A DNA stretch of 64,000 nucleotides from Bdellovibrionales bacterium (lineage in GTDB: Bacteria > Bdellovibrionota > Bdellovibrionia > Bdellovibrionales > UBA1609). The notes under the pieces are model-generated. The model saw only the letters and a list, made by a program, of their open reading frames with translations, made no database searches and had not been told where the DNA came from. A program made the position numbers and the translations under genes. Location of the stretch: contig OZ241877.1 in NCBI GenBank assembly GCA_965203095.1, forward strand, positions 960,001 to 1,024,000, in the 5' to 3' direction. Below, one piece after another: positions 1 to 64,000 of the stretch. How positions within the stretch are numbered: the first letter of the stretch is position 1; each line of letters begins with the position of its first letter.

Positions 1-408
1 GAGAACATTGACTGTTAAGGGCCCTAAGGAGGGGGGGCAATCTATAAAAATGCAGTCAAAGCTTTTTTCCAGTTCTTTAATGCGATTTTTTAATAAAAAC
101 TCCCAAGAATCTTTATTTAAATTTTCCGCAGTGAGGCCAGCTAAGTGAGCATCACTGGATATCAAAAAAAGATTATCCCAATCAACACTTTGAATAGCCT
201 TTTTTGCAGAAATATTGCCAGAAAGAACTTGATAAATTGTGGCCTGCTCAGGGTCTGATCCCATAGCACGAGAGGCATTGCCTTGAGGATCCATATCTAT
301 AAGCAGGGTTTTGTAATTCCTTAAGGCCAAAGCGCTGGCCAAGTTGACAGAGCTGGTGGTTTTGCCCACCCCTCCTTTTTGATTAACCAAACTGACGATT
401 TGACCCAA
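1..408 (-). CDS. parA: ParA/Soj family chromosome partitioning ATPase (5' part; runs off window start)
   Basis: Manual translation from TTG at 408 gives MGQIVSLVNQKGGVGKTTSSVNLASALA...LLIDMDPQGNAS (deviant Walker A KGGVGKT and DxDPQGN motifs). Lies downstream of mnmG-rsmG and near parS sites. Confidence 0.93.
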   Translation of the reverse strand, partial: MGQIVSLVNQKGGVGKTTSSVNLASALALRNYKTLLIDMDPQGNASRAMGSDPEQATIYQVLSGNISAKKAIQSVDWDNLFLISSDAHLAGLTAENLNKDSWEFLLKNRIKELEKSFDCIFIDCPPSLGPLTVNVL

Positions 409-429
409 AGCCTTTTCCTTATCAAAGAT

Positions 430-450
430 GACTATTCAAGTTGAATAGTC
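430..450. promoter_or_regulatory. Perfect palindrome upstream of parA (candidate operator or hairpin)
   Basis: GACTATTCAA-G-TTGAATAGTC, 10-bp perfect arms, about 20 bp upstream of the parA start. Confidence 0.45.
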
Positions 451-581
451 TTTTAAAAAAAGACTTGTGTCCATAATTTTTTATTCTGAATAGGGCTTTA
501 GTCCAGTTTTAAGCCTGTTTTATTGAGCAAAAAGCTTTTTCAACATTTCGCGGCTTGTTATAAATTCTTAAGTTATTCCCA

Positions 582-908
582 CTATTTTTTAGAGCTTTGA
601 GACTTGATTTTCTCAAGGATAGTTAAGATTTTAGCCTGTCCCGCCTCAAGATTTTCCATTCTTATCTCAAGCTTATCCATTCTTTTCTCAAGATTAGCTT
701 GTCCAGTCTCAAGCTTATTAAATCGTGAGTTAGACCAAGTAAAAACTACAGACAAAGAGATAATCATAAAAGAGGCTATAGCCATTAACAAAATTCCACC
801 TGTGAATAAGGGGACAAGTCCTTTTATTTTATCCATACTCATTCCTTTAGCCTTGCTATCATCCCTTTCTATTTGTGCCGGCGTGGCTGGGTTCAATGTT
901 TCAGACAT
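582..908 (-). CDS. Small membrane-anchored coiled-coil protein
   Basis: One TM helix followed by heptads (LEKRMDKLEIRMENLEAGQ). RBS AAGGAG before the ATG. Upstream TTGACA-N17-GATAAT. Confidence 0.7.
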   Translation of the reverse strand: MSETLNPATPAQIERDDSKAKGMSMDKIKGLVPLFTGGILLMAIASFMIISLSVVFTWSNSRFNKLETGQANLEKRMDKLEIRMENLEAGQAKILTILEKIKSQSSKK

Positions 909-942
909 ATTGCTCCTTAAGGTTTAGCTTATATCCTTATCC

Positions 943-971
943 ATTATCAGTTCATTGTCCGGAAATGTCAA
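943..971 (-). promoter_or_regulatory. sigma70-type promoter with CCGGACA spacer core
   Basis: Minus strand TTGACA-tttccggacaatgaact-GATAAT (17-nt spacer). Confidence 0.7.
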
Positions 972-1091
972 GGTTTTATTTAAAGTGCTCAAATATTATA
1001 GCCAAAATAGGCTTTTTTAGGCAAAACGGATTGGCTCTGAGGGGAGAAAAAGCAGGACCTTAAGATAAACTTAATGATCTGTTTGTTTGAG

Positions 1092-1574
1092 CTATCTCTT
1101 TTTGGCCCATATCCCTGATTGTAATTCCGAACCAAAAAAGCCAGAAGTAAAAGCTTTTTTGACCTTTACTCCGGAGCTTCCCCTTTGAGATGGTTTTTTT
1201 GAAGGTCGTCTTTTTTTAGAAAACTTTTTTTTGGAAGTCTGGGGCTTTAAAACCAGCCTCTCAATTTTTATCCCACTAATTTTTTTAGAATGAGCATTAA
1301 AAACTGGGGGTTTTAACTTTTTTTCTTTTCCCCCATTTATCAAAAACTCCTTTTGCTCCTTTAAAACTTTAATCTCAAGCCTTATCTTTTTCAAATCCTC
1401 AAAAAAAAGTAAAAACTGCTTGTCCTCCGGCTTGCAATTTTGAGAGCAATAAGTATCCCCGTGCTCTGAGATAATCTTTAAATATTTTTTCTTATGCTTT
1501 GGCCATTTGTTCATAGCCGGATTGTCTCTTATGAGAGCTTGGATTTTCTTATTGATCTGAGAAAGATCAGACAT
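1092..1574 (-). CDS. Hypothetical Lys-rich protein
   Basis: 160-aa ORF, basic C-terminus, no recognised motif. Confidence 0.5.
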   Translation of the reverse strand: MSDLSQINKKIQALIRDNPAMNKWPKHKKKYLKIISEHGDTYCSQNCKPEDKQFLLFFEDLKKIRLEIKVLKEQKEFLINGGKEKKLKPPVFNAHSKKISGIKIERLVLKPQTSKKKFSKKRRPSKKPSQRGSSGVKVKKAFTSGFFGSELQSGIWAKKR

Positions 1575-1730
1575 ACTTTATTAGAAAATCAATTTTTCAA
1601 ACTTGTCAAATATTCTCAAAAAAAAGAAGCAATAAATAAATCATCTCAATATTATTGGCTGAATTGGAAAACCTTAAGCTTTTTTTAAAAAGCTCAAAAG
1701 CCCGTTGGTAAAGGCTTTATTGTTTTGAAA

Positions 1731-1812
1731 AAGCTTAAAAAGTGTCTCATTTTGGCCTAAAACCGGGCCCTTTTAAGCAAACAGCCCGGCAGAACCGGGC
1801 TGAAAGCTATCA
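1731..1812 (-). repeat. ~80-bp hairpin-containing repeat, copy 1 (copy 2 at ~15656-15737)
   Basis: Both copies share AAAAAGTGTCTCATTTTGGCCTAAAA and the CAGCCCGG-N5-CCGGGCTG hairpin. Confidence 0.8.
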
Positions 1813-1852
1813 ATAGAAAGAACATGTTTAAGCACTGTGCTTATCGGACAAG

Positions 1853-1978
1853 CTATCTCAATGTTTTAATTTTTTTTCTCACTTCAGCTATTTGCTTATC
1901 AGCCTTTTCCTTCAATTCCTCACTTAAGCTCTTAGAAACAAAAAGCAATCTTTTAATATCTAAAAGGATCTGACTCAT
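1853..1978 (-). CDS. Possible 41-aa small protein
   Basis: Manual translation MSQILLDIKRLLFVSKSLSEELKEKADKQIAEVRKKIKTLR*; below the ORF-track cutoff. Confidence 0.3.
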   Translation of the reverse strand: MSQILLDIKRLLFVSKSLSEELKEKADKQIAEVRKKIKTLR

Positions 1979-2008
1979 TTCCTGAAAAAGAACAGGCTTT
2001 TATATCAA

Positions 2009-2024
2009 TGTTCCGCGTGGAACA
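2009..2024. promoter_or_regulatory. parS: parS centromere site 1
   Basis: TGTTCCGCGTGGAACA resembles the parS consensus TGTTNCACGTGAAACA. Arms extend to 2003-2030. Near parA and oriC. Confidence 0.85.
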
Positions 2025-2082
2025 TTGATATTGGTTAAAACTCTCTTGAAAAACAAAAAAGTTTTGCCTTTAAAAACCCAAA

Positions 2083-2098
2083 TGTTCCGCGTGGAACA
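2083..2098. promoter_or_regulatory. parS: parS centromere site 2
   Basis: Second identical TGTTCCGCGTGGAACA, 74 bp from the first. Confidence 0.85.
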
Positions 2099-2169
2099 TT
2101 TGGAACTGTGCCTCTGTTTGTTAATTCTCAATCCCTCAAAGACAGAACAAGATAGACAGAGAAAAAATC

Positions 2170-2310
2170 CTAATAACAAAAATCGCCATAATTGGAATTG
2201 GCCAAAATTAAGCAAAAAAAATCCAAAAAAATCGCCTGAAAGGCATCATGGCAGTTATTAGCAAAAGCCGGCAAGCTCATTAAAAGGATAAGGCTTAATA
2301 ATATTTTCAT
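2170..2310 (-). pseudogene. Truncated cassette: signal peptide of the pentapeptide-protein family without its body
   Basis: MKILLSLILLMSLPAFAN (as in 4221..4994) then unrelated sequence and a stop after 46 codons. Keeps the promoter and box module at 2321-2378, with a 1-bp deletion in the promoter spacer. Confidence 0.7.
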
Positions 2311-2459
2311 TGTGTTTGGCTATAGCAGGATGTCCGGGAAAATAAAGAATTAGAGGGACTTTTGTAAATTTTTCACACAAAGAGCAGAAGGCTTGCCGGT
2401 AAAGGGGTTATTGTGTGGCAAGAAAATGTCGTCTAAAAAAAGAGAGGGTTTTTAAAGGC

Positions 2460-2633
2460 TTATTTTTTTTGAGCTTGAGGGATAGACAGAACTTTATCCA
2501 GTTTATCCTCAATATGAACAAGTTTATTTTCAATTCTATCCATTCGGCCTTTTAAAGGCCAAACTGAAAGCTGAATAATCCCAAACAGAACCGTCATAAG
2601 AGCACAAACTGCTATAATAGTTTTTGAGTCCAT
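2460..2633 (-). CDS. Small membrane-anchored coiled-coil protein (similar architecture to 582..908)
   Basis: TM segment plus RMDRIENKLVHIEDKLDKV. The start must lie downstream of the TTGACA-N17-TATAAT promoter at 2650-2678, so an ATG at 2642 or 2633 rather than TTG 2678. Confidence 0.65.
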   Translation of the reverse strand: MDSKTIIAVCALMTVLFGIIQLSVWPLKGRMDRIENKLVHIEDKLDKVLSIPQAQKK

Positions 2634-2649
2634 TCCATTCATACAGTCC

Positions 2650-2678
2650 ATTATATGGACATTGGCCGGGAATGTCAA
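2650..2678 (-). promoter_or_regulatory. Perfect-consensus sigma70 promoter
   Basis: Minus strand TTGACA-ttcccggccaatgtcca-TATAAT. Confidence 0.8.
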
Positions 2679-2776
2679 GTTTTATTTCAAGTGCTCTAAT
2701 ATCAGCCAGAATAGGCTTTTTTCCCCAGCTGAGGGCTTGGATATAGATAGAGATTAGAGAGAAAATATAGAGGGGT

Positions 2777-3310
2777 TTAGGGCCTAATTGGTATTCTCAT
2801 GTCTGCCCCTTCCAAGTCTTTCTTTTTCTTATCCACCCAGTTAATCTTGTCTGTGTTCAATGCTCCGCTGTTCATAATCATGTCACGATAATGTTCGTCT
2901 ATGATAGCTCCTCTCAAGTTTGCCTCTGTCAGGATTGCTCTTCTCAAGTCTGCCCTTCTCAAGTCTGCTCCTCTCAAGTTTGCCTCTGTCAGGATTGCTC
3001 TTCTCAAGTCTGCTCCTCTCAAGTTTGCCTCTGTCAGGATTGCTCTTCTCAAGTCTGCCCCTATCAAGAATGCCCCTCTCAAGTCTGCCCTATACAAGTC
3101 TGCCCTTCCCAAGTCTGCCCTTGTTAAGTATACCCCTGTCAAGTCTGCCCTTGTTAAGTCTGCCCCTCTAAAATCTCTCCCTCTCAAATCTTTTTTCCCT
3201 TGTCTGATTTGTTCAATCAATTCTGCTTGTTTTGTGGGATCAACGGGGTCCCGGTTTTCAGAAAAAGACGGCAAGCTCATTAAAAGAATAAGGCTCAATA
3301 GTATTTTCAT
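2777..3310 (-). CDS. Secreted pentapeptide-repeat protein 1
   Basis: Signal peptide, N-cap ELIEQIRQGKKDL, A(D/N)Lxx repeats, C-cap SGALNTDKINWVD plus tail. Confidence 0.92.
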   Translation of the reverse strand: MKILLSLILLMSLPSFSENRDPVDPTKQAELIEQIRQGKKDLRGRDFRGADLTRADLTGVYLTRADLGRADLYRADLRGAFLIGADLRRAILTEANLRGADLRRAILTEANLRGADLRRADLRRAILTEANLRGAIIDEHYRDMIMNSGALNTDKINWVDKKKKDLEGADMRIPIRP

Positions 3311-3406
3311 AGAGTTTGTTTATAGCAGGATTGTCCGGGAAAACAAAGTCTTTTAAAGCCTTTTGTAAATTTTTCACACAAAGGGGGGAAAGCTCAATCC
3401 ACCCAG

Positions 3407-3892
3407 TTAATCTTGTCTGGGTTCAATTTCCATGTTTGCGTCTTTAAAGATATAGAGTATTAAGAAAAAAAGAGGATTTTTAAGTTTGCTTAGCCAGTTA
3501 ATCTTGTCTGTGTTCAAAGCTCCGCTGTTCTTAATTTTGTCACGATATTTTGAGTCTATAGATGCTTTTGTCAAGTCTGCACCAGACAAGTTTGTCTCTT
3601 TTAAGTTTGCATATATTAAGAAAGCACCAGACAAGTCTGCACCAGACAAGTCTGCACCAGACAGGTCTGCCCATACCAAGTTTGCTTTTTGCAAGTTTGC
3701 TTTTTGCAAGTTTGTCCCAGACAAGGCTACTCTGTATAATTCTGCCCCTCTCAAGTCTGCCTTGCTCAAGTCTTTTTTCCCTTGTTTTATTTGCTTAATA
3801 AGTTCTGCTTGCTTAGCCAGCTCCGCTTTGCTCAAAGCTTTTGCTTGAGCTGGAATTGAGAAACATAAAAGAATTAAAACCAGACCTTTCAT
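3407..3892 (-). CDS. Secreted pentapeptide-repeat protein 2
   Basis: Signal peptide (IPAQA), same caps, A(D/N)Lxx repeats, aberrant C-terminal extension. Confidence 0.9.
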   Translation of the reverse strand: MKGLVLILLCFSIPAQAKALSKAELAKQAELIKQIKQGKKDLSKADLRGAELYRVALSGTNLQKANLQKANLVWADLSGADLSGADLSGAFLIYANLKETNLSGADLTKASIDSKYRDKIKNSGALNTDKINWLSKLKNPLFFLILYIFKDANMEIEPRQD

Positions 3893-4098
3893 ACTTATCT
3901 TATCGGTTCATTGTCCGGGAATATAAAGGGCGGAGTCTCAAAGGAAAAGGGGGGGCATGATTATCACAATGGGGGGCAGGACGTTTTACCCCCGGAGGCT
4001 ATTTTTCACAAAAAAATCCTAAAAAAAAATCACCTGAAAAGCAATATAGACAAGGCTTATAGACGATTTTAAGCCGATTCCAGGAAAAAAATGATCTG

Positions 4099-4220
4099 CC
4101 CCCCTTAGCGATATTAACCCCACCCCCCATCGCTTGGGACTCCACCCTTGTTTTTGAGGCTTATTTGATAGCTGAGGGCTTTGGATATTGATAGAGATTA
4201 GAGAGAAAATATAGAGGGGT
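4099..4220 (-). repeat. G-rich plus pyrimidine-rich 3' module (~120 bp); also at ~7360-7486 and ~16708-16835
   Basis: Near-identical blocks CCCCCC..GATA..AACCCCACCCCC(C/G)ATCGCTTGGGACTCCACCCTTGTTTTTGAGGCTTATTTGATAGCTGAGGGC...GATAGAGATTAGAGAGAAAA on the plus strand. Confidence 0.9.
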
Positions 4221-4994
4221 TTAGGGCCTAATTGGTATTCTCATGTCTGCCCCTTCCAAGTCTTTCTTTTTCTTATCCACCCAGTTAATCAAGCCTATGT
4301 TCAATGCTCCGCTGTTCATAATCATGTCACGATAATGTTCGTCTATGATAGCTCCTCTCAAGTCTGCTCCTCTCAAGTTTGCCTCTGTCAGGATTGCTCT
4401 TCTCAAGTCTGCTCCTATCAAGTTTGCCTCTGTCAGGATTGCTCTTCTCAAGTCTGCTCCTATCAAGTTTGCCTCTGTCAGGATTGCTCTTCTCATGTCT
4501 GCCCCTATCAAGTCTGCTCCTCTCAAGTTTGCCTCTGTCAGGATTGCTCTTCTCAAGTCTGCTCCTCTCAAGTTTGCCTCTGTCAGGATTGCTCTTCTCA
4601 AGTCTGCCCCTATCAAGAATGCCCCTCTCAAGTCTGCCCTATACAAGTCTGCCCTTCCCAAGTCTGCCCTTTCTAAGTTCGCCCCTTGCAAGATCGCCCT
4701 CTCCAATTTCGCCCCTGACAATTTCGCCCTCTCCAATTTCGCCCCTGACAATTTCGCCTCTGACAAGTCTGCCTTTCTCAAGTCTGCCCCTGTCAATTTT
4801 GCCAATATCAAGTCCGCTCCCGCCAATTTCGCCTCTCTCAAGTTCGCCCTTGCCAAGTTTTTTTTCCCTTGTCTGATTTTTTTAATCAGCTCTACCTGTT
4901 TTTTATCGGGTTCTAAATCAGGCTCAAAAACATTCCGGCAGTTAGCAAAAGCCGGCAAGCTCATTAAAAGAATAAGGCTTAATAGTAGGTTCAT
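4221..4994 (-). CDS. Secreted pentapeptide-repeat protein 3 (longest; internal 45-bp tandem units)
   Basis: Signal peptide, repeats with several ADLRRAILTEANL(R/I)G units, C-terminus shared with 2777..3310. Confidence 0.92.
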   Translation of the reverse strand: MNLLLSLILLMSLPAFANCRNVFEPDLEPDKKQVELIKKIRQGKKNLARANLREAKLAGADLILAKLTGADLRKADLSEAKLSGAKLERAKLSGAKLERAILQGANLERADLGRADLYRADLRGAFLIGADLRRAILTEANLRGADLRRAILTEANLRGADLIGADMRRAILTEANLIGADLRRAILTEANLIGADLRRAILTEANLRGADLRGAIIDEHYRDMIMNSGALNIGLINWVDKKKKDLEGADMRIPIRP

Positions 4995-5131
4995 TGTGTA
5001 GGGGTATAGCAGAATTGTCCGGGAAAGTAAAGTCTATTGTAAATTTTTCACACAAAGGGCAGAGCTTGTTTTATAGCTGAGAGCTTTGGATATAGATAGA
5101 GATTAGAGAGAAAAATAGAGGGTTCTGAGGC

Positions 5132-5599
5132 TTAATCCACCCAGTTAATCTTGTCTGTGTTCAATGCTCCGCTGTCCATAATCATGTCACGATATTTTGA
5201 GTCTATATAAGCATACAATAAGTTAGCCTCTTTAAAGTCTGCCCCTGTCAAGGTTGCTTTATACAAGATTGCTCTTGTCAAGTTTGCCTTTGTCAAGTCT
5301 GCCCCCATCAACTTTGCCCCCGCAAGGTTAGCCATTTGCAGGTTTGTCTCTATCAAATTTGCCCCTATCAAAAATCCCCCTATCAAAAATCCCTCTGTTA
5401 AGTCTGCCCTTGTCAAGTTTGCAAATGTCAGGTCTGCCTTATACAAGTTTGCTTTTTGCAAGTTTGCCTCTGTTAAGTCTTTTTTCCCTTGCCTGATTTG
5501 TTCAATCAATTCTGCTTGTTTTGTGGGATCAACTGTCTCCGGGTTTTCAGAAAAAGCCGTCTGGTTCATTAAAAGGATAATGCTTAATAGTATTTTCAT
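5132..5599 (-). CDS. Secreted pentapeptide-repeat protein 4
   Basis: Signal peptide, caps, repeats. Near-identical to 17430..17897. Confidence 0.92.
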   Translation of the reverse strand: MKILLSIILLMNQTAFSENPETVDPTKQAELIEQIRQGKKDLTEANLQKANLYKADLTFANLTRADLTEGFLIGGFLIGANLIETNLQMANLAGAKLMGADLTKANLTRAILYKATLTGADFKEANLLYAYIDSKYRDMIMDSGALNTDKINWVD

Positions 5600-5606
5600 T
5601 GGTTGT

Positions 5607-5667
5607 CTTATAGCAGGATTGTCCGGGAAAGTAAAGAATTAGAGAGTCTTTTGTAAATTTTTCACAA
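5607..5667 (-). promoter_or_regulatory. Representative array promoter module: palindromic box plus TTTACT-N17-TATAAG with leaderless start
   Basis: Minus strand TTGTGAAAAATTTACAA...TTTACT-ttcccggacaatcctgc-TATAAG-7 nt-ATG. Related copies at about 2321, 3320, 5005, 6850, 7912, 10106, 13188, 17358 and 17906. Confidence 0.8.
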
Positions 5668-5680
5668 AAAGGGCAAAAGC

Positions 5681-6226
5681 TTAATCCACCCAGTTAATCT
5701 TGTCTGTGTTCAATGCTCCCTTCCATTTCAGTTTTTGGGGTTTTATCTTTGAGCTTATGTAAGCCCCTGCCAAGTTTGCTCCCTTTAATTTTGTATGTTT
5801 CAAGTTTATGATATGCATTCTTGCCCCTTGCAAGTTTGCCCCTTGTAAGTCTGCTCCCCTCAATCTTGCTCGTATTAAAATTGCATTTTGCAAGTTTGCC
5901 CATCTCAAGTCTGCTCCGTGCATTTTGGCTCTAAATAAGTTTGCCTCTTGCAAGTTCGCTGACTGCATTTGTGCCCCCCTTAAGTCTGCTGACTGCATTT
6001 GTGCCCCCCTTAAGTCTGCTCCCTGTAAAGACTCCCTTATCAAGTTCGCTTCTCTCAAGTCTGCCTCTCTTAAGTTTTTTTTCCCTTGTCTAATTTGTTT
6101 TATCAGCTTGGCTTGGGCTTCAGGATTGATTAAATCACTTCCTTTCAAGGTGTGGTTTTTAAGTTGCCCCTTGCCAGCCTGAGCTGGGATTGCAAAAAAT
6201 AAAAGGATTAAAATAATTTGTTTCAT
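5681..6226 (-). CDS. Secreted pentapeptide-repeat protein 5
   Basis: RBS AGGAGG, signal peptide (IPAQA), repeats, GALNTDKINWVD end. Confidence 0.92.
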   Translation of the reverse strand: MKQIILILLFFAIPAQAGKGQLKNHTLKGSDLINPEAQAKLIKQIRQGKKNLREADLREANLIRESLQGADLRGAQMQSADLRGAQMQSANLQEANLFRAKMHGADLRWANLQNAILIRARLRGADLQGANLQGARMHIINLKHTKLKGANLAGAYISSKIKPQKLKWKGALNTDKINWVD

Positions 6227-6254
6227 AGTCCCTCCTTTTAGGGTTGTTTCCTGT

Positions 6255-6345
6255 TTATCTTATCGGTTGTTTGTCCGGATCTCTTAGTCCTGTTTTCTCA
6301 AAACTGGACTTCAGTTCCTTCAATTCTTTTGAGAGGCTGTCTATT
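6255..6345 (-). pseudogene. Remnant of the 3' end of a fibre-gene paralogue carrying a sigma28-type promoter
   Basis: Highly similar to 18535-18625 (end of the 943-aa fibre gene), including CTTAGTCCTGTTTTCTCAAAACTGGACTTCAGTT. Confidence 0.8.
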
Positions 6346-6437
6346 GTAAAATTTTCACACAAGGGGCTGAGCTTGTTTTATAGCTGAGGCTTTTGATATA
6401 GATAAAGATTAGAGAGAAAAATAGAGGGTTCTGAGGC

Positions 6438-6842
6438 TTAATCCATCCAACATGTAATATATTCTGTTTCATAAAAACCGCCATAATCATTCCAGTCTGT
6501 TTGTGTGTATTTGTGCCTTGTTTTTACTTTTGGCAGGTCAATCTCTATCTCTTCCGGGGGGCACAGACGACCATCTGACAACTTTTTTTGAACATGCCCC
6601 TCAAAACTCACAGAACACCCGTCATAATAGTCAGGATCTAAAACCATCCCCCCAGCTTGGGCTATAACTGTGCTCCCACTTACAAGTTCACAAGTGTCGT
6701 CTTGACCTGAATGATCAGAATATATCTTAAATTGTTCCCCAATTTTTATCCTCTTAACATTGGAAATCCAATCAGGATCGGACCAAAAGAAAGCTCCAGC
6801 GGTAAAAGAATAAAGGGAAAAGATAAATAATAATGCTTTCAT
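6438..6842 (-). CDS. Secreted Cys-containing protein, family B copy 1
   Basis: Signal peptide MKALLFIFSLYSFTAGA, four Cys. Paralogue of 9691..10098. Confidence 0.8.
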   Translation of the reverse strand: MKALLFIFSLYSFTAGAFFWSDPDWISNVKRIKIGEQFKIYSDHSGQDDTCELVSGSTVIAQAGGMVLDPDYYDGCSVSFEGHVQKKLSDGRLCPPEEIEIDLPKVKTRHKYTQTDWNDYGGFYETEYITCWMD

Positions 6843-6911
6843 TGTTCTCTTATAGCAGGATTGTCCGGAAAAATAAAGTCTGTTGTAAATTTTTCACACT
6901 AAAGGGCTGTT

Positions 6912-7268
6912 TTACCTTTGTCCTGTGCTCCCCCTTTGAGAAGTGCCTGAGCAGGATTGGGCTTGTCTATCTGCTGTTTTGTCTATTGTTTTGATTGCGT
7001 TGTCTAATCTGTCTGATATTGAGTCAATCGTAATGATTGCTTTGTCCAATCTGTCTGATATTGAGTTTATTGTTTTGCGATTGTGATCCACTGCTGGGGC
7101 TATTTCACTTAAGGTTTTACGATTGCTTTTTACATTGTCTATAATCTCATTTTGTTTCTCTTTTAGGCTATCTAATTTTGTTTTAACAGTATAGTCGGGT
7201 CTACCGTGATCATGCCCCATTGAATGAGCACTGAATGTTATGAAAAAAGAAAGCAATAAGTAGATCAT
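6912..7268 (-). CDS. Secreted small coiled-coil protein, family C copy 1
   Basis: Signal peptide MIYLLLSFFITFSAHS, internal tandem IDSISDRLD repeats, GSTGQR end. Upstream CCGATAAG promoter. Confidence 0.8.
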   Translation of the reverse strand: MIYLLLSFFITFSAHSMGHDHGRPDYTVKTKLDSLKEKQNEIIDNVKSNRKTLSEIAPAVDHNRKTINSISDRLDKAIITIDSISDRLDNAIKTIDKTADRQAQSCSGTSQRGSTGQR

Positions 7269-7486
7269 CTCAATAAGCTTATCGGACGATATTGAGAAAA
7301 CTTAAGAAAAAACAAGCTTTTTTAGTCAAAAACGGCTATTTTCAGGAAAAAATGTCGTGCCCCCCATTGTGATATTAACCCCACCCCCGATCGCTTGGGA
7401 CTCCACCCTTGTTTTTGAGGCTTATTTGATAGCTGAGGGCTTTGATATTGATAGAGATTAGAGAGAAAAATAGAGGGGTCTGAGGC

Positions 7487-7900
7487 TTAATCCATCCAGT
7501 TAATCTTGTCTGTGTTCAATGCTCCGCTGCGCATAATCATGTCACGATATTTATAGGTTAAGCTCATAAAAGCCTCTGTCAAATCTGCCCTATACAGGGT
7601 TGCCCCCTCCAAGCCTGCCCATCTCAAGTCCGCCGTTTGTAAGTCTGCCCTATACAAGCTTGCTCCCTCCAGTTCTGCCTTTCTTAAGTCTGCCCATCTC
7701 AAGTCTGTCTTTGATAAGTCCGCCCCTTTCAAGTTCGCCCCTCTCAAGTCTGCCCATCTCAAGTCTGCCCATCTCAAGTCTTTTTCCCCTTGTCTGATTT
7801 GGTTAATCAATTCTGCTTGTTTTGTGTGATCAACTGGCTCCGTGTTTTCAGAAAAAGCCGGCAAGCTCATTAAAAGGATAAGGCTAAATAGTATTTTCAT
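7487..7900 (-). CDS. Secreted pentapeptide-repeat protein 6
   Basis: Signal peptide, ADLRW-type repeats, SGALNTDKINWMD end. Confidence 0.92.
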   Translation of the reverse strand: MKILFSLILLMSLPAFSENTEPVDHTKQAELINQIRQGEKDLRWADLRWADLRGANLKGADLSKTDLRWADLRKAELEGASLYRADLQTADLRWAGLEGATLYRADLTEAFMSLTYKYRDMIMRSGALNTDKINWMD

Positions 7901-8045
7901 TGTGTTTTGGATATAGCAGGATTGTCCGGGAAAGTAAAGAATTAGAGAGTCTTTTGTAAATTTTTCACAAAAAGAGCTTATTTGATAGCTGAGGCTTTGG
8001 TATAGATAGAGATTAGAGAGAAAAATAGCTATGCTCTGGCGGTTT

Positions 8046-8402
8046 TTACCTTTGGCCTGTGCTTCCCTTCTTTTCTTTAAGAAGGCGGGGCCGGAGCGGT
8101 TTAGGATTAGAAGTGCCAGAGCTTAAAGGAATACCAGAGCAAGACTCCTTTGTTGCATGAATGGTTTTTTGATTATTGCTAACAACAGTCAATATCTCAT
8201 TTAATAATCTTTTATTAGCATTAACACTATCCATAATCTGGTTATGTTTATTAGCTAACTGCACTATTGCCACACTTTGGCTGGCTGATTGTTGTATTAG
8301 GGCTTTATTTAATTTGTTTTGGTTATGTCCATGCCCTCTTTGACTATGCCCCCTTGAATGAGCACTGAAGGTTATGAAAAAAGAAAGCACTAAGTAAATC
8401 AT
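8046..8402 (-). CDS. Secreted small coiled-coil protein, family C copy 2
   Basis: Differs by only a few residues from 10437..10793 and 13519..13875. Confidence 0.8.
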   Translation of the reverse strand: MIYLVLSFFITFSAHSRGHSQRGHGHNQNKLNKALIQQSASQSVAIVQLANKHNQIMDSVNANKRLLNEILTVVSNNQKTIHATKESCSGIPLSSGTSNPKPLRPRLLKEKKGSTGQR

Positions 8403-8436
8403 CTCAATAAGCTTATCGGACGATATTGAGAAAACT

Positions 8437-8622
8437 CCAGAAGGCCCACAGTATGCCTATTTTGAGAGATTTTGTTTTGTGAAAAATCTGAGTAAATTTT
8501 GCTCAAAAAATCGGGGGAAAATTGCCTAAAAATAATATGTCAAAAAACAGCTATTCTAATGCAAACTGTGGCATTTTAATAAGCCACCAGAAGGCCCACA
8601 GTATGCCTATTTTGAGAGATTT
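8437..8622 (+). repeat. ~36-bp direct repeat pair
   Basis: CCAGAAGGCCCACAGTATGCCTATTTTGAGAGATTTT at about 8437 and 8587. Confidence 0.8.
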
Positions 8623-8623
8623 T

Positions 8624-8899
8624 TTATCTGGACGTAAACCATATTGTCATAATAAAGGTTAAAACCCACGGTGTTAAAATCCAAATCCATAGCGGGCTGT
8701 GACTATGTCCTTCTTTATCAATTTTGGAATGTTCCCACTGAACACAGGCAACCTTCTTTTTATTTTTCTCACAATACTTATTAAGTAAAGCTCTATTTTT
8801 CTCATGATTTTTAAATTCATAGCCGTCTAAAGTGTCCGGAGCGGTAGTCGCACAGGAATTTAATACCAAACAAAAGATTATCAAGTGTTTTAAGCTCAT
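8624..8899 (-). CDS. Small lipoprotein with C-terminal TM helix
   Basis: Lipobox-like VLNSC, hydrophobic C-terminus, GCCGATAT about 10 nt upstream of the ATG. Confidence 0.65.
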   Translation of the reverse strand: MSLKHLIIFCLVLNSCATTAPDTLDGYEFKNHEKNRALLNKYCEKNKKKVACVQWEHSKIDKEGHSHSPLWIWILTPWVLTFIMTIWFTSR

Positions 8900-8924
8900 T
8901 CTATCCTCTATATCGGCTGTTTTT

Positions 8925-9287
8925 ATGGGAAAATATAGGGTTTTTGAGTCAAATAAGGGGGGAAGGACAAAACTTCTTTTAGATTATGAGAAAAGAGATA
9001 AGTTTTTTGAGCTTTGCAAGAGTTTGGGGATTAAAAATAAGCAGACAGAATATTTGATCTGCTTTTATAAAACAGGATCTTTAAAAGCAGTAGTAAAGGA
9101 AACAGGAAAAACCCCGGACTATATCCATAAAACCTTTTCCCGCATAAGAAAAAAGATTGAAAAAACGGAATTTAAAAATATTCACATGCTTTTAGGCTAT
9201 TTTGAGCGAATTTATCAAAAAAACTGGCCCCGTCTGAATGAAATAAGGGAAATATTAGAGCTAAAACTCAATGAAAAGTCTCTATAA
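8925..9287 (+). CDS. Putative HTH DNA-binding protein
   Basis: KQTEYLICFYKTGSLKAVVKETGKTPDYIHKTFSRIRKKI resembles LysR/sigma-region-4-type HTHs. Start moved to ATG 8925 to avoid overlap with the opposite-strand gene. Confidence 0.55.
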   Translation: MGKYRVFESNKGGRTKLLLDYEKRDKFFELCKSLGIKNKQTEYLICFYKTGSLKAVVKETGKTPDYIHKTFSRIRKKIEKTEFKNIHMLLGYFERIYQKNWPRLNEIREILELKLNEKSL

Positions 9288-9576
9288 CACCACCCACTGG
9301 CAAAAAACCAGAGAGAGAAAGCTTAGAAAAAACCCTCTCTGTGAAATATGTCTTAAGAGGGGAAAGCTTGTTAAGGCCAGTGAGATTGACCATATTACCC
9401 CTTGGCGGGAAATAGAGAGCTTTTTCTGTAAATTTTCAGACCTTCAAAGCCTTTGCAAGTCGTGCCATTCCCGGAAAACTGCACTTGAGAAGGCCAGAAA
9501 AGCTAAACAACTACTCCAAAAAGAGCCTGATCTTGCCAAGATAAAGGCACGGAAAACTAAAGCCTATTTTTTCTAA
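9271..9576 (+). CDS. HNH endonuclease (phage gp74-like)
   Basis: Y...W...R...L...PLCxxC...A.EIDHI.P...LQSLCxxCHxxKT motif. Confidence 0.9.
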   Translation: MKSLYNTTHWQKTRERKLRKNPLCEICLKRGKLVKASEIDHITPWREIESFFCKFSDLQSLCKSCHSRKTALEKARKAKQLLQKEPDLAKIKARKTKAYFF

Positions 9577-9690
9577 ATCCACGGTGGCCACCGGGGGAGT
9601 CCTTTAATCGCCAGCCCTATGAACCACAATGCCCTATTTTTAAGCTTTTTAAGGCTGTGAGAGAGCTAAGGGAGTCGGGGGGAAAACTGC

Positions 9691-10098
9691 TCAAAAACGG
9701 CATTCTAAATACCAGCTTTTTTTACCCGCTATATAGCGGTATCCATATTCGGCTCTTGTTGGATAGTCTGGTAGATCGATCTCTATCTTTATCGAGGAGC
9801 ACAAGCTACCGTCTGATAATTTTTTTTGAACATAACCTTCAAAAGAAACATAGCATGCACCTGCCGAAAGATCTGACTCTGCATCCAGCACCCCAGAAGA
9901 GGCAACTATTGTGCTTCCGCTTACAAGCTCACAAGAATTATTGCCTGAGCCTGAATGATTAGAATATATCTTAAAAGGCTTTCCAAAATATATTTTCCGA
10001 ACATTAGACGACCAATCAGGATCAGGAGTTAAAAAGTCCCAAAACCCTGCTCCAGCGGTAAAAGAATAAAGGGAAAAGATAAATAATAATGCTTTCAT
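9691..10098 (-). CDS. Secreted Cys-containing protein, family B copy 2
   Basis: Same signal peptide and CELVSGST core as 6438..6842. Confidence 0.8.
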   Translation of the reverse strand: MKALLFIFSLYSFTAGAGFWDFLTPDPDWSSNVRKIYFGKPFKIYSNHSGSGNNSCELVSGSTIVASSGVLDAESDLSAGACYVSFEGYVQKKLSDGSLCSSIKIEIDLPDYPTRAEYGYRYIAGKKSWYLECRF

Positions 10099-10173
10099 TG
10101 TTCTCTTATAGCAGGATTGTCCGGAAAAATAAAGTCTGTTGTAAATTTTTCACACTAAAGGGCTGTTTTACCT

Positions 10174-10404
10174 TTACCTGCTACAAGGGTTTTTTATATC
10201 CCTTTGGCCTTCCCAAGTCACAGTGCCAGGGGCCTTGCCAGAATGATAGCGAAAACACTCCCCACTTTCCAAGTGAGATTCTATTCTGAAGGCCAGAAAA
10301 GGCGAACCTTCTTTAAACATTGCAACAGGTCCAGTTTTTAAGCCAAAAGCTCCGGCAAGGATCATTGCTGAAACAACTAACAAAAGCAAATACTCAACAA
10401 CCAT
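10174..10404 (-). CDS. Flp/Tad-like pilin
   Basis: xVVEYLLLLVV hydrophobic N-terminus with the EY motif, C-terminal Cys pair, RBS AAGGAG. Confidence 0.65.
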   Translation of the reverse strand: MVVEYLLLLVVSAMILAGAFGLKTGPVAMFKEGSPFLAFRIESHLESGECFRYHSGKAPGTVTWEGQRDIKNPCSR

Positions 10405-10436
10405 TATAAAACTCCTTATGTTTGTCTAATGCGGTT

Positions 10437-10793
10437 TTACCTTTGGCCTGTGCTTCCCTTCTTTTCTTTAAGAAGGCGGGGCCGGAGCGGTTCAGGATTA
10501 GAAGTGCCAGAGCTTAAAGGAATACCAGAGCAAGACTCCTTTGTTGCATGAATGTTTTTTTGATTATTGCTAACAACATTCAATATCTCATTTAATAATC
10601 TTTTATTAGCATTAACACTATCCATAATCTGGTTATGTTTATTAGCTAACTGCACTATTGCCACACTTTGGCTGGCTGATTGTTGTATTAGGGCTTTATT
10701 TAATTTGTTTTGGTTATGCCCATGCCCGCTTTGACTATGCCCCCTTGAATGAGCACTGAATGTTATGAAAAAAGAAAGCACTAAGTAGATCAT
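10437..10793 (-). CDS. Secreted small coiled-coil protein, family C copy 3
   Basis: Signal peptide; paralogue of 8046..8402. Confidence 0.8.
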   Translation of the reverse strand: MIYLVLSFFITFSAHSRGHSQSGHGHNQNKLNKALIQQSASQSVAIVQLANKHNQIMDSVNANKRLLNEILNVVSNNQKNIHATKESCSGIPLSSGTSNPEPLRPRLLKEKKGSTGQR

Positions 10794-11000
10794 CTCAATA
10801 AGCTTATCGGACGATATTGAGAAAACTTAAGAAAAAAGGCTTATTTTTTATAGAAAGGGTATAGAAAAGGCTCAAAATTTATAGATCTGTTATAAAAACG
10901 GCTCAAAAAGTATAGATCCAAGCAAAAGAGAGAATTAAAAATAAAATAATGATTGAAACCAAAAGAAAAGGGATAGTCACAAAAGCTTTTGAATTTAAAA

Positions 11001-11121
11001 TCATTTTGGATATTTTGAGGCAAACAAGTTTAGACCCTTTCTCTTTTTTATACATGAGGCTCTGTAGTTTTTTAGCTCTAATCTATATTGGCCCATTTTA
11101 TCCATAAGTTTTTTTCTGTCT
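11001..11121 (-). pseudogene. 3' fragment of the lipoprotein gene 14083..14394 created by the duplication
   Basis: Matches 14083-14203 and is cut by the IS end. Confidence 0.8.
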
Positions 11122-13042
11122 CCCGACTTCCGCATTTTGTGATCAGGAATCCAGTATTATCAAGGGTTTGCGAGGAGGCTTGGGTCACTACATTCAAGAC
11201 TTTAGTTTGTGATATTAGGACATAAATTTAATAGTTCGTGGGAAGGTTTTGTTAAAGGCTTTGTAGATATTCTTTTGTGTTTCGTTGATTGTAGAAGGCA
11301 GGAAGAATTTCTTTCCTGTGGATGTGTCCTCTATATAACTGATTTGGACAAGACTTAATTCTTGTTTAATGACTTCAAAACTAAGGTTTATATTTTTAGA
11401 TTTCAAAACATGCCTCACAAAAACCGTCAGACCATAAGCTATAAAACATATTAACACATGAGCCTTTATCCTTCTCGGTGTCCAATGATAGATAGGTCTC
11501 ATCTTCAAATCATGTTTGTTCATACGAAAAGCAGATTCTATTTGCCAAAGATTTTTGTATTTTTCCAATATGTTATGGGCCGTCTCTTTTTTGTTGTTTA
11601 CAGCTACAGCACTGAATCCGTCCCATAAACGCTCCGCTTGTATCTTGTCTTCATTTAAAACAGCCCAACCCTTCTGTTTTAACTCCAAATACTTCTTAAG
11701 TCCTGTGTTTTTAACCAAATCCTTCACACGAACCCGACCACCTTTCATCTTTTCTTTTATCTTAACTAAAAGCTTTTCTCTTTCTTTTCTATCCTTATCC
11801 GCTCTGGCCCGATCATAACGGACAATGAGACGAAAACCCTCCCACTCATATTCCCTCGTCCAGCCTCGAACCTTTCTAAAATCCCCTCTTTTAGAAAAAG
11901 CAGGAGCTTCCGACAACACCCTCTCCTTCAAAGACTTCTTCATTGACTTCAGCCGGGCCCCAGCTATAAACTGAACTTTCCTTTTATCCATCTCAAAAAG
12001 ATTTTTCTTGGAAAACATCCCACGATCAGCAACTAAAAACACATCCCGAATATCATAACTCTTTGATATATTATCTATCGTCTGGAGCAAAGTATTGCCC
12101 TCAAAAGTATTACCAGAAAAAAGCTCATAACCTATAGGCAAACCCCCTTTAGTCGTCATCAAAGACAGAACAACCTGTGTCTCTTTGATCTTATTGTCCT
12201 TGCTAAAACCACAACTCCTCAAATCATCCTCCATAAAACTCTCAAAATACAATGTCGTCACATCAAAAAACACAACATCAATACGCTCTTTAAACAAACT
12301 CAATGTCCTCTCGGTTAGCTTGCCTTTTAAAATCTCACTATTCTTATAAACCTTGTCCATCATCCGATAAACACGATCCAAAGGTATAGAATGAACACCA
12401 GCAGACCTTCTGCTTATGTCCAAAACACTACCCCGCTTACTCATTGGACTTTTTAACCGATGTAAAACCATATCCTTCAACAATTGACTGGCCTCTCTAT
12501 GCTTATATCCCTCATTAAAACAGGACGATAAACCCAGCTCATCGTAAACCTTGCCAAATATGTCTGAAATCCCCACAACTTGACGACTCTCCTCTTTCAG
12601 ACTTGGTGCATGAACCATATCTCCAGGATAAAAACTCCTCGCCTTCTCTCTTGCAGGGTCCTCCTTGGACTCCTCCTTAAAAAGTGGGGACTGATCTTTT
12701 TCTTTTAAGTCCCGAATAACTTTTCTGCCGATCTTGTAAAATAAAGCAATTTTCTCTTTATCGCTTTGATGGCAATGTCCTACACAGCCAATAGTCTCTT
12801 GTCTGACTTTTTTGCCTTCTCTACGGCTTCTGACCACACGGATGGAAACATGGCCATTGGCTTTTTTAACTTCACGAATAAACATACTGGCAGAATAAGA
12901 GAAGACAGAAGGCTTGTCAAGTAAATAAATTAAAAATATTGCTTTATTTTTATCAAGGGCCACTACACCCCAACACAACAATAAAAAGCCCATAAACTGG
13001 GCCTTTTAAACCCTTACAACCCTACAAAATGCGGAAGTCGGG
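11122..13042 (-). mobile_element. IS1634-family insertion sequence (1921 bp)
   Basis: 19-bp perfect terminal inverted repeats CCCGACTTCCGCATTTTGT (11122-11140) and ACAAAATGCGGAAGTCGGG (13024-13042) enclosing one DDE transposase. Confidence 0.92.
11215..12885 (-). CDS. IS1634-family DDE transposase
   Basis: FFDVTTLYFES, GFSKD, VADRGM and YKNLWQIESAFRMNK..L.MRPIYHW...RIKAHV motifs. Start at MFIREVKK, 6 nt after TTGACA-N17-TATTCT. Confidence 0.92.
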   Translation of the reverse strand: MFIREVKKANGHVSIRVVRSRREGKKVRQETIGCVGHCHQSDKEKIALFYKIGRKVIRDLKEKDQSPLFKEESKEDPAREKARSFYPGDMVHAPSLKEESRQVVGISDIFGKVYDELGLSSCFNEGYKHREASQLLKDMVLHRLKSPMSKRGSVLDISRRSAGVHSIPLDRVYRMMDKVYKNSEILKGKLTERTLSLFKERIDVVFFDVTTLYFESFMEDDLRSCGFSKDNKIKETQVVLSLMTTKGGLPIGYELFSGNTFEGNTLLQTIDNISKSYDIRDVFLVADRGMFSKKNLFEMDKRKVQFIAGARLKSMKKSLKERVLSEAPAFSKRGDFRKVRGWTREYEWEGFRLIVRYDRARADKDRKEREKLLVKIKEKMKGGRVRVKDLVKNTGLKKYLELKQKGWAVLNEDKIQAERLWDGFSAVAVNNKKETAHNILEKYKNLWQIESAFRMNKHDLKMRPIYHWTPRRIKAHVLICFIAYGLTVFVRHVLKSKNINLSFEVIKQELSLVQISYIEDTSTGKKFFLPSTINETQKNIYKAFNKTFPRTIKFMS

Positions 13043-13180
13043 AGAATATATCTTAAAAGGCTTTCCAAAATATATTTTCCGAACATTAGACGACCAATCA
13101 GGATCAGGAGTTAAAAAGTCCCAAAACCCTGCTCCAGCGGTAAAAGAATAAAGGGAAAAGATAAATAATAATGCTTTCAT
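13043..13180 (-). pseudogene. 5' fragment of a family B gene truncated by the IS
   Basis: Matches 9961-10098. Confidence 0.8.
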
Positions 13181-13255
13181 TGTTCTCTTATAGCAGGATT
13201 GTCCGGAAAAATAAAGTCTGTTGTAAATTTTTCACACTAAAGGGCTGTTTTACCT

Positions 13256-13486
13256 TTACCTGCTACAAGGGTTTTTTATATCCCTTTGGCCTTCCCAAGT
13301 CACAGTGCCAGGGGCCTTGCCAGAATGATAGCGAAAACACTCCCCACTTTCCAAGTGAGATTCTATTCTGAAGGCCAGAAAAGGCGAACCTTCTTTAAAC
13401 ATTGCAACAGGTCCAGTTTTTAAGCCAAAAGCTCCGGCAAGGATCATTGCTGAAACAACTAACAAAAGCAAATACTCAACAACCAT
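13256..13486 (-). CDS. Flp/Tad-like pilin (duplicate)
   Basis: Identical translation to 10174..10404. Confidence 0.65.
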   Translation of the reverse strand: MVVEYLLLLVVSAMILAGAFGLKTGPVAMFKEGSPFLAFRIESHLESGECFRYHSGKAPGTVTWEGQRDIKNPCSR

Positions 13487-13518
13487 TATAAAACTCCTTA
13501 TGTTTGTCTAATGCGGTT

Positions 13519-13875
13519 TTACCTTTGGCCTGTGCTTCCCTTCTTTTCTTTAAGAAGGCGGGGCCGGAGCGGTTCAGGATTAGAAGTGCCAGAGCTTAAA
13601 GGAATACCAGAGCAAGACTCCTTTGTTGCATGAATGTTTTTTTGATTATTGCTAACAACATTCAATATCTCATTTAATAATCTTTTATTAGCATTAACAC
13701 TATCCATAATCTGGTTATGTTTATTAGCTAACTGCACTATTGCCACACTTTGGCTGGCTGATTGTTGTATTAGGGCTTTATTTAATTTGTTTTGGTTATG
13801 CCCATGCCCGCTTTGACTATGCCCCCTTGAATGAGCACTGAATGTTATGAAAAAAGAAAGCACTAAGTAGATCAT
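13519..13875 (-). CDS. Secreted small coiled-coil protein, family C copy 4 (duplicate)
   Basis: Identical translation to 10437..10793. Confidence 0.8.
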   Translation of the reverse strand: MIYLVLSFFITFSAHSRGHSQSGHGHNQNKLNKALIQQSASQSVAIVQLANKHNQIMDSVNANKRLLNEILNVVSNNQKNIHATKESCSGIPLSSGTSNPEPLRPRLLKEKKGSTGQR

Positions 13876-14082
13876 CTCAATAAGCTTATCGGACGATATT
13901 GAGAAAACTTAAGAAAAAAGGCTTATTTTTTATAGAAAGGGTATAGAAAAGGCTCAAAATTTATAGATCTGTTATAAAAACGGCTCAAAAAGTATAGATC
14001 CAAGCAAAAGAGAGAATTAAAAATAAAATAATGATTGAAACCAAAAGAAAAGGGATAGTCACAAAAGCTTTTGAATTTAAAA

Positions 14083-14394
14083 TCATTTTGGATATTTTGA
14101 GGCAAACAAGTTTAGACCCTTTCTCTTTTTTATACATGAGGCTCTGTAGTTTTTTAGCTCTAATCTATATTGGCCCATTTTATCCATAAGTTTTTTTCTG
14201 TCTCTGTGTTTATTTACTTGCGAACTATAAGCCAAAATCAAAATATTCTCAAAAAGTTTATTAGTCTCTGTGGCAATGTCTTGTCTTAACTTTTGGCATT
14301 TTAAAGATTTTTTTGTTTCACCAATTTTATTGCCTGTAGTTTGACAAGCAGAGATTAAAAAAAATAAAAAGATCAATAAGATTTTTTGTTTCAT
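14083..14394 (-). CDS. Small lipoprotein
   Basis: MKQKILLIFLFFLISAC lipobox. Start overlaps the stop of the upstream gene (ATGA). Confidence 0.75.
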   Translation of the reverse strand: MKQKILLIFLFFLISACQTTGNKIGETKKSLKCQKLRQDIATETNKLFENILILAYSSQVNKHRDRKKLMDKMGQYRLELKNYRASCIKKRKGLNLFASKYPK

Positions 14395-15605
14395 TGTTTT
14401 GACTTCTCTTTTTCTATCTTACAACTTTCCCCACAATAGGATTGAATGAGCTGGCTCATTTTTTCAAAAATACTGCTATGCACTCCGGTTTTAGAAAACA
14501 AGTCCCCCTTCTGATTTTTGAAAGCCCCTGCTAATTTTTTATTATCTTTTCCTTTTTTCCCTCCCTGAGAAGGGCCTCCTGGGGCCTGCCCCCGGTTATT
14601 AGCAGACGGAGTAGTCAGCCCCCCGGAAAAAGCCCCGGTGATCCCCTGATTGTTCCGCCAAGCCTCATTCTCATTGTCATCATCCTCTATTAACCCTTCC
14701 CCATCATTATTAGAGGCGGAGCTAAGTCCTCTGCCCAAATCAGAACCACCCAATCCCCCAGAAGGTTTTGAGTCGGAAGTGTTTTTTTGCCCATTAAGTG
14801 AAGGGGATAAACCTGCTGTGTTGTCACTTCCTGTCCCTTCTTTAGTGGTTTTGTATTTTTCCCCTTTATCCTTTTTTGCCACAGTGGTTTTTTTCTCTTT
14901 TGGTTTTTCTGGTGGAGTAAATTCTTTTGTGGTTTTTTTCTCATCTTTTCCCGGTGAAGTGTCGGGAGCTGTTGTGGTGGCTGTTGGAAGGCTGGGACCT
15001 ATAAAATCAGGGAGCGGAGCTATATCATCATCAGGGCAATCATCGCCTTTGCATTTTTCCTTTTCAGTGTCCCCGCCAAGTTTTTTTAAAGCCATAAAAG
15101 ATATTCCCGCATTCATAGCAGACAATCCCGCTTGCATTAGGGCCTGTTCGCAACTTGCTCCATGCGTTTCGCATTCGGATAAAACTGCTTGTTTGTTTTT
15201 TTTCTCAATCGGATCAATACCCTCTGTTTCCGGATTACAATTTGTCCTACATTTGTTTAAAGCGGAAGTGCAATCATCATAAGCAGACAAAGCATGAACA
15301 GCCATAGCACTATTTATAGCTATACTCCCCTTGTGAGCAAGGCTGGCAGACCCGCCTCCGTCTTCAGTGGAGGACACAGCGTCCGTGCCGGCTTTCCCCA
15401 CCATAAGAGCACTTTCCATGCTTAGCATTCCCTTGCTTGCTTTCAAAACTTCAAGTGAAAGGGAGTTGTCACAAACAGGCGGTGTTTCTTTTTCCGGGGT
15501 TTCCGGTTTTGTCGGGGGGAGGGGAGGGGGCTGGACAACCCCGGTCCCAGGGTTGGGTGCCCAGGATTGGGAAATCCATAAAAGAATTAAAATCAGACCT
15601 TTCAT
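14391..15605 (-). CDS. Secreted Cys/Pro/Gly-rich low-complexity protein
   Basis: Signal peptide, Cys-containing helical region, long disordered linker, C-terminal SIFEKMS..I..Y motif. GCCGATAA promoter just upstream. Confidence 0.75.
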   Translation of the reverse strand: MKGLILILLWISQSWAPNPGTGVVQPPPLPPTKPETPEKETPPVCDNSLSLEVLKASKGMLSMESALMVGKAGTDAVSSTEDGGGSASLAHKGSIAINSAMAVHALSAYDDCTSALNKCRTNCNPETEGIDPIEKKNKQAVLSECETHGASCEQALMQAGLSAMNAGISFMALKKLGGDTEKEKCKGDDCPDDDIAPLPDFIGPSLPTATTTAPDTSPGKDEKKTTKEFTPPEKPKEKKTTVAKKDKGEKYKTTKEGTGSDNTAGLSPSLNGQKNTSDSKPSGGLGGSDLGRGLSSASNNDGEGLIEDDDNENEAWRNNQGITGAFSGGLTTPSANNRGQAPGGPSQGGKKGKDNKKLAGAFKNQKGDLFSKTGVHSSIFEKMSQLIQSYCGESCKIEKEKSKQ

Positions 15606-15655
15606 ACTCTCTTTATCGGCTGATCAGCCAAAAACTAAACCCTTTATTTGTTTTA

Positions 15656-15737
15656 AAGCTCAAAAAGTGTCTCATTTTGGCCTAAAAGCGGGGAGTTTAA
15701 AGCAGACAGCCCGGCAAGACCGGGCTGAAAACTATGA
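15656..15737 (-). repeat. ~80-bp hairpin-containing repeat, copy 2
   Basis: See copy 1 at 1731-1812. Confidence 0.8.
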
Positions 15738-15830
15738 AACTATCCTCTATATTTTACCTACAATAGTAGGAATTGCACTTATCCTATCGGCTGAATGACC
15801 GGGGAAGTTTAGATTTTTTTGGATTTTTCT

Positions 15831-16589
15831 TTAAATCCCTAATCTTGTCCTGAGCCGGGCGACTTGAGTAATACTCCAATTTTTATTTCCCCATCTTGTT
15901 TTTACTTTTAACCTTTCCAGTTCTTCGGCCATTTGTTCAAGGGTTAAGCCTTGTTCTATAAGAAGGATAAGAGCAGGCATTATCTGTTCAGCATACTGAT
16001 CCGCTTTACTTAATTCAGTTTCAGCTTTTTTTTCTTTTGCCCTTTTTATTTCCTGATAAGTTGGTTTTGGTTTTTTATGAACCTTCCAATAAGCTTTTAA
16101 TGCTTTCCTTATTTTAGGATTATGCCAGCCAAGTTTTTTTCCTTTCTTTTTTAATTCAGCTAAAGCCAACTTGGTTCTTTTAGAGATTTGCTCCCTTTCC
16201 CATTCGGCTAATGTTCCCATTAAGTGGAGCTGGAGTTTGTCCATTTGAGGATAATCACAACAAATAAAATCAATCTTAGCTTTTTCAATGGAAGTAATGA
16301 AATGAAGATCACGACTGAGTCTATCTAATTTGGCCACAATGAGGATTCCTTTAAGACCATAAGTTAGATCCAGGGCTTCTATGAGTTTTGGCCGGTTATG
16401 AGTTTTTTTACCGCTTTCTATTTCAGTAAAAGAATGCTCTGGGGGGAATTTTCTTTTTTGTTCTTTAAGGAATTTTTTGACGGCTGTTTTTTGTGCTGAA
16501 ATGCCAAGCCCTTTTATCCCTTGTTTATCTGTGGAAACTCTATAATAGGCTATGTAAGGTCGTCTGGTTTTTCTTTTGGTTTTTTTCAT
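15831..16589 (-). CDS. Serine recombinase (resolvase/invertase catalytic domain plus C-terminal HTH/recombinase-like region)
   Basis: AYYRVSTDKQ catalytic Ser motif, E.ESG...RP.L, LIVAKLDRLSR, AEWERE.IS.RTK, C-terminal TRWG...W...QV.R. Confidence 0.93.
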   Translation of the reverse strand: MKKTKRKTRRPYIAYYRVSTDKQGIKGLGISAQKTAVKKFLKEQKRKFPPEHSFTEIESGKKTHNRPKLIEALDLTYGLKGILIVAKLDRLSRDLHFITSIEKAKIDFICCDYPQMDKLQLHLMGTLAEWEREQISKRTKLALAELKKKGKKLGWHNPKIRKALKAYWKVHKKPKPTYQEIKRAKEKKAETELSKADQYAEQIMPALILLIEQGLTLEQMAEELERLKVKTRWGNKNWSITQVARLRTRLGI

Positions 16590-16631
16590 AGGTTGGGGGT
16601 ATTATTACACGGAAAGTTTTTTTTGTCAAAT

Positions 16632-16656
16632 TTTTAACATCGTTGTTATGTTAAAA
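16632..16656. promoter_or_regulatory. Inverted repeat upstream of the recombinase promoter (candidate res/crossover or autoregulatory site)
   Basis: TTTTAACAT-cgttgtt-ATGTTAAAA, adjacent to the minus-strand TTGACA at 16624-16629. Confidence 0.5.
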
Positions 16657-16835
16657 TAATTGTGTAATTTTTTAGCCATTAGTCCAGTGCCGGGGAATAG
16701 ATGGTCACCCCCCCATTGCGATATAAACCCCACCCCCCATCGCTTGGGACTCCACCCTTGTTTTTGAGGCTTATTTGATAGCTGAGGGCTTTGATATAGA
16801 TAGAGATTAGAGAGAAAAATAGAGGGTTCTGAGGC

Positions 16836-17348
16836 TTAATCCACCCAGTTAATCTTGTCTGTGTTCAATGCTCCGCTGGCCATAATCATGTCACGATATT
16901 TTGAGTCTATAAAAACATACTTCAAGCTTGTCCCTCTCAAGTCTGCTTTTGTCAAGTCTGTCCCTCTTAAGTCTGCAAATATCAAGTCTGCCCCTCTCAA
17001 GTCTGCCTTTGTCAAGTCTATCTCTCTCAAGTCTATCCCTATCAAGTCTGTCCCTCTTAAGTCTGCCTCTCTCAAGTTCGCCCCTCTAAAGTCTGCCCAT
17101 ATTAAGTATGCTCCTCTTAAGTCTGCCTCCCACAAGTTCGCCCCTCTCAAGTCTGCCTTTGTCAAGTCTGCCCCTCTCAAGTCTGCCTTTGTCAAGTCTG
17201 CCCCTCTAAAATCTGTCCCTCTCAAATCTTTTTTCCCTTGTCTGATTTGTTCAATCAATTCTGCTTGTTTTGTGGGATCAACTGTCTCCGGGTTTTCAGA
17301 AAAAGCCGTCTGGTTCATTAAAAGAATAAGGCTTAATAACAATTTCAT
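16836..17348 (-). CDS. Secreted pentapeptide-repeat protein 7
   Basis: Signal peptide, caps, ADLRG/ADLTK repeats. Confidence 0.92.
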   Translation of the reverse strand: MKLLLSLILLMNQTAFSENPETVDPTKQAELIEQIRQGKKDLRGTDFRGADLTKADLRGADLTKADLRGANLWEADLRGAYLIWADFRGANLREADLRGTDLIGIDLREIDLTKADLRGADLIFADLRGTDLTKADLRGTSLKYVFIDSKYRDMIMASGALNTDKINWVD

Positions 17349-17429
17349 TGTGTAGGGTTATAGCAGGATTGTCCGGGAAAGTAAAGAATTAGAGGGTCTA
17401 TTGTAAATTTTTCACACAAAGGGCGGAGC

Positions 17430-17897
17430 TTAATCCACCCAGTTAATCTTGTCTGTGTTCAATGCTCCGCTGGCCATAATCATGTCACGATATTTTGAGT
17501 CTATATAAGCATACAATAAGTTAGCCTCTTTAAAGTCTGCCCCTGTCAAGGTTGCTTTATACAAGATTGCTCTTGTCAAGTTTGCCATTGTCAAGTCTGC
17601 CCCCATCAACTTTGCCCCCGCAAGGTTAGCCATTTGCAGGTTTGTCTCTATCAAATTTGCCCCTATCAAAAATCCCCCTATCAAAAATCCCTCTGTTAAG
17701 TCTGCCCTTGTCAAGTTTGCAAATGTCAGGTCTGCCTTATACAAGTTTGCTTTTTGCAAGTTTGCCTCTGTTAAGTCTTTTTTCCCTTGCCTGATTTGTT
17801 CAATCAATTCTGCTTGTTTTGTGGGATCAACTGTCTCCGGGTTTTCAGAAAAAGCCGTCTGGTTCATTAAAAGGATAATGCTTAATAGTATTTTCAT
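17430..17897 (-). CDS. Secreted pentapeptide-repeat protein 8
   Basis: Start corrected to ATG 17897 because the track's upstream extension reads through the promoter module. Two residues differ from 5132..5599. Confidence 0.92.
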   Translation of the reverse strand: MKILLSIILLMNQTAFSENPETVDPTKQAELIEQIRQGKKDLTEANLQKANLYKADLTFANLTRADLTEGFLIGGFLIGANLIETNLQMANLAGAKLMGADLTMANLTRAILYKATLTGADFKEANLLYAYIDSKYRDMIMASGALNTDKINWVD

Positions 17898-17977
17898 TGG
17901 TTGTCTTATAGCAGGATTGTCCGGGAAAATAAAGTCTTTTAAAGCATTTTGTAAAATTTTCACACAAAGGGCGGAGC

Positions 17978-18505
17978 TTAATCCACCCAGTTAATCTTGT
18001 CTGTGTTCAATGCTCCGCTTTTCATAATCATGTCACGATATTTTGAGTCTATATAAGCAAAACTTAGGTTTGTTCCTTTAAACTTTGCCCCTCTCAAGTC
18101 CGCCTCTCTCAAGTTCGCCCCTGCCATTTTTGCCCCTCTCAAGTCTGCCCCTATTAAAATCGCCGCTTCCAAGTCCGCCCTTAATAAGATCGCTTTATAC
18201 AAGTTCGCAAAAGCCAGATTCCCCCCTTCCAAGTCCGTAGCAGTCAAGTCCGCATACTTCAAGTCTGCCCTTCTTAAGTCCGCCTCTCTCAAGTTCGCCC
18301 CCGATAAGTTCCCCCCTATCAAGTTTACCTTTTGCAAGCTTTTTCTCCCTTGTTTTATTTGTTCAATCAGTTCGCTCGCCCCTCGATAGGCCAACCCTAC
18401 TTGGGATTGAGGAGTCCTTTCCCCTTGAGTTTCTTTTTTGGCAAACTTAAGAGACTCACAAGATAAAATAAAAGACGATAGAAAAATATAAAATAGGATT
18501 TTCAT
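17978..18505 (-). CDS. Pentapeptide-repeat lipoprotein 9
   Basis: RBS GGAGGG before MKILFYIFLSSFILSC (lipobox), repeats, common C-cap. Confidence 0.9.
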   Translation of the reverse strand: MKILFYIFLSSFILSCESLKFAKKETQGERTPQSQVGLAYRGASELIEQIKQGRKSLQKVNLIGGNLSGANLREADLRRADLKYADLTATDLEGGNLAFANLYKAILLRADLEAAILIGADLRGAKMAGANLREADLRGAKFKGTNLSFAYIDSKYRDMIMKSGALNTDKINWVD

Positions 18506-18534
18506 ATTCCCTCCGTTTAAGGTTTGTTTCATGT

Positions 18535-21366
18535 TTATCTTATCGGCTGTTTGTCCGTGTTTCTTAGTCCTGTTTTCTCAAAACTGGACTTCAGTTTTAG
18601 AAGTTCTTTTGAGAGGCTGTCTATTTTTTCATTGGCTGATTTTAGTTCCTGTTTGGTGTTGGCCAACTCTTTTTTTGTTCCTGCCAACTCTTTTTTAAAC
18701 TGATCGTCTGTTTTGCTGAGGGCTTTAAAGTTTGCCTCTATTGTGGAATGAAGGGCTTTTATCCCGGCCCACAATGTCCCATAGATAGAGGGCCAGTCCG
18801 GAGCAATAGGCTTTCCTTTAAGCTGTAAGTTTTTTGGCAAGTCCTCCGCTATCACTCCCATTCTTTTCTTTTTAGGAAAATTGTCTTTATCCTTAAAATA
18901 ATAAGTGAATAGGGGAGTATCTAAAACATCCTTCAAAGCCTTTTCCATATCATTAAAGGGACGAATATTCTTTTTATAAACTTTGGATGATCGGCCTTGT
19001 TGCCTATACACACAGCGATTGGCATTGCTGTCCCAAAAAGAGTTTTCACCTGGGCATCTGTTTGTTATGGCACTTGCACAAACTTTATTCCCGGCAGAGT
19101 TAAAACCTTTTAAAAATTCACCAGACCCAGAACATTGCTGTTTCCAGCCTGTGCCTCCAGTGGCCACACAATTTAAAGTTCCATCGGCATTAAATCCTCT
19201 AAGGACTTGGCCAGAGGGGCAAGTTCCTATAGTGGCCCGCTTCCCGCAAAGCTTTCCATTGCCATCAAAGCCTCTAAGATATTCATTCCAAGCACACTTA
19301 ACACCATCTCCGGCAGACTTGATTACAACATTACTCCCTTTGATATAAGTCCCACCATTGCCAGAGATAGTCTCCCCGTGCCCCGCACCTGCTCCTATCA
19401 AAGTATTATAATGCCCAGTGATCCTTGCTCGCCGGCCGGCGTCATGGCCTAAAAGAATATTCAGCCTCCCAGAGATATATCCATCAGGACTTTGCCCCGA
19501 AAAATCCTTTTTCCCCGACCCCTGCCCAATAAAAACATTGTCATCCGCCCCGCTTCTTATATCCGCATTCCATCCCGCACTATGCCCTAAAAAAGTGTTT
19601 TTAGACCCGGACACTGTGGCTTCTTGGCCGGCATGATCGCCAATAAAATGGTTCTGCCCTCCGCTCACTGTGGCTTTTTTCCCAGCATTGTCCCCAAAAA
19701 AATGATTGCCTCCACCTGAGATTGTGGCTTCTCTACCAGCATTAGTGCCAACAAAAGTGTTGCTTGAGCCTGCTGTTATTTTTGTCTTATATCCCGACTG
19801 ATTACCAAAAAAATGATTATAGCCCCCTCCACCTGTCACTTCGGACTCACGGCCTGAAGATGACCCCACAAAATGATTGCCTGACTTTGAGATTGTCCCT
19901 TTAAAACCTGAATCTGGACCTATAAAAGTATTGTAATCCCCGGATATTTTAGCAGTCCTCCCGGCGGCATGTCCTAAAAGACTATTATCATCCCCACTAA
20001 TATAACCGCCTGTGGTAGTTCCCTGATCTTTTCTGCCGGCTTCTTTTCCTATAAAAACATTTCCAATAGCACCGGATCTTATATCCGCATAACTGCCCGC
20101 ATGATCACCTAAAAAAGTATTGTTTCCACCGGCCACTGTGGCCCTATTCCCTGCATGATAGCCCACAAATGTATTGTTCCCACCGGACACTGTGGCGACA
20201 TTCCCCGCCGACCTACCTAAAAAAGTATTAAATCCCCCGCTCACTGTGGCATAATATCCTGAGTCCCTACCAAAAAAATAACTATTCGCCCCCGTGATAG
20301 TCGCCCCCCTTGCTACATCATTACCAAAAGCGGTTGTGCCTGTGCCACCAAGTGATTGTGTGCTACCACAACCAGCAAGGGTTCTTTTGCTCCCAGTAGC
20401 CTCCGCTTTATAACAGCGGTTTTTCCCGCCGGATATTCCTATCACATCGCAAGTAAAATTGTCATAAGCACTATTAGGAGCGGCCGGCCAGGTAATGTCT
20501 AAAGTCAAAAGTTTTCCCCGGATAAAAGTCATCCCCCTTTGAATGCCAGGGATAAGAGTCCAAGTTTTTTTGCAGGGATAAGTCGTCCCGCTGGCCTTAC
20601 AATCACAACTCCCGCCATTGTCTGCTGGATTACATCTCAAAACAAAAAAGCGGGGGAAAAATCCATAGCGGGAAAATATGTTGTTAGAATCATGAACATC
20701 TAAAAGATTAGAGCTGGCTGACTTTTTTATGATTTTAAACTCTATCTCATTGCCTTCAGTCCCCTCTGCCAACTTAGCCTTTTGAGCACTTGTAGGGGCC
20801 GGATAGTTAGGAGCTGTATTCTGATTAAGCCAGCCTTTTATTGTTTCCTCACAATTAGTTTCAGTCCCAAACTGTTCCCAAAAAGCATTCAATTCCCTTT
20901 CTTTATTTATTTGCCTTTGCTGTTGGGCTATCAAAGCCGCATGTTTAGCCATGCCCGTCATGGCTATAACCCCAATAGTGGATGCCACCATAACACCGGT
21001 AATAGAAAAGCCTTTATTATTTAAAAGAAAAGTTTTTTTGTGTTTAAAATGATTTAAACTATTGAATTTACAGCATTTTTCGGGGGGGGGGGGGGTAAAT
21101 TTACCGTCCCGAAATGAAATGGCCTTTGGGCAAAAAGCTAAGGAATAAGACTTTTCAATAAGTTTTTGCGGAAAAGATTGGGATTTCTGGATTCCCGTTT
21201 TCACGGGAGCCAGAAAGCCTGGGGGGCTTTCTGGCAAGGTTCGGCGGGAAATGACTGTTTTCACGAGAGCTAAAAAGCTTGGGGAGCTTTTTGGCAAACT
21301 TTGCAGAGAAATGACAGACTCTCTCAAGGGTTTGTTTTTTAATATATTTTTCAAAAAAACTTTCAT
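18535..21366 (-). CDS. Fibre/adhesin: prepilin-type cleavage motif, Gly-rich beta-repeats, C-terminal peptidase S74-like chaperone and coiled coil
   Basis: KGFSITGVMVASTIGVIA at about residue 118; tandem ATVSGGxNTFLGxxAG repeats; Cys modules (C..GE.L.GF...G...C); SSKVYKKNIRP...MGVIAEDL...PDW..IYG.LWAGIKAL, typical of tail-fibre intramolecular chaperones. Confidence 0.85.
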   Translation of the reverse strand: MKVFLKNILKNKPLRESVISLQSLPKSSPSFLALVKTVISRRTLPESPPGFLAPVKTGIQKSQSFPQKLIEKSYSLAFCPKAISFRDGKFTPPPPEKCCKFNSLNHFKHKKTFLLNNKGFSITGVMVASTIGVIAMTGMAKHAALIAQQQRQINKERELNAFWEQFGTETNCEETIKGWLNQNTAPNYPAPTSAQKAKLAEGTEGNEIEFKIIKKSASSNLLDVHDSNNIFSRYGFFPRFFVLRCNPADNGGSCDCKASGTTYPCKKTWTLIPGIQRGMTFIRGKLLTLDITWPAAPNSAYDNFTCDVIGISGGKNRCYKAEATGSKRTLAGCGSTQSLGGTGTTAFGNDVARGATITGANSYFFGRDSGYYATVSGGFNTFLGRSAGNVATVSGGNNTFVGYHAGNRATVAGGNNTFLGDHAGSYADIRSGAIGNVFIGKEAGRKDQGTTTGGYISGDDNSLLGHAAGRTAKISGDYNTFIGPDSGFKGTISKSGNHFVGSSSGRESEVTGGGGYNHFFGNQSGYKTKITAGSSNTFVGTNAGREATISGGGNHFFGDNAGKKATVSGGQNHFIGDHAGQEATVSGSKNTFLGHSAGWNADIRSGADDNVFIGQGSGKKDFSGQSPDGYISGRLNILLGHDAGRRARITGHYNTLIGAGAGHGETISGNGGTYIKGSNVVIKSAGDGVKCAWNEYLRGFDGNGKLCGKRATIGTCPSGQVLRGFNADGTLNCVATGGTGWKQQCSGSGEFLKGFNSAGNKVCASAITNRCPGENSFWDSNANRCVYRQQGRSSKVYKKNIRPFNDMEKALKDVLDTPLFTYYFKDKDNFPKKKRMGVIAEDLPKNLQLKGKPIAPDWPSIYGTLWAGIKALHSTIEANFKALSKTDDQFKKELAGTKKELANTKQELKSANEKIDSLSKELLKLKSSFEKTGLRNTDKQPIR
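21082..21095 (+). repeat. G14 homopolymer (C14 on the coding strand) inside the fibre ORF
   Basis: CGGGGGGGGGGGGGGT, encodes TPPPPE. Confidence 0.95.
21188..21322. repeat. REP-like palindromic units inside the 5' part of the fibre ORF
   Basis: TGGATTCCCGTTTTCACGGGA, GCCAGAAAGCC..GGCTTTCTGGC and a degenerate second unit. A related TGGATTCCCGC..GCGGGAA lies at 63411. Confidence 0.6.
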
Positions 21367-21659
21367 ATAAAGACCTATCGGTTTTTTGTTTAAAAAACTT
21401 TAGAAAAAAAGCCAGATCAGGCAAAAAACAGCTAAAATCTGTTTTTTTAACGGGTTTTTTTACAGAAAGGCTCAAGGATGTAGTATGTCCTGATCTTTCG
21501 TCCAGCTTGAAAAGCCAATAGATCCAACACTTACAACTACAAGAAATTCCAAATGGCGAACTCAGGAAAAATAAGAATTTGTCTTGATTGTTCATAAATC
21601 AGGACATATCTTTGCATAATGATCGCTTTTAACCATATAGCCGGGGGGCTTAAAACCAC

Positions 21660-22331
21660 ATGAAACTCCTCATCTTTAGTTTCAAACAAAGCCTTCAAAG
21701 TGCTCCAGCTGTCTTTAAAGAGTTGAATCGCTATTTTGGCTTTTATTTTATCGGGGCTTGCATGTTGAGTTTTGCCCTGTTCGGTCTCATCAAACCTCTT
21801 TCCTTATCAGAACAAAATTTTATGATTTTAGCTCTTGTCTTTTTATCTAAGGCTTTCACAGTATTTATGATCCCCTATTATGCCTTCAAAATCCGTTTTC
21901 AAAAAACGCGACCGTTTTGGGTTTTTATTGGTGAAACTATATGGCCTGTTGTTCTTAACAGCATTAAAGCTTTTTTTGTAATTTTGCTCTTTTTCATTTT
22001 TCTGATTGTTCCGGGAGTATATAAGGCTTTCCGCCTGACTTTTCTCGTGGAAACTGTGTTTTTTGATAAGCTTTATAAAGAGGGGGGTTCTGCTCTAAAA
22101 TTTGCTGACAAAAGCACTCGTGGTTATTTTTGGTCCGTCGTTTTTTGTGTGATTTTTGGATATATTTTAACAGGGATAGTGAGTTGGATAAATTTTTCTT
22201 TTCTGCCTTCATTTTTAAATCAAAGCTTGAGCTTAATTCTTGATCTTTATATCTCCTGGTTTGCTGTTTTGTTTAAAACTCAGCTCTATTTTGAGATAAA
22301 GAAAAGGCGAGGGGATGAACTTTCCCCTTAA
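21660..22331 (+). CDS. Integral membrane protein
   Basis: About five hydrophobic segments, FLIVPG motif. Confidence 0.75.
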   Translation: MKLLIFSFKQSLQSAPAVFKELNRYFGFYFIGACMLSFALFGLIKPLSLSEQNFMILALVFLSKAFTVFMIPYYAFKIRFQKTRPFWVFIGETIWPVVLNSIKAFFVILLFFIFLIVPGVYKAFRLTFLVETVFFDKLYKEGGSALKFADKSTRGYFWSVVFCVIFGYILTGIVSWINFSFLPSFLNQSLSLILDLYISWFAVLFKTQLYFEIKKRRGDELSP

Positions 22332-22432
22332 TTTTAAAATAAAAACAAGATTCTTTAATAAAATTTTTTGTTGACAAAGCCTTATTTTATGTGAGAGTTT
22401 GCTTAAAAATTGTTTTAAAAAGGAGGTTTTTA

Positions 22433-22912
22433 ATGAAGTTTTTTTCACTTTTAATCAGCTTAGCTATTTTTACGGCTTGTAATGTATCCTCTAAAGACAA
22501 CCCAAAAGAGGCCGCCCCAGGAGATGATCCTCCTGCGACACAAGGCCCTTCTGCCCAAAACCAAGCCCAACAGTTGAGGAACATAGCTCACAGAATATTG
22601 GAGGAAATTCAGCTCCTACAAACAAAGGCCAAATCTATAGCTGATAATTCCCCCTACTCACGCCCTTATGAGCCTTATCTTGCAAAACTAAAATCCGTGC
22701 TGGATCAAGCCAAAGCTCATTACGATATAGTAAGAGCTATTGAGGACGAAGTAGAAGACGCTCTTTCAGACGAAGAGGCCAAAGAGGCTAAAAACCGTAT
22801 GAGTTTAAAAGTTGATGATATGAAAAGCCTTAAAACTGAGGCGACTCATATCCTCAATCAAATAACTGGGGTTCAAAAAAGAGGCACAAGCGGAGCCCGG
22901 GATGCACCTTAA
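22433..22912 (+). CDS. Helical lipoprotein
   Basis: AGGAGG RBS, MKFFSLLISLAIFTAC lipobox. Confidence 0.8.
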   Translation: MKFFSLLISLAIFTACNVSSKDNPKEAAPGDDPPATQGPSAQNQAQQLRNIAHRILEEIQLLQTKAKSIADNSPYSRPYEPYLAKLKSVLDQAKAHYDIVRAIEDEVEDALSDEEAKEAKNRMSLKVDDMKSLKTEATHILNQITGVQKRGTSGARDAP

Positions 22913-22926
22913 AGAAAACAAATAAG

Positions 22927-23532
22927 CTATTTGTTAAGGCCCTCTTTTTTCCATTGGATCTTAAGCAGGATTTTTTGAGAAAAGCCCCTCTCTTTATAAG
23001 TTTTAAAAACTTTTAAGGAAAAAGCTTTGTCCTTATGCCATTTTGCAGGCCATGTCTCATTTTGCCATAAAAAGGCTGAACCAGTGGGCTTTTTTAAAAG
23101 AGAAGTTAAAATTTTGGCCATTTTATCTAAGGGCAAAGCGGCTTGGGATAAAATGATTTCAAAAGGCTTTTTAAGGCTTTCCGCCTCTTGACAAAACACT
23201 TTACTGTTAAAAATTTTGGCCTTATGTAAGGCGAATTTTAAAAATTCTGCCTTTTTTCTTTTTCTTTCGCATAAAAAAAAGTGATTTTTTGGGAATAAAA
23301 TAGCCAAAAAAAGGCCGGGGAAACCATTGCCAGAACCTAAATCCAAAACAGGATGAATGTTCTGAAAAAAGGGTGAAAGAACCTCCGCAGTGTAAAAAAC
23401 CTGTCGGCACAAAAAGCGGAGTTGAGTCTGAGGATTTTTTCTGGAAAGTAAATTAAACGAAGAATTGTGCTCTAAAAGAAGCCCTTTAAAGCTTTGAATC
23501 TGCTTTTCTTGCCCTTGAGAAAGCCTTTTCAT
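22927..23532 (-). CDS. rsmG: 16S rRNA m7G527 methyltransferase
   Basis: VLDLGSGNGFPG SAM motif; directly downstream of mnmG. Confidence 0.9.
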   Translation of the reverse strand: MKRLSQGQEKQIQSFKGLLLEHNSSFNLLSRKNPQTQLRFLCRQVFYTAEVLSPFFQNIHPVLDLGSGNGFPGLFLAILFPKNHFFLCERKRKKAEFLKFALHKAKIFNSKVFCQEAESLKKPFEIILSQAALPLDKMAKILTSLLKKPTGSAFLWQNETWPAKWHKDKAFSLKVFKTYKERGFSQKILLKIQWKKEGLNK

Positions 23533-23561
23533 TTATGTGCCAAGACCCTTTCAATAATGGC

Positions 23562-25433
23562 TTAAGTTTTTTGCCTTTTTTCCATCGACTGTTTTTTTAC
23601 ATGGACAAACAGGGCTTGAAGAGCTGTGGAGCTGACCCCGCTAATCCGTCCGGCTTGGCCCAGGCTCCTAGGGCGAATTTTCTCTAATTTTTCTCTATCC
23701 TCTAAAGAAAGCCCTCGAATTTTTCTATAATTTAAGCCCTTAAGCCTTAGGTTTTCCATTTTTTGCAAACTCTTTATCAGCTCTTTTTGACGAGAAATAT
23801 AACCTTGGTATTTGATCTGGACTTCCACCCCCTGCTCTGCCTCTTCTGAAACCGAAAGACCCGGCAAAAAAGGCCTTAGATCCTTTATCCTTAGCTCTGG
23901 CCGTTTTAAAATTTCTGATAGGTTCTGTGGCTTAAAAATAGTTTTTATTCTTGTTTTTTTCAGTTGTGCTTGGGTTTTTTCATTGGGAACCAGCTTTTTT
24001 TTCTCTAACTCTGACAAAAGCTCTTTTCGATCTTGTAAAAGTTTATTTATTTTTTTATCCCTTTCTAAGGGCAAAATTTTTAAGCGATGGGCTAAAGGAT
24101 AAAGCCTCTCATAAACATTGTCCTCCCTTAAAACCAATCTCTGCTCTGCACGGGAGCTGAACATTCTATAAGGCTCTTTCGTGCCTTTGGTCACCAAGTC
24201 ATCAATCAAAACTCCGATATAAGCCTCATGTCGCCCCAAAACCACCGGCTCTTTGCCTAACACACTTAAGCCTGCGTTTAAGCCCGCCATCAGGCCTTGC
24301 CCCGCGGCCTCTTCATAACCGCTGGTGCCGTTAATTTGACCAGCCAGAAAAAGATTTTTGATCTTTTTTGTCTCTAAACTGTGAAACAGCTCTGTAGGCT
24401 CAACAAAATCATACTCCACAGCATAGCCCGGCCGGAGCATTTTCATGTTTTCTAATCCAGGAATGCTTTTTAAAAAAGCTTCTTGTGCCGGGGCGGGAAG
24501 GCTGGTGGATAGGCCCTGGACATAAATGGAATTGAGTTTTAAGCCTTCTGGCTCCAAAAAGCTCTGATGGCGAACTTTATTGAACCGAGTCACTTTGTCC
24601 TCCACGCTGGGGCAATAGCGGGGGCCTGGGCCAGTCACCGCGCCGGAAAATAGGGGAGAGTTTTTTAAATGAGAACGAATAATATCATGTGTTTTTTCAT
24701 TAGTATAAGTTAAAAAACAGTTCACTTGTGGGAGTGCTGGTTTTTTAGCACTCAAAAGGCTAAAGGGGTAAAAATCTTTGTCACCCTTTTGAACTTCTGT
24801 TTTGCTGAAGTCAATAGAATCTTTATGAATGCGAGGGGGGGTTCCTGTTTTGAGTCGGCGGAGAGGAAAGCCTAACTGAAAAAGCTCCTGAGAAAGGCCC
24901 TCAGTGGCTTTATCCCCTGCTCTTCCTCCGGCTTTTTGCTTGTTCCCAATATGCATAATCGCTCTCATAAAAGTTCCTGTAGTGATAATGACGGCTTTTG
25001 CTGGGATAAAAACATTGTCTTGGCTTATAACTCCTAAGCATTGATGATTTTTTATCTTTAAAGCTTTGATCTCCATCTCTTTAAGATCGAGATGGGGGCG
25101 ACTTTCAGCAAAAGCTTTCATTTTTTTTGTGTAAAGCGGTTTGTCGCATTGCATACGACGAGCTCGCACAGCAGGGCCTTTTTTTTGATTGAGCCTTTTG
25201 AATTGAATGCAGGTTTTGTCCGCTGTCTGGCCCATCTGCCCCCCCAGAACTTCAATTTCACGAACAATATGGCCCTTAGCCAATCCGCCAATAGCGGGGT
25301 TGCAACTCATAAAAGCCACTCGCTCAAGATTGGAGCTGACTAAAAGGACCTCTAAGCCCAGCCTCTCCGCAACAAGAGCGGATTCCAGCCCTGCATGACC
25401 AGCCCCTACCACAATGATATCATATTTTTTCAT
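23562..25433 (-). CDS. mnmG: tRNA uridine 5-carboxymethylaminomethyl modification enzyme
   Basis: [38 protein letters not shown]. Confidence 0.97.
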
Positions 25434-25482
25434 AATATTTTCTCATTACATAAAATTTTTTCAGAAAACATAATGATCCTAT

Positions 25483-26862
25483 CTATTTCCCGATACAAAA
25501 ATCCTTAAAAATACGATCCAAAATTTGATCATCAATTTGTTGGCCTAAGATCTCATAAAGAGCTTGTAAACCTTGTCGTAATTCTAAAGCCATAAGATCT
25601 TTTTCCCTTTGGGCAGAGTTTAAAAGCTGAAAGCTGTTTTCTATAGATTTTTCCATTATTTTTAAGCCTTTATGGTGCCGGAAGTTGCTGATTAAAAAGC
25701 CCTCTGAGGGGAGTTTTCCTAAAGAAAGAATTTTCTTTCTTAAACGAGAGATTCCCTCTTTAGTAAGAGAGCTTACAAAAAATGCCTGATGTGCTGGAGG
25801 AAAATATCGGCCGGTTTTTTTTAAGCCTCTCAATAGCTCTTGAGCTGTAGCTTCTTTTTTTGCCAGATCTTTTTTAGTTAAAACAATTAAGGTTTTAGAA
25901 GGCTCAGTAAATAAAAACTCGGCCTCTTTTTCAATCTTTATATTTGAAGAGTCTATGAGGACCATTTTGTAATCACAGGAAAAAAACAAATCCCTAACTT
26001 TTTTTTGGCCCTTAAGCTCCCCTTCGCTTTGGCTAATACGGAAACCAGCACCGTCTTTTAAGTTAATGTTTAGCCCTTGGGGGTTTAAAAGTTGCCCTTC
26101 TATAATGTCTCTTGTGGTCCCCTCTTCTTTTGAGACAATCGCCTTATCTTCGTCTAAAAGGGCATTAAACAAAGAGGATTTTCCCACATTGACAGAACCA
26201 AAAATCCCAAAAACAAGCCCTTTTTGTAGGTTTTCAAAGGGTTGATATTTAGAAAGTAGATTTTTTATTTCTTGTTCCAATTCTTCAAGCTTTTCCTTTA
26301 TTTGTTTTTCATTCATTAAGCTCAGCCCTTCCATAGAAAAATCAATGTCAGCCTCTAAATGGCTTAAGAGGAAAAGCCATTTTTTTTCCAAAAGTCTTAG
26401 TTTTTTAGATAAAAGACCTTCTAACTGGAAAAAAGCCTGCCGGCGGGAGGCCTGGCTTTGGCTTTCTATAAATTGCAACAGTGCTTCGGCCTGAACCAGA
26501 TCCATTTTTCCATTAGAAAAGGCTCTTAAGGAGAACTCTCCTGGTTCTGCCGGACGAGCTCCGCTATCTATCAGAGCCTTTAAAACCTCTGTCCAAACAG
26601 CTCCACCGTGGCAAGATATCTCTAAGCTTTCTTCTCCAGTAAAAGATCGGCCTTTAGCAAAATAAGTGACTAAGGCCTGATCTAAAGGCTTCTGCTTTTT
26701 TTTTAAAATACCAAAGTAAGCCCGATGGCTTTCTGGTTTAGAGGGCAAAAAATGAGCTATTTTCCTGCTGATAGTTAAAGCTCTCGGCCCGCTGACACGA
26801 ATTAAAGAAATAGCCCCCCGGCCCTCTGCCGTGCAAAGGGCACAGATAGTTCCGCCCTTCAT
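25483..26862 (-). CDS. mnmE: tRNA modification GTPase
   Basis: SFTGE...EI.CHG, NVGKSSL, GTTRD, C-terminal FCIGK. Confidence 0.96.
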   Translation of the reverse strand: MKGGTICALCTAEGRGAISLIRVSGPRALTISRKIAHFLPSKPESHRAYFGILKKKQKPLDQALVTYFAKGRSFTGEESLEISCHGGAVWTEVLKALIDSGARPAEPGEFSLRAFSNGKMDLVQAEALLQFIESQSQASRRQAFFQLEGLLSKKLRLLEKKWLFLLSHLEADIDFSMEGLSLMNEKQIKEKLEELEQEIKNLLSKYQPFENLQKGLVFGIFGSVNVGKSSLFNALLDEDKAIVSKEEGTTRDIIEGQLLNPQGLNINLKDGAGFRISQSEGELKGQKKVRDLFFSCDYKMVLIDSSNIKIEKEAEFLFTEPSKTLIVLTKKDLAKKEATAQELLRGLKKTGRYFPPAHQAFFVSSLTKEGISRLRKKILSLGKLPSEGFLISNFRHHKGLKIMEKSIENSFQLLNSAQREKDLMALELRQGLQALYEILGQQIDDQILDRIFKDFCIGK

Positions 26863-27359
26863 CTCCCCTCTCTAAAGGTATCTGGGATCAGCTTCAAATT
26901 TTTATAAAAACCAGAACCAAAAGACTGGCTCACTACCCCAGTATTTCCAGAAACTTTCTCATGAATAAGCCGTCTTTGATATGGGGAAAGCAATTGTTTA
27001 AAAACCACTGGGCGATTGCTGTCTAAGGCTTTTTGAATGAGATGTTCTGTCAGGGACAGCAGTCGGTTCTCCTGCTCCTTCCAAAAACCAGAAGAATCCA
27101 CAAAAAGCCTCGGCTTTTCTCCAGGAAACTCTTTATAAAGGGCTTGTAAAAGATAGGTTTGAATAGCTAATAAAAGCTTGCCCTTTCGGGTTTTTAAAAG
27201 CCCCTCATCCTCTCCAAAAATATCCACTTTAAAAGCACTGCCTTTTTCTTTCTCCAACTGAAAAGACAGCAAAAAGCCCCCGCCCTCTAAAAGCTCTGAG
27301 AGAAGCTCTGAGAGAAGGCTTTTAACTGTTTTTTTTCTTCCACCAAACAGTTTTAACAT
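26859..27359 (-). CDS. jag: Jag/EloR-like KH-R3H RNA-binding protein
   Basis: RRLIH R3H motif, position between yidC and mnmE. Start taken at MLKLFGG. Confidence 0.75.
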   Translation of the reverse strand: MLKLFGGRKKTVKSLLSELLSELLEGGGFLLSFQLEKEKGSAFKVDIFGEDEGLLKTRKGKLLLAIQTYLLQALYKEFPGEKPRLFVDSSGFWKEQENRLLSLTEHLIQKALDSNRPVVFKQLLSPYQRRLIHEKVSGNTGVVSQSFGSGFYKNLKLIPDTFREGR

Positions 27360-28917
27360 TTTCTCCTCCTTTGAAATGGGATGCCCCCAGTTTAACAAAA
27401 CAAAACTGTTGTGCTAAGCCAAAAAGCCCGCTGACAAAAATATAAAGTGTCAAACCTGCTGGCAGACTAAGCATAAAAACAGAAAAAAGTAAAGGCAAAA
27501 AACTTAAAAGGCGAGCTTGCTCCTTAGGTAAATTCATTGGGGTTATTTTTTGCTGAACAAACAAAATCAAACCTCCTAAAATAGGAAGAACATAAAAGGG
27601 GTCTTTTAAGCTCAAATCTTTGATCCATAAAACAAAAGGTGATTGATAAAGTTCAATGCTCTCCCCTAACACACGATAGAGAGCAAAAAACACAGGAAAT
27701 TGAAGAAATAAAGGCAAGCAACCTCCAAAAGGATTGGCTTTGTGTTTTTTCATCATGGCCATAATCTCTGTATTCATTTTTTTTGGGTCTGATTTGTGTT
27801 TTTCCCTCAATTCTTTGATTTGGGGCTGTATTTTTTGCATGATTTTCATGGATTTATAGGATTTAAGGTTTATGGGAAGTAGCCCCAACCTTATAAAAAG
27901 GGTTAGTAAAATAATGGCTAAGCCCCAATTATGACTCCAGCTGTTGAGCCAAGTTAAAAACATTAAAAGAGGTCTGGCCAGCAAGCTAAAAAAACCAAAG
28001 TCTATCCATTGCCGAACAGGCCCTCCTAAACCCTGAAGATTTTTAAGTGATTTTGGGCCTAAAAAAGCTCTGTATTCTATCTTTTGTTCTTTCCCCAGGG
28101 AGGGGTTATAGTCCAGCCAAGCTACAGCCTGTTTTTGGTTTTTTGTAAAAGCAACAGAAGGAAAAAAATCCCCCTCAGCAATAAAAGCCTTGCCAAAATA
28201 TTTATCTCCTAAGCCGGCAACATTCAGATTGGAGTAAGATGGCTTTTCTTCAAGGTGCTTTTCCATCACCCTTTCTTTTTGCTTTCCTTCATAAGAAACA
28301 AAACCCTTGAGAGTTTTTTGCCCATAGATAAAAAACATGTTAAGAAGGTTGTCGTTGGCCTTTTCTGGCAAGGGATGAGAAAAAACCAACCTTGAGCCTG
28401 TTAAAGTCTTGTCTTCTGCCTGTATCTCTATTTTTCCAGATAGAACAAAAAGATCTTCATGAATGCGAAAGCTTTTTTTTACTGTTCCTTGAGGAGAGGA
28501 AAAAAGCCCCACAAAAAGCTCTCCTTGTTTCTCAATTTTAAAAGGGATGGCCTCCTTAGTTCCAGGGAAAAGAGAGGAAAATAGGGGGTTTTCCTGAGAG
28601 CGAAAGATTACTGGAGCTTTTTTTCTATCAAGATAGCCTTTTAATTTAAACTGTTGGATGCCAAAGCCTTTAGAGGAAAAAAGTATTTCTATCTTTTCCC
28701 CGTTAAACTTAAGGATTGTTTCTTTATATTTTTTAGGGCTTTTAAAAGCTTTTTTCTCTAAAATTTTATCTTGTTTTTGGGCTATCGGAGAAGGATCGGG
28801 GGGTGAGGTTGGGTATTTTTTCCTCATATAATAATCCCAACCAAACCATGATAAAACCAAAATACCAATGGCAACTAAGGTTTTTGTGTCTAAAAAATGC
28901 TCTTTTTCTTCCGGCAT
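27322..28917 (-). CDS. yidC: Membrane protein insertase
   Basis: NWGLAIILLT, GGCLP, DPFYVLP motifs; conserved synteny. Confidence 0.95.
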   Translation of the reverse strand: MPEEKEHFLDTKTLVAIGILVLSWFGWDYYMRKKYPTSPPDPSPIAQKQDKILEKKAFKSPKKYKETILKFNGEKIEILFSSKGFGIQQFKLKGYLDRKKAPVIFRSQENPLFSSLFPGTKEAIPFKIEKQGELFVGLFSSPQGTVKKSFRIHEDLFVLSGKIEIQAEDKTLTGSRLVFSHPLPEKANDNLLNMFFIYGQKTLKGFVSYEGKQKERVMEKHLEEKPSYSNLNVAGLGDKYFGKAFIAEGDFFPSVAFTKNQKQAVAWLDYNPSLGKEQKIEYRAFLGPKSLKNLQGLGGPVRQWIDFGFFSLLARPLLMFLTWLNSWSHNWGLAIILLTLFIRLGLLPINLKSYKSMKIMQKIQPQIKELREKHKSDPKKMNTEIMAMMKKHKANPFGGCLPLFLQFPVFFALYRVLGESIELYQSPFVLWIKDLSLKDPFYVLPILGGLILFVQQKITPMNLPKEQARLLSFLPLLFSVFMLSLPAGLTLYIFVSGLFGLAQQFCFVKLGASHFKGGENVKTVWWKKKNS

Positions 28918-28922
28918 ACTTT

Positions 28923-29210
28923 TTACCTTTTTTTAAGCTCCCACAATTCTTTTTCATCTCGAATTTTAGGCCCAAAAGGGTGACAGGCTAAAATCCTCTT
29001 AAAAGTTAAGGCTGTGGCTTTTAAAAAAGGATAGTTTTTATAAACCAGCTCAGCATATTCACTACAGGAAGGATAAAACCTACAAGCCCCTCCACAAGCT
29101 AAAAAAGTTGAGAGAAAAAGCCTATAAAAAGAAATCAAAAAAAGGGCGGTCATAGAGCTAAAAAACTTAAGCCTTTGAATGAATTTTTTCCAAAATGAAC
29201 TGAAAAACAT
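28923..29210 (-). CDS. yidD: Membrane protein insertion efficiency factor
   Basis: CRFYPSCSEY...RILACHP. Confidence 0.9.
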   Translation of the reverse strand: MFFSSFWKKFIQRLKFFSSMTALFLISFYRLFLSTFLACGGACRFYPSCSEYAELVYKNYPFLKATALTFKRILACHPFGPKIRDEKELWELKKR

Positions 29211-29517
29211 GATTAAAATCCTTTCTTTTGAGTTTTTTATAAAATAATTGATCCTTTTGAAGAAAAACCATTAAAATAAGCCCTTTTAATGAGCTTTGCC
29301 TTAAAAGCTCTCGCCCCCATCTTTTTAATCTGTTTCTGACTACAGCAGAGGGAATATGTTTTTTTGATAGGCTCCATGCCACCTTAAGTGGCCCACCAGC
29401 CCCCCTTTTTACATAAAAAAAAGCTTTCAACCATTGATAGGAAAGAGGACAGCCATATTTTTTCAGCTGGTCAAAATCTTTTTTTTGGCAAAGAGTTCGT
29501 AATTTACTTTTTTCCAA
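29167..29517 (-). CDS. rnpA: Ribonuclease P protein component
   Basis: SKK...AVVRNRLKR motif; conserved synteny. Confidence 0.88.
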
Positions 29518-29653
29518 CAGAAACCACCAGTTTTTGCCTTCCCTTTCTCCTCCGGCGAGCCAAAAGCTTTTTGCCTGCTTGCGTCAAGCTTCTTTTTCTA
29601 AAGCCATGGCTGTTTTTTCTCTTGCGTGCACTGGGCTGATAGGTTCTTTTCAT
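29504..29653 (-). CDS. rpmH: 50S ribosomal protein L34
   Basis: Manual translation [49 protein letters not shown]. Confidence 0.95.
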
Positions 29654-29802
29654 AAAGCCTCTTTTCCTTTTTTGTGGTTTTGACGCATGATAAAAACAAT
29701 TTTTTCTCTTTCCGTCAAGCTTTAAACTGTGCTAAAAGCTTTAAAATAATAAAGATGCCCTGTTTCCTTTTTAAAAATTAAAAGCCATGTTATGGAGGCC
29801 CT

Positions 29803-31149
29803 TTGAAAGCTGAAACCAACCTTTTTTGGCAAAATTTCAAAACTTTCTTTCTGAAGGAAAATAAAAAGTCGAGTTTACATAAAATTTGGCTGGAATCCAT
29901 TACTTCTTTAGAGCCGGAGAAAAAAAAAGAAGGTTTCCTTTTCACATTACAGGCTCCTTCTAAATTACATGAAAAATGGTTAAAAGAGCAAGTTTTAACT
30001 GATTTCTATAAATATATTCATCAATTTTATAAAAACAAATGCAAAGTGGTTTTAGAGGTGGCGCCTCAGCTCCCCTCTCCTAAGAAAAACCCAGATAAAA
30101 AAATCTCCTTTACTTCCAAAACACAAGGGCTTTTTTTTAACTCTAACTATACTTTTAAAAATTTTGTTGTGGGGAAAAACAACAAGTTAGCTTATGGAGC
30201 CAGCTTCTCCATTACCCAACACAAAAAAGCTAATGAAAATTGCAATCCTTTGTTTATTTATAGCCCTTCAGGCTTAGGGAAAACACATCTTCTTAACGCT
30301 ATTGGCCAACAACGGCTAAAAAAACACCCACAAAATAAAGTTATTTACCTGTCTACAGAGCGATTTTTAAACGAATATATTAACTCCCTTCAAAATAAGC
30401 GAATGAATATCTTTAGAAAAAAATTTAGAACTAACTGTGACCTGCTTTTAATGGACGATATACAAATTATTGCCAAAGGAAGAGGGGTCCAAGAAGAGTT
30501 TTTTCATACATTTAATGAGCTTTACAATCAAAAAAGTCAAATAGTGATTTGTTGTGATCAAAGGCCTGGTGCTGTGGCTTTTTTAGAAGAAAGAATCCGA
30601 ACTCGTTTAGAGGGAGGGCTTATCGCCGATATATCTTATCCTGATAGGGAAACTCGTATAGCTATATTGAAACAAAAAACAACTCAAAGAGGCTTATTTC
30701 TATCCCCACAAAGTTTAGAGCAAATTGCCCAAACTTGCCAAAAATCCATAAGAGAAATGGAAGGGGTTTTAAATAAAATCAAAATGATGACTGAGCTTCA
30801 TGGTGGGGGGCTTTCTTTAAAGGAAATTGAAAATATTTTGAGCGGGATTCAAAAAGAGCTAACTGTGGAAGAAATTCAGAAAAAAACGGTCCATGCTTTT
30901 CATATCTCTATAGAAAATTTAAAATCCCCTTCCAGAAAAAAGCATATTGTTCGTGCAAGACAAACCGCTATGTTTCTTATCCGAAAATTCCTTAAAAAAT
31001 CCTTAAATGATATAAGTTTATCTTTTGGAAAAAAAGACCACACTACAGTTTTAAACTCTATAAAAAAAATAGAAAAACTTAAAACGCAGGACAGTTCGTT
31101 TAAAAAACTGTTGGAAGATCTGGAAAGAGAAATAGCACCTGAGCTTTAA
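29803..31149 (+). CDS. dnaA: Chromosomal replication initiator
   Basis: YTFKNFVVG, SGLGKTHL, QEEFFHTFN, DHTTV. Confidence 0.97.
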   Translation: MKAETNLFWQNFKTFFLKENKKSSLHKIWLESITSLEPEKKKEGFLFTLQAPSKLHEKWLKEQVLTDFYKYIHQFYKNKCKVVLEVAPQLPSPKKNPDKKISFTSKTQGLFFNSNYTFKNFVVGKNNKLAYGASFSITQHKKANENCNPLFIYSPSGLGKTHLLNAIGQQRLKKHPQNKVIYLSTERFLNEYINSLQNKRMNIFRKKFRTNCDLLLMDDIQIIAKGRGVQEEFFHTFNELYNQKSQIVICCDQRPGAVAFLEERIRTRLEGGLIADISYPDRETRIAILKQKTTQRGLFLSPQSLEQIAQTCQKSIREMEGVLNKIKMMTELHGGGLSLKEIENILSGIQKELTVEEIQKKTVHAFHISIENLKSPSRKKHIVRARQTAMFLIRKFLKKSLNDISLSFGKKDHTTVLNSIKKIEKLKTQDSSFKKLLEDLEREIAPEL

Positions 31150-31434
31150 ATTATAAAAAATCTGATTGTTTTATTAGTTTTCCTTATATTCCACAAAATT
31201 ATGTGAAAAGAATGGGGAAAACTAAATTTTAAAGGATTTTATGTTTTTATGGGTAAAAATTAAATAAAATTGTGGATAAAAAAAGCTATTTTAAAGGCTT
31301 TTTTCAAGCTTTTCCACAAAAAACACAGGTTTACTACTGATATATTTTTAAAAAGAAAGTATAAGAAAAGCTTGAAAAATAAGAAAAACCAATATAAGGC
31401 TTTTAAAAAACGAAGAAAATAAGGAGGTCAAAAA
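31150..31434. other. oriC: Replication origin (oriC) in the dnaA-dnaN intergenic region
   Basis: AT-rich. DnaA boxes TGTGGATAA (31271-31279), TTTTCCACA (31310-31318), TATTCCACA (31187-31195). TACTAC trio-like stretch near 31332. Confidence 0.82.
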
Positions 31435-32550
31435 ATGCATATTCAGGTAAAAAAGGAGAACATATTTCCCATTTTATCTCAAATTCAAGGTATATTAGAA
31501 AAGCGATCCACTCTCCCTATTTTTGTCAATGTTCTTATTAAAACCCAAGCTGATAAAATTTCTATTTATGCCTCAGATTCAGAGTTGAGTTTTTCTGCCG
31601 ACTTTCCGGGAAAAATAGAAAAGTCGGGTGAGCTTACAGTTAACGGGAAGAAACTGTTTGAAATTGTTAGAGAATTGGAATCATCAGATTTTGAGTTAAG
31701 TTCGGAGAAAAATTATCAAGTAAAACTTAAACAAAACCAATCTTTATTTAAAATACATGGCTTAAATCCAAAGGATTTTCCTGCATTTCCTCCATTAAAA
31801 CAAGAAAAAACACAAAAACTCCCTGTTAAAGATATTTTAGAAGTAATTGATAAAACTCTTTACTGTGTGAGTTTAGATGAATCCCGATACCATCTGACAG
31901 GAGTTTTTTTAGATCAGGTGGGGGGTTCTAAATACCGCTTTGTGGCTACCGATGGTCATCGTATGAGTTTTGTGGATATCCCTGGAGAAAAAAACGATAA
32001 CCTTAAAGAAGGAGGGATTATCATTCCTCGAAAAGGTCTTCAAGAGGTAAAAAAAATGCTGGCAGGGGCTGAAGATAAAGAAAAATTAGAAGTTTCTATT
32101 GAAAAACCCAGAATACTCTTTAAATTCAAGAATCAGATGATCAATATTCGCTTGATTGAGGGGAAATATCCTGAATATAAAAAACTTTTGCCTAAAAAAC
32201 AGGAAAAAGAAATACTTATATCCACAAAGGATTTTCTATCTTCTTTAAAAAGAATCTCTGTTTTAACAAGTGCTCGATTTAAAGGTGTAAAATTCACTTT
32301 TAAAGATAATTTATTGAATATTCATTTTTCTCATCCCGATGGGGGGGATGAGGCTAAGGAACAGTTGGTTTGCAAATATGAAGGAAAAGAACTGGAAATT
32401 CGTTTTAATTCCAAATACATTTTAGATATTTTACATTCTATTTATGAAGAGGAGTTAAAAATTATCTTAAAGAACAGTGTTTCACCAGGGCTTATTCAAC
32501 CAAAAAACAAAAACAATTACACTTGTTTAGTGATGCCAATGAAGCTTTAA
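31435..32550 (+). CDS. dnaN: DNA polymerase III beta clamp
   Basis: VATDGHR, IIPRKG, RLIEG.YP.Y, VMPM. Confidence 0.97.
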   Translation: MHIQVKKENIFPILSQIQGILEKRSTLPIFVNVLIKTQADKISIYASDSELSFSADFPGKIEKSGELTVNGKKLFEIVRELESSDFELSSEKNYQVKLKQNQSLFKIHGLNPKDFPAFPPLKQEKTQKLPVKDILEVIDKTLYCVSLDESRYHLTGVFLDQVGGSKYRFVATDGHRMSFVDIPGEKNDNLKEGGIIIPRKGLQEVKKMLAGAEDKEKLEVSIEKPRILFKFKNQMINIRLIEGKYPEYKKLLPKKQEKEILISTKDFLSSLKRISVLTSARFKGVKFTFKDNLLNIHFSHPDGGDEAKEQLVCKYEGKELEIRFNSKYILDILHSIYEEELKIILKNSVSPGLIQPKNKNNYTCLVMPMKL

Positions 32551-32580
32551 TTTAAAATAAGCAAAAAATAAACAAACTTA

Positions 32581-33597
32581 CTATTTAAAATCAATCCTTG
32601 GATCTATAACAATATAAGCAAAATCACTTACAATTCGTCCTAAAACAAAAATAAAGGATTGAATAAATATCAAAGCCATAATTACATTATAATCTCTGGC
32701 TATAGCAGAGTTAAAAGCCAAAAGCCCAATCCCATTGATATTAAAAATTTTTTCTATAATTAAAGCTCCAGCCAAAAAAATCCCAAAAATACTACCTAAG
32801 CCTGTAGCTAAAGGAACTAAAGCATTTCTTAAAGCATGTTTATATATTACAACTTTTTGCGATAGCCCCTTAGCACGAGCTGTTTTAATGTAATCTTTAC
32901 CAATTTCCTCTAAAAGATTGTTTTTCATAAACTGTGTGAGAATGGTAAAAGCCCCTACAATATAACACAACATGGGCAATATAAAATGATGCAAACGATC
33001 TCCTATTCGCCCCCAGAAGCCTTTTTCAAAATACATATCAGAAAATAAATCACCAACAGGAAACCAATCCCATCGCCCCGCTAAAAAAACTTTGAGCAAT
33101 ATACCCAACATAAGAGGTGGGATAGAGTAAAGAATAATAAGAACAGTGCTGGCACCAACATCAAAAGCACTGGATTTTTTAACTGCCATGCTGACACCTA
33201 AGACAATACAGATTAAATAAGTGAGCAACAAGGATATAAAACCAAATTGCAGGCTAATCGGCACCCTTTCTAAAATGAGATGGACCACTGGTTCTTCATA
33301 GATAAAGCTATCTCCAAAATCTAAAGTGATGGCGTTTTTAAGCCATATCAAATATTGAATAGGGAGGGGTTTATCAAAGCCATACTGTTTTTTTAAAGCG
33401 GAAATGGCCTCCATAGAGATTCCATAATGGCTTGCAGAATTATTATCTTCTTCTACTCCTCCAGCAAATTTTATTTGAGCCAGTTTTTGCTCAATAGGCC
33501 CGCCCGGTGCGGTCATAGTTATAATAAAACAAGCCAAGGTGACACCAAACAATGTGGGCACAATTAAAAGCAATCTCTGGATAAAGTATTTGAACAT
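32581..33597 (-). CDS. Peptide ABC transporter permease (YejB/OppB-like)
   Basis: APGGP, YGFDKP, DYIKTARAKGL EAA loop, DPRI end. Confidence 0.9.
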   Translation of the reverse strand: MFKYFIQRLLLIVPTLFGVTLACFIITMTAPGGPIEQKLAQIKFAGGVEEDNNSASHYGISMEAISALKKQYGFDKPLPIQYLIWLKNAITLDFGDSFIYEEPVVHLILERVPISLQFGFISLLLTYLICIVLGVSMAVKKSSAFDVGASTVLIILYSIPPLMLGILLKVFLAGRWDWFPVGDLFSDMYFEKGFWGRIGDRLHHFILPMLCYIVGAFTILTQFMKNNLLEEIGKDYIKTARAKGLSQKVVIYKHALRNALVPLATGLGSIFGIFLAGALIIEKIFNINGIGLLAFNSAIARDYNVIMALIFIQSFIFVLGRIVSDFAYIVIDPRIDFK

Positions 33598-33624
33598 CTG
33601 AAAAATTAAAGTTTTATGAAATAT

Positions 33625-34809
33625 TTATTTATAAAGCAAAAAATCTTTTCTCTCCTTTTTCCACAAGCCTTCCTCATGTGAAAGGAACTCATCCCACTCT
33701 TTATTAGTGAAGTCGCTTTCTACCCAGTTTTTTAATTCTTTTCCTCCACTAATAATATCAATAGGATCTTTTTTTTGTTCATATTCATAAGGAGGATCTG
33801 TTTTCCAAGAAAGAGAGGGATAAAACCTCTTAAAAGCCTTTAAAAAAAGGCTTATTAGACGATAAGGCCGAAAAAGACCCAAACTCGCCCATGGCCCTTC
33901 TGTATGAATTTGAAAACCAATACATTGCCTTTTCTTAAATTTATCAAAAAAAGGCTCAAAGGCCATCTCCCTTAAAAAACAACCCTCTAAAAATGAAGGG
34001 GATTGATCTTGCATGAATTGTTTAATTTTAGCTCCTTCAATAATGGGATGTCCAAAAAGCTCAAAGGGCTTGACTGTCCCTCGGCCCTCAGAAATGACAG
34101 TCCCCTCTAATAACACTGTCCCAGGGTAGCATTGGGCACAAGATAAACTGCTCATATTAGGGCTGGGAAGAGCCCAAGGTTCACCGGGTTTCCAAGGTTT
34201 TTGAGCTTTGTAATTTTTCATAGGGATCACTTGCAAATTGGTTTTTAAACTTTTCTTGTTTTTATGCCAGAGGGCCAGCTCCCCTAAGGTTAAACCATGC
34301 CTCATAGGAAGGGGTCCGGCCCCCACAAAGCTTTCAAAGCCTTTTCTTAAAATACTCCCCTCCACAACACGCCCCAAGGGGTTGGGGCGATCTAAAACAA
34401 TAATAGTTTTGTTTGTTTTTTCGCAATCCTCTATCAAGTAAAACAAGGTGCTCAGGTAAGTATAAACTCTTGTGCCCACATCTTGAAGATCAAAAAGTAA
34501 GACATCAAAAGAATTTTTCATCTCCTTATTTAATCTTCTGGTTTTTTCAGAATAAAGACTGTAAAGCTTTAAGCCTTTGTAAGAGCTGTTTTTTGTTGCT
34601 ATCATATTGGCTTGCTTGGTGGAAAAAAGGCCATGTTGAGGGCTAAAAAGAGAGCTTAAGACTATCTCTTTTTGCTTTAACAAGTGGGACAAGATCCATT
34701 GGCCCTTTTGATCTGTGCTGGCAGAATGCCCTAAATAGGCCACTTTTTTATTTTTTAAGCCTTTTTTCCATTGAGAATGGCTTAATAAAACCTCAGCACC
34801 AGTGAGCAT
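33625..34809 (-). CDS. DUF1343 / NamZ-like exo-beta-N-acetylmuramidase
   Basis: PQHG, DLQDVGTR.YTY, LDRPNP, PSPNM, SEGRGT. Confidence 0.88.
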   Translation of the reverse strand: MLTGAEVLLSHSQWKKGLKNKKVAYLGHSASTDQKGQWILSHLLKQKEIVLSSLFSPQHGLFSTKQANMIATKNSSYKGLKLYSLYSEKTRRLNKEMKNSFDVLLFDLQDVGTRVYTYLSTLFYLIEDCEKTNKTIIVLDRPNPLGRVVEGSILRKGFESFVGAGPLPMRHGLTLGELALWHKNKKSLKTNLQVIPMKNYKAQKPWKPGEPWALPSPNMSSLSCAQCYPGTVLLEGTVISEGRGTVKPFELFGHPIIEGAKIKQFMQDQSPSFLEGCFLREMAFEPFFDKFKKRQCIGFQIHTEGPWASLGLFRPYRLISLFLKAFKRFYPSLSWKTDPPYEYEQKKDPIDIISGGKELKNWVESDFTNKEWDEFLSHEEGLWKKERKDFLLYK

Positions 34810-34944
34810 GGGGCTGATTATAACAGCCTAAAACCTCCCTTTCAAGCCTGTCTCTGTTTAAAAAAAGAGTCCAACTTTTTGCTTGACCCCTTTTCTTTTT
34901 CTATAATAAATAATAAAACTTAAGTTCATAAAAAAGGAGGCTTT

Positions 34945-35316
34945 ATGAAAAAAACAATTTATGGCTTGGCTGTTTTAATGTTGGCCTTAAGCCTTTTCTC
35001 TTGTGGAGACAGTAAGAAAAACGGAACCAGCGATCCAGAAAAGGAACCTGACGCGAGCCCAACAGCAGAGGAGCCTAAGGAGTCGGTTGCCTCACAAGTA
35101 AAAATTTTCTGCTCCTGCCAATATAGAATAAAAAAAACTGTTGGTGGAAGAGGTGCAAGCCCTGTCTCTCAAACAGCCCTTTCGGTTTCAGGAGAGGGAG
35201 CTGATGAGGAAACAGCAGAGAAATCCGCTTTAGACAAATGCCGTGCCTTGGTTAAAGAACGGTTTAAAAACGACTCAGGCTTTGTGACGGGTTGTTCTGT
35301 TCCAGAAGAGGAATAA
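34945..35316 (+). CDS. Lipoprotein
   Basis: AGGAGG RBS, LSLFSC lipobox. Confidence 0.78.
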   Translation: MKKTIYGLAVLMLALSLFSCGDSKKNGTSDPEKEPDASPTAEEPKESVASQVKIFCSCQYRIKKTVGGRGASPVSQTALSVSGEGADEETAEKSALDKCRALVKERFKNDSGFVTGCSVPEEE

Positions 35317-35814
35317 TTAAAGAAGGTCTTTTAAGTTTTTGTTGGATTTTAAAGATCTGATCTTTTGCTTTTTTTGAAACTGCTGAAGTTTTTTTCTAAG
35401 CAAAGGGTCTTGAATAGAGAGGATTCGAAGGGCTAAAAGCCCAGCATTGTAACTGTTGTCTATGGCCACAGTGGCTACAGGGACCCCCTTAGGCATTTGT
35501 GCTATAGACAGAAGAGAGTCCAGGCCTTTTAAGTTTTTTAAAGAGATAGGAACTCCAATCACTGGCAGAACTGTAAATGAGGCTATCATTCCCGGCAAGT
35601 GAGCGGCTCCTCCGGCCCCGGCAACAATCACCTGAATCCCACGATCCATAGCAGAAAGCGAGTATTCCCGCATAAAATCGGGCGTTCTATGAGCTGAAGC
35701 CACCCGCACCTCTACAGGCTCTTTCCAATCTTGAAACAGCTTGATGGCGGATTGCAGGACCTTCAAATCGGAAGGACTTCCCATCACTACAGATAATCTT
35801 TGTTTTTTAGGCAT
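35317..35814 (-). CDS. purE: N5-carboxyaminoimidazole ribonucleotide mutase
   Basis: [32 protein letters not shown]. Confidence 0.96.
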
Positions 35815-35937
35815 ACTTATATATTTGAATATTTACTTTAAAATTTCAATGTATTTATCCTGAAAAAGCTTTTATAATATTATGGTCACTTATGAAAAAG
35901 CGAGGAGCGGAAATAACCGGCCTAAAAGAGGGATAAA

Positions 35938-36624
35938 ATGAAAATCAGAGAATTTTTAAAAAATCAAAAGCTGTTTTGTTTGTTTGTTTTCTTTTTGAGC
36001 TTTTTTCTCTTTCCTGCATGGCCCCTTCCCACCTCAGAGAAGACGAAAGCACCTTTAGCAGAAACAGAGGCCAGCCCCTCTAAACAAGCCCTGCTCAATT
36101 TAGAAAAAATGGCTCAAACCAGCTCCCCTTCAGAGCTTCACAATATAGCCTTAAAACTTTTAAAGGACCGAAAAAAAAATCAAGCCACTCTTTTATTAAA
36201 ACGGAACAGCTATAAAAATCTTTTCCCCCTCTCTGTTTTGGCCCTTTGGCAGTTAAATGTCCCTGTTTTTTTCCCTGTTTTTTTATGGCATTTTGGTTTT
36301 CTCCTTATTACTTGTTTTTGCTGTTTTTCGCTATTTCTATCTATTAAAAAACTATCAACTGCTCGCTTAAAAACCATGGCCTTCGGCTTAAGCCTTTTGG
36401 CTCTATCCCTTTTTATTCACTCTGTTTTTTTAAAAAAAAGAGCAGAATCACTTCAGTTAGAGGAATTAAAATCAGCCCCCTTTTTGTCTGCCCCTACCCG
36501 GAGCCAGATTCAACCGGGGGAAGTGCTTGTGATTTTAGGACAAAACAAGAATTGGCTTAGAGTAGAGGGGAGGAGCAAAACAAAAGGCTGGATTCAAAAA
36601 CAAAAGGTTTTTCAAATTTTTTAA
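35938..36624 (+). CDS. Membrane protein with C-terminal SH3-like domain
   Basis: Two TM helices, then PGE.L.IL....WLRV......GWI. Confidence 0.7.
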   Translation: MKIREFLKNQKLFCLFVFFLSFFLFPAWPLPTSEKTKAPLAETEASPSKQALLNLEKMAQTSSPSELHNIALKLLKDRKKNQATLLLKRNSYKNLFPLSVLALWQLNVPVFFPVFLWHFGFLLITCFCCFSLFLSIKKLSTARLKTMAFGLSLLALSLFIHSVFLKKRAESLQLEELKSAPFLSAPTRSQIQPGEVLVILGQNKNWLRVEGRSKTKGWIQKQKVFQIF

Positions 36625-36659
36625 ACTGTTTTATAGCTGAAATAAACAGGGCTTGAACA

Positions 36660-37163
36660 ATGCTGGAAATTTTTTTTGATAATTTTTTTAAAAAAGAAGA
36701 AGAGGGAGAACTTAAGCTCATTAAAAAGTGCCCTTTATTTTTTGATCTGAAAAAAAGAGAAATGGCTTTTTTAAGAGGGCTTTTGCACCAAAGGATTTAT
36801 GCTGATGGAGAAATTGTTTTTAAACCCTCTTCAGGAATGGGAATGTATATTATCCTTAAAGGCCGGGTTAATATTCTTCAAGGGAACCCCTCATCTCAAG
36901 AAGAGCCCTCATTAATATCCTCTTTAAAGGAAGGAGATTTTTTTGGAGAGCTGGCTTTAGTGAGCCAAGGGGCTTATCGCAACATGTTCGCTCAGTCAGC
37001 TTGCGATTCCAAGCTTTTAGGCTTTTTTCAGCCCGATCTTCAACTTGTTTTGGAGAATTATCCCTTAATGGGCATTAAAATTTTGAAAAAGATTTGTGAG
37101 ATTTTAAGTCAGAGGCTAAAAAAAGCGGAGCAAAAAATTTTACAAAACCACTCTTCTTCATGA
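36660..37163 (+). CDS. Cyclic nucleotide-binding domain protein
   Basis: GMYIILKG.V, GDFFGELAL...R. Confidence 0.88.
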   Translation: MLEIFFDNFFKKEEEGELKLIKKCPLFFDLKKREMAFLRGLLHQRIYADGEIVFKPSSGMGMYIILKGRVNILQGNPSSQEEPSLISSLKEGDFFGELALVSQGAYRNMFAQSACDSKLLGFFQPDLQLVLENYPLMGIKILKKICEILSQRLKKAEQKILQNHSSS

Positions 37164-38218
37164 TATCTTCTATAGAAAAAAGCAGACGGATCCGCCGGTT
37201 AAATTTTTTTCGACTGATTTTTTTTCTTTTAATTTTTTCCTCTTTAGTAGCAGGCTTATTTGTAATTAAAGGTCTTTTTATTACTTTATTACTGGCTTTT
37301 ATTATCAGTTTTATCTTGTTGCCATTGGTCAATTGGCTGTGCCGGATAGGGCTTTCTCGATCACTATCCGTCCCCTTGGTGTTTTTTAGTTTTTTTGGAG
37401 GTTTGAGCACGGCTCTTTTTTGGTCTTTGCCTTTTCTCTCTAAGCAGTTTCGAACTTTGCAAGAGGAATTTCCCGCTTATATTGAGCAAATATCTGATTT
37501 GACAAGCCATTGGCAGAATCAACTGAAAAGCCATTTTTTCTTTCTAAAAGATATGAATTTGTCTGACCGCTTTGCTCAGCTTTTATCCTCTTTTGGCGGG
37601 GCTTTTTTACAAGATTTGCCCTCCACTTTGGCACAGTCCTTTACTGTTTTGTTGTTGGCCCCATTTTTTGCTTTTTTTATGATGAAAAGCCGTTTGGGCC
37701 TAACCAGAAACCTTTATCCTCTTGTGCCCAACCATGTTTTTGAGATGGTTTTGAGCCTCCACTATAAAATCAATAAACAGATTGGAATTTTTATTCGAGG
37801 GCGAATATTAGAAGCGGCTATTGTGGGGTTGATTGTAGGAACGGGCCTTGTGATATTAGATTTTCCTTTTGCCATTCTCTTAGGGCTTTTTGCCAGCTTA
37901 ACCAACCTTGTCCCTTATATTGGCCCTGTAATAGGAAGCTTGCCTGTTTTATTAGTGGCTTTGGTGAATGACTATGAGACCAGCCAAATTCTGCTTGTCA
38001 TGGGGCTGTTCTTTTTTACACAAATCATTGATTCTATGGTTTTAGTGCCTATTTTTTTAGCTCGCATAGTAAATCTTCATCCCCTCACCGTGATTGTGAT
38101 TATTATTGCCGGTGCTCAATTTATGGGAATTATTGGCATGATTATCAGCATTCCTTTAGTCAATGCTCTTAAAGTGTCAGTGATGGCTGTTTATCAGCAC
38201 ATTACAGAAAATATTTAA
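37160..38218 (+). CDS. AI-2E family transporter
   Basis: NLVPYIGP, LHPL, G..GMIISIP. Confidence 0.9.
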   Translation: MISSIEKSRRIRRLNFFRLIFFLLIFSSLVAGLFVIKGLFITLLLAFIISFILLPLVNWLCRIGLSRSLSVPLVFFSFFGGLSTALFWSLPFLSKQFRTLQEEFPAYIEQISDLTSHWQNQLKSHFFFLKDMNLSDRFAQLLSSFGGAFLQDLPSTLAQSFTVLLLAPFFAFFMMKSRLGLTRNLYPLVPNHVFEMVLSLHYKINKQIGIFIRGRILEAAIVGLIVGTGLVILDFPFAILLGLFASLTNLVPYIGPVIGSLPVLLVALVNDYETSQILLVMGLFFFTQIIDSMVLVPIFLARIVNLHPLTVIVIIIAGAQFMGIIGMIISIPLVNALKVSVMAVYQHITENI

Positions 38219-38273
38219 TTATGATTTTGTGGCTTGCAAGCTGGCACAAAGAATCAAAAAGGCCAGCACGAGC

Positions 38274-39275
38274 CTAAAACCCAATAGTTTTTTTGATTTC
38301 TTTTAAAAAGGGCTGAGCAGAGTTTCTGGCTTTCTCTGCCCCATTTTTAAAAAACCTTTCCAACTCTAAAGGTTGCCGAATGTATTGATCATAAAGGAGC
38401 TTTTTTTCTTTAAAATAATCCCTCAACTGCTCAAACAATCGGTTTTTAGCCTCCCCCCAACCAATGCCTTTAGCGTAAAGAGCCTTTAAAGATTGAACTT
38501 CTCTATCATCGGCAAAGTGTTTGAAGATTTGAAAAATCAAACAAGTTTTTGTATCCTTAGGGGCGTCCATTGGAACAGAGTTGGTTTTTATTTTTTTAAT
38601 CAGCTTATAGAGCGAGTTTGATTCTAAAAATAAGGGAATTTCATTATTATAACTTTTACTCATTTTTCTCCCGTCCCGTCCCGGCAAAACTTTATTTTCC
38701 CTAAAAAGGGCTTGAGGAATAGTCATAAGGCTTGTTTTATAAGTCCGATTGAATTTTTGAGCCATATCTCTAATCATTTCTAAATGCTGAGCCTGATCAG
38801 GCCCTACCGGCACTTGATCTGGGGAGAAAAGCAAAATGTCTGCCCCCATTAAAATAGGATAATTGTAAAGCCCCATATTGACTTTATCATCCAGATCTTT
38901 TTTTTCTGCCTGCTGATTTTGATCTTTTTTGGCTTTGTAAGAGTGTGCCCGATTCATTAAACCCTTAGGGGTAATACAGGACAAAATCCAACTCAATTCA
39001 AAAAGCTCAGGAATGTCCGATTGACGATAAAACACCACATCCTCTGGATCCAAGCCACAAGCCAGCCAAACCGCCGCCACCTTATAAACGGAATCTTTTA
39101 ATGCTTGAGGAGGGGGGGGTGAAGTTAAAGCATGGCTATCAGCCACAAACAGATAGGATTTTGTGTTTTGTTGTTTTGCTAACTGGAGAGAGGGGAGTAT
39201 CGCCCCCACAAAATTTCCAAGATGAGGAGAGCCTGTGGGCTTAATTCCCGTAAGAATTTTTTTTTGATCGGGCAT
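38274..39275 (-). CDS. trpS: Tryptophan--tRNA ligase
   Basis: TGIKPTG.PHLGN, YPILMGADI, KMSKS. Confidence 0.96.
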   Translation of the reverse strand: MPDQKKILTGIKPTGSPHLGNFVGAILPSLQLAKQQNTKSYLFVADSHALTSPPPPQALKDSVYKVAAVWLACGLDPEDVVFYRQSDIPELFELSWILSCITPKGLMNRAHSYKAKKDQNQQAEKKDLDDKVNMGLYNYPILMGADILLFSPDQVPVGPDQAQHLEMIRDMAQKFNRTYKTSLMTIPQALFRENKVLPGRDGRKMSKSYNNEIPLFLESNSLYKLIKKIKTNSVPMDAPKDTKTCLIFQIFKHFADDREVQSLKALYAKGIGWGEAKNRLFEQLRDYFKEKKLLYDQYIRQPLELERFFKNGAEKARNSAQPFLKEIKKTIGF

Positions 39276-39354
39276 GCTTTTAAATCATGAACAAATTTTT
39301 AGAAAAGTCAAAAGCCTCTTTTATAAAGAATCTGATCAACAGCTCATTTACAGC

Positions 39355-40443
39355 TCAGTCAAAGAAGAGATCCTTAGGGTAAAGGGATTTTGAAATTTCA
39401 TTAAACAGCTCTTCTGTTAAGTTGGGAGAACAAATATTTAAGGGCTTGCTCCCTAAATGTTGGGACAGTTCTTTTAGCTTAGAGGAACGGTGAGACATAT
39501 TTTGAAACTTTAAACCGCAAAGAAGGGAGGAATTATCTTCAGCTGTCACAAGAATTAATTTGACTCTTTTTTCTGATCCAAAAAAAGACTTTAAATTTTG
39601 CTCTACATCCTTTGGTTTGATAGAATATTGCATATCACGGACAGTAAACAGAACATAAACAATTAAAGAATCCTCCCTAAAAAAAGCCTTACCTGGTTGA
39701 GAGCCCTCAGATTCTTTAGGAGGAGAATGCCCCCGGATCATAGAAAGGGCTACAGCCATAAAAGGATAAGAATCGAGAGCTTTTTGTTCTGGAGCATCAT
39801 AACTGCCAAAGTTTTTTAAGCGAAAAGTGTGATCAAAAACGGAATTGTAATTCTCAACGGCAGGTGACAACTCTGCAAAACCTCCTTGTTTTTTTATTTT
39901 TTTGCCTTTATATTCAAAAGGCAGAAAATCGCCATTGGCATAGCTCTTTTTTGATGACTCATCCCCTTCAAATAGGTTTATAACACAGTCACCCAAGCTA
40001 TCTAAGCCCCATCCCGCCATATTCACAGCCCCTGCCAGAATACCTAAAGGGAAAAGGATAATCCCACTTAACAGATTGCAACCTCCTTCCTCTTTGCCTC
40101 CCCCGCCTTCCACCTCTTGTTGGCCTATTTTTTTCATGTCAACAGACATGTCTGTCCAGCCCAACTTCCAATCATAAATATTGAGACGGTTTGGAAAATC
40201 AGGACCAAGGATGGGCTTTTGATAAAAAGCCTCCATACCGTGGCCGGTATCCATTATAAAAACCATATCTAATTTTTCACTTAAGAAAATATCTCTAAAT
40301 TCTTTTTGAAAAGATCGGGAGTTAAAAGATTCCGAATCTTCTAAGCCTGGCTCTGAGGACGAAAGCACAGCATACTGCAAGGGTTGGCAGGCCGGCAAAA
40401 ACAACAAAAGAAGATAAAAATGTTTAAGAAAAATGAACTGCAT
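39355..40443 (-). CDS. Lipoprotein, possibly vWA-like fold
   Basis: LPAC lipobox; KLDMVFIMD and FFRED.L...LF motifs. Confidence 0.6.
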   Translation of the reverse strand: MQFIFLKHFYLLLLFLPACQPLQYAVLSSSEPGLEDSESFNSRSFQKEFRDIFLSEKLDMVFIMDTGHGMEAFYQKPILGPDFPNRLNIYDWKLGWTDMSVDMKKIGQQEVEGGGGKEEGGCNLLSGIILFPLGILAGAVNMAGWGLDSLGDCVINLFEGDESSKKSYANGDFLPFEYKGKKIKKQGGFAELSPAVENYNSVFDHTFRLKNFGSYDAPEQKALDSYPFMAVALSMIRGHSPPKESEGSQPGKAFFREDSLIVYVLFTVRDMQYSIKPKDVEQNLKSFFGSEKRVKLILVTAEDNSSLLCGLKFQNMSHRSSKLKELSQHLGSKPLNICSPNLTEELFNEISKSLYPKDLFFD

Positions 40444-40632
40444 TACAAAATCTCCAGTCTCAAAGGCTAAATCGGCAAATCTGGTCTTTAATCTTAAAAA
40501 ATCTTAAAATACAAGCCTTTAGTCTTAAGACTTTGGACAAAAAACCAATAAGTGGCTTTTTAGTGAGTAATGAGGGCCCAAGGGAGTTGGATTCTCACTC
40601 AAAGAAGGCTGGGCTTTAAACAAGACTAAAGT

Positions 40633-41643
40633 TCAGATGGAATCAGATATTTCGACCTTAATCCTTTGTTTTTGAAAATTCAGCCAGGAATCTAAAAATC
40701 GGACAGACTTATCAAAAAATCTTTGGTTTAAAAGTTTTTCTATTTTTTGCTCTTGCGGAGACATATTTTCTTTTTTAAATGACAGGACTTGGATAATATA
40801 AATTTTGTTGTTTTGCCTCAACCACCGGGGAATAAGACCTTTTGAGGGCAGATGATGGATAAGGGCCTCCATAAGATTTTGATTTTGGACTATAGGATTT
40901 CTAAAGGCCGGAGCTATAGAAAAGGGAGCGGGCTCTTCCCACTGAATCTGTTTTTCTTTTAAAAACTCATTGATTTTTTTTAAATTTCCTTTTTGAACTA
41001 AAGGCTTTAAGCTCTCTTCCTCTGCTTTTTCCGTTGGAATCGGAGCATAACGGATACGGGTTTTGTAGCTCTGCCTCTCTTTTTGCTTTTTTTTCTCTAT
41101 TTTGTTGGAAAAGATCGCCTTTTCAGAGAGATCTATCCAGTTTTTAACTAACTTGTCTTTACGGATCAGATTCTCAAACCGTGAGACTTTTAGCCTTTGA
41201 CTTTTTAAAATGTTGAGGTATTTAGAATATAAAAACTGCCCATCTTTTTGAAAATCAGGGAAAGCTCGGATCTCTTCGATAAGTTCTTTTTTACCAATGA
41301 AAAAGCCGTTTTTTTGAGCCCCTTGGTCAATCAGGCTGGAGCTTATAAACTGTTGGATCGCTTGTTTTCGAATCTCTTTTTTTATCTGTGCATGTTTTTC
41401 ACCCTCTGCCTTTTCTAAAAAGTTTTGTCGCCGGTTCAAATGCTCTTCAATTCGCCGGATGTCCCCAGCTCGGATGGGCACCTTACCCACATAGCCCAAA
41501 ATACTTTCCCCCGCGAATCTTGAGCCTACAGGGGCTAAAAAAACAAATACCAAACAGATGGTTCCGAAGATGATATAAGAAAATAGTTTTTTTAAGGACC
41601 CCTCTTTTCGAGAGCGACCCGGCCTTCGCCATTTTTCAAACAT
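40633..41643 (-). CDS. SurA N-terminal domain / PpiD-like chaperone
   Basis: N-terminal TM, I...P.FQ.DGQF....Y. Confidence 0.8.
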   Translation of the reverse strand: MFEKWRRPGRSRKEGSLKKLFSYIIFGTICLVFVFLAPVGSRFAGESILGYVGKVPIRAGDIRRIEEHLNRRQNFLEKAEGEKHAQIKKEIRKQAIQQFISSSLIDQGAQKNGFFIGKKELIEEIRAFPDFQKDGQFLYSKYLNILKSQRLKVSRFENLIRKDKLVKNWIDLSEKAIFSNKIEKKKQKERQSYKTRIRYAPIPTEKAEEESLKPLVQKGNLKKINEFLKEKQIQWEEPAPFSIAPAFRNPIVQNQNLMEALIHHLPSKGLIPRWLRQNNKIYIIQVLSFKKENMSPQEQKIEKLLNQRFFDKSVRFLDSWLNFQKQRIKVEISDSI

Positions 41644-41701
41644 AAAAAATCCTTAAACGATTATTGGAATAAAAGCATTTCTCTGCTAACTTGTCAAGAG
41701 C

Positions 41702-42550
41702 GTGAGATCTGTTCACCTTAAAAAACATTTTTTTATCCTTTTAGCCCTTCTATTTTTAGGAATGGTTTGTTTTCAGTTTTTTCAAGAAAAAACAAAAACA
41801 GATCCTCTGTTTTGGCTTTCTGAAATTCAAACAGCTGGGGCCAATGCCCGAAATGGAGTTTTAAACCTATCAAAAAAATATCTTTTTCTTTTAAATCGTT
41901 ATGAGGAAAACAAAAAACTCAGTGAGGAAAACAAAAAACTTCACACCCGCCTTCAGCTTTTTGAAGAGATTTTAACAGAAAACGAAAGGCTTAAAAAGCT
42001 TTTTCAGTTTTCTTCTGACAAAGCTTTCCGCCTTCTTCCTGCACAGATCACAGGGACAGACTTTTTCTCTAAAAATGAGTTGTTATTCATCAACAAAGGG
42101 CAGGCCCAAGGGCTTCAAAAATTTATGGGTGTTTTACATCCCACCGGTGTTGTGGGTCATATTTTCCGGGTCAGCAGGAACTCTGCTCAAGTCATTACTT
42201 TGAGAAACCCTTTATCTTCCCTTCCGGCTCGAAATAGAAACTATCGAGGCAAGGGCTTGGTATCCGCTGGGAGAAGCCCTTTGTTGGTTTTAAGCTCAAT
42301 CGATGGGCCCTACTTTCAAAAAGGGGACGCTATTGTGACAATAAAATCAGACGAGTTTCCCGGCGGTTTCTTGGTGGGGACTGTTTTGTCTTTAGAATCC
42401 TCTCCACACAACCTAAACCCTAAAGCCTATATTCAACCTGCCGTTCATTTTGACTCCTTGGAGGAGGTTTTAGTTGTTTTGCCCTCTCTTCCTCCTTCTG
42501 AAAAATCAGAAACAAAAGCAACTGTAAAGCAGGAAAAAGAGGAATTATGA
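41702..42550 (+). CDS. mreC: Rod shape-determining protein MreC
   Basis: TM plus coiled coil (ENERLK.L), INKG...G, FP.G..VG.V. Confidence 0.9.
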   Translation: MRSVHLKKHFFILLALLFLGMVCFQFFQEKTKTDPLFWLSEIQTAGANARNGVLNLSKKYLFLLNRYEENKKLSEENKKLHTRLQLFEEILTENERLKKLFQFSSDKAFRLLPAQITGTDFFSKNELLFINKGQAQGLQKFMGVLHPTGVVGHIFRVSRNSAQVITLRNPLSSLPARNRNYRGKGLVSAGRSPLLVLSSIDGPYFQKGDAIVTIKSDEFPGGFLVGTVLSLESSPHNLNPKAYIQPAVHFDSLEEVLVVLPSLPPSEKSETKATVKQEKEEL

Positions 42551-43050
42551 AAGCAAACAATGAAAAACCAGTTGTTTTTTGGCTGATTTTTTTAAGCCTT
42601 TTGACTATTGCTTTTATGTTTCAAAGTGCTGTTTTTTTAGGCAAATATAATGGATGGCCTTACTTAGTTTGGCCTCCAGTCTTGTATTTTTTCCTCCATT
42701 ACAAGGGTTTGTCTTCTTTGTTTTTTTTGTTGTTTGTAAGCCTTTTGTCCAGCCTTTTTCTTTCTCTATCACTCATCAAAATTTTTTGTCTGTATCTTTT
42801 TTGCTTGTGGATGATTTCTTTTGTTAAAATACTGTTTTTTTCTAAATCTTCTGCTTTGTTTTTTGTTTTTGTTTTTGCATTCAGTTTTTGTTTCCCTTTT
42901 CTTACTGCTCTGGCTTATGATTTTTCAATGGATAGCTTTTTTTTAAATTCTGTTCCATTTTATTTTTTAAAAGCTTTTTCCACTTTGATTTTAGCTTTTC
43001 TTATGTTTCCTTTTTTAAAAAAATGGCTTTCACCCCCAGCAAGTTTTTGA
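42547..43050 (+). CDS. mreD: MreD-like membrane protein
   Basis: Highly hydrophobic, located between mreC and mrdA. Confidence 0.65.
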   Translation: MKANNEKPVVFWLIFLSLLTIAFMFQSAVFLGKYNGWPYLVWPPVLYFFLHYKGLSSLFFLLFVSLLSSLFLSLSLIKIFCLYLFCLWMISFVKILFFSKSSALFFVFVFAFSFCFPFLTALAYDFSMDSFFLNSVPFYFLKAFSTLILAFLMFPFLKKWLSPPASF

Positions 43051-43054
43051 AAAT

Positions 43055-44920
43055 ATGAGTCAGAAACAAGAAATAGAAGTCAAATCACAAGCCCTTAAAA
43101 TTCAGTTCCTTATTGTTTGGATAGGAGCTTTATTTCTTATACTATGGCTAAGGCTGGCCTTCCTTCAAATACGACAAGGAGAGGCTTTAAAAAATTTTTC
43201 TGACAGCAACCGGTTTAGAAAACAACTTATTGTTGCCCCCAGAGGTTTAATTTTGGATCGCTATGGTGAAATTTTAGCTGGAAATAAAAAAATCACTCAG
43301 GCAGTTATGTTGGCTGGTTCTTTTCAAAATTTAGATGACAGTTTACAGCAGATAGCAGATATTTTTCAAGTTCCCTTAGATCATTTAAAAAGAGAAATTA
43401 AAAAAAGTGAAAAAAAACAAGGCCCTTTTCATCCTTTGGTTTTAAAGGAAAACCTATCTTTAATGGAAATTCACAAGCTAAAGCAGATTCAGTGGGATCA
43501 TGCGGAAATTCAAGTTCGGGAAGCAGATAAAAGAATTTATCCTTTAAAGGAAAACGGGGCCCATTGGATAGGTTATATTGGTCCTATTTCTAAAAAAGAC
43601 ATTCAAAATCTCAAAAAGCAAAAAAAAATTTTTTATCTTTTGGATGTTGTAGGGAAAAGTGGGTTGGAAAAACTTTATGATGAAAAACTTAAAGGGAAAA
43701 ATGGCTTTTCTATAGTTGAGGTGGACGCTAAAAACCGTCTTTCTGGGAAAAGGCTTTCTCATCCTTTTGATTTTTTAAAAATCGATCCTATAAAGGGAAA
43801 AGATCTGGTTTTGACTATAGATAAAAAATTGCAGGACTTTGCCTTAAAAGCTTTTCAGAGAAAAGACTCTGTTGGCCCTCGATCCGGTGCCCTCATAGTG
43901 ATGAAAACCAATGGCGAAATTCTGGCTCTGCTCAGCCAGCCCAGCTTTGATCCCAACAAGCTCAGCTCAAACATAGATCAGTCTTTGTGGGAGAAATGGG
44001 CAGGAAGAGATTCAAAAGTGTTTATTCACAAAGGCTTTCAAGAGCATTACTCTCCTGGTTCTGTTTTTAAACCTTTTGTTGCTTTAGCGGCGTTAGAGGA
44101 GAGGCTTATAGACAAAGACACTTTATTAAACTCTCCGGGAACTTTTAAGCTGGGCCGGAGGACTTATCATGATCATAATCCTAAAGGCCATGGAGAGATC
44201 AATGTGATTACAGCTATTGAAAAATCGGCTAATACTTTTTTTTATCAAATTGCCGATCAAATGGGGATAGAAGCCATATACAAATATGCCCGTTTGTTTG
44301 GTTTTGGGCAAAAAACAGAGTTTTTAATTCCAGGGGAAAGCCACGGAGATCTCCCTCATCCTTCAAAAAAAGATCTTCGTTTGAAATGGCAAAGGGGAGA
44401 CACGGTCAACTTGTCCATCGGGCAGGGTCGCCTGCTGGCCACACTTTTACAGCTCACCCTGGCCTATAATGCTATAGCTACTCAAGGGCTTATGGTTCAT
44501 CCTTTTATTGTTAAAAAAGAGCCTGGGGGGGAAATCAATGAGCCGGTGGTTTTAAATAGTTTGACTGATCAGATCAGCAGAGATCACTTTGCCACAGTTA
44601 AAGAGGGTTTAAGGCGGGTGATTGAAGGGGCACAAGGGACAGCTCGAAGGCACCGGTTAGCTCAATGGTCTTTTTCCGGGAAAACAGGAACAGCCCAACT
44701 TATCTCTTTAGGACGAAACAAGCTTTACAAAGATTGCCGAACACTACCTAAAAAACTGAGGCACCATGGCTGGTTTTTGAGTTTTGCCCCCAGTAGCTCG
44801 CCGGAAATTGTGGTGGCTGTATTTACGGAAAACTCTTGTTCTGGCACAAGGGGATCAGCTCCTGTGGCCAGGGACATTATTCAGTATTATTTTAAAACTA
44901 AAGAATCTGAGGAAAAATGA
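43055..44920 (+). CDS. mrdA: Penicillin-binding protein 2
   Basis: APRG.ILDR, PGSVFK (SxxK), SAN (SxN), GKTGTAQ. Confidence 0.95.
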   Translation: MSQKQEIEVKSQALKIQFLIVWIGALFLILWLRLAFLQIRQGEALKNFSDSNRFRKQLIVAPRGLILDRYGEILAGNKKITQAVMLAGSFQNLDDSLQQIADIFQVPLDHLKREIKKSEKKQGPFHPLVLKENLSLMEIHKLKQIQWDHAEIQVREADKRIYPLKENGAHWIGYIGPISKKDIQNLKKQKKIFYLLDVVGKSGLEKLYDEKLKGKNGFSIVEVDAKNRLSGKRLSHPFDFLKIDPIKGKDLVLTIDKKLQDFALKAFQRKDSVGPRSGALIVMKTNGEILALLSQPSFDPNKLSSNIDQSLWEKWAGRDSKVFIHKGFQEHYSPGSVFKPFVALAALEERLIDKDTLLNSPGTFKLGRRTYHDHNPKGHGEINVITAIEKSANTFFYQIADQMGIEAIYKYARLFGFGQKTEFLIPGESHGDLPHPSKKDLRLKWQRGDTVNLSIGQGRLLATLLQLTLAYNAIATQGLMVHPFIVKKEPGGEINEPVVLNSLTDQISRDHFATVKEGLRRVIEGAQGTARRHRLAQWSFSGKTGTAQLISLGRNKLYKDCRTLPKKLRHHGWFLSFAPSSSPEIVVAVFTENSCSGTRGSAPVARDIIQYYFKTKESEEK

Positions 44921-46026
44921 ATTTTTTGTTTTTTTTAAAGACAATTAAAAAAAATAACCTCTTTTTTTTATCCTGTATTTTGGCTTTACAGGTTTTAGGT
45001 TTGCTCTCTCTTTACAGTGCCGCTTATGGGGCGGATGGTTCTCACTTGTTTCTTTTTAAAAAACAGCTCCTTTGGTTTTTTCTTTCCTGGGTTCTGTTTT
45101 TTATTATAAGCTATAGTCAGATTCATTTTATTGCTAAAATTTTATGGCCTTTGTTTTTTCTCAACATGCTGGCTCTTGTTTTGGCTCTTTTTGTAGGAGA
45201 GGAGCTTTATGGAGCTAAGCGATGGCTGGATTTGGGCTGGTTTCATTATCAGCCTTCTGAAACTTTAAAATGGGTCTTAATTCTTTTACTGGCTAAAAAA
45301 TTGGCACAAAAACCAGTGGGGCAAGTCCTGTCTTTTAAAGATATTCTGCCACTGTGCTTTTTAATTCTCCCTCCTGTTTTTTTGATTTTTTCTCAACCAG
45401 ACTTGGGCACAGCGGGAATAATTCTGTTGATGACAGGTTTTTTGATTTTATTTAACGGTATTGAAAAAAAGGTCCTGTTCAGTTTAAGCCTAACTTTTTT
45501 TATTAGCACGCCCTTAGTCTGGCAATTTCTTTTAAAACCCTATCAAAAAGCAAGAGTCATTAGTTTTGTCAAGCCCACAGCAGATCCTCAAGGAAGTGGT
45601 TATAATGTGATCCAGTCTAAAATTGCCATTGGAAGTGGCCAATTTTTTGGCAAAGGGTTTAGAAAAGGGACTCAAAACAAGCTGGAGTTTTTGCCAGAGC
45701 GACACACGGATTTTATTTTTAGTGTTCTTAGCGAAGAGTATGGTTTTGTGGGAAGTTCCATCACTCTGATATTGTTTTTTTTAATGATTGCTTTTATTTT
45801 TAAATTGGCAGGGCAATCAAGAGATCGTTTAAACTGTTATTTTTGCCTGGGAACAGGAGCTTTCTTTCTCTGGCACACAGTTTTAAACTTGGCAATGACT
45901 GTGGGGTTTTTTCCTGTAGTGGGCATTCCCCTCCCTTTGTTTTCTTATGGAGGTTCTCACACGCTGACAGCTATGGCTTTTTTAGGTTTGATAGCTTCTG
46001 TCTATAAAAACAAAGACTTATTTTAA
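44917..46026 (+). CDS. rodA: Rod shape-determining SEDS protein
   Basis: GAKRW, QPSE, QPDLGT, LPERHTDFIF, SYGGS. Confidence 0.95.
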   Translation: MNFLFFLKTIKKNNLFFLSCILALQVLGLLSLYSAAYGADGSHLFLFKKQLLWFFLSWVLFFIISYSQIHFIAKILWPLFFLNMLALVLALFVGEELYGAKRWLDLGWFHYQPSETLKWVLILLLAKKLAQKPVGQVLSFKDILPLCFLILPPVFLIFSQPDLGTAGIILLMTGFLILFNGIEKKVLFSLSLTFFISTPLVWQFLLKPYQKARVISFVKPTADPQGSGYNVIQSKIAIGSGQFFGKGFRKGTQNKLEFLPERHTDFIFSVLSEEYGFVGSSITLILFFLMIAFIFKLAGQSRDRLNCYFCLGTGAFFLWHTVLNLAMTVGFFPVVGIPLPLFSYGGSHTLTAMAFLGLIASVYKNKDLF

Positions 46027-46070
46027 GTTCACTCTATAAAGAGAGAATTTTTAATAAAAAGAGGATTATA

Positions 46071-46979
46071 ATGATGACTTTTTTTCTTCAACAAACAAAA
46101 CAAAACCCTGTAACAAAGGCCAGACTTAAGCTGGGGTGGCTTTTTTTGGCTTTTCTAATATTGGCCGGGGTGGGCTGTCAAGCGGGCAATTATAGTTATA
46201 GAGAAGGAACTTTGCAACAGCTGGTCTCACAACCGTTGAGCTTTAATATTTTAGGTTTAAATACCTGTGTTTTTGACCCTCAATATTTTATTCTTCATTT
46301 CCCCATGCATCACTTTCCCACTTATGGTCATTATACAAGGGAGACTTATGAAAAAGTGGCAAAATCTCAATTTCAACTTTTGCACACAGTGATAGACTAT
46401 AATCGGTCAAAAAGACTTCTTGCACTTTTTGATGAGCAAGTGAATGACGACTTCTATAATAAAACTTTTTTTCAAAATCTAACTACTGGTCGAGCTGGTG
46501 ACAGCACTTATGAACGAATCGATGGTCAGGTCTTTTTTGTGTCACAATTATTTCAACAAGCACAAAGGCTATTTTCTTCAGGATTTCCCAGGTATTATGA
46601 GCAGTTATCTTTGCCCCAAAAGGGTTTTCTTTTTAATTTTGGAGCGAGTCTTTTGCTTTATTTTACAGGAGAAATCTCAAAAATCCATAAGGTGATATCT
46701 GAAGAAAAGTTTGAGATAGTTAAAGCCAATCTACGGGACGCCAGCGGGGCCATTCAGTTGAAAAATAATGACTATTGGCTTTTTGATGTGCGAGAAGAGG
46801 AATTAAAAAAAGAAGTTTTATCCTTTTATCAAACAAACTTTCAAGCCAATAAGCTGATTTTGATAGCTTATGGTGCGGATCACGACTTTTCTAATGAGTT
46901 TGCTGGCTGGCCTTTTCAATCCGGCCATAAATTTTGCCTCAACTGGATAGATCCAGTAAGCCCAGCACTTATCCCTTAA
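46071..46979 (+). CDS. Hypothetical exported or lipoprotein
   Basis: Hydrophobic N-terminus ending GVGC, 302 aa. Confidence 0.65.
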   Translation: MMTFFLQQTKQNPVTKARLKLGWLFLAFLILAGVGCQAGNYSYREGTLQQLVSQPLSFNILGLNTCVFDPQYFILHFPMHHFPTYGHYTRETYEKVAKSQFQLLHTVIDYNRSKRLLALFDEQVNDDFYNKTFFQNLTTGRAGDSTYERIDGQVFFVSQLFQQAQRLFSSGFPRYYEQLSLPQKGFLFNFGASLLLYFTGEISKIHKVISEEKFEIVKANLRDASGAIQLKNNDYWLFDVREEELKKEVLSFYQTNFQANKLILIAYGADHDFSNEFAGWPFQSGHKFCLNWIDPVSPALIP

Positions 46980-47001
46980 AAAACTTAATTTTGGTTCAGA
47001 T

Positions 47002-48906
47002 TTGTCCGATAAATACAATATGAAGGTTCTCATTTTAGAAGATAACATGGTTTTAGCTCAATCTTTGCAAGAGATTATTCAAAGTGAAGGTGGGGGGGTG
47101 AAGATCTGTAACTCCTACAAAGAGGCAGATCGCGAGCTCAATAAAGAGCTTTTTGATCTCTTAGTTTTAGACTATTTGCTCCCGGACAAAAAAGGTTTTG
47201 AAGTTTTAAATGCTTTGTCTTTTAAAAAACAGCACCTTACTATGAAAATCGCGATTATCAGTGGTTTTGTTGATCCCGCTTTGGTTTTACAGAACACCCC
47301 TGACAAATTCAAAAATCAAACCACTTTTTTCAAAAAGCCCATTGATGAAAAAAAACTTATTGAGTTTTTACAAGAGATCAAAACCACAGAGTCTAATCAC
47401 CATGAAAAGGCTTTTTTTGAAAAGGATTCTCTTGAAAATCCCTTGAGTTTTTATTTGCCACGAGATCAAGTTTTTACTTCTGGCAAACTGATTTCTATTG
47501 TTTTTATAGCCTATTTAAAACAATTCACTGGGGAATTAAAACTCAAGAGAGACAACAACATTACCTACATTCGATTTTATGAAGGGAGTATTGTGCAAAT
47601 CACCGGAAACGACAAAAAATCTTTTCTTGGAAATTTACTGATCGAGTATGGCCTGTCCTTTTCAAAAGATATTTCTGATTCGCTAAAAACCAAAGACCCT
47701 GATCACCTGTTAGGGAAAAAACTGCTGGAAAAGGAGTTATTGAACCCATACATGCTCAATCTCATGCTTAAAGAACAGATCCGGATCCGTTTGTCTGAAG
47801 TTATGTCTTATCCCTCTTTTACTGTGGAGATTTTAGAGAAAGAAAACCAATTTTCTGCAAACAGGGTGATTTTTGATGAGATAGATTTAATGGAATGGTT
47901 GGCCGGCAGTGTTCAAACAGAATTAACTGATGATTTTTTTAAAAAATTTTATTTGGAATTTCAGACTTGTCTTGTCTATAAGGCAAAGCCTGTTCGTAAA
48001 AATTTTATCCAACAAGCACAGTTTTTAAAAAAATATAATCTTTGGTTTGAAAATTTTAAAGATGGCACAACATTATCTGCCCTGATACATCATCCGGTAA
48101 ACCCCCTTATTGGACCTATTCTCTACTTTGGGCTTTGTTCTAAATCTCTTTACTTGCAGAAAGAAAAAAGCTCTGAGTCAAAACACTTAGAACACCTTTT
48201 AGATTCTATTATAGAGCAGGATTCTAAAGACCTCTTTGCCGTGCTTAAGCTACCTTGGGCGGCAGAGCCTTCAGCAGTGGAAAAAAGCTATAAACAGTTG
48301 ATTCAAAAGGTTCATCCCGATCTTTTGCCCTCTTCAGTTAGCCAAGAGTTAAGAGATAAAGCCAACAAAGCTCTTTCTTGTGTTTTTAAAAGCTATCAAA
48401 CTTTAAGAGACGAGAAAAAAAGGGAAAAATATATTAAATCCCAAAAAGAGCATAGTGTCATGTTTGTAATGAACAAGTATAATGAAGGGATTAACAAAAT
48501 CAAAAAAGAGCAATACGAAAAAGGGGTCAATATTCTTTTAAAAATCACCAATAACGAATATTCTCCCAGGGACACTTGTCTTTATATTTTATGGGGACGT
48601 ATAAAATCTATGTCTTTTGATGAGGCAGAGAAACAAGAAGAAGCAGTAAAGCTTAAAAAAGCAATTGATTTTTGCCCCGCTTCTTTAAAAATTACTCCTC
48701 TGTTTTGGTTTGTCAAAGGCTTATTTTTCGTGAAAACAGAGCAATATGAAAAAGCAGAAGAGTTTTTTAATAAAAGCCTCACAGCTAAAGAGGATTTTTT
48801 TGCTGTGAAAAAAGAATTAATTTTTGTCAGACAAAAGATTAAAAGTTCTCAAGCCAAAAAATCAGAAAACAAATGGCTTAATTTTTTATTTAAAAAATCC
48901 AGTTAA
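47002..48906 (+). CDS. Receiver domain + DUF4388-like + DnaJ domain + TPR protein
   Basis: VLILED...LDYLLPD...KP receiver; TGELKL...F.EG.I; HPD-containing J domain; C-terminal TPR-like helices. Confidence 0.8.
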   Translation: MSDKYNMKVLILEDNMVLAQSLQEIIQSEGGGVKICNSYKEADRELNKELFDLLVLDYLLPDKKGFEVLNALSFKKQHLTMKIAIISGFVDPALVLQNTPDKFKNQTTFFKKPIDEKKLIEFLQEIKTTESNHHEKAFFEKDSLENPLSFYLPRDQVFTSGKLISIVFIAYLKQFTGELKLKRDNNITYIRFYEGSIVQITGNDKKSFLGNLLIEYGLSFSKDISDSLKTKDPDHLLGKKLLEKELLNPYMLNLMLKEQIRIRLSEVMSYPSFTVEILEKENQFSANRVIFDEIDLMEWLAGSVQTELTDDFFKKFYLEFQTCLVYKAKPVRKNFIQQAQFLKKYNLWFENFKDGTTLSALIHHPVNPLIGPILYFGLCSKSLYLQKEKSSESKHLEHLLDSIIEQDSKDLFAVLKLPWAAEPSAVEKSYKQLIQKVHPDLLPSSVSQELRDKANKALSCVFKSYQTLRDEKKREKYIKSQKEHSVMFVMNKYNEGINKIKKEQYEKGVNILLKITNNEYSPRDTCLYILWGRIKSMSFDEAEKQEEAVKLKKAIDFCPASLKITPLFWFVKGLFFVKTEQYEKAEEFFNKSLTAKEDFFAVKKELIFVRQKIKSSQAKKSENKWLNFLFKKSS

Positions 48907-49949
48907 AGTTTGCGAAAATTTAAACGCCAAGACTTAGACCCACCGTTTTTAACCTGACTCCAAAGAAGCCCCCTCCTTTTTTGAGCCGGTGACCAAAGTG
49001 AAGAATGGACTACCTTTCCTAAATCAATCAATTCCTCTTCAGGAAATAAAGAGAATAATGATTTTTTATTTTGGACAATAAGAACAAGGCCCAATCCGCA
49101 ATTAAAGGTTTGCAAAAGTGCTCTCCATGATAAATTTGCCTTTTGTTTCACATCCAAAAAACAAGAGGGAATGAGCCAAGGTTTGAGATCGGCCACTAAA
49201 CCTTTAGGCAAAATGCGGGACAGATTATCTAATCCCCCCCCGGTAATATGGGCTATAGCCCTAAGCCCTCGAATTTGATGGAAATGATCAGATAAAAAAG
49301 CATAAAGCTTTGTGGGGCGGATTAAGTTTTTTTTATGTTTTTTTAATTGAGATGGAGAATTATAAATTTTTCGCAACAAAGAGTAGCCATTGCTGTGGAA
49401 GCCAGAACTTTTAAAGGCAACAATGTCATCCCCTGGGCGAACCCGATGAGGCTTTAAAATTTTTGATTTTTCAACCACTCCCACACAAAAACCCGCACAA
49501 TCCACCTCTCCGGCAGGATAAAAACCAGCCATTTCCGCTATCTCTCCACCAGATAGAGGGCAGGTCGCCTCATGACAAGCTTTTTTCAAACCTTTAAGAA
49601 AAGCCTTAGCTTGAAGAGGTTTCAGTTGCCCGCAAGCATAATAATCCATGAAAAAAAGTGGTTTAGCCCCTACACAGATCAGATCATTAACGCACATAGC
49701 GACCAGATCTTGGCCAATGCCTTCCCAAGTTTTAAAATGATGAGCTATCTTAAGCTTAGTTCCCACCCCATCTGTGGTGGCCACTAAAACAGGCTTTTGA
49801 AATTCTGCGGTTGGGAAAGGCCATAAAGCGGCATAATCGCTGGCTGAAAAAGCATGAGGAGAGGGATTGGTTTTTTTAATCCACCTGACAAGCTTTTCTG
49901 CTTTTTGAATGTTCACTCCCGACTTTTTATAATTTAATTTTTTTGGCAT
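48903..49949 (-). CDS. purM: Phosphoribosylformylglycinamidine cyclo-ligase
   Basis: Y..SGV, TDGVGTK, DLVAMCVND, HSNGYSL, HITGGG, TFNCG.G. Start at MPKK. Confidence 0.95.
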   Translation of the reverse strand: MPKKLNYKKSGVNIQKAEKLVRWIKKTNPSPHAFSASDYAALWPFPTAEFQKPVLVATTDGVGTKLKIAHHFKTWEGIGQDLVAMCVNDLICVGAKPLFFMDYYACGQLKPLQAKAFLKGLKKACHEATCPLSGGEIAEMAGFYPAGEVDCAGFCVGVVEKSKILKPHRVRPGDDIVAFKSSGFHSNGYSLLRKIYNSPSQLKKHKKNLIRPTKLYAFLSDHFHQIRGLRAIAHITGGGLDNLSRILPKGLVADLKPWLIPSCFLDVKQKANLSWRALLQTFNCGLGLVLIVQNKKSLFSLFPEEELIDLGKVVHSSLWSPAQKRRGLLWSQVKNGGSKSWRLNFRKL

Positions 49950-50179
49950 TATACCTCTTGCTGAATAGTTTTTGCTTATTTTTTTAAAGCTTTTTAAGAG
50001 GGAAGATCTCCTCACTTTTTAAAACTTAAGCCATAAAACAAGTTTCTCATTGAGCGAGAAAAAAATCAAAAACAAATCTCAAGGATCTTCATGGGACAAT
50101 AGTCTAAAAAACATTAAAGGGACTTAAAAGGCCAGCAGAGAATCAGACTTTTTATAAAAAACCTGATAAAATCCAAAAT

Positions 50180-51157
50180 ATGAAGTTTTTATTATTGATA
50201 TGTTTTTTTGGGGGCCAAGCCCTTCAGGCAGAATTAGAGTCGTTTTCCCTGCAAAACAAGCCCTCCCCACAACAACAGGAATCCAAGAAAGATCAAGCCC
50301 TTCAAGCAGGACCAAAGCGTTGGGTTTTAGCTCAAAACGAGATGAGCACTTTTGACCCTTTTATTGATTATGGGGAATTTCAAGACAATGTGGCTGAGGA
50401 AGAAAGCATTAACTTTTTTAGAAACGGTCGATCTTTATCCGTTCTTCTTTTTGGAGGTTATGAAGCCGTCACAATGAATATGAGATATATTTACGGGGAC
50501 AATCCTTTTCTTTTAGGAGCTGGCCTTGGCTTTTTTTTAGATCTTCGTTTTGCTATTCAGGTTAATGGGACTTTTTCCTCTGAGCATTATGATAGTTTGC
50601 TTAATTCTCTCTCCCCATTTGCTCATTATGGGCTGAATTTAAAATATTACTTTAACAGGCAATATATCAATCAAGATAAGGATTTTTTTAATCCCTATCT
50701 GATTTTTGGCCCCTTCTGGATAAACATTAAATCCAATATTCCTAAGCCGGAAAACCCCTTTCCTCCTCCAGCCCTACCGGTAGCTCCAGCCTCTCCTAAT
50801 AACCCGCAGGCAGGCCCCGCAACAGTTCCCCTTGCTCAGCCATCGGGAGTGCCGGAAGAGGACAAGAAAGCCTTGGCCGCTTACAACGCGGCAGGGATAA
50901 AATTGGGCTTTGGTTTTGAATTTGCCTTGATCAAGCAGAGTTTTGTAGGTTTAGAAGTCTCATATCTTTACACAGTTTTAGAGCATGAAAACCAAGACTT
51001 ATCCGCTAATAAGTTTAATTGGCCCCCCCCGGCTCAAAGCCCTGCCAATCAAAGCTGGTTTAATAGGCTGAGGTTTCCACAAAGGCCCGCACTGGAGGGG
51101 ATTCGCTATTTTGGTGATTTAATTGATGCTGTTGTGGTATTTGGTGTTAATTTTTAA
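50180..51157 (+). CDS. Outer-membrane beta-barrel protein
   Basis: Signal peptide, amphipathic strands, terminal Phe. Confidence 0.7.
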   Translation: MKFLLLICFFGGQALQAELESFSLQNKPSPQQQESKKDQALQAGPKRWVLAQNEMSTFDPFIDYGEFQDNVAEEESINFFRNGRSLSVLLFGGYEAVTMNMRYIYGDNPFLLGAGLGFFLDLRFAIQVNGTFSSEHYDSLLNSLSPFAHYGLNLKYYFNRQYINQDKDFFNPYLIFGPFWINIKSNIPKPENPFPPPALPVAPASPNNPQAGPATVPLAQPSGVPEEDKKALAAYNAAGIKLGFGFEFALIKQSFVGLEVSYLYTVLEHENQDLSANKFNWPPPAQSPANQSWFNRLRFPQRPALEGIRYFGDLIDAVVVFGVNF

Positions 51158-51228
51158 GTGGACAAAGCCGAAAAGATATTATAGAAGGTATTGTGGGTCT
51201 ATTTAAAATTATTAAAAAGGGGCAATCC

Positions 51229-51822
51229 ATGAAAAAGCTTTTGATATTATCCTTAATCCTTATGTCCTCTTCCTGGAGTGGGATAGCCTATTCTGCCAAG
51301 AAATACCGCTATATTAAAAGAGAACATGGCGTCCGGTTCCAAGGGAATATTCCTATAGAAATGGGAGCAGGAGGTTTCGCGGTGAGAGTGGAACTCAAAG
51401 GAGCTTATACTTACAACTGGAGAGGCTGGCTGGAGTTTGGGCCTTATTTTGAAATGGCACCTCAAATTATGCCTCAATTTATGTTGGGGAGCTTAAATGG
51501 TGGAATAATGACTGAATACAATATTATAAAAAACAGAGGTAAGAGAAAGATCATTCCCACTGTGGGGGTGAAAATAGGGATGGATAAAAGTGGCGGCGCC
51601 CCTGTGGGGCTGGAATCTGCTGGAGGGGGGCAAACTCTTATCGCCGTAGGGCCTTATGCGGCTTTAAAGCTTTTTGTTGGGAAAAGAACTCCCTTTACAG
51701 TCAGCTTGGATTATCTTATCCGAATGCCCATGAACTTTATGTCTCTGCCGGGGATGGGGATGACACATCACCCTCGGATCACTATGGGCTTTTCTTATTA
51801 TTTTGATTTTTATAAAAATTAG
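51229..51822 (+). CDS. Small outer-membrane beta-barrel protein
   Basis: MKKLLILSLIL signal, about eight amphipathic strands, GFSYYF near the end. Confidence 0.7.
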   Translation: MKKLLILSLILMSSSWSGIAYSAKKYRYIKREHGVRFQGNIPIEMGAGGFAVRVELKGAYTYNWRGWLEFGPYFEMAPQIMPQFMLGSLNGGIMTEYNIIKNRGKRKIIPTVGVKIGMDKSGGAPVGLESAGGGQTLIAVGPYAALKLFVGKRTPFTVSLDYLIRMPMNFMSLPGMGMTHHPRITMGFSYYFDFYKN

Positions 51823-52628
51823 TAGGTTTTTTTAGGGCTAAAGGTGGGTTTTTTAACTTCTTTTGGCCATTGAAACACTTTTTCTATATCCGATTCTCTC
51901 AATCTTTTAAAAGTCCCTAAAGTTAATTTATTCATTTTGAGACGACCAATGGCTGTTCGCCTCAATCGGCGGACGGGAAAGCCTATTTTTTCAAACATTT
52001 CCCGGATCTGTCGCTTTTTCCCTTCACTGATAATGATTTTGACCCATACATTGGACACTGCTTTTTGGCCGACCTTTTGGATAAACAAGGCTTTTCGCTT
52101 TCCCGTCCCACCGGGAAGGCTGACCCCGCGGAGCAACCGTTTTAAATGGCTTGGCTGAGGGCAACCTTTAAGTTTAACAAGGTAAGTTTTTGGAATCTGA
52201 TTTCTGGGATGAAGAATTTTAGCAGAAAGGGAACCATCATTTGTTAAAAGCAAAAGCCCTTCTGAATCCCAATCCAGTCGGCCTATGGGGAATAAGCCTT
52301 TCTTATGTTTTTTAAAATAATCTAAGACTAAAGGTCGCCCTAATGGATCATAACGACTGCTTAAAACTTTTTGTGGTTTGTTGAATAGAAAACAGACAGA
52401 TTCTGGTTTTTTTGAGCTGAGTTGGTATTTTTTAATTCGAACCCGATCTTTTTTAGGATCGACAAAAAAAGCTCCCTGAGCCACTTTCTGGCTATTGACA
52501 AAAACCTCTCCTTTTTTAATGGCCTCATCGGCTTTTCGGCGGGATAGCCCCGCTCGTTGTGAGATAAACTTGTTTAATCGAACAGAAAGAGGATTTTTTG
52601 ATGATTTTGATAAAGCTTTACTCTTCAT
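51819..52628 (-). CDS. rluB: RluB/RsuA-family pseudouridine synthase
   Basis: S4 domain RLNKFIS...SRRKAD, GRLDWDSEGLLLLTNDG. Start corrected to 52628. Confidence 0.88.
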   Translation of the reverse strand: MKSKALSKSSKNPLSVRLNKFISQRAGLSRRKADEAIKKGEVFVNSQKVAQGAFFVDPKKDRVRIKKYQLSSKKPESVCFLFNKPQKVLSSRYDPLGRPLVLDYFKKHKKGLFPIGRLDWDSEGLLLLTNDGSLSAKILHPRNQIPKTYLVKLKGCPQPSHLKRLLRGVSLPGGTGKRKALFIQKVGQKAVSNVWVKIIISEGKKRQIREMFEKIGFPVRRLRRTAIGRLKMNKLTLGTFKRLRESDIEKVFQWPKEVKKPTFSPKKTY

Positions 52629-53121
52629 TTTTGTTTTTAGATAGACGAATATCTTGAATATAAAAGAACAATAAAATAGAAATGCCAACCACAATAAAAG
52701 AATCCGCAATATTAAATGTGGGCCAGTGAAAAGCCTTAACATGCCAATCAATAAAATCCACAACATAGCCCAAACGGACCCGATCCAAAAAATTCCCAGC
52801 GGCACCACCGAGGATAAAAGACAAAGCCATCACTTGAAGTCGATTTTCCGTCTCCTTTAACATAGCAAAAATGAAAGCCACGCAGACAATAGGTAAAAGT
52901 AAAAACAACACAAAACGCACCCCATAAGGGCTGGAATTAAAAAGGCCAAAAGCCCCACCCGCATTAGTGATATAGGCAATGTTAAAAAAACCATTTATCA
53001 CCACATAAGGTTCTTCCAGTTGAATTTTAGAGCTGACAAAAATTTTTGTAGCCTGATCCAAGCAGAGCACAGCAGAGCTGAGGACAGCAGTGAATAAGTA
53101 TTTTAAAGAGGGATGAGACAT
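52618..53121 (-). CDS. lspA: Lipoprotein signal peptidase
   Basis: DQATK, N.GGAFG, GNFLDR, VVDFI, FNIAD. Confidence 0.96.
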   Translation of the reverse strand: MSHPSLKYLFTAVLSSAVLCLDQATKIFVSSKIQLEEPYVVINGFFNIAYITNAGGAFGLFNSSPYGVRFVLFLLLPIVCVAFIFAMLKETENRLQVMALSFILGGAAGNFLDRVRLGYVVDFIDWHVKAFHWPTFNIADSFIVVGISILLFFYIQDIRLSKNKNEE

Positions 53122-53351
53122 TTTATATGCTTATAGTTAAAGGGGAAGACATTATTCATTATTATATAATTTGTTGCCTTTGGTTTTTTGTAAGCTTTTA
53201 CCTTATGATAAAATCCACTCAATAAAAACATGAAACTCCTCGCCCGCCAATGCAAAAATCCCAACACAAAAATCATGAGGCAAGAGCATTCTTCAGTATT
53301 TTTAACAGACATAAATTATCCTGTCTATAATTATTTCTTCGTGAAAAAACT

Positions 53352-56120
53352 TTAATCTTCTTTTAAATTTTTATCACATTTCAGGCAGAGATTTTTAGAA
53401 TTTAGTTTTTTGCTTATAAACCAGCAACGAGGGCATTTGCTTCCCAAAGCGGGTTCTGCCTCTATTTGAAGTGCTTCCCCCTTCATAATCTGTATTTGAG
53501 AGATAGAGAAAAACTCCAACATTTCCTGCTCATTCAAAAACGGGCTTATAAAATCTTCTGTTAAAATGATTTTTGCCTGAGCTTGTAAATTGGAACCTAT
53601 TTTTCCCTGTCTTCTTAGTTCTTCTAACTGTTTATTTAACTGCTCTCTGAGAGGGAAAAGCCGGGCAAAAAAATTATTCAAGCCCTCATCCTGCCATTCA
53701 GCAGTTTCTGAGGGAAAATCTTTTAAAAACACACTCACTTCTGTTTTTTTAGGCAAATGGGAGTAAGCCTCTTCAGAGAGAAAACTGGTGACAGGTGCCA
53801 TAAGAGGCAAAAGTTTGTCTATAAGATGATATAAAACAGTTTGTGCTTTTTTCCTCTCTAAACCGTGTTTAGGGAAAGTGTAAAGGCGATCTTTTATAAT
53901 GTCTAAATAAAAAGCAGACAGTTGAACTGTAAAAAAACGATTCCATAACTGATAGACTTTGTGAAAGACAAACTGGTCAAAAGCTTTTGTGCTTTCTAAA
54001 ATCAAGTTGTTGAATTGCCCTAAAATCCAGCGATCTCCACAGTTTAATTTTTTAAAACTTAACAGTTCTTTTTCCGGATTAAAGTCGTTCAAATTACCCA
54101 ATATAAAACGAAAGGTATTGCGAAAACGGCGATAACTTTCCTTCACCCTTTGAAAGCTCTCTTCTCCAGCATTAATGTCAAGAGAAAAGTTTTCACTGGC
54201 AGTCCAGAGCCTTAAAATTTCTGCCCCATTTTTATCAATGATATTTTTGGGATCTAAGACATTCCCCCGGCTCTTGCTCATTTTTCGCCCTTGTTTGTCA
54301 TTAATAAATCCATGGGTGAGTAAACTTTTAAAAGGAGGCTCACCGTTTAAAGCTAAAGAGGAAAGAAGGCTGGTTTGAAACCAGCCTCTATGCTGGTCAC
54401 TTCCTTCTAAAAAAAGATCTGCTGGAAAGCTCAAGCCCAACTCTTTTTCTTTTTTTGAAAAAAAAGAGTGCTGAATCCCACTGTCAAACCAAACATCTAA
54501 AATATCTTCTCCTTTCTGAAAGTGCTCTCCCTTACAATCGGGACACTTTATGCCTTCTGGCAAAAGCTCTTTAGCTGATCTTGAAAAATAATACTCTATC
54601 CCCTCTCCTCCTTTTTCCATTTCATCAGCGATTTTTTCTATAACTGAAGGATCTAAGAGAGCTTTTTTACAGTTCACACAGTAAAAAACAACCAAAGGCA
54701 CGCCCCAAAGCCTCTGCCGGCTCAAGCACCAATCAGGACTGGTTTGAATCATGGCTTTAAGACGAGCTTTCCCCCAAGAAGGGATAAAATGAATGTCTTT
54801 TTCACAAGCTTTTAAGGCTTGAGATCGAATACCGGAAGAGCTTTTTTTACCCAAAGACAAAAACCACTGAGGGGTTAGACGATAAATCAAAGGAGAATCA
54901 GAGCGAGGGTTATAAGGGTAGCTATGGGAAATCTCCTTATGACTTAGGAGATGCTTTGATCTTTTCATCATATCAATAATTACTCGGTTGCCTTTAAAAA
55001 TAAAAAGCCCTCTTAAGCTTTCCGGAAGATCAGAGCTGAAATGCCCCCTCTCATCCACAGGGCAATAGGCTTTGAGCTGGTATTTTTCCCCCATGAGATG
55101 ATCTTCTATGCCATGGCCAGGAGCTGTGTGCACTAAGCCTGTTCCCATTGATAAATTGACATGTTCTCCTAAAACCCAAGGGGAAGTTCTATTCATAAAA
55201 GGATGAAGGCTGACAAGCCCCTGGAGCTGTTTTCCTTTAAAAGTTTTTTGTTTTTTTAAAGAGGGAAGGCCCACTTCTTTAAACACAGCTTCTGCCAGCG
55301 AACAGGCCAGAATATAAAACTCTTTTTCCCCCTTATAAAGGCCATACTCCAGATCAGAATGAAGACAGATGCCGGAATTGGCCGGCAGGGTCCAGGGAGT
55401 AGTGGTCCATATCAGCCCAGCTGTGGGTTGGGGAACAGATAGTTTTTTTTCCGACAGAGGGTCTAAATAAAATTTTACATAAATAGAGGGGCTTTTATGG
55501 GTTCTGTATTCTGCTTCAGAAAAGGCCAAAGCGGTTTTTAACTTAAAGCACCAGAATACGGGTTTCTCCCCACGATAAATATAACCTTTTCGCACCAAAC
55601 GGGCAAAAGCCCGGACCTCTTCGGCTTCATAGTCGTAAGACATGGTAAGACAGGGCTTTTCCCAATCGGCTAAAACGGCTAACCTTTGAAAACTTTGCCT
55701 TTGATTTTTCATCCAGAAAAGAGCTTCTCTCCGGCAAAGCTCTCTCAAGCTTTTTGCTGTTGGATAGGGCTTTGAAGTGGGGATTTTTTTAAGAGTTTTT
55801 AACTCAATAGGTAGACCGTGGCAATCCCATGAAGGGATAAAGGGGGCTTTAAAACCCTTAAGATTTTTGTATTTGATCACAATGTCTTTTAAAATTTTAT
55901 TAAGGGCATGGCCGATATGGATAGGCCCATTGGAATAAGGAGGGCCATCGGGAACAAAAAAAAGTGGGGAGCTTTTTCTTTTATTTAAGATTTTTTTATA
56001 AATTTGATTTTCATTCCATTTTTTGATGATTTTTGGTTCTGTTTCTGGCAAACGGGCCTTCATCGGAAAATTTGTTTTAGGGAGATGGAGAGTTTGGCTA
56101 TAGTGATCTGGCTTTTTCAT
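53352..56120 (-). CDS. ileS: Isoleucine--tRNA ligase
   Basis: DGPPY.NG..HIGH, WTTTPWT, EGSDQHRGWF, KMSKS, C-terminal CxxC zinc finger. Confidence 0.97.
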   Translation of the reverse strand: MKKPDHYSQTLHLPKTNFPMKARLPETEPKIIKKWNENQIYKKILNKRKSSPLFFVPDGPPYSNGPIHIGHALNKILKDIVIKYKNLKGFKAPFIPSWDCHGLPIELKTLKKIPTSKPYPTAKSLRELCRREALFWMKNQRQSFQRLAVLADWEKPCLTMSYDYEAEEVRAFARLVRKGYIYRGEKPVFWCFKLKTALAFSEAEYRTHKSPSIYVKFYLDPLSEKKLSVPQPTAGLIWTTTPWTLPANSGICLHSDLEYGLYKGEKEFYILACSLAEAVFKEVGLPSLKKQKTFKGKQLQGLVSLHPFMNRTSPWVLGEHVNLSMGTGLVHTAPGHGIEDHLMGEKYQLKAYCPVDERGHFSSDLPESLRGLFIFKGNRVIIDMMKRSKHLLSHKEISHSYPYNPRSDSPLIYRLTPQWFLSLGKKSSSGIRSQALKACEKDIHFIPSWGKARLKAMIQTSPDWCLSRQRLWGVPLVVFYCVNCKKALLDPSVIEKIADEMEKGGEGIEYYFSRSAKELLPEGIKCPDCKGEHFQKGEDILDVWFDSGIQHSFFSKKEKELGLSFPADLFLEGSDQHRGWFQTSLLSSLALNGEPPFKSLLTHGFINDKQGRKMSKSRGNVLDPKNIIDKNGAEILRLWTASENFSLDINAGEESFQRVKESYRRFRNTFRFILGNLNDFNPEKELLSFKKLNCGDRWILGQFNNLILESTKAFDQFVFHKVYQLWNRFFTVQLSAFYLDIIKDRLYTFPKHGLERKKAQTVLYHLIDKLLPLMAPVTSFLSEEAYSHLPKKTEVSVFLKDFPSETAEWQDEGLNNFFARLFPLREQLNKQLEELRRQGKIGSNLQAQAKIILTEDFISPFLNEQEMLEFFSISQIQIMKGEALQIEAEPALGSKCPRCWFISKKLNSKNLCLKCDKNLKED

Positions 56121-56186
56121 TGAGGATTCAGTATATCAGAAAAAATCTTTAAATTGTCAAATAGGGATTTAAGTTTTTGTGCTCAC

Positions 56187-56470
56187 AAGCGAAACCAGTT
56201 TGTTCGCGGGAACAAGTGCCTTGACCCCTCACCGTTGGTTTTTGCTTACAGAGCTTTTTCATAGACAATTCTTTAGTTTCTTTGCCCAAAAGCTACAGCA
56301 TTTCGGGACGGAAATACCTTGGACCCTCATGCTGTGGCTTTGGGCAAAAGAAGTTAAAAGGATAGTTTTAGTAGCCTTCCCATAAAAAGCTTGCTTTTAA
56401 TAGATTGCATAAGTGAAACCAACTTGTTTGCGGGAAAAGCACCTTGGCCTCTCACCGGTGGGTTTTTAAA
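56187..56470 (-). repeat. Three structured repeats with a conserved TGAG(G/A)G.(C/T)CAAGG core
   Basis: Units at about 56187-56248, 56281-56348 and 56411-56468, each with an outer stem and inner hairpin. Confidence 0.6.
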
Positions 56471-56486
56471 GCCAAAGATTGAATTT

Positions 56487-57034
56487 TTAGTTAGAGGGTT
56501 TTAATTCAAAATTCTTTGTCTGCTGGTTATAAGTGACTATGTTTTTATGTCGGCGAAAAAACTTATCAAAAGTGGGAGCTATCAGATCCAGCTGGCCATC
56601 CCCATCATCATCCTCTATAAAAAGGGAGAACATCTGTTTTTTTTCTAAAGGATGGTAGTGATAAGCCTCTCTTTCTCCTTTCAGGAGGATTTTATTGATT
56701 CTCAAAAAAGAGTTATCCGGCTGAGGGCTTAAAAAATCCAGATGGATTTTGTTTCCACTCTGAACTTTAAGCACACGAACATCTATACCAAACTCAATCA
56801 AAGGCCCCTCCATCCTTTGAAGTTCTTTTAGAAAGGGAGGCTTATAGAGGAATGAAAGCCATGGGACTTTTTTTAAAGACGGAGTTTGAGTGATAAAAAT
56901 AAAATGAGAAGCAAAAGTTAGAATTAGCAAAAGGCCAATGAACATTGTTTTTTTGGAAAAGATGAGAGATCGCTTTTGCCTTAATAAGGCCATCCCGTTT
57001 TTCCATTTCAAAAAAAATTTTTGTTTTGTGCTCA
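56487..57034 (-). CDS. Hypothetical membrane-anchored protein with FG-GAP/EF-like DxDGDG motif
   Basis: TM segment, DDDGDGQLDLIAP. GCCGATAA at about 57090 suggests a start downstream of the track start. Confidence 0.65.
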
Positions 57035-57318
57035 TCTTAAACCTCTGCTTTTTTGCAAAAAAGAGACATAAAAGCCAATCAATAAATCTTATCGGCAAAA
57101 AAAGAAATTTTATTGAATCTTTTTATAACAAAAACAAGAGCACAGGCTTTAGTCCAAGATATTTAATGAGCTGAGCAGAATAAATTAGAAAAAAAGACGA
57201 TTCTACAGTGAATTTAACATTGATTATTTGCCACAAAAGAATATTATACTATATAGTTGCAATATGGCATTTTCAGAAACACCAACAAAAACAATAAGCA
57301 TCAGGGAAACAAGCCAAG

Positions 57319-58368
57319 ATGAACGCAGATATTTTAGAAGATTTTGAGAGTTTGATGTTAATCTCAAAACAAAAAGGCCGGCACAAACGGATTAACGGAA
57401 AACAAGCTGTGTTGGGAAAGTTTTTTACTCAAAAAATGTCTTGGTTTGCTGAACCAGTGAGAGAGTTTTTTGAATTTTGTATTAAAAACAACAAACATGT
57501 TTTAGATCCTTTTGCCGGAAAAGGCGATATTTTAAAAAGTCTGTCTCAAAGATATAAAATTATTTGTAAAGGTTATGACCTGTTAGAGAAGAGATGGCCT
57601 GCTAACAACAGTCTTGTCCATATTCCTAACCCCCATTCCGCTCTTATTTGCACTAATCCTCCTTATTTGGCTAAACACAGTGCAAAACGAAAAAACTTGT
57701 TTGAGAAGGTTAAGAGATATTATGCTGAATACTATGATTTATACGAATTGGCCATTGCTCGTGCTATGGAAACCGCTCGATGGGCTATTTTCATTATTCC
57801 TGAAACCTTTTTACATTCCGCTTTTCCAAAAAGCCAATTAAAAACAGCATCTGTAATTACAGAAAATCCTTTCAATGATACAGAAAACCCGGTTTGTGTT
57901 GCTTGTTTTGATTCCACATTTCAGGATGGGGAAAATAAGGCTAAAATATATATTGGAAATCATTATGTTTGTCCCATGTCGGCTATTCGCAGAAAGAGAA
58001 AACGGACAAATTTTAGCAGGCCAATAGTATTCAATGATCCGTCCGGAAGCATTGCATTAAAGGCTGTTGATGGAATGGATCCCGATGACAAAATACGATT
58101 TGAGCGAGCAGAAAGCTTTTATTATGGAAGAGAAAAAATCAAACATTCCAGCAGATTGCTGACATATATAAGCATAAAAGACTTAAGCCAAAGAGAAACC
58201 GATAGGTTTTTAAAAATTCTCAACCAAAAATTAGAAAAAATAAGAGAAAAAACTGCTGATCTTCTTTTATCTCCATTTAAGGGAAACAACAAAACTGGCT
58301 GTCGCCGTCGCCGATTAGATTATGCTTTGGCTCGTCATTTAATAGAACAATCTTTAAATTGTAAGTAA
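57319..58368 (+). CDS. Amino-DNA methyltransferase (type II R-M)
   Basis: G.FFT, VLDPFAGKG (motif I) followed by TNPPY (motif IV). Confidence 0.88.
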   Translation: MNADILEDFESLMLISKQKGRHKRINGKQAVLGKFFTQKMSWFAEPVREFFEFCIKNNKHVLDPFAGKGDILKSLSQRYKIICKGYDLLEKRWPANNSLVHIPNPHSALICTNPPYLAKHSAKRKNLFEKVKRYYAEYYDLYELAIARAMETARWAIFIIPETFLHSAFPKSQLKTASVITENPFNDTENPVCVACFDSTFQDGENKAKIYIGNHYVCPMSAIRRKRKRTNFSRPIVFNDPSGSIALKAVDGMDPDDKIRFERAESFYYGREKIKHSSRLLTYISIKDLSQRETDRFLKILNQKLEKIREKTADLLLSPFKGNNKTGCRRRRLDYALARHLIEQSLNCK

Positions 58369-58372
58369 AAAA

Positions 58373-59366
58373 TTGATTATGTTGCCAGATCCAAATGATC
58401 TGTTCTTAGAATGTTTGCAAAATCCAGAACCTTTGATTGATAAGGCTTACTGTAATGATGAGTTGATCATTTCCAAAGGAGTCCATTGTTTGCCAACAGA
58501 AATTATGAAAGTTCATATACAAGTAATAGAAAGAATTTGCTCATTAAAAATAGCAAAAAAAGATCGCCTGTTTGATAATTACAAAAAACATATTCAAGCT
58601 TTAGATCAGCTTTTAATTGGAAACGAATATGCTCAATTTCTTGAGCTAACCTCTTTTTTCCCCTGCATTAGATGTGAGCTTCTCAGCATATAAAAAACTG
58701 AATTTACCTAACCGGCTTAAATTTTTAGAAATTATCGTTGAGCATTATTTGTCTTGTAGACATGATGCTTACATGTCGCACGGATATTCAGCAACCACAA
58801 TACAGGTGCGGAAAGATTTTGCAAAACATAAAAAACAAGGAGGGCTTGCAAACAAAAAAATTAAAAAGATTTGTGAAGAGTTAGGATATAAACCAGTCCC
58901 TCAAGGCAAAACAATAGGGGAGTTAGAAAGAATGTATTGTTTTATTGATCAAAAACAAGGAAAAAAATCATTACTTGGTTTAGAGAAAAAAGGAGAATCT
59001 TGGTATAGAAAATGGTCAAAAAACCATGAAGGCAAACAAGCGGACTTCTTATTTTCAGGAAATAAAGAAAAATATTTTATTTGTGAGGCAAAACACATTA
59101 AGGAAAGTGGAGGCGGACAAGATAAGCAAATAAACGAGCTGATAGCATTTATAAATAATAAAGATCATAAACAAAAGTTCAATAATATTTTTTATATAGC
59201 TTTTCTTGATGGCGTATACTTTAATAAATTCAAGGAGAAAAACCCTTCAATCAAAATTAAAACACAGAGCCAGCGAATCAAAAAATGTTTACAAAAAAAA
59301 GATAAAACCAATTTTTTTGTAAATACTTATGGATTAAAAAAACTTTTAGCCATAGCTATAAAGTAA
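58373..59366 (+). pseudogene. PD-(D/E)xK restriction endonuclease split by a 1-nt frameshift
   Basis: ORFs 58373-58693 and 58674-59366 overlap in adjacent frames at TTTTTTCCCC (58654-58663). The second has QADFLF...ICEAKHIKESGGGQDKQ...FLDG. Confidence 0.72.
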
Positions 59367-59371
59367 AAGGT

Positions 59372-60331
59372 TTAGAAGTGTAAATAATTCAATAAGGCTT
59401 TCATATCTGGGGGCCAAGGAGATTTAAAAATGATCTGTTTTTTAGAAACAGGATGAGGAAAGCTCAAGCTGTGGGCATGAAGAGCTATCCGTTGGAGTTT
59501 TTTCACCTGCTCTTTTAATCGGAGATCTTTAATAAAAGAGAGTTTTTGCCCGCCATAAGTTTTGTCTCCCACTACAGGGCAAGAAATAGAGTTGAGATGA
59601 AGCCTTATTTGATGAGTTCGACCTGTTTTTAGCCAACACTTCAGCCAAGAAAGGCCACTTTCATGTTGGCAAAACAGCTTGTAAAAGGTTAAAGCAAATT
59701 TGCCTTTGTCTTGATTTTGTTTTAAAGAGATAAACTTTTTTCTGTTTGAGGGATGGCGTGCGATCCTGCTTTTTATCTCTCCCTCAACAGGAGAAGGCCC
59801 TCGGAGGCAAAGTGCCCAATACTCCCTTTGGATATTTCTTTCTTTAAACTGTTGGATCATGAAATCTTGAGCTGATTTTGTTTTTGTTAAGACTAAAAGC
59901 CCGCTCACATCTTTATCTAAACGATGAACTATCCCTGGCCGAAGAGCCCTCGATCCGGGAGAGAGCTTTTTTTTATGGAATAAAATATTAACTAAAGTTT
60001 TCTCCTCATGTCCAGGGGCTGGATGAACCACTAACCCTGCGGGTTTATTAACCACTAAAAGCTCTTTGTCCTCAAAAAGAATTTTTAAAGGGAAATCCCA
60101 TGGTTTTAAATTTAATGTTTTTTTTGGTGGGAATGTGACTCTCAACTGATCTCCTGCTCGCAAACGATAAGAGGCTTTAAGAGGACGATTGTTTAAACAG
60201 ACTTGTTTTTCTAAAATGAGTTTTAAGGCTGATGATCGGCTATCAGTCCATTTTTTTAAGAAAACATCCAGCCTTAAACCTTCAAACTCTTTTTGAACAG
60301 GAATTTTTTTTGTTTGAGAAGACTTTGTCAA
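59372..60331 (-). CDS. rluD: RluA/RluD-family pseudouridine synthase
   Basis: S4 domain RLD, NKPAGLVVHP, RPGIVHRLDKD.SG, TGRTHQIR. Confidence 0.92.
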   Translation of the reverse strand: MTKSSQTKKIPVQKEFEGLRLDVFLKKWTDSRSSALKLILEKQVCLNNRPLKASYRLRAGDQLRVTFPPKKTLNLKPWDFPLKILFEDKELLVVNKPAGLVVHPAPGHEEKTLVNILFHKKKLSPGSRALRPGIVHRLDKDVSGLLVLTKTKSAQDFMIQQFKERNIQREYWALCLRGPSPVEGEIKSRIARHPSNRKKFISLKQNQDKGKFALTFYKLFCQHESGLSWLKCWLKTGRTHQIRLHLNSISCPVVGDKTYGGQKLSFIKDLRLKEQVKKLQRIALHAHSLSFPHPVSKKQIIFKSPWPPDMKALLNYLHF

Positions 60332-60344
60332 AGGTTATTCCAGT

Positions 60345-61040
60345 TTATGTTAGATCCACAGGAGATCTGAGGTAAAAGGCTTGAAGTTGAGACCAGCTTT
60401 TTGCTTGCCTCATGTTTTTTTGTCGGAAAATGATCTGACTCAAATGGAGAGCGGAAGGATAGAGGTTTTTAAATAAAAAAGCTTTAGTTAAGTTTTGAGG
60501 TAAAGGGAAGAAGTCCTTTAAATCAGAAATACAAAACCTCTTTTTTTCTCCCTTTTGTGGAGCTAAGCCTTCCATCTGCTGGAGCCAATCGGGAAAAGGG
60601 AGAAGATGAGCCCGCCCATCTTGATCTTGAAGAGAATTGAATTTTGCAAAATAAACATGGCCCTTAAAGCCATTAAAAGCCACTAAAACAGGCTGAGTTT
60701 GAAGCAAAAGGGCTTCGGCACAAACTCTAAGGGAATTGACAGGGTAGATAGGTAATTTTAAACAAAAGGCCATCGATCGGATAGCCTGAACCCCTGCCCG
60801 GACCCCGGTCCAGCGTCCTGGCCCTATTCCCACAGATAAAAAGCTCAAATCAGAAAATTTTATCCCTCCTTTTTTTAAAGCTTGATCCATTGAGAGAGGA
60901 AGTTTGTCGCTATGAGAGCTTTTAGAGCCTTTTTTGTGCATCCATTTTTTAAAAAAAAGACAGTCTAACTTATCAGATATTTTTGATAGAGCTAAAGAGC
61001 CTTGAGCAGAAGAGCATTCCACAGAGAGGAAATAAGACAT
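60345..61040 (-). CDS. tsaB: tRNA threonylcarbamoyladenosine biosynthesis protein
   Basis: HS..L, G.GPG..TG.R.G, YLR end. Confidence 0.88.
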   Translation of the reverse strand: MSYFLSVECSSAQGSLALSKISDKLDCLFFKKWMHKKGSKSSHSDKLPLSMDQALKKGGIKFSDLSFLSVGIGPGRWTGVRAGVQAIRSMAFCLKLPIYPVNSLRVCAEALLLQTQPVLVAFNGFKGHVYFAKFNSLQDQDGRAHLLPFPDWLQQMEGLAPQKGEKKRFCISDLKDFFPLPQNLTKAFLFKNLYPSALHLSQIIFRQKNMRQAKSWSQLQAFYLRSPVDLT

Positions 61041-62707
61041 TACCAGGCCTTAAGCCAATTATAAATATCATTAAAAAACACAAAAGCCATAAAAGAGAGG
61101 AGAAAAAATAGACCTAACTGCTGAGCCACAAGAATTTTTTTAACAGACAGAGGTCGCCTTAAAATCCCCTCCAGTGTAAAAAATAAAAGATGCCCCCCAT
61201 CCAACATAGGGATAGGCAAGAGATTGATAAAAAATAAATTAAGAGAAATAAAGGCCATCATATAAAGAAAAGAAGACAAACCCTGATGAAATTGGCTGTG
61301 AGCCACCCGGCCAATAAGGACAGGCCCTCCCATAGTTCTTAAAGAAATTTCCCTTTGTGCCAGCCGGACAAGCCCTGCTGTGATATGGTTCAGTTGCTTC
61401 CATGTCTCTTGCACAGAATAAAGCCCTGCCTTTGATAGAGGTCGCTTCCATATAATCTCTTCAGGCAAAACAGTAGTTCCTCCAGAACCAATGCCTAACA
61501 TAAAGCGGGTTTTAATGTTATTTTCCACAAAGAGAGGTTTTGGAGAGATAGACACTGTTTTTTCCTGATTTTCCCGGCGGTATTTTATAGAAAGGGCCTG
61601 CCCTTCAGAACTCTCCACTGTTTTTAAAATTTGTTTCCAGCCTTTAATCATATTTCCATTTATGGCAATAATGCGATCCCCCCGGAGGAGGCCCGCTATT
61701 TCTGCCGGCGTGCCAGGGCCTATGCGATCAATATACAGATCTGCTGGTTCTATTCCTAAAAGAAGAAGTGAGGCTTTTTGTCCTGATTTTGCAGGGAGGA
61801 CAATAGTTTTCTCTTGGCTTAACGAGGTTTTTTTTGATGTTGCTTTTTTGTTGGCCTTTAGCTCTCTTTTCACTGTAAAGGACAAAATCTCATTCTCGTT
61901 TTGGATAAAAGCTTTTAAATCCCTCCAATACCTAAAGCCCCGGCCATTCACTTTCGTGATTTCATCAAAAGATCTCAATCCCGCCCGATGGGCTGAGGAA
62001 TCGTGAATCACACCTATTCGCAAGCCCTTAGAGGCAGGACTTAAGCCTTTAATGGAACCAACAGATCGATTCCATTCCCATGGAAGAGGGTTTTTCCTTA
62101 AAACAGGAGCGATGGTCACAGTTTTTATTTCATTAGTTTGGGATTTAACTTGAAACACAAGCCTTTCCCCCGCTTTTTTTTTGATGATTTGAGAGATCTC
62201 CTCATAGTGGGATAGGCTTTGGCCGTTTACAGATAAAATTTTATCTCCTGATCGAAAGCCAGCAGAATGAGCCGGGGAGAGGGGATCTATATCCCCCACT
62301 ACTGGAGGAATAGAGGGTGAGCCATTAAGAGCTACAAAAAGAAAGAGCAAAAGGCTAAAAATCAGATTCATCAAAGGGCCCGCAAAGGCAATTATCCATT
62401 TTTCATGAACTTTTTTATATAAAAAGCCTTTGGATTTTTCTTTATCCGGCACCTTTGTCAAAGGGTTATCGCCAAACATTTTGACATAACCGCCTAAAGG
62501 AAAAAGAGAGATACAGTAAGTGGTATCACCTTTTTTGTATTTTAAAATTTTAGGCCCAAACCCCAGGCTAAAAACTTCCACTTTGACGCCAAAATACCGA
62601 GCCGCTAAAAAATGCCCCAATTCATGGATAAAAATTAAAACTCCAAGGAGCAGAAAAAAAGGCCCACTGGCAAAAATAAATTTTTGAATTGTAAGCAGAA
62701 AAGACAT
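61040..62707 (-). CDS. rseP: RIP metalloprotease with multiple PDZ domains
   Basis: HELGH, LGGYVKM, AGP..N, NLLPIP.LDGG. Confidence 0.95.
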   Translation of the reverse strand: MSFLLTIQKFIFASGPFFLLLGVLIFIHELGHFLAARYFGVKVEVFSLGFGPKILKYKKGDTTYCISLFPLGGYVKMFGDNPLTKVPDKEKSKGFLYKKVHEKWIIAFAGPLMNLIFSLLLFLFVALNGSPSIPPVVGDIDPLSPAHSAGFRSGDKILSVNGQSLSHYEEISQIIKKKAGERLVFQVKSQTNEIKTVTIAPVLRKNPLPWEWNRSVGSIKGLSPASKGLRIGVIHDSSAHRAGLRSFDEITKVNGRGFRYWRDLKAFIQNENEILSFTVKRELKANKKATSKKTSLSQEKTIVLPAKSGQKASLLLLGIEPADLYIDRIGPGTPAEIAGLLRGDRIIAINGNMIKGWKQILKTVESSEGQALSIKYRRENQEKTVSISPKPLFVENNIKTRFMLGIGSGGTTVLPEEIIWKRPLSKAGLYSVQETWKQLNHITAGLVRLAQREISLRTMGGPVLIGRVAHSQFHQGLSSFLYMMAFISLNLFFINLLPIPMLDGGHLLFFTLEGILRRPLSVKKILVAQQLGLFFLLSFMAFVFFNDIYNWLKAW

Positions 62708-62948
62708 ATAGAGAAAATAAATGAACAGGCACTAAGGTCAAGGGATTTTTTATAAATAAACTTGAGCTTCCTGTCAACACTTAAAAAATTTCTGTCCTTG
62801 CTTTATATTTCAGAAGAGATGAGGAGACTTGTCATAGCTTTGCCGCTCAGGCTTTATGGGCTATTTCTGGTCCAATGTCCTAATAGGCTCAAAAGGGATA
62901 GCCCTAAAACTTGAAAAAACTTTAGAATGTTCATAAGATTTTAAAATC

Positions 62949-63299
62949 ATGTTTAAAGGAAATATCTTAAAGCTTTTTATTGTTTTATTTTGTTTTTCAT
63001 CTTGTGATTCTTTTGATGATTCCGACTCGACCACTGTGCATTCCACAACAGTTTCTCAAACAGCTGTGACAACAAAACAGGTCTCAGTCAGTTGTCAGTG
63101 GGATCTCCTTGGCCCTAAGAAGTCGAAATGCAATGATCAGACTTTTTGTGTGGGTTCAGTATCTTGTTCCCCCAGTGGTCCTTTTTTAAAGCTGGTGATT
63201 TGCAAAGAGCAACACTGTTCTACCCCCCAAAGTTGTATAGCGGATCAGTCCCCAGATACAGCTTTTTGTGGATGGCAGTTGGGATCTAAAATCCAATAA
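62949..63299 (+). CDS. Cys-rich lipoprotein
   Basis: FSSC lipobox, Thr/Ser linker, multiple Cys. Confidence 0.7.
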   Translation: MFKGNILKLFIVLFCFSSCDSFDDSDSTTVHSTTVSQTAVTTKQVSVSCQWDLLGPKKSKCNDQTFCVGSVSCSPSGPFLKLVICKEQHCSTPQSCIADQSPDTAFCGWQLGSKIQ

Positions 63300-63410
63300 G
63301 CTTTTTCAATAAAAAAGAGTTTTCTTAAACCCTGACAAGTTTTGTTTTCTTTAATTTGTCGCCTGTAAAGTTATGACATAAAAATCCCGAAGTTGAGAGT
63401 CTAACAGAGC

Positions 63411-63433
63411 TGGATTCCCGCTCAAGGCGGGAA
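63411..63433. repeat. REP-like hairpin between convergent genes
   Basis: TGGA-TTCCCGC-tcaag-GCGGGAA. Confidence 0.55.
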
Positions 63434-63460
63434 CGGCTAACTAAGATTTTTAGAGAAATA

Positions 63461-64000
63461 TCAAAAGGCAGGGCTGTCTATATCCTTAGGCAGAGGGGGC
63501 ATGGCCTCTTCTGAGGGGATGTGGTTTTCAAAACAACCAAACTCTGCCAGCCACTTAAGCGTCACTTTTCCTGTAGGGCCATTCCTTTGCTTGCCGACGA
63601 TCACTTCGGCCAGCCCTTTCCCCTCCCCCTCTTCATAATAATCCTCCCGATAGAGCATCATGATCAGATCAGCATCCTGCTCAATGGCCCCAGATTCCCT
63701 TAAATCAGAGAGTATAGGCCGGCGGTTGGCTCGCGATTCTACTCCTCGGTTAAGTTGCGACAAGGTAATAATGGGTATTTTTAGCTCTTTAGCAAAGGAT
63801 TTTAACAGGCGAGACATTTCTGAAACCTCCCTTTCCCTGGTCTCGCTTTTTTCCGGCAGTTGCATCAGCTGTAAGTAGTCCACAACGATTAGGTCTAAGC
63901 CTTGTCGGGCTTTTAGCCTTCGGGACTTGGCTCGAATTTCATAAGGGGAAAGAGGGGAGGAGTCATCAATAAAAAGATCTGTTCCGCTGAGTTGGCCGGC
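63461..64000 (-). CDS. dnaB: Replicative DNA helicase (3' part; runs off window end)
   Basis: FIDDS, IVVDYLQL, LSQLNR, SDLRESGAIEQDAD, KQRNGPTG. Confidence 0.96.
   Translation of the reverse strand, partial: AGQLSGTDLFIDDSSPLSPYEIRAKSRRLKARQGLDLIVVDYLQLMQLPEKSETREREVSEMSRLLKSFAKELKIPIITLSQLNRGVESRANRRPILSDLRESGAIEQDADLIMMLYREDYYEEGEGKGLAEVIVGKQRNGPTGKVTLKWLAEFGCFENHIPSEEAMPPLPKDIDSPAF

Follow-up and report, generated by a model that had tools for sequence, protein, structure and literature searches.

The vsp, vlp, vpma and mpl genes of Mycoplasma form families of variable surface lipoproteins, which undergo phase variation via homopolymer tracts or DNA inversion. Switching of vsp and vpma relies on a site-specific recombinase with a defined target site; in most cases, a single promoter is placed in front of one or another silent gene. 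In Neisseria, pilC is an example of a phase-variable contingency gene with a homopolymer tract. Integrons are characterized by a tyrosine integrase and attC sites, and diversity-generating retroelements (DGRs) by a reverse transcriptase. In the lpl lipoprotein-like cluster of Staphylococcus aureus, located on the island nuSa-alpha, tandem paralogues have been described whose diversity arises through homologous recombination in conserved blocks (Tsuru and Kobayashi 2008, PMC2568036).

The locus investigated here lies in a window of 64,000 nt (positions 960,001-1,024,000 of contig OZ241877.1, assembly GCA_965203095.1) of an uncultured Bdellovibrionales bacterium, where a variable interval of ~22-22.5 kb separates parA and rsmG (Table 1). 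parB and the complete parA are encoded just upstream of the window, and dnaA is found ~7 kb past rsmG. The original prediction had described an array of ~21 kb of exported-protein genes, and this gene content was found again by an ORF and Pfam scan. Nine pentapeptide-repeat protein (PRP) genes, four genes of a 118-aa family, two of a 134/135-aa family and one fibre gene were counted as before. The serine recombinase and the HNH nuclease proposed within the array match PF00239 and PF01844, truncated units, duplicates and chimeras are present (for example the truncated unit and the fibre remnant in Table 1), and the four non-coding modules are real and lie far above chance. The label 'pilin' was not retained, with 0 Pfam matches and an N-terminal VVEY-hydrophobic motif as the sole sign. 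It seems probable to us that the interval is a plasticity zone filled by species-specific multigene families of exported proteins, assembled and remodelled by duplication, both in tandem and of larger segments, by an element of the IS1634 family that copies target DNA on the kilobase scale, and by gene conversion or ordinary homologous recombination at conserved junction blocks, rather than by a dedicated site-specific cassette system.

Table 1. Features of the rsmG-parA interval and its borders (positions in the window).
Feature	Position	Strand	Evidence or remark
parA, N-terminal 136 codons, lower interval border	1-408	-	Pfam AAA_31 1e-39, CbiA, ParA
108-aa membrane and coiled-coil protein	582-908	-	Shine-Dalgarno site; promoter 943-971
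Truncated unit: promoter module and first signal-peptide codons, without gene body	2277-2390	-	88 % match to promoter-block query positions 12-125; repeat families D7, D11
PRP1-PRP5, five tandem genes	2777-3310, 3407-3892, 4221-4994, 5132-5599, 5681-6226	-	own promoter module each; Pfam Pentapeptide 6e-22 to 2e-62 across set
MITE-like element upstream of PRP2	3926-4158	.	G-rich arm 4084-4158 and diverged inverted arm 3926-3987 around ~100 nt
Fibre-gene 3′-end remnant carrying PRP5 promoter	6236-6345	-	88 % identical to 18516-18625
134-aa Cys-containing protein, predicted exported	6438-6842	-	promoter module as in PRPs
118-aa coiled-coil protein, predicted exported	6912-7268	-	sigma-28-like promoter TTAAG-N15-CCGATAAG
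PRP6	7487-7900	-	Pfam Pentapeptide 7e-28
151-aa ORF and HNH endonuclease of phage type (HNH 9271-9576)	8832-9576	+	PF01844 3e-10; phrog_144 1e-22
Left direct repeat, 1160 bp	9961-11120	.	100 % identical to 13043-14202
IS1634-family insertion sequence (transposase 11215-12993)	11121-13042	-	perfect 22-nt terminal inverted repeats
Right direct repeat, 1160 bp	13043-14202	.	100 % identical to 9961-11120
Lipoprotein of 103 aa and low-complexity protein of 404 aa, predicted exported, genes overlapping	14083-15605	-	sigma-28-like -10 element upstream (by eye)
Small serine recombinase, resolvase/invertase type	15831-16589	-	PF00239 3e-25, 89 bits; phrog_125 DNA invertase 2e-32
PRP7, PRP8, PRP9	16836-17348, 17430-17897, 17978-18505	-	Pfam Pentapeptide; directly 3′ of fibre gene
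943-aa prepilin-type fibre, Peptidase_S74, C-terminal coiled coil	18535-21366	-	Pfam
rsmG (22927-23532) and mnmG, upper interval border	22927-25433	-	GidB 1e-26, GIDA 1e-154

A comparison of the rsmG-parA interval, as had been suggested, showed that it is different in every relative examined. Within the genus, the gap measures 0.22 kb (G008), 4.6 kb (G002), 11.5 kb (G007) and ~96 kb (G009), compared with 22.5 kb here. The relatives do not carry the same cassettes in a new order; their intervals instead carry different insertions, and IS1634-type transposase genes or fragments are present in those of G002 and G007. We propose that remodelling of the interval may still be ongoing.

Four modules recur in the array: the palindromic box GTGTGAAAAATTTACA, a promoter with the core CCGGACAAT, a pyrimidine-rich 3′ module and a G-rich module. 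All units share one layout: the coding sequence ends in ..ALNTDKINWVD and overlaps there with a small hairpin at the stop codon, after which come the palindromic box, the promoter, whose -35 and -10 elements enclose CCGGACAAT, the ATG, a conserved signal peptide and the variable core. Promoter and signal peptide thus form a 5′ block, and the last 11 codons together with the hairpin a 3′ block. The genome contains 164 occurrences of CCGGACAA, compared with ~28 expected from composition. The same ends were observed on unrelated cores, namely pentapeptide beta-helices (4 to >30 repeats), the Cys protein of 134 aa and proteins with membrane spans. Two reading frames are used in the 3′ module (..NTDKINWVD in 26 ORFs, ..IEHRQD in 3), which also terminates a non-PRP membrane protein. 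For the pyrimidine-rich 3′ module, predicted folding is worse than that of shuffled controls (z = +0.8 to +1.6). The expectation that breakpoints fall at modules was borne out in part, as 11 of 26 match ends (≥90 % identity) lie ≤25 nt from a module, a zone that makes up 10 % of the region (p = 3e-5), but there is some circularity in this enrichment, since conservation at the unit ends is what defines a module.

This organization resembles the lpl cluster as described (PMC2568036): in both systems, a variable island contains tandem exported-protein genes, conservation extends from the 3′ end of an ORF across the spacer into the 5′ end of the following one, and variable parts are shuffled, here probably, by recombination at conserved sequence without a dedicated recombinase. 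However, the conserved block is central in lpl, whereas here it is found at the unit ends around a variable core; additionally, the same ends are joined to unrelated cores, units are spread over at least 12 loci and the payload consists mostly of pentapeptide-repeat beta-helices. The junction blocks would be substrates of RecA-type exchange, so that the cores could act as cassettes over evolutionary time. With the Mycoplasma families the locus shares many paralogues, a strongly conserved 5′ region with signal peptide, repetitive variable bodies, and carriers that are host-dependent organisms with small genomes. Unlike in vsp and vpma, each unit has its own promoter and there is no defined recombination site.

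In the array, nine of 38 scanned ORFs scored above the Pfam Pentapeptide cut-off, all on the minus strand and all nine with signal-peptide-like N-termini, one of them with a lipobox (by eye). The AlphaFold model of PRP7 (pLDDT 89.7) is a pentapeptide beta-helix, and its best PDB matches are pentapeptide-repeat proteins, lumenal Rfr proteins among them. Judged from their sequences, the products may reach the envelope or surface and contact host or prey. FliA is encoded in the genome (254 bits, cut-off 189.6), and the reported consensus of Bdellovibrio attack-phase promoters is TTAAG-N16-CCGATA (PMC3627812). The 118-aa, fibre, PRP5 and PRP9 genes may be read from FliA (sigma-28)-like promoters, as in Bdellovibrio attack-phase genes. 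The gene at 582-908, whose promoter reads TTGACA-N17-GATAAT with CCGGACAAT inside the spacer, has paralogues with the same promoter at 186, 225.6 and 262 kb. The 134-aa gene has a paralogue at 9691-10098 and a 52-aa truncated copy at 13022-13180, and the further 118-aa genes are located at 8046-8402, 10437-10793 and 13519-13875. No family match was found in profile searches for the 134-aa, 103-aa and 404-aa proteins. The ORF pair at 8832-9576 represents the sole plus-strand genes of the array.

Modules and families are not confined to this locus. A genome-wide scan gave 32 matches to the promoter core (≤3 mismatches; 9 of 32 in this locus), 33 to the PRP 3′ end and 25 to the pyrimidine-rich module, and in 30 of the 32 promoter-core matches an ORF with a signal-peptide start follows within 60 nt. 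In 26 of these 32 matches, 8-11 nt separate the -10 element from the ATG, and most units would have leaderless or near-leaderless mRNAs. The PRP profile matched 52 ORFs, which after subtraction of 7 shadow frames leaves ~45 genes at at least 12 loci; at three loci a fibre gene comes first, and two further arrays of fibre and PRP genes lie at 184.8-191.7 kb and 472.6-479.3 kb. The families are species-specific. With the PRP7 protein, tblastn found 67 pieces here and 0-11 in each of 30 relatives, and in a search of 5.8 billion proteins the full-length matches were this genome's own and one short contig (53 % identity).

High identity between these loci is seen in several units. PRP4, PRP8 and a gene at 477.3 kb are 99 % identical, yet their flanks differ. 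PRP6 shows 89-96 % identity to units at 476-478 kb, and ~400 nt of PRP9, a lipoprotein gene, are 100 % identical to a paralogue at 188.3 kb. Patches of 100 % identity (4185-4335, 4740-4990 and 18003-18400) are flanked by stretches of only 50-65 %, which points to gene conversion between arrays that lie far apart. Some of this complete identity could stem from polishing a long-read assembly with short reads.

Alternatively, selection might keep the modules alike as regulator or sigma-factor sites and export signals; the array would then be ancient and static, with no exchange at present. The constant spacing between palindromic box and promoter, which has variants differing by ~11 nt, and the spacer position held by CCGGACAAT in otherwise dissimilar promoters are consistent with this explanation, as is the genome-wide enrichment of a sigma-28-like motif: [TC]TAAG-N15-16-CCGATA has 20 genomic matches, 5 of them in this locus, versus 0-7 in 10 Markov simulations. 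However, identity of 85-100 % covers entire blocks of 80-240 nt, beyond the motifs, the 3′ module is kept even when read out of frame, and 150-400-nt patches of 100 % identity join loci ~490-790 kb apart. Moreover, promoter-block DNA has 40 matches here, but beyond this genome the module was not found in the genus, where three of nine genomes gave marginal matches of 20-25 nt only. Regulon conservation as the whole explanation is therefore unlikely.

Programmed site-specific shuffling, in which the recombinase acts on G-rich modules and inverts or deletes unit blocks, or uses the ~100 nt upstream of PRP2 as an invertible promoter switch, appears very unlikely. A G-rich module does lie immediately upstream of the recombinase gene (three copies of the module are direct, at 4084-4158 and as solo arms at 7358-7419 and 16709-16768, and one is inverted, at 3926-3987), the best PHROG of the recombinase is a DNA invertase (2e-32), and the inverted arms near PRP2 enclose a short segment, an arrangement found again upstream of a further unit (1468.6 kb). 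On the other hand, the complementarity of the arms is just 77 %, the three direct copies end at differing points without a single core (by eye), both full MITE-like elements have the same internal orientation, and the G-rich module is missing from the loci of most units and modules. The recombinase, which has its own predicted sigma-70-like promoter (16601-16629), is a singleton with 34-40 % identity to its nearest relatives, plasmid and phage resolvases; no homologue was found in 30 relatives (E ≤ 1e-10), and it reached 51.6 bits on the Mpi invertase model, whose cut-off is 272. With integrons and DGRs the locus shares short gene units arrayed near a recombinase and a variable exported-protein repertoire. 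Profile scans agree with the original prediction that the window holds neither tyrosine integrase nor reverse transcriptase; the three tyrosine recombinases lie outside it, at 511, 558 and 675 kb, and no reverse transcriptase was found genome-wide, in contrast to DGRs. Unlike integrons, the units are self-promoted and lack attC-type sites. The proposed cassette-like system thus holds for modular, self-promoted units with common ends on unrelated cores. As a locus-specific machine driven by the recombinase or HNH nuclease it does not: no evidence was found for a dedicated system of this kind, with modules and families over at least 12 loci and the recombinase a singleton.

The array itself contains a probable case of duplication by the insertion sequence. 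Its transposase, overlooked in the original prediction, scores 349 bits on NF033559 (cut-off 100). Within the left repeat lie the 5′ part of the 135-aa gene, a 76-aa ORF, one of the 118-aa genes and a fragment from the 3′ end of the lipoprotein gene (103 aa), and the 1160-bp repeats explain the near-identical duplicates; the 76-aa ORF is found in two identical copies, at 10174 and 13256. Four copies of the element were found in the genome, one of them 100 % identical to the array copy, and all four are flanked by direct repeats (1369, 1160, 3340 and 84 bp) with 99.7-100 % identity. In G007, the repeats around a related element measure ~55 bp. For IS1634 and IS1549, direct repeats of 8-514 bp are reported (PMC2266710). 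The element shares with them the transposase family (NF033559) and long insertion-site repeats of variable length, but its repeats of 84, 1160, 1369 and 3340 bp contrast with the reported range (PMC2266710), and at kilobase size they duplicate whole genes.

It is extremely unlikely that collapsed or mis-joined paralogues in the assembly created the repeats, duplicates and chimeras, since, although the region is repeat-rich and short-read contigs break at every module, the chromosome is a single 1.78-Mb contig, public-run contigs from two samples match the unique stretches without mismatch, those at 9547-9990 and 14175-14846 reach 30 nt into the IS-flanking repeat from either outer side before they stop, which fits the existence of both outer junctions, and two of the four IS-repeat pairs are slightly diverged (99.7 % and 99.8 %), which an artefact would not give. 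Among the listed joints of short public-run contigs, the shorter side measures 20-58 nt, as expected from paralogue cross-mapping.

For variation on a short time scale, slippage of a homopolymer rather than the recombinase might be the source. The fibre leader carries a C14 tract (21082-21095), which is likely an on/off switch, judging from its sequence. As in the contingency gene pilC of Neisseria, a homopolymer is involved, here a poly-C tract within the 5′ coding leader of a gene for a pilus-type fibre; in contrast to pilC, the length differences were observed among six paralogues of one genome, whose leader tracts comprise 14, 17, 18, 18, 18 and 22 C residues.

In the most economical reading, the interval between parA and rsmG is a plasticity zone that holds a species-specific multigene family of exported proteins. 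Three processes would drive the evolution of this family: duplication, IS1634-linked duplication and homologous recombination at conserved junction blocks. Poly-C phase variation would add variation in the fibres. The array described in the original prediction and its modules (palindromic box, core promoter, pyrimidine-rich 3′ module and G-rich module) are real. It had also been proposed that a cassette-like system shuffles self-promoted exported-protein units through these modules. The exchange of modular units at common modules was retained, but a dedicated cassette system received no support from the evidence. The nine signal-peptide pentapeptide-repeat genes of the interval are referred to as PRP1 to PRP9; the gene content is listed in the table.

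Features of the parA-rsmG interval, related copies in the genome (contig C1) and the corresponding interval in relatives
Feature	Location	Remarks
parA	window 1-408	lower end of interval
PRP genes (nine)	parA-rsmG interval	minus strand
118-aa paralogues (four)	parA-rsmG interval	
134/135-aa paralogues (two, plus truncated third)	parA-rsmG interval	
76-aa ORFs (two)	parA-rsmG interval	identical
Lipoprotein-like ORFs (two) and 404-aa low-complexity exported protein	parA-rsmG interval	
Phage-type HNH nuclease with 151-aa partner	parA-rsmG interval	plus strand
Serine recombinase	parA-rsmG interval	252 aa
Fibre	parA-rsmG interval	943 aa, Peptidase_S74 domain
IS1634-family element	window 11121-13042	absent from the gene list of the original prediction
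rsmG	window 22927-23532	upper end of interval
mnmG	window 23562-25433	beyond rsmG
IS copies with their direct repeats	window 9961-14202; C1 173889-178548, 1224252-1232867, 1350868-1352968	
Other poly-C fibre sites	C1 113725, 191449, 472733, 1223165, 1414917	
Interval in same-genus genome G008		mnmG-rsmG-parA-parB, gap 0.22 kb
Interval in same-genus genome G002		4.6 kb; small coiled-coil ORF, IS1634-type transposase fragment, lipoprotein gene between perfect 62-nt inverted repeats
Interval in same-genus genome G007		11.5 kb; IS1634-type element, prepilin-type protein, another transposase, coiled-coil repeat protein
Interval in same-genus genome G009		rsmG and parA ~96 kb apart
Bdellovibrionaceae CAR1_bin_21 MAG	locus L002	rsmG then rpoN and pstSCAB

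The genome (90% complete; chromosome of 1.78 Mb, GC content 38%, with a second contig of 17 kb in the same assembly) appears to belong to a Bdellovibrio-like bacterium associated with sponges. The nearest named relatives of its MnmG are MAGs labelled Oligoflexia (72%) and Bdellovibrionaceae (70%), and part of 1501-21500 is matched by contigs from a run that bears the label sponge metagenome, with 1501-1876 free of mismatches. Literature searches on the lineage itself and on exported pentapeptide proteins in sponge symbionts yielded nothing specific among the papers listed. Describing the array as origin-proximal is fair in the sense that dnaA lies ~7 kb beyond rsmG; this proximity replaced GC skew, a weak marker here with its cumulative minimum near 1.21 Mb. 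Searches of PHROGs and NCBIfam returned no match for the 91-, 103-, 151- and 404-aa proteins, the 76-aa ORF and two plus-strand membrane proteins (21660-22912). Protein Atlas look-ups gave no lead for the 134-aa family (score 0.76) and only a lead for the fibre (0.84), to clusters with Peptidase_S74 and a prepilin N-methyl motif.

Comparison of every intergenic region in gene orientation revealed a fixed unit layout. PRP units end with the codons ..G-A-L-N-T-D-K-I-N-W-V-D-stop, which overlap a 7-bp hairpin (GGGTGGA/TCCGCCC) followed by TTTGTGTG. Downstream of this stop-codon hairpin lie an imperfect palindrome with the centre GTGTGAAAAATTTACA and then a promoter-like TTTAC(T)-N16/17-(G)CTATAAG, whose spacer contains CCGGACAAT. 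Genome-wide, the distance from the −10-like element to the ATG is 8-11 nt in 26 of 32 cases, which lack a Shine-Dalgarno site; the other six show 31-45 nt and a GGAG-type site. A signal peptide follows the ATG of the unit (MKILLSLILLMSLPAF). Where a unit closes an array, the pyrimidine-rich block (CCTCTATTTTTCTCTCTAATCTCTATCTATATC..) is found 3′ of the stop codon. The cores behind the promoter/signal-peptide block comprise the PRPs, a 134-aa Cys protein, a 210-228-aa family with membrane spans and an 89-111-aa family with one membrane span, a member of which (genome coordinates 8991-9326) carries the PRP tail ..ALNTDKINWVD. The 3′ block is read in its usual frame in 26 ORFs and in an alternative frame (..IEHRQD) in three, and therefore the conservation resides in the DNA and not in the protein. 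The second-frame sites are window 3407-3892 and 5694-5903 and C1 1470844-1471113. In PRP2 the stop codon is lost and the reading frame continues into a second 3′ module.

A role of the modules as structured RNA was dropped because none of the 3′ and G-rich modules folds better than its shuffles (z = −0.04 to +1.6). Known RNA families and tRNA-derived sites were ruled out by zero matches in the window to Rfam at gathering thresholds and zero tRNAs in ARAGORN. Only for the pyrimidine-rich module, which folds more poorly than shuffles (z = +0.8 to +1.6), was an intrinsic-terminator role dropped. Its C-rich, G-poor and unstructured sequence, together with the presence of Rho, led to its consideration as a candidate Rho-utilisation site.

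A scan of the genome showed the modules to be dispersed and not specific to the rsmG-parA locus: the promoter core has 32 matches (nine at the locus, and 30 of the 32 preceding an ORF that opens with the signal peptide), the PRP 3′ end 33 and the pyrimidine-rich block 25. A profile built from the nine PRPs retrieved 52 ORFs, or about 45 genes at at least 12 loci after subtraction of seven shadow frames. Two other loci, at 184.8-191.7 kb and 472.6-479.3 kb, present the same order of fibre, lipoprotein-PRP and PRPs. The nine PRP ORFs of the parA-rsmG interval match Pfam PF00805 (77-206 bits against a cut-off of 20.2) and carry tandem A(D/N)LXX repeats. The PRP7 model, computed from the nine-sequence alignment, reached a pLDDT of 89.7; in it, a signal helix and an N-terminal helix precede a quadrilateral beta-helix, with a helix and a strand at the C-terminus. 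Foldseek matched it to 58 PDB chains at E≤0.001, headed by the pentapeptide-repeat proteins HetL, Np275/276, MfpA, Rfr32 and Rfr23 and by designed solenoids; lumenal Rfr proteins of cyanobacteria are among the best matches. The PRPs are thus pentapeptide-repeat proteins with a predicted right-handed quadrilateral beta-helix of the Rfr type.

Outside this genome the family is scarcely found. PRP7 gave 67 tblastn pieces in its own genome versus 0-11 per genome in 30 relatives, and the promoter block, with 40 matches in its own genome, gave marginal matches of 20-25 nt in three of nine same-genus genomes. The palindromic box likewise showed only 20-25-nt matches (E ~1e-3) in three of the nine. 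In a large protein search, full-length matches came from the own genome and one short contig, the rest matching the repeats only. By these comparisons the PRP family is species-specific.

Evidence for exchange between units was obtained by aligning the locus with the two sister arrays. Patches of 150-400 nt with 100% identity (4185-4335, 4740-4990 and 18003-18400) adjoin stretches of 85-95% and of 50-65% identity, the low values being partly due to the pairing of different paralogues in the global alignment. PRP4, PRP8 and a gene at 477.3 kb are 99% identical, but their promoter variants and 3′ neighbours differ. Of 26 ends of matches with at least 90% identity, 11 lie no more than 25 nt from a module, compared with 10% of the region; the test is partly circular, given that modules are by nature the conserved ends. 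Mosaicism extends to the fibre genes, whose ends are conserved and whose middle varies. As in lpl-type recombining tandem paralogue clusters, tandem paralogues, conserved blocks and mosaic relationships are found together. Nine public runs were listed, none of them of RNA, and four contain 0.80-0.91 of the sampled words; contigs of four runs were placed on 1501-21500, the longest piece being 1889 nt. Among the 15 of 77 contig joints listed, the shorter side measured 20-58 nt and none changed strand; they were read as cross-mapping of paralogues.

Among relatives, the compared rsmG-parA intervals do not contain one common set of cassettes in altered order. Same-genus relatives share only 42-56% RsmG identity. 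The rsmG-parA site is an insertion hot spot across the genus. Small proteins that combine a membrane span with a coiled coil and contain GQAK-IEQRMD-type repeats recur in this interval in three genomes of the genus (window 582-908 and 2460-2678; L031:2970-3212 in G002; L032:12548-12823 in G007). In G002 the 62-nt inverted repeats (L031:4002-4063 and 5335-5396) flank a 315-aa lipoprotein gene, and the segment is a candidate invertible or composite one. In G007 (L032:2080-4818) mnmG directly follows rsmG but on the opposite strand, the conserved mnmG-rsmG pair being inverted.

The near-identical duplicates in the interval are explained by the IS element. It has perfect 22-nt inverted repeats and a transposase matching NF033559.2 (349 bits against a cut-off of 100), and it is flanked by direct repeats of 1160 bp that are 100% identical (9961-11120 and 13043-14202). 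A single insertion event therefore accounts for the duplicated 118-aa and 76-aa genes as well as for the truncated 135-aa gene and the 3′ fragment of a lipoprotein gene. At the remaining three genomic copies the direct repeats measure 1369 bp (99.7%), 3340 bp (99.8%) and 84 bp (100%), so that such repeats abut all four copies; transposase, termini and repeats are all those of the IS1634 family. The IS-linked process has also duplicated PRP genes at two further loci. A related element in G007 (L032:7879-9949) has repeats of ~55 bp. IS1634 and IS1549 are reported as the two elements with long, variable direct repeats of 8-514 bp (PMC2266710), and the remaining family members make repeats of 5-6 bp (PMC2266710; PMC8024623). 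As of that 2008 survey, no mechanism had been put forward for the long repeats (PMC2266710). Compared with the 8-514 bp of IS1634 and IS1549, the repeats found here reach 3.3 kb and duplicate whole genes at each insertion, which makes these elements a lead for studying insertion that duplicates whole genes.

A local switch, in which the serine recombinase would act with the G-rich blocks, is conceivable though improbable. The recombinase gene adjoins such a block, and the best PHROG of its product is a DNA invertase. The recombinase contains a resolvase domain, is 34-40% identical to genes of phages and plasmids called resolvase or recombinase, and scores 51.6 bits on the Mpi invertase model (cut-off 272). 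The G-rich block exists in three direct copies and one diverged inverted arm. However, the inverted arms, the only candidate for an invertible segment at the locus, are only 77% complementary, both full copies have the same orientation, the direct copies end at different points, and most units are at loci without any G-rich block. The recombinase is single-copy in the genome and was not found in 30 relatives (E≤1e-10). The inverted G-rich pair upstream of PRP2 and its second copy at 1468.6 kb look like MITE-like elements of ~230-280 nt. The HNH protein is of a common phage type. An integron is disfavoured, as no Phage_integrase match was found in the 38 ORFs of the region (three in the genome, at 511, 558 and 675 kb), every unit is served by a promoter module of its own, 8-11 nt or 31-45 nt ahead of the ATG, unlike promoterless integron cassettes, and the unit junctions are direct-repeat blocks, whereas attC sites are imperfect palindromes. 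A diversity-generating retroelement is disfavoured too, with zero reverse transcriptase (PF00078) matches in the 90% complete genome.

The multigene family has a further potential source of variation in its fibre genes. In the leader of the fibre at the locus, a C14 tract (21082-21095) separates the ATG (21366) from a prepilin-like segment. Six fibre paralogues carry a tract in the same context, with lengths of 14, 17, 18, 18, 18 and 22 that span all three frames. An in-frame tract upstream of the functional part, differing in length among copies, is typical of homopolymer phase-variable genes and points to independent on/off switching of the six putatively switchable genes. No indel at the C14 tract is among the contig indels listed, and contigs drop rare variants.

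A more ambitious joint reading, which we consider improbable, is that the conserved unit ends form a portable 'express-and-export' adaptor whose cores are actively turned over by the genome. The 5′ end of the adaptor would be a leaderless promoter plus signal peptide and its 3′ end a short coding tail with the stop-codon hairpin, so that whatever core came to lie between two adaptors would be secreted. Turnover might proceed by recombination at the adaptors, with the G-rich modules, which are G-quadruplex-prone, or the neighbouring serine recombinase as possible initiators; by the IS1634 element copying kilobase stretches of target genes at each landing; and by the poly-C switches of six fibre genes. 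If this were true, the three routes would jointly constitute a built-in engine for surface variation.

Returning to the species-specific multigene family, recombining and phase-varying surface-protein families are known mainly from small-genome pathogens. A similar logic would now extend to an uncultured relative of Bdellovibrio whose genome measures 1.8 Mb. The payload is unusual, consisting of about 45 putatively exported pentapeptide-repeat beta-helices, and unrelated cores likewise carry the promoter, signal-peptide and tail modules. To our knowledge, this fold has no established extracellular role. One lead is that the family delimits a group of proteins that are candidates for contact with host or prey.

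A second, putative promoter type was found at some of these genes. The attack-phase consensus of Bdellovibrio is reported as TTAAG-N16-CCGATA (PMC3627812). The pattern [TC]TAAG-N15-16-CCGATA has 20 matches in the genome versus 0-7 in ten Markov simulations. The genes that follow these sigma-28-like matches encode lipoproteins, an Flp pilin and secreted proteins, and five of the 20 are at the parA-rsmG locus (three 118-aa genes, PRP5 and PRP9); by eye, the fibre gene has TAAAG-N16-CCGATAGG ahead of its ATG. FliA is encoded (254 bits against a cut-off of 189.6). Motif match and encoded sigma factor together make these genes candidate members of a FliA (sigma-28) regulon. Flagellin was not found in the 90% complete genome, and a candidate FliA-type regulon in such a genome is a further lead. 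The motif is enriched ~ten-fold, and the gene of the FliA/WhiG-type sigma factor is located at C1 1163775-1164443. At window 8403-8623, a 37-nt direct repeat (AAAATCTCTCAAAATAGGCATACTGTGGGCCTTCTGG) borders a spacer upstream of the 118-aa gene 8046-8402. It takes the place of the −35 part of the gene's sigma-28-like promoter, and the arrangement resembles a small insertion that duplicated a long target.
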